Assembly (NCBI GenBank): GCA_030950645.1 | Contig: JAUZRF010000014.1 | Location: 6,670 to 38,669, forward strand | Length of the DNA stretch: 32,000 bases | Direction: 5' to 3' | DNA from: Mariprofundales bacterium | GTDB lineage: Bacteria > Pseudomonadota > Zetaproteobacteria > Mariprofundales > J009 | The notes under the pieces: model-generated | Database searches by the model: none | The model's input: only the letters and a program-made list of their open reading frames with translations | What the model was told of the DNA's origin: nothing | In this document: piece after piece, positions 1 to 32,000 of the stretch | How positions within the stretch are numbered: the first letter of the stretch is position 1 | Layout: the number at the start of each line of letters is the position of its first letter | Position numbers and translations under genes: made by a program

Positions 1-14
1 TTTATTTGAATAGG

Positions 15-163
15 GTAACTACTCAGCTCACTCTCGGTTTTCCTGATAGCGGCGTTGAAAAATGCGCATTTACAGTAGTAAACTCCGCTTTTTCGCCTTG
101 CTATCAGGAAAACCGGAAGCAATCTGAGTAGTTACAGCCATTTTTGGGTAGGGTGCTGAATAG
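15..163 (+). mobile_element. MITE-like palindromic element, copy 1 (lineage I): 121-bp core 15-135 plus right extension with an atypical right end
   Basis: GTAACTACTCAGC left terminus at 15-27. Arms CGGTTTTCCTGATAGC / GCTATCAGGAAAACCG are inverted. The core ends with CTGAGTAGTTAC at 124-135. The extension ends GGGTAGGGTGCTGAATAGG instead of ...GCTGAGTAGTTAC. A 14-bp direct repeat TGAATAGGTAACTA lies at 7-20 and 157-170. Confidence 0.85.
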
Positions 164-196
164 GTAACTATTTAGATCGCTTCCGGTTTTCTCGAT
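164..196 (-). mobile_element. Partial inverted copy of the same element (right-arm fragment), abutting copy 1
   Basis: GTAACTATTTAGATCGCTTCCGGTTTTCTCGAT resembles the reverse complement of ...ATCAGAAAACCGGAAGCGATCTGAGCAGTTAC, the element's right arm. Confidence 0.6.
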
Positions 197-238
197 GGTG
201 GTGTTTTGTAAGAGGCTTAAGCGCAAGGAGTTTTTCGG

Positions 239-679
239 ATGATACAACAGATTACCGATGCGATGAAACAGGCAATGAAAGCGGGCGACAAGCCGCGATT
301 GTCGGCGATCCGTATGTTTCGCGCTGCGCTCAAAGATAGGGAGATTGCTATTGGTCACGCCCTGACGGACGAGGATGTGGTGGCGGTGGGAACGCGCTTG
401 GTGAAGCAGCGGAAAGATGCCGCTGTTCAGTATCAGAAAGCTGAGCGTGAGGATTTGGCTGCGGGGGAGTTGTTTGAGGTTGGCGTGATTTCGCAGTGGT
501 TGCCGCAGGCGATGGCGGATACTGAGGTCGCGCAAGCGGTGGTGGCGGCTTGTGGTGCGCTATCTGCTACCTCAATGCGCGATATGGGCAAGGTGATGGG
601 GGTGCTGCAAAAGCAGTTGGCAGGCCGCGCGGATATGACGCGGGTCTCGGCGCTGGTGAAGGAACATCTCGCCGGATAA
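239..679 (+). CDS. yqeY: GatB/YqeY domain-containing protein
   Basis: 146-aa ORF with a YqeY-like translation (MKQAMKAGDK..L..IR....K..EI......L.D.DV..V). It sits immediately upstream of dnaG-rpoD, as in many proteobacteria. Confidence 0.8.
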   Translation: MIQQITDAMKQAMKAGDKPRLSAIRMFRAALKDREIAIGHALTDEDVVAVGTRLVKQRKDAAVQYQKAEREDLAAGELFEVGVISQWLPQAMADTEVAQAVVAACGALSATSMRDMGKVMGVLQKQLAGRADMTRVSALVKEHLAG

Positions 680-685
680 TTCTCT

Positions 686-2455
686 GTGGCATTTTTTGAG
701 CAACCCTTCATTGAGTCGGTACTCAATCGTACCGATCTGGTGGAGATGGTCTCCCGTCAGGTGCATCTCAAGCGGGTAGGGGCCAATATGGTGGGGCTTT
801 GTCCGTTTCATCATGAGAAAACACCATCCTTCTCGGTATCGCCGGATAAGCAGATGTTTTACTGCTTTGGCTGTGGCAAAGGAGGCAATGCCTTTCGCTT
901 TGCGATGGAGAACGACGGTTACTCGTTTCCTGAAGCCGTGGAGGTGTTGGCTGGTCGCGCTGGGATGGAGCTGCCCGAACGGGCGCAGGAGAAGCCGGGT
1001 GAGCGCGATCGCCGTCAGCGGCGACTAGCGATGCTGCAGCAGGCGGTGGCGTTGTTTCAACAGGCGTTGCGTGACCATGCCCCAGCGCGGGCGTATCTGG
1101 AGTATCGTGCGCTATCGCCATCAACGATTGCGCGTTATGCCCTGGGCTATGCCCCTGATGGGTTTGGATTTTTTCGTGAACAGCTTGCTGGCAGTGGCGA
1201 CACCCAGCGGTTGCTGGTGGATGTTGGTCTGATCAGTGATGCCTCGCATGGCGGCGGTGATCGCTTTCGTGATCGGGTGATTTTCCCGATTCGGGATCGG
1301 CGTGGTCAGGTGGTCGGCTTTGGCGGTCGGGTGTTGGGCGAAGGAGGGCCGAAGTATCTGAACTCTTCTGAGACCTCGCTGTTTCATAAATCCTCGCTGC
1401 TCTACGGTTATTCAGAACACCGCGAGTCGATCCGTAAGGAACGCCGACTGATTGTGGTTGAGGGCTATATGGATGTGCTGGCGCTGGCCAACCATGGATT
1501 GACACAAGGGGTGGCGCCACTGGGTACGGCGATCGGCGAACAGCAGCTTCGTGATATTCTGCGGTTGCACTCTGCACCGCTGTTCTGTTTTGATGGTGAC
1601 GATGCTGGGCGCAAGGCCGCGTGGCGTGCACTGGAGCGCATGTTGCCATTGATTAACGCTGAACATGCTCCCTCGTTTCTTTTTCTTCCTCAAGGTGAAG
1701 ATCCTGATTCGCTATTGCAACATGAGGGTGCAGAGGGGTTGCTCAAGCGTATTGGCAGCGAATCGTTGAGCGCGTTGCAGAGCTGGATTGCTGGGTTGCG
1801 TCAAGAAGCAGGCTCTGGTGCGGAGGCGCGTGCGCGGATGGCTAAACACGCCCATGAGATGCTCGCTACCATGGCAGATCGCTATCTGGCGCAGGCGTGG
1901 CAACAGGAGGCAGAACAGGCGGCGGGAATCTCTATTTCACCGCATCGGGGGCGAAATGGCGTGCCGAATCGTGGCGCATCTGGGCGGAAACACCGTTCTC
2001 CGAAATACCGAGTCGCTGAGCAGTTTATCAAAGGGTTATTGCAGAATCCGGATCGTATTTTGCACTTGGAGGGCTCGGATGGCGCGCTTTTTCTTGACAA
2101 TGATACCCTGCAATCGTTATACACGCGCGCTTTTTCGATTCGAGGCCATTATCAAAATGCTCCCGCCGGTATTATTCGCGAGCTGGGCGCGGCCTTCCCC
2201 GAATCGGTAGCGCTTTCCCGCTGGGCGATGGTGCCGGAGCAAGATCCGGACGCTGGCGATGCGACTGTCGAAGCACGATCGAGCACGGTCACGGAAGTGA
2301 TCAATGATGTTACCTATCAAGCGATTTTGGCAACCTTGCGCATGGAGCAAATTCAACGGCACCTGCGTAGTGGCTCACTGTCGCTGGATGAGAGCATCGT
2401 TTTGCAACAGAAGTTGCGGCAGTTAAGCCAGCAGCGAAAAACAGAACAGAAATAA
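686..2455 (+). CDS. dnaG: DNA primase
   Basis: 589 aa with a GTG start. It has the CHC2 zinc finger CPFHHEKTPSFSV...FYCFGCGKGGN and Toprim motifs VVEGYMDV and CFDGDDAGRKAA. Confidence 0.95.
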   Translation: MAFFEQPFIESVLNRTDLVEMVSRQVHLKRVGANMVGLCPFHHEKTPSFSVSPDKQMFYCFGCGKGGNAFRFAMENDGYSFPEAVEVLAGRAGMELPERAQEKPGERDRRQRRLAMLQQAVALFQQALRDHAPARAYLEYRALSPSTIARYALGYAPDGFGFFREQLAGSGDTQRLLVDVGLISDASHGGGDRFRDRVIFPIRDRRGQVVGFGGRVLGEGGPKYLNSSETSLFHKSSLLYGYSEHRESIRKERRLIVVEGYMDVLALANHGLTQGVAPLGTAIGEQQLRDILRLHSAPLFCFDGDDAGRKAAWRALERMLPLINAEHAPSFLFLPQGEDPDSLLQHEGAEGLLKRIGSESLSALQSWIAGLRQEAGSGAEARARMAKHAHEMLATMADRYLAQAWQQEAEQAAGISISPHRGRNGVPNRGASGRKHRSPKYRVAEQFIKGLLQNPDRILHLEGSDGALFLDNDTLQSLYTRAFSIRGHYQNAPAGIIRELGAAFPESVALSRWAMVPEQDPDAGDATVEARSSTVTEVINDVTYQAILATLRMEQIQRHLRSGSLSLDESIVLQQKLRQLSQQRKTEQK

Positions 2456-2511
2456 TCGGCCGCATGTTGGGTCGAGTAACGAATTCGTAACAGAAGGAAC
2501 TCTTTTATATT

Positions 2512-4578
2512 ATGAGTAATACCATTATGGAACAGCTGCGGGTTAAGCAACTGGGCAGTTTGATCGCCAAGGGTAAGGAGACGGGCTTCATTACCTATGA
2601 CGATCTCAACACGCATCTGCCGGAAGGGCTGGTGTCGCCAGGTCGGGTTGAGGAGGTGATTAACCTCTTTACTGAGATGGGTATTGATGTGGTTGATCCT
2701 GACCGTGCGCCTAGCGGTGCCGGTGCGATGCGTAAGGATCGGCTGCGCAAGGAGGATTCGGCGTTGCGGGCGGATACCACCACCCTGGGCACGGTCATTC
2801 GTATTGATGACCCGGTGCGGATGTACCTGCGTGAAATGGGTACGGTGGAGTTGCTCACCCGCGAGGGTGAGATTGAGATTGCGCGCCGCATTGAGGAGGG
2901 CAAGCTCCAGGTGCATGAGGCGATTTGTCTTTGCCCGGCGACCTTTCGTGAAATTATCGCTTTGGGTGAGCGGGTGATTGCGATTCGCAAAGCGGCAGAT
3001 GAGTTGGGCGAAGAGCCGAACTTTCGTGATCTGCTTGAGGTGAATGAGAAGGTGGTGAATGCTGCCGCGATTGATGAGTACGAGAATCGGATGAGCAAGG
3101 CCGATGAGGGGGATGATGATCCGGGCGAAAAAGAGACGCTGGATCAGGCGCAGCTTGATGCTGCGATCAAGGCGCGTACTGCGACTCCCGATGGAACACC
3201 GATGTTGGAGAAGGTGATTACCATGGAGGAGCAGCTCGATGCTGCGCTGGAGCACTTTACTGAGGCGCGGACACTTCATGAGGTGTTTATTGGCTTGGAT
3301 GCGCGTGCTAAGCGGCGGCCACGAGACAAGAAACTGGCTGCGGAACGGCAGCGGACTCTTGACGCTATGTTGGATAACATGTTGAAAATCCCGTTTTCCC
3401 CTAAGCAGTTTAACCGTTTGATTTTGCGCTTTAAGAATGCCGTTTCTCGGGTGTTGAAATTTGAGCGCGAGATTCGCGATCTTGCGCTGACTGCGGGCGT
3501 GCCGCGTAAGTTGTTTATTGAGTCCTTCCTCCCGCAGGAATCCGATGAGCGTTGGGTTGACGGTCTGGTAGCGAATCATGCGGATGCCAGTTGGGTGGCA
3601 CCGTTGCAGGAGGTTGATTACCGCATTAAAGAGCATCAGCGCCGCTTGCGCCGGGTGGAGCAAGAGAGTGAACTTAAACTCACGGAGCTTAAAGAGGTGG
3701 CACGCCGTTTGACCATGGGTGAGGCGAAAATGCGTCAAGCTAAGCGTGAGATGATCGAGGCCAATCTGCGCTTGGTGATCTCAATCGCCAAGAAATATAC
3801 CAACCGTGGTCTGGGCTTTCTCGATCTGATTCAGGAGGGGAATATTGGTCTGATGAAGGCGGTGGAGAAATTTGAGTGGCGACGCGGCTATAAATTCTCT
3901 ACCTACGCTACATGGTGGATTCGGCAGGCGATTACTCGCTCGATTGCAGACCAAGCCCGTACCATTCGGATTCCGGTTCATATGATTGAGACCATCAATA
4001 AAATCAATCGTGTATCACGCCGTATCGCGCAAGAGACCGGTACTGAGCCTTCATTGGCCGAGTTGGCCATTCATCTGGAGATGACAGCAGAGAAGATTGA
4101 ACAGATTCTCGAGGTGGCCAAGGATCCAGTATCGCTGGAGACCCCTGTGGGTGATGAGGAAGATTCTCAGCTAGGCGATTTTGTCGAGGATGTGAAAGCG
4201 ATCAACCCGCTTGATGGAGCTGTGTCTGGAGCCTTGAAATGTGCCACCTTGGGCGTGCTTGATGGGCTGACCTCACGAGAGGAGAAGGTGCTGAGGATGC
4301 GTTTTGGCATCGGTATGAACACGGACCATACCTTGGAAGAGGTGGGTAAACAGTTTGGCGTCACCCGTGAGCGGATTCGTCAGATTGAGGCGAAGGCGCT
4401 GCGTAAGCTGAGGCACCCCTCGCGTTCGCAAGAGCTCAAAACCTTTTCTGATCTGATTGAGCCGACCGCAGGTGTAACGCCAGCAGAGGATGGCGATGCC
4501 TTAGGGAATGTGGTCGGGAATGCAGCCGGGAATGCGGTGGCTACGCGTGCAACTGGGGTCCAGCCTAAACCTGCCTAA
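2512..4578 (+). CDS. rpoD: RNA polymerase sigma-70 factor RpoD, with a ~45-aa C-terminal tail beyond region 4.2
   Basis: 688 aa. Region 2 reads [54 protein letters not shown]. Region 4.2 reads [32 protein letters not shown]. Confidence 0.97.
4504..4539 (+). repeat. In-frame 12-bp x3 tandem repeat inside the rpoD 3' tail
   Basis: GGGAATGTGGTC GGGAATGCAGCC GGGAATGCGGTG encodes [12 protein letters not shown]. Confidence 0.9.
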
Positions 4579-4603
4579 TGGCTAAGCCCTCGATTTGTCG
4601 TTC

Positions 4604-4755
4604 GTAACTACTCAGCCCACTCCCGGTTTTCCTGCTAGCGGCGTTGAAAAATGCTCATTTACAGTAGTAAACTCCGCTTTTTCGCCTTGCTATCAGAAAA
4701 GCCGGAAGCGATCTGAGCAGTTACGGGATGTTTTCAATGGGTGCTGAGTAGTTAC
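4604..4755 (+). mobile_element. MITE-like element, copy 2 (lineage II, type-B right extension), 152 bp
   Basis: Termini are GTAACTACTCAGC ... GCTGAGTAGTTAC. A perfect 8-bp direct repeat TGTCGTTC lies at 4596-4603 and 4756-4763. The site is between the convergent rpoD and mrp genes. Confidence 0.95.
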
Positions 4756-4802
4756 TGTCGTTCCATTGATGCCTCGCCAGAAGCCATCAATGCGCCTGCG
4801 CG

Positions 4803-5660
4803 TTACCCTGCGGCTACCGGTATGTTGACGCTGGCTTGCCGTGGGAGTTGTTCAAGTTGTTGCATCATGGCTTCGGCAATGGCGCGGTAGTTGGCGGCTT
4901 GCGGGCTGTCGGGATCGGTCACGGTGATGGGGGTTCCTAAGTCCGAGAGCAGACGGATGCGTGGATCTAGCGGTACGCCACCGAGCAGTGGAAGGTTCTG
5001 TTTTTTCGCCAGCTCGCGGGCGCCGTCGTGGGAAAAGAGGTCGCTGGCTCCGCCACAATGCGGGCAGACAAACTCGCGCATATTTTCAATCACCCCTAAG
5101 CAGGGGACGCTTACGGTGCGGAACATGGTGATCGCTTTGCGGCAGTCAATCAACGCCACCTCTTGCGGCGTGGTCACGATGACCGCACCGGATATGGGCG
5201 CCTGCTGTGCCAGCGTCAGATGGATATCGCCAGTGCCGGGGGGGAGATCAAGCAACAGGATGTCGATCTCATCCTCGGGATGGCGTTGCCAGCGCACATC
5301 GCGCAATAGCTGCATCACAGTGCCAGAGGCCATTGGCCCGCGCCAGATCATCGCTTGGTCTTCATTGACGAGGTAGCCGATGGAGATGGTGCGTACGCCA
5401 TAGTTATCGATGGGAAACAGGGTTTTACCTTCCACCTCAGGCTCGCGGTCAGCAAGCCCCATCATGAGCGGGATTGAGGGACCATAGATATCGGCATCGA
5501 CCAACGCCACCCGTAGGCCGCTCGCGGCTAACGCAACGGCAAGGTTGACCGTGGTGGTGGATTTGCCAACACCGCCTTTGCCTGAGGCGATGGCGATGAT
5601 ATTTCGCACGCCGGGGATGGGCGTTTTGCCAGCGGGAATGTGAGATGAAGGGGGGGGCAT
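4803..5660 (-). CDS. apbC: Mrp/ApbC/NBP35-family Fe-S cluster carrier ATPase (short form, no N-terminal domain)
   Basis: 285 aa with P-loop ASGKGGVGKSTTTVNLA and an FVCPHCG motif. SD AAGGAG lies 6 nt upstream of the ATG. Confidence 0.9.
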   Translation of the reverse strand: MPPPSSHIPAGKTPIPGVRNIIAIASGKGGVGKSTTTVNLAVALAASGLRVALVDADIYGPSIPLMMGLADREPEVEGKTLFPIDNYGVRTISIGYLVNEDQAMIWRGPMASGTVMQLLRDVRWQRHPEDEIDILLLDLPPGTGDIHLTLAQQAPISGAVIVTTPQEVALIDCRKAITMFRTVSVPCLGVIENMREFVCPHCGGASDLFSHDGARELAKKQNLPLLGGVPLDPRIRLLSDLGTPITVTDPDSPQAANYRAIAEAMMQQLEQLPRQASVNIPVAAG

Positions 5661-5685
5661 AGGGACTCCTTAGGATTCTTGTGCT

Positions 5686-5838
5686 GTAACTACTCATCTC
5701 ACTCTCGGTTTTCCTGATAACGGCGTTGAAAAATGCGCATTTACAGTAGTAAACTCCGCTTTTTCGCCTTGCTATCAGGAAAACCGGAAGCAATCTGAGC
5801 AGTTACCGCCATTTTTGGGTAGGGTGCTGAGTAGTTAT
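5686..5838 (+). mobile_element. MITE-like element, copy 3 (lineage I), 153 bp, no recognisable TSD
   Basis: GTAACTACTCATC ... GCTGAGTAGTTAT. It occupies 153 of the 201 bp between the divergent mrp (ATG 5660) and rsfS (TTG 5862). Flanks CTTGTGCT and TATGTTTG do not match. Confidence 0.9.
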
Positions 5839-5861
5839 TATGTTTGTAAGGAGAGCGTAGA

Positions 5862-6227
5862 TTGAATACTGACCCGCAACAGCGGCTGCAAGCGTTGACT
5901 GATCAACTGGTGACAGCCCTTGAAGACAAGAAAGCTGCCGAAATTCTCACGATCGATGTGCAGGGTCGCTGCTCTTTTTCTGACCGTTTTGTCCTCGCCA
6001 ATGCGCGCAATGGTCGCCATCTGAAGGCGCTGTCTCAAGCGGTGGCTGGAGTGGGGCATCAGTTTGATCTGCCTGCCACGGTGGAGGGCATGACTGCACT
6101 GGAGTGGCTGGTGGTGGATCTGCAAGATGTGATCGTTCACCTGTTTTTACCAGATATTCGCGAGCAATTTCAACTGGAACGGTTGTGGCAACAACCCACC
6201 ATGTCGGGGAATGATCCCAGCGAGTGA
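5862..6227 (+). CDS. rsfS: Ribosome silencing factor RsfS (iojap-like)
   Basis: 121 aa with TTG start and SD AAGGAG. RsfS-like sequences: ILTIDV.....F.D.FV.A........KAL and WLVVDLQDVIVHLFLPDIREQFQLERLW. GTGA overlap with rlmH. Confidence 0.85.
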   Translation: MNTDPQQRLQALTDQLVTALEDKKAAEILTIDVQGRCSFSDRFVLANARNGRHLKALSQAVAGVGHQFDLPATVEGMTALEWLVVDLQDVIVHLFLPDIREQFQLERLWQQPTMSGNDPSE

Positions 6228-6676
6228 AGCAACGCTTGCTGGTGGTTGGGCGCGGCGATTCGGAGTTGGCTGACTATGAAAAGCGTTTTATGCACCGTAT
6301 CTGCTCCTTTACCCCATTTGAGGTGATTGAGTTGCAGGCAGGGAAAGAGAAACGCATCGAACAGCGTCGCCAGCAGGAGGGGGTTCGTATTCGCAAACGG
6401 TGTCAGGAGCGTACTATGGTGCTGTTTGATGAGCGGGGGCGGCGAATGACCAGCCAGCATTGGGCGAGCTTTCTAAGGGATCAACCCGGCAGTGCAGAGA
6501 TTGATTATGTGATCGGCGGAGCCGGCGGCGTGGAGGATAATCTGCGAAATTCGGCGGCCCAGTGTTGGCAGCTCTCAGCCCTAACGCTTCCCCACCAGTT
6601 GGTACGCACTTTGGTGCTGGAGCAGCTCTATCGCGCGCAGACGATTCTTGCTGGGCACCCCTACCATCGCGAATAA
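6224..6676 (+). CDS. rlmH: 23S rRNA (pseudouridine1915-N3)-methyltransferase RlmH
   Basis: 150 aa with the SPOUT C-terminus YVIGGAGGV...LSALTLPHQLVRTLVLEQLYRAQTILAGHPYHRE. Conserved rsfS-rlmH pairing. Confidence 0.9.
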   Translation: MKQRLLVVGRGDSELADYEKRFMHRICSFTPFEVIELQAGKEKRIEQRRQQEGVRIRKRCQERTMVLFDERGRRMTSQHWASFLRDQPGSAEIDYVIGGAGGVEDNLRNSAAQCWQLSALTLPHQLVRTLVLEQLYRAQTILAGHPYHRE

Positions 6677-6775
6677 TTTGTTGTGATTGCTTAGGGTAAT
6701 TTGAGCAGGAGTGTTTTTCTGAAGTAACACCCTACTGAAAAGTCAGGAGTGAGCAGAGTAAATATTAATAGGAGG

Positions 6776-6817
6776 GTGACTACTCAGCGCCCTACCAGAA
6801 GCAATCTGAGCAGTTAC
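6776..6817. mobile_element. 42-bp mini-derivative of the MITE family (termini only)
   Basis: GTGACTACTCAGCGCCCTACCAGAAGCAATCTGAGCAGTTAC. A perfect 8-bp direct repeat ATAGGAGG lies at 6768-6775 and 6818-6825. Confidence 0.85.
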
Positions 6818-6834
6818 ATAGGAGGTATGGTAAT

Positions 6835-7386
6835 ATGGGATTAGTAGCATCAATTCATGTGGATTTGGGCTGGAAGTTGCCCGCAGTGACGCTGACAGAT
6901 CTGAATGCGAAGCCGGTGGATCTGAAGCCGCAGCTGGGTGAGAACGGGTTGTTGGTTGCCTTTACCTGCAACCACTGTCCGTATGCGATAGCGGTGTGGC
7001 CTAGGCTTATTCGTCACGCAGCAACCTTGCGCAGCATGGGTATCAACACGGTGGCGATTAACCCCAATATTCACCCAGATTTCCCGCAAGACTCGGTGGC
7101 GGCGATGGCGGATAAGGTGCGCGAGTGGAACATCGATTTTCCCTATCTGGCTGACACTTCCCAAGATGTAGCACGCCAATTTGATGCGCAGTGTACTCCG
7201 GATCTCTACCTATTCGATGGCAGTGGTGCGCTCTATTACCATGGTCGTATTGACGACTACTGGAAGGATGAGGCCAAAGTGACGCAACAGGAGCTGTTGC
7301 CGGCTGCGAAGGCGATGGTGAATGGTTCTCCGGCTCCGCAGCCACAGCACCCTACGATTGGTTGTTCCATCAAGTGGCAAGGGTGA
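6835..7386 (+). CDS. Thioredoxin-fold protein (AhpC/TSA / TlpA-like thiol-disulfide oxidoreductase family)
   Basis: 183 aa with the CxxC motif FTCNHCPY. The redoxin-like layout includes a conserved C-terminal GCSIKW. SD GGAGG lies 9 nt upstream. Confidence 0.65.
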   Translation: MGLVASIHVDLGWKLPAVTLTDLNAKPVDLKPQLGENGLLVAFTCNHCPYAIAVWPRLIRHAATLRSMGINTVAINPNIHPDFPQDSVAAMADKVREWNIDFPYLADTSQDVARQFDAQCTPDLYLFDGSGALYYHGRIDDYWKDEAKVTQQELLPAAKAMVNGSPAPQPQHPTIGCSIKWQG

Positions 7387-7416
7387 TCGATCGCTGAACC
7401 GGCTGTAGGCCAAGCC

Positions 7417-7617
7417 TGTGGATAACTCTGTGGATAAAGGGATGCTTGGACAAGGTAAAATTGGGTTTTTTGTCACATAAGACAGTGTGAAGTTATTTTA
7501 ATCACAACTGTATTATCCATTGAATACAGTTTGATATATCGATCTATTGATGAAATATATCACTGATCATGCTAAATACGCATTCTTTATTTATCCTGTT
7601 TTACGATCAGTGGATAA
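7417..7617. promoter_or_regulatory. DnaA-box cluster in an AT-rich spacer between convergent genes
   Basis: TGTGGATAA (reverse complement of TTATCCACA) at 7417-7425 and 7429-7437, both perfect. AGTGGATAA at 7609-7617 has 1 mismatch. Weaker TTATCCATT at 7513-7521 and TTATCCTGT at 7591-7599. Confidence 0.6.
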
Positions 7618-7646
7618 CATACTGGAATCCCGTGGACTTGGGGATG

Positions 7647-8882
7647 TCAGGAGTGTTCTAAAATACGCGCGGCGGCGCGTTGTCCACGCATCACAGCGAG
7701 CTCTAAGGTGGCGGGAAGCTCCCCCGGCTTGGGCTGTTCTGCACCATCAATGATTCCGTGCGGCATCGGATGATTGTTGTGGCGGCGTACTAGGTGGGTG
7801 GCATGCGCCATTCGAACCAATCGGGCATGGGTCGGCGGCGCGTTGTCGTTTGCGATGGTCGCGAGTTCGTCGAGAAGTTGGGGTTGAACGGACTCTCTAC
7901 GGGGATTATTTTCTGCGCTCATGATGATGCAGTAGTGGTGCCATTTTGCCATGCCGTTCCCATTCATCATGCCATTCACATCGATAAACCACTGCCCCTG
8001 AGTTCCGATACCACCAACGAGGGGGTAGGGGAGGGTAAGTGGATGGTCAAACCAAAGGTGCAGATTGCTGATCACTCCGGTATCGGTAGCAGTGGGCGTC
8101 CGATTGAGTAGTCGATCGCGTACCGATGGGGCAACGGCGAGAATTAACTGGGAGCAGGGGGCGAGGGTCTTCCCTAAACGGTCAATCAGAAGCCAGTGAT
8201 CATGGTTTCGCTCCAGGCGTTGAATGCAGCAGCGTGGTTGAAGAATTACCCCGCACTGTTTGGCATAGTGAAGCAGCGGCTGGATCAGCGCATCGCATAG
8301 GGGGCGGGTAAACCATCCTAGGCGAGCACTATGCTGGTTGGTAAAGGCTTGGGATAATACCTGGCTGAAGCTGGCTGCATTGGCCGTGGCTATCGCCTCA
8401 TTCATACTGCCGAGGCAGAGCGGCTCGATGAGATCGCGGATCAGCGTGTGGGGAATGTTTAGCATGGCGAGCCATTGCAGCGCGGTTTGATCTGTATCTG
8501 CGGGTGGCTGGCTGGCTAAGCGCACCAAGGCGAATGCTGATTGTAGATTGTGGCCGGGGAGTTGGCCAATTGCTAGTGGCATCGCCAAGGGAAGTGGCAG
8601 TCGCCGTGAAGGGGCGAGGCGGAAATGGCCGCGATCTGCACTCCACAGCGCCAGGGTGAGCGATGGCTGCCAGTGGATGGCGTTGCTATTCCCTGCGCGT
8701 GCCAATAGTCCGAGGAGATGGTGGTAACAGCCCATAACTAGGTGGGGGCCGTGGTCAACCCACTGTGCTGCGGTTGGCTCAAAGAAAGAGTTCGCTCTAC
8801 CACCCAGGGTGGGGGCGGCGTCGAACAAGGTGCAGGGCATGCCTGCCTCGGCGAGGTGGATTGCGGCACTGATTCCTGCCAA
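7647..8882 (-). CDS. hpnE: FAD-dependent oxidoreductase, HpnE-like (hydroxysqualene dehydroxylase family); the true N-terminus probably lies further upstream (to ~8924)
   Basis: 411 aa from TTG. The in-frame upstream sequence reads ...KALPIAIVGGG before LAGISAAIHLAEAGMPCTLFDAAPTLGGRA, a dinucleotide-binding fold. It sits directly downstream of the hpnD-like gene. Confidence 0.7.
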   Translation of the reverse strand: MAGISAAIHLAEAGMPCTLFDAAPTLGGRANSFFEPTAAQWVDHGPHLVMGCYHHLLGLLARAGNSNAIHWQPSLTLALWSADRGHFRLAPSRRLPLPLAMPLAIGQLPGHNLQSAFALVRLASQPPADTDQTALQWLAMLNIPHTLIRDLIEPLCLGSMNEAIATANAASFSQVLSQAFTNQHSARLGWFTRPLCDALIQPLLHYAKQCGVILQPRCCIQRLERNHDHWLLIDRLGKTLAPCSQLILAVAPSVRDRLLNRTPTATDTGVISNLHLWFDHPLTLPYPLVGGIGTQGQWFIDVNGMMNGNGMAKWHHYCIIMSAENNPRRESVQPQLLDELATIANDNAPPTHARLVRMAHATHLVRRHNNHPMPHGIIDGAEQPKPGELPATLELAVMRGQRAAARILEHS

Positions 8883-8928
8883 TCCGCCGCCGACGATTGC
8901 GATCGGGAGGGCTTTTGCGTTCAGTGGG

Positions 8929-9801
8929 CTATGCCATTCTCACGGGACGGTTGGGATGCACCTTCTCACGCCGCCACATGCGCCAAGTTAGCCAGATCTT
9001 GTGCAGTGGCGATAGCGTTGCTGGATGGTTCCAAACATCAAAATGGCTCTGCCGTAACCGTTGCAGGTGGGCATAGTAGATCGCCCCCATAGCTAGTGAG
9101 GCGCGCAGGCTGGCTCGATCCTCTGTGGGCAATAGCTCCAGTGCATGGTGGTAGGTGGTATTGGCCAAATCGCCGTAATGGGTCAGAAGTGCATTGACGC
9201 CATCGGTAAGGTTGCCATCAACCAGGTCTTGATCGGCGACACCGAAGCGGAGTCGACTCTGTTGCGGCAGATAGATGCGGCCGCTTTTCGCATCTTCTGC
9301 TACATCACGCAGGATATTGGTGAGTTGTAGCGCGCGTCCCCAAGCAATGGCAAAGTCGCGACTTTGTGGGTTGTGGTAGCCAAAGATGGCAATGGTCATT
9401 AAACCCACTACCCCGGCAACTCGGTAGCAGTACTCCTCAAGCGCTTCATCATTTGCGATTGGCTTGCCTTCGACATCGGTAAGCATGCCGAGAATAAGCG
9501 CATTAAAGTGGGATTGCTCCAGAGGGAAGATGGATTTTACCCAAGATAGTTCCAAGCCCACGGGGTGGGTTGCTTGCTGCTGTGAATCAAAGACCGCATC
9601 AATCTCCTGTTGCCAGAAGGCGAGTTTACTACGGGCAATATCACGATCGCGAATCTCATCAGCGATATCATCCACCTCACGACAGAAAGCGTAGAGAGCC
9701 ATCATCGCCCGCCGTTTTTGTTCGGGTAGGAACAGGAATGCGTAGAAGAACGAAGAGCCTGAACCCCGTGTGCGTTGCTCGCAGTATTGCCTTGGGTTCA
9801 T
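8929..9801 (-). CDS. hpnD: Squalene/phytoene synthase family protein, HpnD-like (presqualene diphosphate synthase)
   Basis: 290 aa with motifs SSFFYAFLFLP..KRRAMMALYAFCREVDDIADE and LQLTNILRDVAEDAKSGRIYLP. Confidence 0.75.
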   Translation of the reverse strand: MNPRQYCEQRTRGSGSSFFYAFLFLPEQKRRAMMALYAFCREVDDIADEIRDRDIARSKLAFWQQEIDAVFDSQQQATHPVGLELSWVKSIFPLEQSHFNALILGMLTDVEGKPIANDEALEEYCYRVAGVVGLMTIAIFGYHNPQSRDFAIAWGRALQLTNILRDVAEDAKSGRIYLPQQSRLRFGVADQDLVDGNLTDGVNALLTHYGDLANTTYHHALELLPTEDRASLRASLAMGAIYYAHLQRLRQSHFDVWNHPATLSPLHKIWLTWRMWRREKVHPNRPVRMA

Positions 9802-9822
9802 GATAGAAGCAGTTGTTTATTC

Positions 9823-9975
9823 ATAACTACTTAGCTCACTTCCGATTTTCCCGATAGCGGCGTTGAAAAATGCGCATTGACAGTAGTAAACTCCGCTTTT
9901 TCGCCTTGCTATCAGGAAAACCGGAAGCAATCTGAGCAGTTATAGCCATTTTTGGGTAGGGTGATGCGTAGTTAT
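9823..9975 (+). mobile_element. MITE-like element, copy 4 (lineage I), 153 bp, slightly decayed termini
   Basis: ATAACTACTTAGC ... GATGCGTAGTTAT. A perfect 8-bp direct repeat GTTTATTC lies at 9815-9822 and 9976-9983. The right copy contains the glmS stop codon. Confidence 0.93.
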
Positions 9976-9977
9976 GT

Positions 9978-11825
9978 TTATTCGACGGTAACGGATTTAG
10001 CCAGATTGCGTGGCTGGTCGACATCTGTGCCCTTGGCGCGGGCGACATAGTAGGCGAGTAGTTGCAAAGGCACCGCAGCCAAGATTGGTGCGGTGAAGAG
10101 GTCACCCTGTGGTAGTTGGATGCGGCCATCGACCGTGATGGATTGCACCGCATCCGCGTCCTGATCGGTTAGCAAAATGATGCGTGCTCCGCGTGCCTGC
10201 ACCTCTCTCAGGTTGGAGATGACCTTATCGAGGTAGTACTGTCTTAGCCCTAGCACCACCACCGGCATGGTTTCATCGATCAGTGCAATGGGGCCATGTT
10301 TCATCTCGCCAGCGGCATAACCCTCGGCATGGAGGTAGGAGATCTCCTTGAGCTTGAGTGCGCCCTCCAATGCCAATGGGTAACAGGCGCCACGGCCAAG
10401 GAATAGCGCGCCATGGGCATGGAGGAATAGCGGTGTCAGGCTGGCGATGGCCTGGCGTTGGCGTAAGATGGTGCGAATATCTGCGCTGCTTTGATGAAGA
10501 AATCGCAAATGCTCTGCTAGCGCAGCATCATTCACCGTGCCCATACGGTAGGCTAGCGTAAGCGAGAATAGCGCTAAGACGGTGAGTTGGGCGGTGAAGG
10601 CTTTGGTAGAGGCGACACCAATTTCTGGCCCTGCATGGAGCAGAATGGTGCCGTCGGACTCGCGCACCATGGATGAGTGGTCAACATTGCACAGGGTGAG
10701 GGTGCGATTATGTGGCGTTAGCGACTTGAATAGGCGCAACGCCTCTAAGGTGTCGGCGGTTTCACCCGATTGCGATAGTGTGACCAGCAGTGTATCGGGG
10801 CCAATAATGGGGTTGCGATAGCGGTACTCCGAGGCAACATCCACCTCAACTGGAATCTGCAAAAAACGCTCGAGCCAGTAACGCGAAGCAAGGGCTGCAT
10901 GGTAGGAGGTGCCGCAGGCAATCATCACAATGCGCTGGGGCAGGGGGTCGTGGTGTATCCAGCTGCATTTAGGAAAACAGATTGACTGGCTGCCACTGGT
11001 GTAGCGCTCCAGAATGCGTGCAATCACCTCGGGCTGTTGGTGAATTTCCTTGTCCATATAGTGGTCGAAACCATCTTTGCCGGTTGTGCTTTGGGTGGTG
11101 GGCATCGGTTGCCAGTTGGGATCTACGGCATTGCCCTTGGCATCAAATAGCGCCATGGCATTGGCGCGAATCCAGCCCCATTCTCCCTCGTTGAGGTAGA
11201 GCACCTGTTCCGCATGGGCGGCGACTGCCAAGGCATCGGAGGCCACCAACACCCCGTGGGAACTCTTGGCCAACAATAATGGGCTCCCTTTGCGGGCAAA
11301 CCATAGCTTTTCTGGGCTTTCTTGGTGCAGGGCTGCAATGGCAAAGGCGCCTTCGAGTTGCTGGAGCATCGCATGCCATGCCTCGTGTGGGCTGCATTGC
11401 TCATCGCCCTCCAATAACCATGGAATCACCTCGCTATCGGTCTCGGATTGCAGATGGCTTTTGCCGGATTTTAACGCATTGCGCAGCTCGATATGATTTT
11501 CGATGATGCCATTATGAACCACCGCCCAATGTGGGCTGAGGTGAGGATGGGCATTGATCGCGGTGGCGCTACCATGGGTGGCCCAGCGGGTGTGACCGAT
11601 ACCAGTATGGCCGGAGAGTGGTTTTTTGGCTAAGGCCTGTTGCAAATGGGAGAGTTTCCCCGGTTGCTTTTCACAATGAAATTGTGCTTCGTCCGCTTCA
11701 TCCGCTTCATTCAATAGGCAGATCCCAGCGCTGTCATAGCCTCGATACTCCATGCAGCGTAGAGCATCAAGCAGGATGGAGCTAACATCGCCTGATGGGA
11801 AGGATGCAGCAATGATTCCGCACAT
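9978..11825 (-). CDS. glmS: Glutamine--fructose-6-phosphate aminotransferase
   Basis: 615 aa with N-terminal MCGI (Ntn amidotransferase), SIS domains and the C-terminus DQPRNLAKSVTVE. Confidence 0.97.
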   Translation of the reverse strand: MCGIIAASFPSGDVSSILLDALRCMEYRGYDSAGICLLNEADEADEAQFHCEKQPGKLSHLQQALAKKPLSGHTGIGHTRWATHGSATAINAHPHLSPHWAVVHNGIIENHIELRNALKSGKSHLQSETDSEVIPWLLEGDEQCSPHEAWHAMLQQLEGAFAIAALHQESPEKLWFARKGSPLLLAKSSHGVLVASDALAVAAHAEQVLYLNEGEWGWIRANAMALFDAKGNAVDPNWQPMPTTQSTTGKDGFDHYMDKEIHQQPEVIARILERYTSGSQSICFPKCSWIHHDPLPQRIVMIACGTSYHAALASRYWLERFLQIPVEVDVASEYRYRNPIIGPDTLLVTLSQSGETADTLEALRLFKSLTPHNRTLTLCNVDHSSMVRESDGTILLHAGPEIGVASTKAFTAQLTVLALFSLTLAYRMGTVNDAALAEHLRFLHQSSADIRTILRQRQAIASLTPLFLHAHGALFLGRGACYPLALEGALKLKEISYLHAEGYAAGEMKHGPIALIDETMPVVVLGLRQYYLDKVISNLREVQARGARIILLTDQDADAVQSITVDGRIQLPQGDLFTAPILAAVPLQLLAYYVARAKGTDVDQPRNLAKSVTVE

Positions 11826-11834
11826 CGTTTAAGC

Positions 11835-13238
11835 TTACTCCTGGTGCGGCTTACTGGGGCGTTGCCAGTGGGGTAGGTGGCGCTGCTCGGGGCGGGCGGA
11901 GAGTGTTAGCCCGCCTTTGCGTATATCTTTGGTGATGATACTGCCCGCACCCACGGTTGCGTTATCGCCCACTGTGATGGGCGCGATTAGTTTGGTGTCT
12001 GACCCGATGAAAACATGGTCACCAATGGTGGTTTGGTGTTTGTTGGCACCGTCATAGTTGCAGGTGATGGTGCCCGCACCAATGTTGCACGCTTCGCCAA
12101 TCACACTGTCGCCAATATAGGTGAGATGGTTGATCTTGCTGCCGTGGCCAACCACGGATTTTTTAATTTCGACAAAATTTCCAACATGCACATCGCTGTC
12201 GAGCTTAGCCTCTGGGCGCAGGCGGGCAAAAGGTCCGATGCTGGCACCGTTACCAATGCTCGCCGATTCGATATGGCAGTAGGGTAGAATACGCACGCCA
12301 TCATCAATCCAGCCATCGTGGATGATGCTGTAAGAACCAATCTCGCAGTTGTCTCCAATCGCAGTGTTACCAGTAAGTTGACAGCCTGCACATAAGGTGG
12401 TGTCGTTGCCAATGCGTACCCCGTGTTCGATACGCACACTTTCAGGCTGCTCGATGGTGACGCCTTGAAGCTGCCAGTCATGAATGATGCGCTGTTGCAT
12501 GATGCGTTCAGCCTCTGCCAACTGAATCCGGTTGTTGATCCCTAGCATATCATCGGCATCACGCATGGTGTCGCTATCAATTTTAACGCCATGCTGGAGT
12601 CCAATCGGAACGATGTCCGGCAGGTAGTACTCTTGCTGTGCGTTGCGATTTTCTATCTGATGAAGCAGTGTAAACAGGGTGTCAAAGCGGACACAGTAGA
12701 TGCCGCTGCAGACTTCGCAGATTTTTTTCTGGGTCGCATCGGCATCGCGTTCCTCTACAATTTGTGCGATAGAGCCATCTTCTGCCCGAACAATTCGGCC
12801 ATAACCAAAGGGGTTGCTTACCTCTGCGGTGAGTACGGTGATGCCAGCACCACTGGAACGGTGGCGCGCCACCAGTTGGCGCAAGGTATCGCTTTGTAGC
12901 AGCGGGGTGTCGCCGCAAACGATGAGAACATCCCGTACATCGCGGATTGCGGCTTCACACTGGCGAACGGCATGACCGGTGCCGAGTTGCTGATCCTGAA
13001 TCACCCATGATAGATTGGCTGGGTTTCCAACATGTGCCTGTACCAGTTCAGATGCATGACCGGTGACCAGCGCAATGCCTTTGGGTTGAAGCTTTTCAAC
13101 GGTTCGGAGCACATAATCCACCATTGCCCGACCCAGCAAGGGATGCAGAACCTTGGGTAGGCTAGAGCACATCCGTTTACCCTTACCGGCTGCAAGCACG
13201 CAGATTTGAAGATCATCCAACGGGGCATGTTGTAGCAT
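11835..13238 (-). CDS. glmU: Bifunctional UDP-N-acetylglucosamine pyrophosphorylase / GlcN-1-P acetyltransferase
   Basis: 467 aa with LAAGKGKRM..LPKVLHPL at the N-terminus and C-terminal left-handed beta-helix hexapeptide repeats. Confidence 0.97.
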   Translation of the reverse strand: MLQHAPLDDLQICVLAAGKGKRMCSSLPKVLHPLLGRAMVDYVLRTVEKLQPKGIALVTGHASELVQAHVGNPANLSWVIQDQQLGTGHAVRQCEAAIRDVRDVLIVCGDTPLLQSDTLRQLVARHRSSGAGITVLTAEVSNPFGYGRIVRAEDGSIAQIVEERDADATQKKICEVCSGIYCVRFDTLFTLLHQIENRNAQQEYYLPDIVPIGLQHGVKIDSDTMRDADDMLGINNRIQLAEAERIMQQRIIHDWQLQGVTIEQPESVRIEHGVRIGNDTTLCAGCQLTGNTAIGDNCEIGSYSIIHDGWIDDGVRILPYCHIESASIGNGASIGPFARLRPEAKLDSDVHVGNFVEIKKSVVGHGSKINHLTYIGDSVIGEACNIGAGTITCNYDGANKHQTTIGDHVFIGSDTKLIAPITVGDNATVGAGSIITKDIRKGGLTLSARPEQRHLPHWQRPSKPHQE

Positions 13239-13348
13239 GGTAATGCGACTCCTTAATCAAGTGGTCGGTAATTGGGGGCGAAAGGATAGCAACATGGTAT
13301 TTTCACGACCACCTGTCGTTGTGTGGTGGATAGTAGGGGGCTTTGTTT

Positions 13349-13382
13349 AGAAAAACAAAGGGGCTGCAACATGTGCAACCCC
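13349..13382 (-). terminator. Rho-independent terminator downstream of the atp operon
   Basis: The minus-strand RNA reads GGGGUUGCA-CAUGU-UGCAGCCCC followed by UUUGUUUUUCU. This is a 9-bp stem with one G-U pair. Confidence 0.7.
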
Positions 13383-13464
13383 GTAATTACTCAGCACCCA
13401 TTGAAAACATCCCATAACTGCTCAGATCGCTTCCGGTTTTTCTGATAGCAAGCTGAGTAGTTAC
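13383..13464 (-). mobile_element. 82-bp internal-deletion derivative of the MITE (reverse orientation, copy-2-like type-B extension)
   Basis: GTAATTACTCAGC...GCTGAGTAGTTAC. It lacks most of the left arm and the whole centre. A perfect 8-bp direct repeat GCAACCCC lies at 13375-13382 and 13465-13472. Confidence 0.9.
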
Positions 13465-13506
13465 GCAACCCCTTTGTTTAATTGTAGCTGTTCAGTGTAT
13501 CCCGTG

Positions 13507-13552
13507 ATCTAAGCAGTTACAGCCATTTTCTGGTAGGGTGCTGAGTAGTTAC
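13507..13552 (+). mobile_element. Solo right-end fragment of the MITE (5'-truncated)
   Basis: ATCTAAGCAGTTACAGCCATTTTCTGGTAGGGTGCTGAGTAGTTAC matches the right 46 bp of the full-length copies. It lies 14 bp from the atpC stop. Confidence 0.8.
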
Positions 13553-13565
13553 GCTGAATGAAGGA

Positions 13566-13973
13566 TCAGTGTCTTTTCTTTTTGCGTAACCAATCGAGTC
13601 GGGCCGCAGCAATGGCCAGTTCGGAACTCGCCCTAGCATAGTCGATGTCGCCATTGCGGTTCGCTTCTCCATCTTCGGCTTTGCGCGTAGCTTCGAGAGC
13701 TGCTGCCTCATCAATATCTGTGGCGCGCTCAGCGGAGTCCGCCAAGATGGTGATCATGTTGGGTTGCACCTCAATGAAGCCACCGGAGATAAAAACCTCA
13801 TCAATATGGTCACCCACATGTACACGGAGCTCACCGGGTTTCAGCGCACTCAATAGCGGGGCATGGTTAGGCATGATGCCAAGTTCTCCAGCTGCACCTG
13901 GAGCAACTAGAAAATCCGCATCACCACGATAAACCTCGCGCTCGGCGGTGGCGACCAATACAGGGACGCTCAT
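13566..13973 (-). CDS. atpC: F0F1 ATP synthase subunit epsilon
   Basis: The start is taken at MSVPVLVATAEREVY (ATG 13973), 1 nt after the atpD stop. The ORF-track N-terminal extension overlaps atpD. Confidence 0.9.
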   Translation of the reverse strand: MSVPVLVATAEREVYRGDADFLVAPGAAGELGIMPNHAPLLSALKPGELRVHVGDHIDEVFISGGFIEVQPNMITILADSAERATDIDEAAALEATRKAEDGEANRNGDIDYARASSELAIAAARLDWLRKKKRH

Positions 13974-13974
13974 A

Positions 13975-16244
<2,270 letters not shown>

Positions 16245-16253
16245 GTTATACCC

Positions 16254-17795
16254 CTAGTAGGTTCCGCTGGCTTTGAATTCAGCCAACGATTTATCCAAGA
16301 TGGCTACAACATCGTCGGTAAGGGCTGGAGAGGCATTCAACGCATCCATCATCTCCTTTTGCTCATGGTTGAGATGGGAGATGAATGCATGTTCAAAACT
16401 GATCACTTTGTCGGTTTCAATATCATTGAGGTCGCCGTGATTCAAGGCATAGAGGATTGCAGTCATCTCGGCCACATTCAAAGGAGAATTTTCCTCTTGC
16501 TTGAGTACCTCCATGCCCCGTTTTCCACGCTCAATCTGGTTGCGGGTTGCCTCGTCTAGGTCGGAGGCGAACTGTGCGAATGCTGCCAGCTCACGGTACT
16601 GAGCCAAATCGAGGCGCAGACCACCACCAACTTTTTTCATTGCTTTGGTCTGTGCAGCGCCTCCGACACGGGATACGGAGAGTCCGACATTCACGGCGGG
16701 GCGTTGACCCGAGTTGAATAGCCCACTTTCAAGGAATATTTGGCCATCGGTAATGGAGATAACATTGGTGGGTACGAATGCAGAAACATCGCCATCTTGG
16801 GTTTCAATGATTGGGAGCGCGGTGAGCGATCCTGTTTTTCCTGTAACCTTACCCTTGGTGAAATTCTCAACATATTTTTCGCTAACGCGCGATGCTCGCT
16901 CCAAAAGACGGGAGTGGAGATAGAATACATCACCGGGATAGGCTTCACGACCTGGTGGGCGACGAAGAATGAGTGAAACCTGACGGTAGGCCCATGCCTG
17001 CTTGGTCAGATCATCATAGATAATCAGGGCATCTTCACCACGATCACGGAAATACTCACCCATGGTACATCCGGCATAAGGCGCCAAATACTGCAGTGCT
17101 GCAGATTCCGATGCTGAGGCTGCAACAATGATGGTGTGTGCTAGTGCGCCATGCTCTTTGAGTGTGGCAACTACCGTGGCAACGGTTGATGCTTTTTGGC
17201 CAATTGCAACATAAATGCAGGTGACACCAGTATCTTTTTGGTTGATGATGGTGTCGATGGCAATGGCGGTTTTGCCTGTCTGACGATCACCAATAATTAA
17301 CTCACGCTGGCCGCGTCCAACCGGGATCATGGCATCAATTGCCTTGATCCCCGTTTGCATCGGTTGATCAACGCTTTGGCGCCAGATAACGCCAGGAGCC
17401 ACCTTTTCCACCTGATCATTGAGCTTGGTGGCGATCGCACCTTGACCATCGATTGGTTGACCCAGGGCATTGACTACACGCCCTTTAAGCTCCGGACCAA
17501 CCGGAACCTCTAGGATGCGGCCGGTGCAACGCACCTCGTCGCCTTCACGCAGATGCAAATACTCACCGAAGATGACGGCACCAACGCTGTCCTCCTCAAG
17601 GTTGAGAACCATTGCCATGGTGCCTTCACCCAGTTCCAGCATCTCACCAGCCATGGCGCCAGAGAGTCCATGGATGCGGGCGACGCCATCACCGACTGAA
17701 ATGATGGTGCCGACATTGGCATCAGCAGATGCCACTTCAAATCCCTTAATCTGCTCTTTGATGATGGAGCTAATCTCCGCCGTATCAAGCTTCAT
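16254..17795 (-). CDS. atpA: F0F1 ATP synthase subunit alpha
   Basis: 513 aa with Walker A GDRQTGKT and typical alpha-subunit sequence throughout. Confidence 0.98.
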
Positions 17796-17883
17796 AGTTG
17801 TACCTCAAAAGATGTTATTGCCAATCTATAGACAATGTTTTTTTTGTTAAACATAATGGATTGCATCGGGTAGCCGTAGGGCT

Positions 17884-18411
17884 TCATCCGGCCATGATCG
17901 CGCGCAGGCCGTTGAGCCGCGAGCGAACCGATTGGTCGATGCGTCGATCACCAACATTCACAATAAACCCACCGATAATGGATTTATGCTGATGTACCTC
18001 GATATTGAGTGCTTTGCCGACCGTGCCTTCGAGGGCTACAGCGATCCTATTTCGCAATGCTGCGGTGATGCGGGTGGCTACAATGAGCTCCACATCCACT
18101 GTCGATGCATTGGCTTGGAGCATCGTATCAACCTGTTGCCCGATCAGGACAAGTAGGGTCAACTTGTTGCGCCCAGTCAGTATGGTCAGCAAGCGTTCCA
18201 GTTCAGCGGGGAGCTCGGTTACTGTTGCGCAAAGAATACGCTTTTTGACAGAGGCAGGAATAGTCGAATTGGATAGCAGCGTCGCGACATCTTCCATCGC
18301 AGCAACCTCGGCAAGATCCGCTAGCGGTTGGCGCAATGTAGTAGCACCCTCTTCGATCAACTCAAAGATGGCGCGTGCGTATCGGCGGGCGACGCGGCTC
18401 TCACTGCTCAT
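17884..18411 (-). CDS. atpH: F0F1 ATP synthase subunit delta
   Basis: 175 aa, OSCP-like (VARRYARAIFELI). ATGA overlap with atpF and the expected operon position. Confidence 0.9.
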   Translation of the reverse strand: MSSESRVARRYARAIFELIEEGATTLRQPLADLAEVAAMEDVATLLSNSTIPASVKKRILCATVTELPAELERLLTILTGRNKLTLLVLIGQQVDTMLQANASTVDVELIVATRITAALRNRIAVALEGTVGKALNIEVHQHKSIIGGFIVNVGDRRIDQSVRSRLNGLRAIMAG

Positions 18412-18890
18412 GCCTGGCTGTACTCGCGCTCGATAATCTGCTCAATGAGTGCTGTATGGCGTTTGGCATCAAGCTCGGCCTGTACGATCTGCTCCGCTGC
18501 GGTGATAGCAATGTTGGCCACCTCCTTGCGTAGCGCCTGACGGGCGCGCTCAACCTCAGCGGTTAGCTCCTCCTTGCCTGAAGCAACAATCTGCTCGGCA
18601 TTAGCGCGTGCCTTATGGATCGCCTCTTCGTTGATCTCCGCAGAGCGTTTTTCGGCCTTGGACAGAATTCTCTGTGCTTCTGCGCGTGCTTCAGCCATCT
18701 GCTTTTCGATCTCTGCTTTGGCTATTTCCTTGGCCTCAAGCCCTGCGTCTGCGGCAGCAAGCCCCTCGGCTATTTTCGCTGATCGTGCCTCCATCATATC
18801 ATTCATGGGGCCGTATAGGTGTTTCTTCATCAGGTAGACCAAGGTGAGAAACACCACGATCTGGCCGATAAAGGTTAAGTCAATACTCAT
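18408..18890 (-). CDS. atpF: F0F1 ATP synthase subunit b
   Basis: 160 aa with a single N-terminal TM helix followed by a long charged coiled coil. Confidence 0.9.
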   Translation of the reverse strand: MSIDLTFIGQIVVFLTLVYLMKKHLYGPMNDMMEARSAKIAEGLAAADAGLEAKEIAKAEIEKQMAEARAEAQRILSKAEKRSAEINEEAIHKARANAEQIVASGKEELTAEVERARQALRKEVANIAITAAEQIVQAELDAKRHTALIEQIIEREYSQA

Positions 18891-18935
18891 GCCTTCTCCT
18901 CAGTGTGTATGGTTGGGATAGTGAGTGGGTCTAAC

Positions 18936-19190
18936 TTATCCGATGAAAGGGTTGGCGAATAGGAACCAGAGTGCAAATGCCATAATGATGAACGGGAATG
19001 ACTCCATCAAGCCGGCAAAAATGAACATATTGAACATCAATTGTGGGCGCATTTCAGGCTGACGCGCGATACCCTCTAAGGTTTTGGAGGTGATGAGACC
19101 CCAACCAATTGCAGACCCCAGTCCGGCCGCTGCCAGAATAACACCGACTGAAATGGCGGTAGCCGCAGTAATGATTACATTTGCATCCAT
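18936..19190 (-). CDS. atpE: F0F1 ATP synthase subunit c
   Basis: 84 aa, a two-TM hairpin with loop ARQPE and a carboxylate-bearing helix 2 (FAGLMESFPFI). Confidence 0.95.
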   Translation of the reverse strand: MDANVIITAATAISVGVILAAAGLGSAIGWGLITSKTLEGIARQPEMRPQLMFNMFIFAGLMESFPFIIMAFALWFLFANPFIG

Positions 19191-19227
19191 GGTTTATAAC
19201 TCCTTTGTTGTTTTGTTATGGATAGGT

Positions 19228-20049
19228 TTAATGTTCTACCGGTTGATGGGCTATTGAGAGATAGACAATCGATAGAATCATAAAGATAAAAGCTTGCAGT
19301 AGGCCGATAAAGAGATGGAATATACTCCAGGCGAGGCCAACGAAGAAGCCTGAAACCATCCCCACGATGCCGCCGCTGAGCAGAAGGAATGAGATCAATA
19401 AGAAAATCACTTCGCCGGCGAACATGTTGCCGAATAGTCGAAAGGCGAGCGATAGCGGCTTTGCCAACTCTTCAACCAGCTTTAGAATCAGGTTGATTGG
19501 CATGATGATGGGTTTAAGCGGGGTAGGCACCAAGTTGGTGAAGGGCTCAAACAGCAGTTCCTTGCAGAAATGCAATGGCTTAAGCTTGAATTCATAGTAC
19601 AATACAAGAATAAATACTGAGATGCCCATCGCTGCTGGCAGGTTAAGGTCATTGGTGGGAACAGGGCGGAAGTGCTCTATACCAAACAACCCGGCAATAT
19701 TCCCAATAAGAAATGAAGGTAGAATATCCAGTGTGTTGCATAGAAAAATAAAGACGAAAATAGTCAGAGCCAGCGGGGCAATGAGGGGGTTGTTGGTTGG
19801 GAAGTTGTCTTTCACTGTCTGATTGACAAAGTCGATAATGGATTCAATGAAGTTTTGCGTGCCTGTTGGGGCTCCGGAGGTGAGTCGGGCACCAAGCCAT
19901 TTGGAAAACAAAACCATAACCGTGGCAATAGCAATGGTCATCAGCATGGTGTCGAGATGGATTTGCATGAACGGATTGTGCTGGTCGAACTGCAATGTCC
20001 AGTAATGGAGGTGGCCTGCGATGCCGCCTTCATGCCCTTGTTGTGCCAC
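19228..20049 (-). CDS. atpB: F0F1 ATP synthase subunit a
   Basis: 273 aa, polytopic, with the conserved LSLAFRLFGNMFAGE motif. Confidence 0.95.
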   Translation of the reverse strand: MAQQGHEGGIAGHLHYWTLQFDQHNPFMQIHLDTMLMTIAIATVMVLFSKWLGARLTSGAPTGTQNFIESIIDFVNQTVKDNFPTNNPLIAPLALTIFVFIFLCNTLDILPSFLIGNIAGLFGIEHFRPVPTNDLNLPAAMGISVFILVLYYEFKLKPLHFCKELLFEPFTNLVPTPLKPIIMPINLILKLVEELAKPLSLAFRLFGNMFAGEVIFLLISFLLLSGGIVGMVSGFFVGLAWSIFHLFIGLLQAFIFMILSIVYLSIAHQPVEH

Positions 20050-20061
20050 TTTTATCTCCCT

Positions 20062-20436
20062 CTATCTACTTCTGATCGGTTGCGACAGTTGCAACATTCC
20101 TGAACCAAACAGCGCTATTTGCGCGATAAACATGCCCAAAGCAACCGCCGGCAACCACATCCCTAACCAATAAGCAACCGCAAGCAGTATTAGTAGGACG
20201 AAAAACCTTCCTCCTGCTAGTGCAATGGCTCCTTTTTTAGTGTTACTATCAAAATGATACATCTGCCCAGCTAGCCAAATTCCAGTCACAATAATCACGG
20301 AGCCACCATAGGCAACTGAGCTAGTAATTTGCGGGCTAGCTATGGTGAAGCTGGCCAGCACCGAAACACTCACGACCCCGATTTGCGTAAATATAACCTT
20401 GCGGTAACTGCATCTTTGAAGGGGTGAAAGAATCAA
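20062..20436 (-). CDS. atpI: ATP synthase protein I (small hydrophobic protein preceding atpB)
   Basis: 124 aa with several predicted TM helices. Called mainly from its position as the first gene of the atp operon. Confidence 0.6.
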   Translation of the reverse strand: MILSPLQRCSYRKVIFTQIGVVSVSVLASFTIASPQITSSVAYGGSVIIVTGIWLAGQMYHFDSNTKKGAIALAGGRFFVLLILLAVAYWLGMWLPAVALGMFIAQIALFGSGMLQLSQPIRSR

Positions 20437-20564
20437 GTCATCTCGACCATTACCAACTTCAAAGCGCGGCGATTTCTAACGGGTAGTGGCTTCAAAATCA
20501 AGATGAACGCATGATGAAGGAATGACGATAGGGAGATTTCATAGAGGTACAAGATGATAGTTTC

Positions 20565-20801
20565 TTAATGATATAAGTAGGTTAAATAATCAAAATAAAG
20601 CTTTATACGATCTTTGGTTATTTCCAGTTGGCTGCAGGATTCGGCGAGAGATCGGACACTGTATTCCTGCTTTTGTGCGATGCTGAGGCGTTTCCAATCC
20701 TCGGCATCTACTAGGTGATCCCCAGTTTGATCGTACTGTTCATCCACGGTCAATTTGGTGTTTGCTACCGTGGTTGTGGCCATCGCAAAGGATGGCCACA
20801 A
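20565..20801 (-). CDS. Hypothetical small protein (weak call)
   Basis: 78-aa ORF from TTG with no SD and no recognisable family. It lies between the ahcY stop and the atp promoter region. Confidence 0.3.
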   Translation of the reverse strand: MWPSFAMATTTVANTKLTVDEQYDQTGDHLVDAEDWKRLSIAQKQEYSVRSLAESCSQLEITKDRIKLYFDYLTYLYH

Positions 20802-20823
20802 CAGAACAGCAATCAGTAGGGGT

Positions 20824-22230
20824 TTAGTAACGATAATGGTTTGGCTTGTAGGGGCCGGCGACAGGAACCCCTATGTAATCGGCCTGTTCTTGACTCAATG
20901 GCGTCAGATGGGCGCCGACCTTGTGCAGGTGAAGTCGTGCCACCTCTTCATCGAGATGCTTGGGCAGGGTGTAGACCTCATTGCTGTATTTACCCTCTGA
21001 GTCCGTGAACAGTTCGATCTGTGCTAGGGTTTGATTGCAGAACGAGTTGGACATAACAAAACTTGGATGTCCGGTCGCACATCCCAGATTTACCAACCGT
21101 CCCTCAGCCAGTAGCGTAATGCGAGTGCCATCTGGGAAGATGATCTGATCTACCTGCGGTTTCACATTATCCCACTCATATTTTCTCAGTGATGCTACAT
21201 CAATTTCACTATCGAAATGTCCGATATTACAGACAATAGCTTGATCCTGCATTGCAACCATGTGGTCGTGTTGAATGACATGGAAATTTCCGGTAGTGGT
21301 GACAAAGATGTTGCCCTGTTTGCAGGCATCATCCATATTGACCACGCGATAGCCCTCCATTGCGGCTTGCAGGGCGCAGATCGGATCGATCTCTGTTACC
21401 CACACGGTAGCGCCCATGCCCTTGAATGCTTGTGCACAACCCTTGCCGACATCGCCATACCCCAGCACCACACAGATCTTGCCGGCGATCATGACATCGG
21501 TAGCGCGTTTGATACCATCAAGCAGGGATTCGCGGCAGCCGTAGAGGTTGTCGAATTTGGATTTGGTTACCGAGTCGTTGACATTGATGGCCGGGAAAGG
21601 GAGGTCGCCTTTCTCCTGCATCTGATAGAGGCGATGAACACCGGTAGTGGTCTCTTCAGTAACACCACGGATTGCTGCCTTGCGCTCGGTGTACCAGCCA
21701 GGCTTGGTGGCTAACCGTTTTTTGATGGAGGCAAATAGTGCGACCTCTTCCTCACAGCTTGGGTGGTCGAGTACGGAAGGGTCGGCCTCTGCCTTCGAGC
21801 CCAAAATCACCAGCATGGTAGCATCACCGCCATCATCCAGGATTAAATTGGGGGTGCCACCATCGCTCCACTCCATGATGCGGTGGGAGAACTCCCAGTA
21901 CTCATCCAGGCTTTCACCCTTGAACGCATAGACGGGGATCTCTGTAGCGGCAATGGCCGCCGCAGCGTGATCCTGGGTGGAGAAGATGTTGCATGAAGCC
22001 CAGCGCACATCGGCGCCAAGTGCGGTCAGGGTTTCGATTAAGACACCGGTTTGGATGGTCATGTGTAGGGAGCCTGCGATGCGGGCGCCCTTAAGTGGCT
22101 GATCGGTGGCGTATTTTTCGCGAATAGCCATCAATCCGGGCATCTCGGTCTCGGCGATGGTCAACTCTTTGCGCCCGAAGGCGATGGTTTCAGCGGACAT
22201 GTCCGCTACTTGATAATCAGAAAAAGCCAT
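20824..22230 (-). CDS. ahcY: Adenosylhomocysteinase (S-adenosyl-L-homocysteine hydrolase)
   Basis: 468 aa with the NAD-binding motif [12 protein letters not shown] and the typical AhcY N- and C-termini (...PYKPNHYRY). Confidence 0.97.
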
Positions 22231-22265
22231 GGTTGGTTCTCATACTCCTATTGGTTTGATAAAAA

Positions 22266-22336
22266 TATAAGCACCGTTTGAAATTGCGACTGAGCCTGGC
22301 AAGTTGTTTCAAAACTTGTTGCAGTGCCCCTCAGTC
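22266..22336 (-). ncRNA. SAH riboswitch (SAH_riboswitch class) in the ahcY 5' leader
   Basis: The minus-strand sequence is GAGGGGCACUGCAAC[CAAGUU-uugaaac-AACUUG]CCAGGCUCAGUCGCAAUUUCAAACGGUGCUUA. It matches the remembered consensus GAGGAGCGCUGCGAC..hairpin..CAGGCUCGG..AACGGCGCUC. It sits ~35 nt upstream of the ahcY ATG. Confidence 0.72.
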
Positions 22337-22350
22337 TTAAGAGGTTTTTA

Positions 22351-22419
22351 CCACCGAGGTACAGGGTATACGGAGAAATATATTGTATATATCACGCAGT
22401 GTACTCTGTACCTCGGTGG
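22351..22419. repeat. Hairpin repeat, family 2 ('empty' form): 21-bp arms, 27-nt loop
   Basis: CCACCGAGGTACAGGGTATAC (22351-22371) pairs with GTGTACTCTGTACCTCGGTGG (22399-22419). 19 of 21 positions are complementary. T-run and AT-rich flanks as at the other two loci. Confidence 0.85.
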
Positions 22420-22431
22420 AGATATAAAGGC

Positions 22432-23598
22432 TTATGTGAGTGCGGCCTTGAGCGCTTCCACCTTATCGGTACGCTCCCAGGTGAACTCAGGCAGTTCGCG
22501 GCCGAAGTGGCCATAGGCTGCGGTCTTGGCATAGATCGGGCGTAGCAGATCGAGTTGCTGTACGATCCCCTTGGGGCGCATGTCAAACACCTCCCGGACT
22601 GCATCGGATAGCTTGGTCTCATCCACCGTGCCGGTACCAAAGGTGTCGATCATTACCGACAGCGGGTGGGCAACGCCAATGGCGTAGGCCACCTGAACCT
22701 CACAACGCTCAGCTAGGCCAGCGGCCACGATGTTTTTGGCCACATAACGCATCATATAGCAGGCAGAACGATCCACTTTAGAGGGATCCTTGCCTGAAAA
22801 TGCCCCGCCACCGTGGTGGCCGAAGCCGCCATAGGTGTCAACGATGATTTTACGACCAGTGACACCGCAATCACCAACCGGACCGCCGATCACAAAGCGT
22901 CCAGTCGGGTTGATGTGGTAGGCAGTATCGGCATGAAGCAGGCCTGTGGGATCTAGAATGGGTTTGATTACCTCATCCATGATGGCCGCCGAGAGATCCG
23001 TATGGCTAACATCGGGGTTATGCTGAGTTGAGAGCACCACCGCATCAATCGCTACGGGCTTGCCCGCCTCGTAACGCACGGAGACCTGTGATTTGGCATC
23101 GGGGCGCAAAAACTTCAGTACGCCCGCTTTGCGCACCGCTGCCTGCTTGGCCATCAGAAGGTGGGACAGGTGGATGGCGGTTGGCATCAACACATCCGTT
23201 TCGTTGCTGGCATAGCCAAACATCAGGCCCTGGTCACCAGCGCCTTGATCCAGATCTAGACCCTCACCTTCGTTGACGCCCTGGGCGATATCCACCGACT
23301 GCTTATCTAAGTTAACCAAGACTGCGCAAGACTGCCAGTCAAAACCCATCTCTGACGAGTTGTAGCCAATCTCTTTGATCGCTTCACGCACAACTTGTTG
23401 GTAATCCACCACCGCAGAGGTGGTGATCTCGCCAGCAATCAGCGCCATGCCGGTAGTGACCATGGTTTCACAGGCTACACGGCTCTGTTTGTCCTGACTT
23501 AACAGTGCATCAAGGATGCCGTCAGAGATGCGGTCTGCGACCTTGTCGGGGTGACCTTCGGAAACGGATTCACTGGTAAAAACGAAATTGCGCGACAT
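22432..23598 (-). CDS. metK: S-adenosylmethionine synthetase
   Basis: 388 aa with motifs [19 protein letters not shown] and GGGAFSGKD. Confidence 0.98.
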
Positions 23599-23716
23599 GA
23601 ATGGAGGTGCTCCTAAAGTTGGGAATTAGAACAAATGCGTGGCGCATGATAGCGCCAGCGAGTAAATTTCCAACTAGACCTTAGCCGAAAATCCTAATGG
23701 GTATTTTTCCTCTTTT

Positions 23717-23837
23717 GTAACTACTCAGCTCACTCCCAGTTTTCCTGCTAGCGGCGTTGAAAAATGCTCATTTACAGTAGTAAACTCCGCTTTTTCGCCT
23801 TGCTATCAGAAAAACCGGAAGCAATCTGAGCAGTTAC
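23717..23837 (+). mobile_element. MITE-like element, copy 6 (lineage II): 121-bp core only, no right extension
   Basis: GTAACTACTCAGC ... CTGAGCAGTTAC. A perfect 8-bp direct repeat CCTCTTTT lies at 23709-23716 and 23838-23845. Confidence 0.95.
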
Positions 23838-23869
23838 CCTCTTTTGAAGTTTCCTGAATTCAGGCTTTT

Positions 23870-23883
23870 TAACTACTCAGCTC
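23870..23883 (+). mobile_element. Solo left-terminus-like 14-mer of the MITE
   Basis: TAACTACTCAGCTC is identical to element positions 2-15. It lies 8 bp from the sufT stop and nothing else of the element follows. Confidence 0.4.
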
Positions 23884-23890
23884 CCCCCTG

Positions 23891-24448
23891 TTAAAACATC
23901 CCCAGTTGCAGCTTGGCGGTATCGCTCATCATGGCGCGATCCCATGGCGGGTCGAAAACCAGTTCGACATGAACATCGTGGACATGGCGCAAAGCGAGCA
24001 CCTTGCTGCGTACATCCTCAATGATGAACGGCCCCATGCCGCAGCCGGGGGCAGTGAGGGTCATGATGATCTCAACGATACTGTTGCCGTCGTCATCATC
24101 GACGATATGAATATCATAGACCAGTCCGAGGTCAACAATATTGACTGGTATTTCAGGATCATAGCAGGTTTTTAGCTCCTCACGCACCCGATCCTCTTCA
24201 ATGATTCCCGGGGTGTCATCAATCGGTTGAGTGAGTGGTTCCTCGGCAGTGTTATCACTGACTCCAAGTGCTGCTGCATCCTTACCATCCACGCGTGCCA
24301 AGTTGCCACCTACCTCCACGGTGTAGGATCCGCCCAACTGTTGGGTGATGGCGATTTTGGCCCCTTTGGGGATCACCACTGGGGTACCAAGTGGGATCAT
24401 GATGGCATCGATATTGTCGGTGGTGACGGTCCAGTTTCGGGATGGCAT
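23891..24448 (-). CDS. sufT: SUF-system Fe-S assembly protein SufT (long form, C-terminal DUF59/MIP18 domain)
   Basis: 185 aa with DUF59 motifs DPEIPVNIVDLGLVY and TLTAPGCGMG. It is the last gene of the suf cluster. Confidence 0.8.
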   Translation of the reverse strand: MPSRNWTVTTDNIDAIMIPLGTPVVIPKGAKIAITQQLGGSYTVEVGGNLARVDGKDAAALGVSDNTAEEPLTQPIDDTPGIIEEDRVREELKTCYDPEIPVNIVDLGLVYDIHIVDDDDGNSIVEIIMTLTAPGCGMGPFIIEDVRSKVLALRHVHDVHVELVFDPPWDRAMMSDTAKLQLGMF

Positions 24449-24458
24449 AATTCTCTCT

Positions 24459-24911
24459 CTACTCCGTTTTGGCGCGGGTTGCGCCCTCTATCGCCGCCTT
24501 GGCGGTGTGCCAGCACAGGGTGGCGCATTTGATGCGGCTGGGGAATTCACGAACTCCGGCCAGTGCCGCCAATTTGCCGAGCGTGGCCTGATCTGGCTCT
24601 TCGTCAAGGTCGCAGGTGGTCATGTGGTGGAACTGTGCAAACAGCTGTTTGAATGCATCCACACTTTTCCCGATCAGTGATTGGGTCATCAATGAGGCGG
24701 AAGCGGTGGAGATGGCGCACCCCTCGCCCTCAAAACGCACCTGCTGGATGATGCCGTCATTATCAATGTTCAGGTAAAGGTGCAGTTGATCGCCACAGAG
24801 CGGGTTGTAGCCCTCGGCATCGTGGCTGCATGGCTCCAGCTTGCCAAAGTTGCGCGGGCTTTTGTTGTGATCAACAATCACCTGCTGATACAATGACTTC
24901 AGATCAAACAT
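24459..24911 (-). CDS. sufU: SUF-system NifU/IscU-like scaffold or sulfur-transfer protein SufU
   Basis: 150 aa with motifs NPLCGD, GEGCAIS and REFPSRIKCATL. It sits downstream of sufS. Confidence 0.85.
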   Translation of the reverse strand: MFDLKSLYQQVIVDHNKSPRNFGKLEPCSHDAEGYNPLCGDQLHLYLNIDNDGIIQQVRFEGEGCAISTASASLMTQSLIGKSVDAFKQLFAQFHHMTTCDLDEEPDQATLGKLAALAGVREFPSRIKCATLCWHTAKAAIEGATRAKTE

Positions 24912-25004
24912 GGGGAATTTTCATCGCGGTTTTCTTCCTCGACATCCTCGATATCCACGCCTCTGCGGTAAATCTTTTCTTGATGCAGATAGCCCATGCA
25001 ACCA

Positions 25005-26219
25005 TCATGCAAACATCTCCTGCGCCTTGGTCAATGCGGCAAACAGTGCATCGACCTCATCAATGGTATTGTAAACCGCAAACGAGGCGCGGGCGGTGGC
25101 GGGCACCTTGAAGTGTTGCATTACCGGCATGGCGCAGTGGTGTCCGGCACGGATCGCTACCCCTTCGCTGTCGAGAATGGTGCCGAGATCGTGCGGGTGT
25201 ACTCCGGCCAGTACAAAGGAGAGCACGCATGCCTTGTTTGGCGCGTTACCGATGATACGCAGCCCCGTAAATTGCTCGGCTTTTGCGGTGGCATAGGTAA
25301 GAAGCTCGCGCTCTTGCGCCGCAATGGCGGGAAATCCCAGCTGTTGCAACCAGTTGATGGCGGCACCGAAGCCAATCACGCCGGCAATATTGGGTGTTCC
25401 CGCCTCAAATTTGTGCGGTAGATCGTTGTACTGCGTCTGCGCAAAGCTGACGGTGCGGATCATGTCGCCACCACCCTGGTAGGGCGGCATGGCATCGAGC
25501 AGGGTCGCTTTGGCAATCAACACGCCGGTGCCGGTCGGGCCGTACATTTTGTGGGCGCTGGTGACATAAAAGTCGACATCCAACAGCTGGAGATCGACCG
25601 CGAGATGCCCTGCGGCCTGTGCACCATCGATCAAAACCAATGCCCCAACAGCGTGCGCCTTGGTGATGATTTCAGCAATCGGATTGATGGTGCCGAGAGC
25701 ATTGGACATCTGCACGATGCCAACCAATTTGGTGCGCTCGGAGAGTAGGTCATCCAGTTGCTCCATGCACAGCGCGCCACAGTCATCCATCGGTAGCACC
25801 TTAATGACGGCACCAGTGCGTGTAGCGATCATCTGCCACGGCACGATGTTGGAGTGGTGCTCCATCTCGCTAAGCAGGATTTCATCACCTGCGTGAAGAT
25901 TGGTTCCACCCCAGCTTGCTGCGACCAGATTGATCGCCTCGGTGGCGCCGCGGGTAAAGATCACCTCGCGGATGGAGGCGGCATTGAACAGTTTGGCAAT
26001 GTTGCTGCGTGCCGACTCATAGGCGGCGGTAGCACGCTCGGAGAGCAGGTGTACGCCACGGTGGATATTGGCATTGTCCGCCTGGTAGTAGTGACGCACG
26101 GCATCGATCACGCACTGCGGTTTTTGGGTGGTAGCGGCGTTGTCGAGATAGACCAGTGGATGGCCATGCGCCTGCTGATGCAGAATCGGAAACTGCTCGC
26201 GGATGGCATCGATATTCAT
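25005..26219 (-). CDS. sufS: Cysteine desulfurase SufS (class II)
   Basis: 404 aa with PLP lysine context TSAHKMYGPTG and active-site loop RAGHHCAMP. Confidence 0.95.
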   Translation of the reverse strand: MNIDAIREQFPILHQQAHGHPLVYLDNAATTQKPQCVIDAVRHYYQADNANIHRGVHLLSERATAAYESARSNIAKLFNAASIREVIFTRGATEAINLVAASWGGTNLHAGDEILLSEMEHHSNIVPWQMIATRTGAVIKVLPMDDCGALCMEQLDDLLSERTKLVGIVQMSNALGTINPIAEIITKAHAVGALVLIDGAQAAGHLAVDLQLLDVDFYVTSAHKMYGPTGTGVLIAKATLLDAMPPYQGGGDMIRTVSFAQTQYNDLPHKFEAGTPNIAGVIGFGAAINWLQQLGFPAIAAQERELLTYATAKAEQFTGLRIIGNAPNKACVLSFVLAGVHPHDLGTILDSEGVAIRAGHHCAMPVMQHFKVPATARASFAVYNTIDEVDALFAALTKAQEMFA

Positions 26220-26249
26220 GCGATCTTCCGGTGCTGGAAGATTTTTTTA

Positions 26250-26317
26250 CCACCAAGGCACAAAGAGACAAAGTTTAATGAAACATCGAACACACTTTGT
26301 GCCTTCGTGCCGTTGTG
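26250..26317. repeat. Hairpin repeat, family 2 ('empty' form, imperfect) in the sufD-sufS spacer
   Basis: CCACCAAGGCACAAAGAGACAAAGT (26250-26274) faces ACTTTGTGCCTTCGTGCCGTTGTG (26294-26317). About 19 of 24 positions are complementary. It has the same TTTTTTTACCACC left flank as the 22351 locus. Confidence 0.75.
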
Positions 26318-26345
26318 TTTGAAAATATTACATTTATTCATCCTA

Positions 26346-27518
26346 TTACGCTCCATGTGGCAGTTTGGCCATGATGGCTTGTTCGATCACTTTGCGTAGC
26401 TCGGGGATCGCTACCGTATCGAGCAACGCTTCGGCGAAGGCGATGGTGAGTAGCTGGCGCGCTTCGGCCTTGGCTATCCCGCGTGATTGTAGGTAAAACA
26501 GCTGTTCGGCATCGAGTTGACCGACGGTGGCACCGTGGGCGCATTTTACATCGTCGTTGTAGATCTCCAGCTCCGGTTTGGTATCCACCTGTGCCCGTTT
26601 GGAGAGCAGCAGGTTGGCGTTGGTTTGTGCTGAATCGGTACCATTCGCCCCCTTGGCCACCCGCACGGCACCGTTGAAAACTACGCGGGCGCGGTCATCG
26701 GCTACCGTGCGGTAGTGGACGCGACTGCGGCAGTGTGGGGCAGCGTGGTTGATATGCAGGTGGTGGTCGGCGTGCTGCCGCCCCGCTAGCACCATCAGTC
26801 CATTGAGGGTGCACTCCGCCCCCTGCTCCAGCAGCGTGGTGACGAGGTCAAGTCGGGAGAGCGCACTGCCCAGTTCGGCTGCAAACAGACGGTAGCGGCT
26901 ATCGCGGTGCTGTCCGATCTCGATCCGGCCGAGATGAAAATGGCTGGCGCTGTTTTGTTGGATGCGGTAGTGGTCAAGGGCGGCATTGGCTTGCAGACGA
27001 ATCTGGCATAAGCTGGTACCCACTCCGGCACCTGTGGCAACGCCGTGAAAATGGTCGATCAATGTTGCGTTGGTACCTGCCCCGATATGGATACCATGGA
27101 GACGCGCGCTGCTTCCTGTTGCTTCAGGGTGTGTGATCAGAATTGGCTGTTCCAACTCAACGCCGTCCGCGATGCAGAGGCAGATTCCGCCATCCGCCAA
27201 GGCGCGAGCCAACTTGGCGCTGTAGGGCAGGGGGGGCGCTGGCGGCAGATCAAACAGCCCGTGATCGCTTTCGCGCCAGGGTCGTAGTGTGACGCCATCT
27301 GGCAGTGCACGGTCGCAACTCGCCGTAGCGGCATTGATGCGGATGCTATCGAGCGTCAGTTCGGAGGGTGTAGCCACAGGCGTGCCCGCACGCTGTTGCC
27401 ACCACGCCGCACCCAGCGCCGCTACCAGCGGTGATAAACTCGTATATTTCCAATCCTCATCCTGTAGCGAAGGCAAGGCGATTCCTGTCAATTGCTGCGG
27501 CGCATTATTGGTCAGCAT
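26346..27518 (-). CDS. sufD: Fe-S cluster assembly protein SufD
   Basis: 390 aa with the N-terminal EDWKYTSL motif and a SufB/D beta-helix C-terminal region (GATVGQLDAEQLFYLQSRGI). Confidence 0.9.
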   Translation of the reverse strand: MLTNNAPQQLTGIALPSLQDEDWKYTSLSPLVAALGAAWWQQRAGTPVATPSELTLDSIRINAATASCDRALPDGVTLRPWRESDHGLFDLPPAPPLPYSAKLARALADGGICLCIADGVELEQPILITHPEATGSSARLHGIHIGAGTNATLIDHFHGVATGAGVGTSLCQIRLQANAALDHYRIQQNSASHFHLGRIEIGQHRDSRYRLFAAELGSALSRLDLVTTLLEQGAECTLNGLMVLAGRQHADHHLHINHAAPHCRSRVHYRTVADDRARVVFNGAVRVAKGANGTDSAQTNANLLLSKRAQVDTKPELEIYNDDVKCAHGATVGQLDAEQLFYLQSRGIAKAEARQLLTIAFAEALLDTVAIPELRKVIEQAIMAKLPHGA

Positions 27519-27552
27519 TAATGGTTACTCTGTGTCTCTGTGGTGAAAATAT

Positions 27553-28308
27553 TCATGCGGCAGTATCCTTTTCCAGTAGCCAGTCATATCCCTCTTTCTC
27601 AAGCTTATGCGCTAGCTTAGCATCGCCGGAGGTGAGAATTTCCCCATTGGCCAAGACATGAACAAAATCGGGTGTAATGTAATCGAGCAGGCGTTGGTAG
27701 TGGGTGATCATGACGATGGCGCGTTCGGGATTGCGGAGCTTATTGATGCCACCAGCGACGATGCGCAGGGCATCAATGTCCAGCCCAGAGTCGGTCTCAT
27801 CGAGCAGCGCCAATTTGGGCTCAAGTACCGCCATTTGGAAGATCTCGTTGCGCTTTTTCTCGCCGCCGGAAAAACCGACATTAACCGAGCGCGACAGGAA
27901 TGCGGGGTCAAGTTCAACCAGCCGAGCCTTCTCCTGCACCATCTGCATAAAATCCATCGCATCAAGCTCTTCCAGCCCCTGTTGCCTGCGCCGGGCATTG
28001 ACCCCTGCCTTAAGCAGGTAGGTGTTGTTGACCCCAGGGATCTCCACCGGGTACTGAAAGGCGAGGAAAATCCCCGCCCACGCCCGCTCCTCCGGTTTCA
28101 TCTCCAGCAGATCTTGATCGAAGTAGCGGATGCTGCCTTGGGTAACGGTGTAACCATTGCGGCCTGCAATCACATTCGACAGCGTCGATTTCCCCGACCC
28201 ATTCGGCCCCATAATTGCATGCACCTCGCCAGCGTTGATGGTGAGGTTGATCCCCTTAAGAATAGCCTTGCCATCCACTTCGACATGTAAATTTTCAATT
28301 TTTATCAT
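27553..28308 (-). CDS. sufC: Fe-S cluster assembly ATPase SufC
   Basis: 251 aa with Walker A GPNGSGKST, ABC signature FSGGEKKR and Walker B LLDETDSGLD. Confidence 0.97.
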   Translation of the reverse strand: MIKIENLHVEVDGKAILKGINLTINAGEVHAIMGPNGSGKSTLSNVIAGRNGYTVTQGSIRYFDQDLLEMKPEERAWAGIFLAFQYPVEIPGVNNTYLLKAGVNARRRQQGLEELDAMDFMQMVQEKARLVELDPAFLSRSVNVGFSGGEKKRNEIFQMAVLEPKLALLDETDSGLDIDALRIVAGGINKLRNPERAIVMITHYQRLLDYITPDFVHVLANGEILTSGDAKLAHKLEKEGYDWLLEKDTAA

Positions 28309-28366
28309 ATGTTAAAACCTTTTTTATTAACCACAAAGGCACGAAGACACAAAGTTTTTTGTATCA

Positions 28367-28698
28367 TTATAGTGCAATGCGTTTAATCCCTTGTTTGATA
28401 AGTGGTAACTACTCAGCTCACTCCCGGTTTTTCTGATAGCGGCGTTGAAAAATGCTCATTTACAGTAGTAAACTCCGCTTTTTCGCCTTGCTATCAGAAA
28501 AACCGGAAGCAATCTGAGCAGTTACAGCCATTTTCTGGTCGGGTGCTGAGTCGTTACGATAAGTGGAACATTGAAGTTCACCAATAGTCCCAGCTTGGTG
28601 TTGGTCAGCTTCATATAGGTGAGAATTTGGGCTTGATGCACGCGAAAGATTGCATCAACTACATGGCGGGAGAGCGTATTGAGAGTGTTGCTAACCAT
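28367..28698 (-). pseudogene. GxxExxY-family (PD-(D/E)XK-like) gene remnant: internal deletion of the catalytic core and disruption by a MITE insertion
   Basis: Removing 28405-28557 and one TSD copy gives [21 protein letters not shown]|[35 protein letters not shown]. The N-terminal (LS..I..AI.VH) and C-terminal (AQ.L.Y.K....K.GLL.NF...L.K.GIKRI) signatures of the family are present. About 70 central residues are missing. Confidence 0.75.
28405..28557 (+). mobile_element. MITE-like element, copy 7 (lineage II), 153 bp, inserted into the GxxExxY remnant
   Basis: GTAACTACTCAGC ... GCTGAGTCGTTAC. A perfect 8-bp direct repeat GATAAGTG lies at 28397-28404 and 28558-28565. Excision restores the reading frame. 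Confidence 0.96.
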
Positions 28699-28743
28699 TT
28701 TTCCTTTGTGTCTTCGTGCCTTTGTGGTTATTTTCCTCTTTCT

Positions 28744-30198
28744 TCATCCCACGGCACCCTCTAAAGAGACCTCCATCAGTCGGTTGGCCTCGACAGCGAA
28801 CTCCATCGGCAATACATCGAAGACATCCTTGCAGAAGCCGTTGACGATCATCTGGATCGCATCCTCCTCGGATAGCCCGCGTTGCTGGCAGTAGAAGAGC
28901 TGATCTTCATTGATCTTGGAGGTGGTGGCCTCGTGTTCCACGGTGGCGGTTGGATTGGCCACCTCCATGTAGGGGAAGGTGTGGGCGCCGCACTGGTCGC
29001 CGAGTAGCAGCGAGTCGCACTGGGTGTGGTTGCGCGCCCCTTCTGCCCCTTTGCCGATTTTGACCAGTCCGCGATAGGATTGGTTGCCGTGACCTGCGGC
29101 GATCCCTTTGGAAATAATGGTGCTTTTGGTGCGTTTGCCGAGGTGGATCATCTTGGTGCCGGTATCGGCCTGTTGGTAGTTGTTGGTCAGTGCGACCGAA
29201 AAGAACTCGCCCACCGAATCATCACCGCGCAGCACGCAGCTGGGGTATTTCCAGGTGATGGCGGAGCCAGTCTCCACCTGGGTCCACGAGATGCGGGCGC
29301 GCGCCCCTCGGCAGTCACCGCGTTTGGTGACGAAGTTGTAGATGCCGCCGACGCCATTTTCATCGCCAGGATACCAGTTTTGCACCGTGGCGTACTTGAT
29401 CTGGGCATCTTCCAGTGCTACCAACTCCACCACTGCGGCATGGAGCTGGTTTTCATCGCGCATCGGGGCGGTGCACCCCTCCAGGTAGGAGACGAAGGCG
29501 GCATCTTCGGCAATAATCAGGGTGCGCTCGAATTGGCCGGTGTTGGCGGCGTTGATGCGAAAGTAGGTGGAGAGCTCCATCGGGCAACGCACCCCTTTGG
29601 GGATGAAAACAAAGGAGCCATCGGTGAACACCGCCGAGTTAAGGGCGGCAAAGAAGTTGTCGCTCGGTGGCACCACGCTACCGAGGTAGGCTTGCACCAA
29701 CTCTGGATATTCGCGCACCGCTTCCGAGATCGGGCAGAAGATTACCCCCGCCTCTTTGAGCTTGGCTTTGAAGGTGGTGGCAACCGATACCGAATCGAAT
29801 ATCGCATCGACCGCCACGCCGGCCAACATCTCCTGCTCCCGTAGTGGAATCCCTAGCTTGGCGTAGGTTTCCAACAGCTTAGGATCTACCTCATCCAGGC
29901 TTTTTGGGCCATCGCCTTTGCTTTTTGGCGCGGAGTAGTAGGAGATGGCTTGGTAATCGATTGGTGTGAAATTGACATCTGCCCAGGTCGGCTCAGAGAT
30001 GGTGAGCCAGTGGCGAAAAGCCTCTAGTCGCCACTCGGTGAGCCAGGTTGGCTCCTCCTTTTTGGCTGAGATGTGGCGAATCGTCGCCTCGCTTAGACCC
30101 GGCGGCAGGGTATCTTGCTCAATGTCGGTGACAAAACCGGCATCGTAATCGCGGTTGGCAAAGTCGGCGGCGGTAGGGGTATCAGTAGGGTTGCTCAT
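28744..30198 (-). CDS. sufB: Fe-S cluster assembly protein SufB
   Basis: The start is taken at MSNPTDTP (ATG 30198, ATGA overlap with the regulator stop). The product is 484 aa (485 codons including the stop), with typical SufB sequence (e.g. [32 protein letters not shown]). Confidence 0.95.
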
Positions 30199-30671
30199 GA
30201 TTCCTCCAGATAGATTGGGGTGGTGTGGTGGTGGTGAATGGTCGGTTGATGAACAAATCTTGGTTGAAAATCTTCGCCTGCCATGTCGGCTAGGGTGATG
30301 GAGTTGAGTAGCGTACGCATCGCCTCGTTGATGCGCTGCCAGTTGCCGCGTAGGGCGCAATCGTGCTGCTGATCACACTGGCTGTGGTCACTATTGCACT
30401 CGGTGAGCGCGATCTCACCCTCCAGCGCATCGACCACCTCTTTTACGGTGATGGCCGATGGCTGCCGCGCCAGACGATAGCCGCCTTGGGCACCGCGCTG
30501 AGAGACGAGAAGGTTTTTATTTAGTAATGATTGCAAAACCTTACTTACGGTTGGCGCAGGCACACCGGTGGCTAGTGACAGGCCATTGGCCTTCCATACC
30601 GGCTGCTCGGAGGCGGCAAGATGTGACATCAGTAGCATGCCATAATCGGTGATTTTTGAGAGACGAAGCAT
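30195..30671 (-). CDS. Rrf2-family transcriptional regulator (SUF-system Fe-S assembly regulator type)
   Basis: [19 protein letters not shown] is an Rrf2 wHTH. The Cys cluster is [15 protein letters not shown]. It is translationally coupled to sufB. An alternative TTG start at 30692 would add 7 aa. Confidence 0.85.
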
Positions 30672-30700
30672 AGAATCGTAGTGGTACTCCAATGTGGAGC

Positions 30701-30728
30701 ATTCTAGTCCGGATTAAATCGCTGGCAA
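30701..30728 (-). promoter_or_regulatory. Candidate sigma-70 promoter of the suf operon
   Basis: Minus strand TTGCCA (30728-30723), a 16-nt spacer, then TAGAAT (30706-30701), just upstream of the regulator start codons. Confidence 0.35.
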
Positions 30729-30781
30729 GTTTTTTGATCTCCTCACCCTTGCAGGGGGAGGGGTAACAGAGGAGAGCGGCC

Positions 30782-31600
30782 TTACTTTTGGAGGGGGTGC
30801 AGGGTTCGTTGGCGCTGGGTGAAGTGGCTGATTTGATGGATGCCGCACTGGAGGAGCAGGTTGCGGCATGCTGGTTGGGCGTGGCCGACATGCTGTGGTT
30901 GGTGGGCATCGGAGCCATAGCTGAAGGGGATGGAGCGCGCGGCTGCGCGCTCGATGATGCGGGGGTGGGGGTAGATCTCTGCTACCGGTTTGCGCAGACC
31001 CGCAGCACTGATCTCTAAGGCGACTCCGGCGCGTTGTACCGCCATCAGCATCGCCTCCTCGGCTTCAATAATCCTCGGCATTTCACTGGCTGAGGGGCGA
31101 TGACCGAACTTTTTGGCTAGGTCGGGGTGTCCCAAGGTGTCAAACAGCCCCGATGCGGCGGATGCGGCCACCTGGGCATAGTAATCAATATAGACTTGTT
31201 CGATGCCGACCTCATCCCAATGCTGGCGCTGATCTGGATCATCGAAGGCCCAACTGTCGAGGTAGTGCACTGAGCCGATGAGATAGTCCCATGGATAAGC
31301 AGCAGCGAGCTCATGGACAAACGCTTCGCAGCCAGGGCGCCAGTCCACCTCCAATCCGAGGCGGATGGTGAGGGTATCCGCAAATTCAATTTGCGCGGCC
31401 ATCACCTCAGCGACATAACCATCCAGCTCGTCATGGCGCATCCGCCAATCGTCGTCAAAGGGCGTGGGCATGGGGGAATGGTCAGAGATGCCGATCTCAG
31501 AGAGGCCAGCCGTGATGGCGGCGCGCGCATAGTCGGCCACTCGCCCTTCGGCATGGTTACAACGCGGGGTGTGCATGTGATAGTCGGGGAGTGGGGTCAT
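30782..31600 (-). CDS. PHP-domain phosphatase (histidinol-phosphatase HisJ family)
   Basis: 272 aa with YHMHT at the N-terminus, ISDHSP and GSDAH metal-ligand motifs. Confidence 0.75.
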   Translation of the reverse strand: MTPLPDYHMHTPRCNHAEGRVADYARAAITAGLSEIGISDHSPMPTPFDDDWRMRHDELDGYVAEVMAAQIEFADTLTIRLGLEVDWRPGCEAFVHELAAAYPWDYLIGSVHYLDSWAFDDPDQRQHWDEVGIEQVYIDYYAQVAASAASGLFDTLGHPDLAKKFGHRPSASEMPRIIEAEEAMLMAVQRAGVALEISAAGLRKPVAEIYPHPRIIERAAARSIPFSYGSDAHQPQHVGHAQPACRNLLLQCGIHQISHFTQRQRTLHPLQK

Positions 31601-31829
31601 ATCATGGGGCTCCTTGAGGCTTTACCAAGGTGGCAAGGCTAGCGCCAAGTCCAAACAAGTTGGAGTGGCAGGGGCTCTTCTTTTGTTCTGAGCAAAGGGT
31701 TTCGTAAAGATGGGAATGGTATAGTGCGTTGTTGTGGATAGAGAATGGTTGCGTGGAGCAGTACTCTTCGTAGTCTGCCGCCGTTACTTTGCATGTGATC
31801 AACTATATCCGCAGGAGGTTTCACTTAAG

Positions 31830-32000
31830 GTGAAGAATCTAACTATTGCCAACAAACTAAAGATGATCATGCTGATCATGACCTTGGGGATGGCCACCGC
31901 TGGCGGTATTCACCAGTGGTCACTGCACCGTCTTGATGGGCTGGCCAATCAGCTTGAGTCAGGTGGTAAGTTGATGGAGGTCAACAATGGCTTAACGGGG
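31830..32000 (+). CDS. Methyl-accepting chemotaxis protein, N-terminal fragment (runs off the window)
   Basis: GTG start 11 nt after GCAGGAGG. VKNLTIANKLKMIMLIMTLGMATAGGIHQWSL... is a typical MCP N-terminus with a TM1 helix. Only 57 codons are visible. Confidence 0.45.
   Translation, partial: MKNLTIANKLKMIMLIMTLGMATAGGIHQWSLHRLDGLANQLESGGKLMEVNNGLTG

Follow-up and report, generated by a model that had tools for sequence, protein, structure and literature searches.

Short intergenic palindromic elements with ISBst12-group ends in a Mariprofundales genome

Organization of the repeat family and its insertion sites

The window, the whole 32-kb stretch of DNA that was analysed, belongs to a 38.7-kb contig of a Mariprofundales MAG and contains housekeeping genes only. 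Approximately 1.3 kb of its intergenic DNA is accounted for by a family of short repeats, which occur at a density of about one per 4 kb. A repeat finder recovered six full copies, at positions 5–177, 4594–4766, 5676–5848, 9813–9985, 23707–23879, and 28395–28567, and several derivatives are present besides them. The 121-bp cores of the six full copies are located where the original prediction had placed them, and are 89.3–97.5% identical in pairwise comparisons. The two lineages proposed from linked polymorphisms are real: copies c1, c3, and c4 combine GCGC with CAGG, and copies c2, c5, and c6 combine GCTC with CAGA. All copies in the window are intergenic, as had been claimed; the insertion into a pseudogene that was claimed as well was not seen.

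The elements are 42–153 bp long, have no coding capacity, and are bounded by 12-mer ends that are inverted relative to each other on every element. The terminal 12-mer GTAACTRCTCAG occurs 24 times in the window, compared to approximately 0.9 expected occurrences. When up to two mismatches are allowed, the terminus GTAACTACTCAG has 24 sites against 0.91 expected, a count that was reached in none of 100 shuffled sequences. Each full element has a single left end and a right end that is present twice, in tandem. The commonest form, with a length of about 152 bp, consists of the core and a 31–32-bp extension closed by the second right terminus, and the inner right terminus is used by c5, which represents the 121-bp form. 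The whole element forms a long hairpin, with a z-score of -7.5 when folded as single-stranded DNA.

Copy c1 (15–163, forward strand) contains the core (15–135) and a right extension that is truncated. It belongs to a head-to-tail array interrupted by the window edge, and the array junction, TGAATAG followed directly by GTAAC, is repeated at positions 7–19 and 156–168. The partial unit adjoining c1 (164–205, forward strand) consists of the left terminus GTAACTATTTAG and the left arm only. Several insertions of the family abut the termini of other copies, in the c1 array and at two related loci, L011 and L021. Copy c2 (4604–4755, forward strand), composed of the core, a type-b spacer, and the outer right terminus, is positioned between the convergent genes rpoD and mrp, and is flanked by the target-site duplication TGTCGTTC at 4596–4603 and 4756–4763. 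Copy c3 (5686–5838, forward strand) is located between mrp and rsfS, two genes that diverge from each other. The minimal element d1 (6776–6817, not assigned to a strand) is 42 bp long and contains two inverted termini and no core; through its duplication ATAGGAGG, at 6768–6775 and 6818–6825, the ribosome-binding sequence AGGAGG ahead of the peroxiredoxin gene is present a second time. Copy c4 (9823–9975, forward strand) has the termini ATAAC...GTTAT and the duplication GTTTATTC at 9815–9822 and 9976–9983, the right copy of which holds the stop codon of glmS (…SVTVE-stop).

An internally deleted copy in the reverse orientation, d2 (13383–13464, reverse strand), is inserted in the stem of the intrinsic terminator of atpC and has the duplication GCAACCCC at 13375–13382 and 13465–13472. 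The rearranged fragment d2b (13484–13552, forward strand) consists of GTAGCTGTTCAG, 13 bp, the inner right terminus, a spacer, and the outer right terminus, and lacks a duplication. Copy c5 (23717–23837, forward strand) contains only the core, ends at the inner right terminus, and is flanked by CCTCTTTT at 23709–23716 and 23838–23845. A solo terminus, TTAACTACTCAG (23869–23880, forward strand), adjoins the 3′ end of an FeS-assembly gene. Copy c6 (28405–28557, forward strand) separates sufB from sufC within the suf operon, with the duplication GATAAGTG at 28397–28404 and 28558–28565.

Target-site duplications and related loci

The 8-bp duplications flanking six of the elements (c2, d1, c4, d2, c5, and c6) are perfect and all differ from each other, and the background for a perfect 8-mer at equivalent paired positions is 6e-5. 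The claim of perfect, site-specific duplications therefore holds for these six elements; it fails for c1, which has no true duplication, and for c3, that is, for two of the six full copies. In a second genome containing the family, one duplication is perfect and another one matches in seven of eight positions.

The presence of the family is lineage-specific. Three relatives that share the gene order metK-ahcY-atp-glmUS contain no termini in approximately 50 kb of syntenic DNA; the nearest relative, with 79–83% protein identity, is too distant to provide a base-exact empty site. Excision in silico of d2 together with one copy of its duplication restores the terminator hairpin of atpC. The site-specific duplications, the lack of a transposase in the window, the syntenic relatives without the element, and the restored terminator support the proposal that the repeats are mobile, non-autonomous MITEs.

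The ends match those of ISBst12-group insertion sequences

In Deinococcus geothermalis, the insertion sequence (IS) ISDge4, from the ISBst12 group of the IS66 family, has GTGACTACTCAGCA and GTAACTGCTCAGCA as its TIRs and a direct repeat of 8 bp (PMC12898284). All three terminus variants found in the window match the TIRs of ISDge4. The single-ORF IS66-family IS of Geobacillus kaustophilus pHTA426 has the ends GTATCTATTCAGCCC and GTAACTATTCAGCCC and the perfect 8-bp duplication GACGAGTT, and its transposase matches the Pfam families DDE_Tnp_IS66 (E = 1.9e-64) and zf-IS66. Copies of single-ORF IS66-family ISs carry GTAACTACTCAGCTT at both ends in B. thuringiensis, GTAACTGCTCAGCA and GTAACTACTCAGCA in Deinococcus wulumuqiensis, and GTAACTACTCAG at the right end in Pseudanabaena; an intact duplication is absent from both the B. 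thuringiensis and the D. wulumuqiensis copy. The window ends are identical to, or differ by one mismatch from, those of ISDge4 and the Geobacillus, B. thuringiensis, Deinococcus, and Pseudanabaena ISs. A copy in Octadecabacter, GTAACTCCCAAGCACCC, which has a perfect 8-bp duplication, carries a diverged version of the ends (GTAACTCCCAAG).

The repeats had been described as unclassified, which is no longer tenable, because their termini exactly match the TIRs of a catalogued IS group that also produces 8-bp duplications. From the IS families that had been listed as candidates, IS66, the weakest guess, made from the GTAA start, is retained, and the others are dropped on the basis of the end match. 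The original prediction would have given up novelty if core and termini had both matched a catalogued element exactly: the termini are those of known ISs, whereas the core matches no described MITE that we found. No ISBst12-derived MITE was found described in the literature.

The elements resemble ISBst12-group ISs in their TIRs, GTAACTRCTCAG with or without a following C, and in the 8-bp duplications. However, they are short and noncoding, their right end is duplicated, and their interior is not related to that of the sampled ISs. Since neither the apex nor the core occurs in the ISBst12-group ISs that were sampled, the element did not arise by simple internal deletion of one of them. We could document no tandem second right end for ISBst12-group ISs. 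A different MITE at locus L021 has the same ends and an unrelated interior, which indicates that the ends are what is mobilised.

Searches by tblastn identified no IS66-family transposase in the window, and 329 kb of related loci likewise yielded no cognate transposase. An rve-type transposase beside a truncated copy at locus L014 was considered as a parent and rejected, since it belongs to an unrelated IS interrupting the MITE.

We consider it probable, at roughly 85%, that the repeats are non-autonomous MITEs with ISBst12-group ends, which an ISBst12-like DDE transposase mobilises in trans. Both the supply of the enzyme from another locus and the reaction chemistry are what we infer. A transposase encoded elsewhere in the genome would bind the 12–14-bp ends and could move any DNA between two that face inwards. 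Integration would proceed through staggered cuts 8 bp apart, and repair of the gaps would produce the 8-bp duplications. Either of the two tandem right ends may be usable, and their alternative use would give rise to the 121-bp form, the form of about 152 bp, and the mini-derivatives of 42–82 bp.

An apical hairpin shared with repeats of distant bacteria

The core contains an apical hairpin of approximately 45 nucleotides, composed of AAAATGCTCATTTAC, a loop of 4–6 nucleotides, and AGTAAACTCCGCTTTTTCGCC. Pseudomonas, Halomonas, Gallionellaceae, Thiodiazotropha, Gemmatimonadales, and a Bacteroidota MAG have palindromic repeats with nearly identical apices, although the termini of these repeats are different and their duplications are 4 bp long and of the CTAG type. 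The apex is also present in a deltaproteobacterial MAG, and in Gamma- and Betaproteobacteria it occurs with at least two CTAG-flanked end types. The interior of the window element, which is not derived from any sampled ISBst12-group IS, is a long hairpin with an apex common to palindromic repeats of distant bacteria.

Searches of viral contigs returned the terminus pattern only as chance matches in coding DNA, and the apex at one locus. Plasmid and E. coli collections contain no copy of the window family, the apex is absent from E. coli, and two metagenome scans with family-specific 25-mers produced no matches. Literature searches with strings of the apex and the CTAG-type ends returned nothing relevant. 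A short peptide encoded in the apex is ruled out, because the length of the loop varies by 1–2 nucleotides.

It is possible, although we regard it as doubtful, that the repeats are structured RNA or terminator elements kept for a function in the host, with transposition as only their mode of arrival. The apex is kept across phyla while the arms differ; however, the set was gathered by an exact 21-mer, which inflates the apparent conservation. Compensatory changes occur at 24 of the 40 pairs in the hairpin, folding favours the minus strand in 24 of 31 elements, and an orthologous copy in Pseudomonas is 92.5% identical, compared to 81–87.5% for the flanking coding DNA. The ndpA-ppk2 spacer of Pseudomonas is one place where orthologous copies occur. 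The core also includes the sigma-70-like sequence TTGAAA-18-TAAACT. By contrast, the apical stem is AT-rich and weak, and crude ORF calls reveal no consistent orientation of the repeats to neighbouring genes. The Rfam query that had been suggested covered the window and 22 loci, with the gathering threshold as well as permissive ones, and matched no family at the repeats or the apex-bearing loci; the sole score in the window is a SAH riboswitch. A structured-RNA role complements the identification as MITEs, and the two do not exclude each other.

A tentative interpretation is that the apex is a conserved functional module, an RNA or single-stranded DNA hairpin, that may have repeatedly acquired transposon ends unrelated to each other, of the ISBst12 type with 8-bp duplications in Zetaproteobacteria and of at least two CTAG-flanked types in Gamma- and Betaproteobacteria.

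Other modes of spread

It is improbable that the MITEs are moved by another family that produces 8-bp duplications (ISL3, IS1595, IS6, IS256, IS1, or ISAs1). The duplication length alone fits all these families, and neither the window nor the 329 kb of related loci contains a transposase that would decide the matter. However, ISBst12-group TIRs identical to the 12-mer ends are located precisely at the boundaries of ISs from four phyla. The other families have characteristic ends of the types GG… and CAGGG…, unlike GTAACTACTCAG.

Still less probable is the spread of the repeats as REP/BIME- or REPIN-type palindromes by a RAYT (IS200/IS605-like HUH) enzyme or by recombination instead of DDE transposition. 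The long hairpin spanning the whole element, the strictly intergenic location and dense spacing, the GTAG contained in the terminus, and the better folding of one strand are in agreement with such an origin. However, REP/REPIN spread does not leave site-specific duplications of constant length, six of which are present here, the ends equal the TIR of a DDE IS, and no RAYT gene is present in the window. Site-specific recombination into a fixed attachment sequence, which might account for the insertions abutting other copies, is refuted by the diversity of the flanks, since the flanking 8-mers all differ, as had been anticipated, and have no common motif.

Relationship to known repeat families

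MITEPsy1 of Pseudomonas syringae is a 100-bp element derived from the IS5-family ISPsy2, with a 4-bp CTAG/YTAA duplication (PMC3189936). Like MITEPsy1, the window family is a bacterial MITE presumed to be moved in trans; however, its duplications are 8 bp long and its ends differ. MITEPsy1 resembles the apex-sharing repeats of other bacteria in the CTAG/YTAA-type flanks and the TGAAAAA-type ends, but was rejected as their identity because it has no sequence homology to the core or the apex. The Correia repeats of Neisseria and ERIC of Enterobacteria are likewise intergenic, fully palindromic, 100–160 bp long, and co-transcribed with neighbouring genes. By contrast, their duplications are TA and their ends differ, and a Correia sequence did not align significantly with the window family. 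The family shares dense intergenic hairpins with the REP/REPIN-RAYT systems; however, those are HUH-dependent and lack target-site duplications, whereas the window family has perfect 8-bp duplications and ends of the DDE type.

Implications

The assignment of the repeats to a known transposase group is useful for the annotation of puzzling intergenic DNA. The insertions are located at sensitive places, including the stop codon of glmS, a ribosome-binding site, the terminator of atpC, and the suf operon. The common apex might indicate that MITEs belonging to different transposase families have exchanged their ends around a conserved hairpin. If the apex is a functional module, MITEs would be vehicles for it, or the module would make these MITEs successful. 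A MITE with alternative right ends, present about once per 4 kb, provides a natural set of substrates for a poorly studied transposase.

Repeat copies and target-site duplications

The repeat family of the original prediction is real. A repeat finder run on the 32-kb window recovered six copies (c1–c6) of a ~173-nt unit at the predicted places, with 121-bp cores at 15–135, 4604–4724, 5686–5806, 9823–9943, 23717–23837, and 28405–28525 that align with 89–97.5% identity. There are 24 occurrences of the terminal 12-mer GTAACTACTCAG in the 32 kb at up to two mismatches, compared to 0.9 expected, and no shuffled sequence equals this number. Both linked variants (GCGC/CAGG and GCTC/CAGA) were found as well. 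Flanking 8-mers were tested at every inward-facing pair of termini in the window, and five pairs have perfect ones: TGTCGTTC at c2 (4604–4755), ATAGGAGG at derivative d1 (6776–6817), GCAACCCC at derivative d2 (13383–13464), CCTCTTTT at c5 (23717–23837), and GATAAGTG at c6 (28405–28557). The sixth perfect case, GTTTATTC at c4 (9823–9975), was read directly, the outer terminus of this copy being degenerate. All six elements for which 8-bp duplications had been proposed have them, at a chance rate of 6 × 10⁻⁵ for a perfect match, and the reading of the repeats as a mobile MITE holds. Copies c1 and c3 have no flanking duplication; c1 belongs to units arrayed head to tail at the edge of the window.

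The window carries housekeeping genes: yqeY, dnaG, rpoD, mrp, rsfS, rlmH, a peroxiredoxin gene, hpn genes, glmS, glmU, the atp operon, ahcY with an SAH riboswitch, metK, and the suf operon. Every copy is intergenic, and some are very tightly placed. In c4, the duplication spans the last codon and stop codon of glmS, both kept in the right-hand copy; in d1, it repeats the AGGAGG that precedes the peroxiredoxin gene. Copy c6 lies between sufB and sufC. Element d2 sits within the atpC terminator stem; its removal in silico, with one copy of the duplication, yields AAACAAAGGGGTTGCACATGTTGCAGCCCCTTTGTTTTT, an intact terminator hairpin. The stretch separating c5 from a solo terminus holds another hairpin, CCTGAATTCAGG followed by CTTTTT (23846–23868), just 3′ of the FeS-assembly gene.

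Termini of the ISBst12 group

The family had been called unclassified; however, its termini are those of the ISBst12 group of the IS66 family. ISDge4 of Deinococcus geothermalis, a member of this group with a single 449-aa transposase, has the terminal inverted repeats GTGACTACTCAGCA and GTAACTGCTCAGCA and an 8-bp direct repeat (PMC12898284). The ends of IS66 itself are of the form GTAAGCG, and its repeats are 8 bp long (PMC11946415). The ISDge4 repeats are identical to terminus variants of the window. A single-ORF IS66-family element of Geobacillus pHTA426, encoding a 485-aa transposase (Pfam DDE_Tnp_IS66, E = 1.9e-64), has GTATCTATTCAGCCC and GTAACTATTCAGCCC as its boundaries, with the perfect duplication GACGAGTT on either side. 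Ends were also read on its homologues identified by tblastn: in B. thuringiensis both are GTAACTACTCAGCTT, in D. wulumuqiensis they are GTAACTGCTCAGCA and GTAACTACTCAGCA, Pseudanabaena has GTAACTACTCAG on the right, and Octadecabacter has GTAACTCCCAAGCACCC with the perfect duplication TGTTTTTA. Judging from these sequences, the exact 12-mer at IS boundaries in four phyla, together with the same duplication length, is not a product of chance. Therefore, the window repeats are ISBst12-type MITEs and constitute a new family of this group in Mariprofundales.

As predicted, the window encodes no transposase: tblastn with five IS66-family transposases gave no match in it, and the transposase serving the family was found neither there nor in 329 kb of related loci. 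By analogy with DDE transposons in general, which use DDE chemistry and staggered target cuts, the elements would transpose with target cuts staggered by 8 bp. To our knowledge, the reaction has not been worked out for the ISBst12 group.

Anatomy of the element

The usual element is ~152 bp long, not 121 bp, because a 31–32-bp extension carries a second right terminus at its end. The full order is left terminus, 36-bp arm, 47-nt center, 36-bp arm, inner right terminus (R1), a 19–20-nt spacer in two sequence variants, and outer right terminus (R2); c5 stops at R1. The full element forms a single long hairpin with a single-stranded DNA energy of −37 kcal/mol, compared to −15 for shuffles (z = −7.5). 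The complementary strand folds better than the written one in all six window cores, by 8–25 kcal/mol; in the arm mismatches checked by eye, C·A on one strand corresponds to G·U on the other.

The derivatives combine ends. In d1 (42 bp), an R2-type end stands opposite an R1-type end; d2 is a copy in reverse orientation that lacks the center; d2b is a fragment, as is the sequence at 23869. At window positions 7–19 and 156–168, and at loci L011 and L021 of other genomes, elements touch or run into termini belonging to other copies, and some duplications take in the final base of a neighboring terminus. This suggests that insertion next to existing ends is preferred.

Distribution

Beyond the source genome, the nearest relatives of Mrp and GlmU are 76–83% identical. 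Three relatives keep the metK-ahcY-atp-glmU-glmS gene order and have neither terminus nor apex (the ~45-nt hairpin at the core center) in ~50 kb; their atpC-glmU spacers measure 0–92 bp, compared to 327 bp in the window. These comparisons gave no empty site that is exact to the base. The SAH riboswitch of the window (Rfam RF01057, 49 bits) lies on the minus strand at 22262–22338, where it follows metK and precedes ahcY; three relatives have the same metK-ahcY arrangement. In the closest relative, whose Mrp is 83% identical, a different large palindrome with ~60-bp arms (AACCCTACCGAAGGTCATAAACGTCG…), unrelated to the window family, precedes mrp (L031, 1–330).

The family with GTAACTAYTCAG ends is also present on other Mariprofundaceae MAG contigs (L010, L011, L014, L017, and L021), where one duplication is a perfect 8-bp repeat and one matches at 7/8 positions. 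At L014 (7557–7641 and 7692–8000), another insertion sequence interrupts a copy of the family past the apex; the C-terminus of its integrase-type transposase reads on the minus strand. Contig L021 carries a second MITE type (2026–2180; duplication 7/8) with the same ISBst12-type termini and an R2-R1 end around an unrelated interior, CCCCTGATTTG…CAAATCAGGGG; common to all these elements, the window derivatives included, are the 12-mer and a few bases past it. Family-specific 25-mers had no match in the metagenome collection, nor did the window element in the plasmid collection.

An apex shared with distant bacteria

An exact-match scan of the genome collection with 21 nt of the center returned at least 27 loci, most of those listed being outside Zetaproteobacteria: in Pseudomonas, Halomonas, Agarilytica, Thiodiazotropha, Piscirickettsiaceae, Gallionella, Sideroxydans, Nitrosomonadales, Formivibrio, a deltaproteobacterium, Gemmatimonadales, and Tidjanibacter. 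All apex-bearing matches listed are ~150-bp palindromes with the apex AAAATGCTCATTTAC, a 4–6-nt loop, and AGTAAACTCCGCTTTTTCGCC. Elements outside the window family, spread over many phyla, have differing outer arms (for example CAGGCYGTTGAAAAAC…) and CTAG/CTAA-like flanks (L001–L009, L012, L013, L015, L016, L018–L020, L022–L030, and L047); on P. syringae-group plasmids, GCTCTGTACGTAAAAGT ends lie between CTAG repeats. Ends and flanks of the CTAG type resemble those of IS5-family ISPsy2 and MITEPsy1; however, MITEPsy1 was rejected as their identity because its sequence is not homologous. Neither Rfam nor the literature yielded a family or description matching the apex elements.

Exact matching inflates the apparent conservation of the 21-mer; however, the left half of the apex, outside the search pattern, nevertheless keeps a conservation of at least 90% across 25 sequences. 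Compensatory changes at 24/40 pairs support the hairpin; palindromic repeats can have such changes in the absence of an RNA function. The complementary strand folds better in 24/31 apex elements, and the apex contains a sigma-70-like TTGAAA-18-TAAACT, a consensus match only. Between two Pseudomonas species, the element in the ndpA-ppk2 spacer has 92.5% identity, with the central 61 nt identical, compared to 81–87.5% for flanking coding DNA. Several Pseudomonas species have an apex-bearing element at this site (L026 1437–1583, L004, and L007). Modular inserts of ~55 and ~28 nt, which include small hairpins and repeats of a GACC…CCGGAGG motif, flank the apex in some Pseudomonas-type elements (left in L007, L023, and L047; right in L007, L019, and L047). 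Two apex units in tandem, with yet another arm type, occur on a contig of a Tidjanibacter (Bacteroidota) MAG (L020, 2800–3082).

Because the apex has other ends elsewhere and is absent from the sampled ISBst12-group insertion sequences, the window family looks chimeric, with ISBst12 ends around a hairpin core. MAFFT aligned GT-AACTACTCAG with GTTGAAAAACTACTGCG of other apex elements, which is only a hint that the new ends derive from a subterminal stretch. It is conceivable, albeit rather unlikely, that MITEs of different transposase families carry, in the shared apex, a hairpin module with a function.

Follow-up and report, generated by a model that had tools for sequence, protein, structure and literature searches.

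The spacer between sufB and sufC in a Mariprofundales bacterium is probably a dead copy of a promoterless, foldback-like cassette in which a GxxExxY gene is bracketed by the arms of a hairpin. The spacer lies in the window, i.e., the whole 32,000-nt stretch of DNA that was analyzed. Perfect inverted arms enclose a GxxExxY remnant with two lesions, and the insert is present in some relatives and absent from others. Arms built in the same way flank GxxExxY genes elsewhere, the cassettes are co-oriented with their host genes, and the arm family is spread across phyla. This type of cassette has been little described so far and sits between operon genes in many phyla.

Architecture of the sufB-sufC spacer

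The suf operon occupies the minus strand and consists of an Rrf2-type SUF regulator, sufB, sufC, sufD and sufS, identified by profile matches (Table 1). The gene after sufS is NifU-like by synteny with the 94% relative L121, and the SufB of the window is 100% identical to that of a Mariprofundales metagenome-assembled genome (MAG). The spacer (28309-28743) measured 435 nt, the same length as in a first-pass annotation, which had called the gap unusually wide; compact relatives have 12-43 nt at this position. An Rfam scan of the window returned a SAH riboswitch only and no rRNA.

Table 1. Features of the suf operon and of the sufB-sufC cassette, with positions in the window.
Feature	Position	Strand	Details
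Rrf2-type SUF regulator	30195-30692	minus	
sufB	28744..~30207	minus	NF008773 SufB, 898 bits
Cassette 5' arm	28704..28730	minus	TAACCACAAAGGCACGAAGACACAAAG on the operon sense strand; perfect 27-nt inverted repeat
GxxExxY remnant, piece 1	28566..28698	minus	TIGR04256 and PF13366 matches
MITE target-site duplication, copy 1	28558..28565	.	GATAAGTG on the plus strand, CACTTATC on the sense strand
MITE	28405..28557	.	153 bp; terminal repeats GTAACTACTCAGC...; within the remnant C-terminal codons
MITE target-site duplication, copy 2	28397..28404	.	8 bp
GxxExxY remnant, piece 2	28367..28396	minus	KQGIKRIAL and stop TAA (28367-28369)
Cassette 3' arm	28328..28354	minus	CTTTGTGTCTTCGTGCCTTTGTGGTTA on the sense strand; perfect 27-nt inverted repeat
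sufC	27553..28308	minus	TIGR01978, 363.8 bits
Solo purine-type arm	27528..27549	minus	TTTTCACCACAGAGACACAGAG; takes up most of the sufC-sufD spacer; positional counterpart in L121
sufD	26346-27518	minus	
Cargo-less hairpin, same family	26247..26320	minus	sufD-sufS spacer; 26-nt and 27-nt arms, 21-nt loop
sufS	25005-26219	minus	
Degenerate arm-like repeat	24937..24972	minus	TTTACCGCAGAGGCGTGGATATCGAGGATGTCGAGG; between sufS and the next gene; L121 counterpart ATTACCGCGGAGGCGCGGAGAACGCGGAG

The spacer contains an inverted repeat (28328-28354 and 28704-28730) of 27 nt with 100% complementarity and 349 nt between the arms; these perfect arms had earlier been given as 26 bp and are in fact one base longer. 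The sufB stop codon TGA is 13 nt upstream of the 5' arm. This arm, TAACCACAAAGGCACGAAGACACAAAG, consists of the terminus TAAC and then three octamers of the form CAC-NRAG-R, in keeping with the arm grammar seen across bacteria and with the flank consensus TTTAAC-CAC. Downstream of the 3' arm, an A-rich stretch is followed by the sufC ribosome-binding site and ATG; conservation in L121 covers this right arm together with its flank. The window cassette has the hallmarks of its class: octamer-built inverted arms around a gene with the purine-rich arm leading, co-directional hosts (sufB and sufC) and location on the same strand as these hosts.

Assemblers can join unrelated contigs at repeated arms and the source is a MAG; nevertheless, chance similarity or an assembly artefact at the repeat is extremely improbable. 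The arms are complementary at 27/27 positions and no comparable match (≤3 mismatches) appeared in dinucleotide-preserving shuffles of the window (0/100). In addition, this junction is occupied by hairpins or by a GxxExxY cassette in independent assemblies of relatives, and complete isolate genomes have the same architecture.

No terminator-like site was found in the spacer, and promoter-like matches occurred on the antisense strand only. A separate sufC promoter inside the spacer was rejected; the antisense-only matches are a weak indication that sufB and sufC are co-transcribed. A role of the spacer as a terminator was also rejected, since it has no terminator-like site and related hairpins are followed by A-runs (47 hairpins) and not by T-runs (5/160). 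The few T-runs, together with a spacer devoid of terminator and sense-strand promoter, suggest a design for read-through. The predicted fold of the spacer RNA consisted of a 27-bp closing stem and the hairpin of an inserted MITE (-162 kcal/mol, z = -10.2).

The GxxExxY remnant and its two lesions

The enclosed open reading frame (ORF) matches GxxExxY TIGR04256 (43.8 bits; cutoff 35) and PF13366 PDDEXK_3 (43.2 bits; cutoff 22), with both matches confined to profile positions 76-115 of 116, and is carried in NCBI as a GxxExxY protein (P0121). As described previously, the remnant fills the loop edge to edge: its ATG (28698) is 5 nt from one arm and its true stop TAA is 12 nt from the other.

The first lesion is a deletion of ~70 central codons, with its junction at Val-His codons (about 28636-28641). 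Piece 1 comprises 21 N-terminal codons joined to the C-terminal part ending in ...NFNVP. The RVH-QAQ junction corresponds to two distinct Val-His sites of intact homologues, as would fit a deletion between short repeats and in agreement with the microhomology-mediated loss of ~70 codons proposed in the first-pass annotation. The GxxExxY motif (GPGLLExVYE) and the catalytic D...E-x-K core are absent from a 56-residue reconstruction; judged by its sequence, the window copy is a pseudogene, a remnant rather than a functional member of the GxxExxY family.

The second lesion, a 153-bp insertion, is a MITE: it has terminal repeats, a target duplication, near-identical copies and no ORF. It forms its own hairpin with 36-nt arms, and the 32-kb window holds six copies (90-97.5% identity), with 8-bp duplications at three or more. 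The annotated ORF ends early at 28522 because the MITE breaks the reading frame. Without the MITE and one copy of the duplication, piece 2 is in frame and the gene reads ...NFNVPLIKQGIKRIAL followed by the stop; the C-terminal motif LIKQGIKRIAL is common to homologues P0123, P0124 and P0129. The MITE insertion and three other arm elements of the suf operon had been missed in the earlier reading of this DNA.

A word-index homology search with the 56-residue reconstruction returned 12 hits and exposed independent deleted remnants. Centrally deleted copies that keep both ends and both arms are those of the window, P0128 and P0132. Apart from that of the window, one centrally deleted remnant is located between the mutA and mutB subunit genes.

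Arm elements at other suf junctions and in relatives

All four suf junctions carry arm elements here and, position for position, in L121; the elements common to both could have been retained for host function. In L121, the solo purine arm directly upstream of the sufD start contains ..GGAGG... By eye, the loop of the window sufD-sufS hairpin and that of the L121 sufB-sufC hairpin look related, in opposite orientation.

The sufB-sufC junction exhibits presence/absence polymorphism with differing contents across five Mariprofundales lineages. Spacer lengths were 12 nt (M. ferrinatatus), 43 nt (an 88% relative), 113 nt (L121, including an empty hairpin) and 166-170 nt (M. erugo, with arms of 9-nt period), compared with 435 nt here. 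M. erugo has junction hairpins at three sites of its suf operon. Cassette-free orthologous suf operons, which the first-pass annotation had proposed to look for, do exist. In a Mariprofundaceae MAG, the same junction contains an empty hairpin followed by the start of a GxxExxY cassette, and in one relative the sufB-sufC hairpin pairs largely via G·U on the sense strand.

Association of octamer arms with GxxExxY genes

Most GxxExxY genes in loci chosen by protein are bracketed by octamer arms. We picked 80 such loci by protein motif alone. The flanking inverted-repeat score was at least 14 in 37/73 loci, and both arms were detected by the strict pattern in 37/67 loci, compared with 1/54 and 5 matches in the upstream and downstream control windows. 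The mean arm-match score was 15.7 within one cassette and 9.4 between different cassettes.

The cassette layout is a host stop codon followed by the two arms with their contents, a short gap and the ATG of the next gene; in the cassettes inspected, the downstream host gene started 5-17 nt past the 3' arm. The two neighbours ran in the direction of the cassette in 29 loci and against it in 3; an isolate example is fabD-cassette-fabG in Sphingomonas. Since the cassettes are promoterless and sit between co-oriented operon genes, they appear to be transcribed by operon read-through. The arm-gene association and the co-orientation within operons (29 vs 3) support the previous suggestion of a selfish cassette that lodges in mRNA operons. 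The arms also leave a trace in proteins: several database GxxExxY proteins have arm-encoded N-terminal peptides (e.g., ..ATKAQR.., ..RHQDTKAQR.., ..ATKTQRHKKG.. and MNHQDTKT..), as had been surmised.

The arm family across bacteria

The arms are tandem 8-nt units, CAC-NRAG-R. A 23-nt arm pattern matched more than 120 genome stretches from many phyla in 596 Gb scanned, a count that is a lower bound, whereas about 4 chance matches would be expected by our own estimate under uniform base composition. These stretches, among the matches listed, are a non-random sample of genomes. Any GxxExxY sequence was present in only 5/120 of the stretches listed and absent from 115/120, so the arms could be independent elements or host structures exploited by the gene. 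The first-pass annotation had treated arms and GxxExxY gene as one cassette; the association held, whereas specificity of the arms for GxxExxY did not (5/120 stretches).

The purine arm came first in 92 hairpins and second in 17. The loops of empty hairpins had no general motif in common. With the sequence TTTAAC-CAC ... GTG-GTTAAA, the flanks seem to continue the inverted repeat outwards rather than to form direct repeats. Among the papers searched, none gave the arm sequences or an account of GxxExxY cassettes.

The octamer hairpins may instead be the primary element, beneficial to the host and comparable to REP/BIME or a ribosome-binding-site module, with the GxxExxY gene as a later passenger in the hairpin loop. 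Kept at operon junctions, such hairpins are proposed to stabilise the upstream mRNA, tune expression or supply Shine-Dalgarno-like sequences. Among the matches listed, the arms mostly form empty hairpins, and arm elements recur at the four suf junctions of both the window and L121. AAGG/GGAG motifs abound in the arms, GGTGA stands at their 3' ends just ahead of downstream start codons, and the sufD start is immediately preceded by a solo purine arm, which in L121 contains ..GGAGG... Terminator-like T-runs are avoided, and viral contigs also contain arm hairpins, all of them empty. However, the independent deleted remnants (window, P0128 and P0132) document a route from cassette towards empty hairpin, and arm matching is specific to the individual cassette. 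The G·U signature expected on the sense strand was absent (see below), and close relatives have compact junctions. Empty hairpins were found between co-directional gene pairs in 56/83 cases by our own count, i.e., no preference relative to an assumed usual genome background of ~70% co-directional neighbours. We consider this host-element explanation unlikely.

Test for RNA-level maintenance of the arms

In the predicted fold the spacer is closed by a perfect 27-bp stem, which is long enough for RNase III. As the first-pass annotation had suggested, the enzyme might cut the stem in suf mRNA, excise the loop and part sufB from the sufCDS mRNA, and this processing would be the purpose of the element. 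Cassettes are co-oriented and probably co-transcribed with their host genes, the sufB-sufC hairpin of one relative pairs largely through sense-strand G·U, and four-helix-bundle genes (23S intervening sequence (IVS) type, PF05635) occur in analogous periodic arms adjoining GxxExxY cassettes, with none in the window. In the IVS of Coxiella and Leptospira, RNase III cuts a 28-bp stem that borders an ORF (PMC4990558), and the enzyme also cuts the terminal repeats of Correia elements within mRNA (PMC10969869).

To test for selection at the RNA level, we counted the arm mismatches that G·U pairing would tolerate on either strand, sense or antisense, of 63 cassettes and 56 empty hairpins. G·U and A·C mismatches were symmetric (64 vs 74 in cassettes and 44 vs 50 in empty hairpins), and transversion mismatches were common in both sets, suggesting maintenance at the DNA level rather than the RNA level. 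As there was no sense-strand G·U excess, we rejected the idea that pairing in RNA maintains the arms. Furthermore, 0/~205 loci had an rRNA context (blastn with approximate versions of conserved 23S and 16S segments as queries), ribosomes on the cargo would compete with closing of the stem over 349 nt, and relatives with compact operons do without the hairpin. Processing as the purpose of the element is unlikely. The suggested link to IVSs draws on two points only, the shared architecture and the four-helix-bundle cassettes.

The encoded protein and possible mobility of the cassettes

Intact homologues invariably have the residues D74, E84 and K86. The AF2 model had a pLDDT of 93; its best fold matches were PD-(D/E)XK nucleases, all weak (E > 0.06), and no homologue of solved structure was found. 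Intact copies may thus encode an active enzyme, a predicted PD-(D/E)XK nuclease as far as these weak fold matches go. The function of the PF13366 family is given as unknown, and phylogenetic analysis indicated multiple horizontal transfers (PMC3424549).

At E ≤ 1e-10, there were at least 8,000 GxxExxY proteins; 7/72,556 plasmid records and 0/50,697 phage records contained one. Phage or plasmid vehicles for the cassette were rejected on these counts (0 phage and 7 plasmid records), the viral contigs having empty hairpins only. No cassette transposition event was caught, and no filled/empty pair was close enough to define ends or a duplication. We looked for a target-site duplication in the cassette flanks and found none; the flanks extend the inverted repeat. 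Identical cassettes (P0183 and P0158) were not found in differing contexts: all contigs of each had one shared context and therefore gave no evidence of mobility.

Proposed model and its implications

We favour the explanation of the spacer as a dead foldback-like cassette. An intact cassette comprises a promoterless gene of ~125-130 codons, encoding a predicted minimal PD-(D/E)XK nuclease, between inverted arms of 20-35 nt. Each arm consists of a short terminus (..TTAAC/TTCAC-C) and then 2-4 tandem CAC-NRAG-R octamers, with the purine-rich arm first. The cassette is seated between the host stop codon and the next start codon in host orientation, with a Shine-Dalgarno-like sequence in or beside its 5' arm. 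The Mariprofundales copy lost its catalytic core by deletion between the two Val-His codon sites, and a resident 153-bp MITE hit the deleted cassette later while the arms stayed perfect. Cargo-less relatives of the arms occupy the three other suf junctions.

The model regards the cassette as selfish and mobile at the DNA level, akin to a foldback transposon; the nuclease may serve the propagation of the element itself, and many empty hairpins may be its non-autonomous or deleted derivatives. The window copy would now be an inert passenger whose 27-bp stem presumably still forms in suf mRNA; RNase III may cut this stem, and yet cutting is probably not what maintains it.

A broader idea, which we regard as possible and hold only tentatively, is that GxxExxY cassettes, four-helix-bundle cassettes including ORF-bearing 23S IVSs, and empty octamer hairpins form one pan-bacterial foldback-like class. 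Their Shine-Dalgarno/anti-Shine-Dalgarno-like arms would seat the element from stop to start without breaking the operon, and the nuclease would move it. Such an element would have no terminator, its 5' arm would provide a Shine-Dalgarno sequence for the cargo and its 3' end GGTGA for the downstream gene, and the stem would loop the insert out. The PD-(D/E)XK nuclease might cut, for example, hairpin or cruciform DNA at the arms.

If the model is true, a common "hypothetical" family (GxxExxY, at least 8,000 proteins) acquires a defined genomic lifestyle, as promoterless nuclease cassettes that inhabit housekeeping operons (suf, fab, methylmalonyl-CoA mutase and polysaccharide export) of many phyla, between one stop codon and the next start and within arms of one common grammar. 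ORF-bearing rRNA intervening sequences, long without an explanation, would join a wider element family, and the origin of intervening sequences becomes testable since cassette, deleted cassette and empty hairpin are directly comparable. Odd N- or C-terminal peptides in databases (HKGTK, TKAQR and FVPLCLCAF) would be translated arms, and the arms would probably explain why contigs break in metagenome assemblies. The 435-nt gap would be junk from a dead element and not a suf regulator; the 27-bp mRNA stem may still affect the expression of sufB relative to sufCDS.

Comparison with known systems

Like 23S rRNA IVSs, the cassette has a small ORF placed edge to edge in inverted repeats of ~27-28 bp, giving a long stem in the host transcript; both are promoterless, show a sporadic spread that suggests horizontal transfer, and have an ORF that is often poorly expressed or decayed. 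The 23S IVSs of Coxiella burnetii and Leptospira carry an S23p/four-helix-bundle ORF, and the Coxiella stem is 28 bp (PMC4990558). In contrast to these, the cassette is located in the spacer of an mRNA operon and not in rRNA helix 9, 25 or 45, its arms are tandem octamers, and its cargo is a predicted PD-(D/E)XK nuclease (PF13366) instead of S23p/four-helix bundle (PF05635). The 23S IVS is excised by RNase III without religation.

Correia/NEMIS elements of Neisseria and ERIC elements, which are MITEs, are likewise short inverted-repeat elements between operon genes that are co-transcribed and whose termini form hairpins. TA target duplications and IHF sites are features of Correia elements. 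The Correia/ERIC terminal-repeat hairpins can be processed by RNase III or RNase E (PMC10969869). However, those elements are genus-specific and geneless, whereas the octamer arm family spans many phyla and a minority of its members enclose a conserved nuclease gene.

Enterobacterial REP/BIME elements are also abundant intergenic hairpins, often within one operon, and can affect mRNA stability; unlike the cassette, whose arms differ from REPs in sequence and sub-repeat structure, REPs are not known to enclose genes or to consist of octamer repeats. REPs are restricted to particular lineages, and RAYT transposases mobilise them.

In eukaryotic foldback (FB) transposons, the arms consist of short tandem sub-repeats and vary in length by gain or loss of units; most copies have no coding sequence and a minority have a central ORF. 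The cassette family shares inverted arms of sub-repeats and mostly geneless copies with them. FB transposons are eukaryotic, much larger and without known sequence or protein kinship to the cassette; that is, the resemblance is one of architecture only.

An arm-enclosed GxxExxY remnant between sufB and sufC

The feature between sufB and sufC is real. A repeat finder recovered inverted arms of 27 nt that were 100% complementary and 349 nt apart, and 100 shuffles of the window gave no sequence that matched the arm with three mismatches or fewer. The enclosed ORF matched the GxxExxY model TIGR04256 (43.8 bits, cutoff 35) and PF13366 PDDEXK_3 (43.2 bits, cutoff 22), with both matches confined to profile positions 76–115 of 116; NCBI labels it (P0121) "GxxExxY protein [Mariprofundales bacterium]". 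All statements of the first-pass annotation on the cassette sequence (arms, ORF, spacer and family match) were correct on re-check. In the predicted RNA fold of the spacer, the 27-bp stem closed the structure (-162 kcal/mol, z = -10.2). No terminator-like site was found in the spacer, and promoter-like matches lay on the antisense strand only.

Features of the window
Feature	Position	Strand	Remarks
SUF-type Rrf2 regulator	30195–30692	minus	NCBIfam equivalog model
sufB	28744–~30207	minus	NCBIfam equivalog model
sufB–sufC spacer	28309–28743		435 nt
Inverted arms	28328–28354 / 28704–28730		
Enclosed ORF, ATG	28698	minus	
MITE in remnant	28405–28557		153 bp; terminal repeats GTAACTACTCAGC...
Target-site duplication of this MITE	28397–28404 and 28558–28565		8 bp
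Restored stop of remnant	28367–28369		12 nt from 3' arm
sufC	27553–28308	minus	NCBIfam equivalog model
Solo purine-type arm	27528–27549		occupies sufC–sufD spacer
sufD	26346–27518	minus	NCBIfam equivalog model
Cargo-less hairpin	26247–26320		sufD–sufS spacer
sufS	25005–26219	minus	NCBIfam equivalog model
Degenerate arm-like repeat	24937–24972		after sufS
MITE copies	15–159, 4604–4755, 5686–5837, 9824–9974, 23717–23837, 28405–28557		terminal repeats GTAACTACTCAGC
MITE fragments	13383–13552 and 6794–6818		
Palindrome	22351–22419		33-nt arms, 82% complementary, 3-nt loop
SAH riboswitch	22262–22338	minus	RF01057, 49 bits
468-aa ORF	20824–22230		presumably SAH hydrolase

On the minus strand, the remnant reads ...NFNVPLI and then passes into unrelated sequence, which is a MITE inserted in its C-terminal codons and overlooked in the first-pass annotation. 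Upon in silico excision of the MITE and one copy of its duplication, the remnant reads ...NFNVPLIKQGIKRIAL followed by a stop codon; the gene therefore has two lesions, a central deletion and a MITE insertion. The central deletion proposed earlier is borne out, as two Val-His sites that are separate in intact homologues (..VHKxLGPG.. and ..LPVHxAQxLTY..) meet at the junction ..IFRVH/QAQILTY.., a sequence arrangement that fits deletion between short direct repeats. The lost centre held the GxxExxY motif and the invariant PD-(D/E)XK residues D74, E84 and K86; the gene is dead. The six MITE copies in the window (~1 per 5 kb) show 90–97.5% identity, several have clean 8-bp duplications, and one is shorter (121 bp); no transposase candidate was identified for this MITE. 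Elsewhere in the window, an SAH riboswitch lies upstream of a 468-aa ORF, and the palindrome between the riboswitch and an ORF end at 22432 may be a terminator or operator and is unrelated to the octamer arms.

Turnover at suf junctions

Every other suf junction in the window also has arms of the same kind. With a permissive two-unit pattern, eight arm matches were found in the window vs 0.54 expected, seven of them in suf junctions. The window's SufB shares 100% identity with a protein from a zetaproteobacterial MAG of the Mariprofundales, and suf operons without the cassette, as the first-pass annotation had suggested looking for, exist among relatives: the sufB–sufC spacer is 12 nt in Mariprofundus ferrinatatus (L123, SufB 82%) and 43 nt in L122 (88%), the whole operon being compact in both. 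In L121 (94%), the 113-nt spacer holds an empty hairpin whose right arm and flank are homologous to those of the window and whose left arm is of another type (CGCGGAG); its other three suf junctions also carry arm elements. In M. erugo (L124 and L125, 83%), the spacers measure 166–170 nt, and three junctions carry hairpins whose CGCAAAG/CGCAGAG arms have a 9-nt period. One Mariprofundaceae MAG (L025) shows a hairpin ahead of sufB; sufB is followed there by an empty hairpin and then by the first part of a GxxExxY gene (..NELARQVVDAAFHVHK..), truncated where the contig stops. These varied spacer contents indicate that suf junctions are hot spots of rapid turnover. Separately, the sufD–sufS junction of L121 (8548–8898) is in tandem duplicate (sufD end, hairpin and sufS start each twice), with damage in the first of the two hairpin copies.

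GxxExxY genes within arms in host operons

We collected 80 metagenome loci using the GxxExxY protein motif as the only selection criterion. Among the 73 with both flanks, 37 had a flanking inverted repeat score of at least 14 (best shuffled ~8–14), and most of the remaining loci also had octamer-type arms by inspection. The strict arm pattern was present at the 5' side in 39/67 loci, at the 3' side in 52/67 and at both in 37/67, vs 1/54 and 5 in control windows 555–700 nt away, which supports the cassette idea of the first-pass annotation. Arm units vary by cassette (CACAAAG, CACGAAG, CACCAAG, CACGGAG, CACAGAG, CGCGAAG, CACTAAA...) with the grammar kept; the mean arm match score was 15.7 within a cassette vs 9.4 between cassettes, and 28/69 same-cassette scores exceeded the between-cassette 95th percentile. 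The association read from GxxExxY to arm is strong in these loci. Longer database GxxExxY proteins carry arm-encoded N-terminal peptides (MKKYCHIATKAQRNEM.., ..RHQDTKAQR.., ..ATKTQRHKKG.., MNHQDTKT..), as the first-pass annotation had stated.

In well-preserved cassettes, the upstream stop codon lies at or a few bases from the start of the 5' arm, and 5–17 nt separate the 3' arm from the downstream ATG. With neighbour strands inferred from the longest open frame, the upstream neighbour lay on the GxxExxY strand in 48/58 cases and the downstream neighbour in 41/49; both neighbours shared the strand of the cassette in 29 loci and opposed it in 3. In Sphingomonas parapaucimobilis, the order is fabD-[cassette]-fabG-acpP-fabF and the annotated ORF runs through the 3' arm. 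In polysaccharide-export operons, a GxxExxY cassette is found together with two further genes, one for a four-helix-bundle protein (PF05635) and one for a small GIY-YIG protein; in two metagenome contigs (L242 and L250), all three, the last of 84–103 aa, lie in one operon in host orientation. Between the two methylmalonyl-CoA mutase subunit genes of another locus lies a second remnant that has lost its centre and has arms (P0128), and P0132 is a third independent central deletion.

The GxxExxY family is very large, with at least 8,000 proteins at E ≤ 1e-10, all of the 8,000 candidates that were scored. The function of PF13366 is listed as unknown, and multiple transfers between divisions have been reported from phylogenetic analysis (PMC3424549). 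AlphaFold predicted an α/β fold for an intact member (pLDDT 93, pTM 0.86); Foldseek against the PDB gave weak matches only (E > 0.06), the best being lambda exonuclease, Cas4-like SSO0001 and a splicing endonuclease, all PD-(D/E)XK, and no solved sequence homologue was found. The gene occurred in 7/72,556 plasmid records and 0/50,697 phage records.

The arm family across genomes

We scanned 185,579 species-representative genomes for a 23-nt pattern (CACNANGGCACRAAGRNACAAAG) and obtained at least 120 stretches vs ~4 expected by chance (our own estimate, assuming uniform base composition). The matches listed include Planctomycetota, Bacteroidota, Cyanobacteriota, Chloroflexota, Verrucomicrobiota, Acidobacteriota, Spirochaetota, Desulfobacterota, Chlamydiota, several proteobacterial classes and others, with isolates of Fischerella, Nostoc, Flavobacterium, Pedobacter, Sphingorhabdus and Kouleothrix. 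The arm unit is a tandem octamer, CAC-NRAG-R. Most copies among the matches listed are short hairpins with loops of 10–150 nt and no cargo, and GxxExxY-like sequence was present in only 5/120 of these stretches; the exclusive link from arm to GxxExxY that the first-pass annotation implied is therefore not supported. Where the loop is at most 40 nt, 92 hairpins begin with the purine-rich arm vs 17 with the other arm. The window's arms fit the flank consensus, AAAATTTAAC/CAC ... GTG/GTTAAAAA, exactly. Intrinsic terminators were considered and rejected, because a T-run follows 5/160 hairpins vs an A-run after 47/160.

Predicted viral contigs contain the pattern in 36 stretches too, each time as empty hairpins. 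Long pure GGCACAAA octamer arrays of up to ~13 units were seen in Opitutales and other MAGs (L009 3777–3864, L115 3769–3871, L071 3033–3087, L099 782–828); no inverted partner accompanies those of L009, L099 and L115, and the arm unit is therefore also microsatellite-like. A Methanotrichaceae archaeon MAG has the bacterial-type pattern on two contigs (L035 and L085), reflecting either true transfer to Archaea or binning contamination. At least six successive octamer-arm hairpins with related ~80–125-nt loops occupy L199 1073–2479, beside two cassettes, one GxxExxY and one four-helix-bundle; a non-coding hairpin element seems to have been amplified locally.

Maintenance of the arms at the RNA or DNA level

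If the arms were maintained as a stem in the sense transcript, mismatches would be G·U more often than A·C on the sense strand. No such excess was found: 63 gene-oriented cassettes had 64 sense G·U, 74 sense A·C (antisense G·U) and 154 other mismatches, and 56 empty hairpins between co-directional genes had 44, 50 and 93, respectively. Selection on RNA structure is thus not favoured, although the sufB–sufC hairpin of one relative, which looks chimeric, is mostly G·U-paired on the sense strand. A stem may nevertheless form and be cut, as in the Correia element (PMC10969869), which would be compatible with symmetric mismatches; the RNase III function proposed earlier is not supported. Because the G·U excess is absent and arm matching is cassette-specific, the sequences favour arms copied as DNA that then decay neutrally, like terminal repeats of mobile elements.

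A class of operon-borne cassettes

The window feature belongs, in decayed form, to a widespread class: promoterless cassettes for a predicted GxxExxY nuclease, with octamer-repeat inverted arms, in operon stop-to-start gaps. No description of this class was found in the searchable literature. The suf copy is inert, apart from any effect of its 27-bp stem on the mRNA. Four-helix-bundle genes (five in tandem in L081; L199; L242) also lie inside inverted arms of short tandem units, namely CACGAG hexamers, GGAATAAT octamers and GGAAGATGGACGAAGG, unlike GxxExxY arms; the architecture is therefore common to different cargo families. The five near-identical, IVS-protein-like cassettes of L081 (912–5301), with CACGAG-hexamer arms, each have a second short palindrome (CACCACCGGCAGAGCCGGTGG).

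The class is most likely a selfish element at the DNA level, similar to a foldback transposon; its gene would be expressed through read-through of the host operon, and its internal deletions would feed the pool of many empty hairpins. No rRNA sequence was found in ~205 loci, a soft negative from blastn with conserved 23S and 16S query segments, and GxxExxY as cargo of rRNA intervening sequences, as given in the first-pass annotation, was not confirmed. In Coxiella and Leptospira, the 23S rRNA intervening sequence has an S23p (four-helix-bundle) ORF within a 28-bp border stem cleaved by RNase III (PMC4990558); GxxExxY cassettes have the same arm-enclosed layout but a different cargo.
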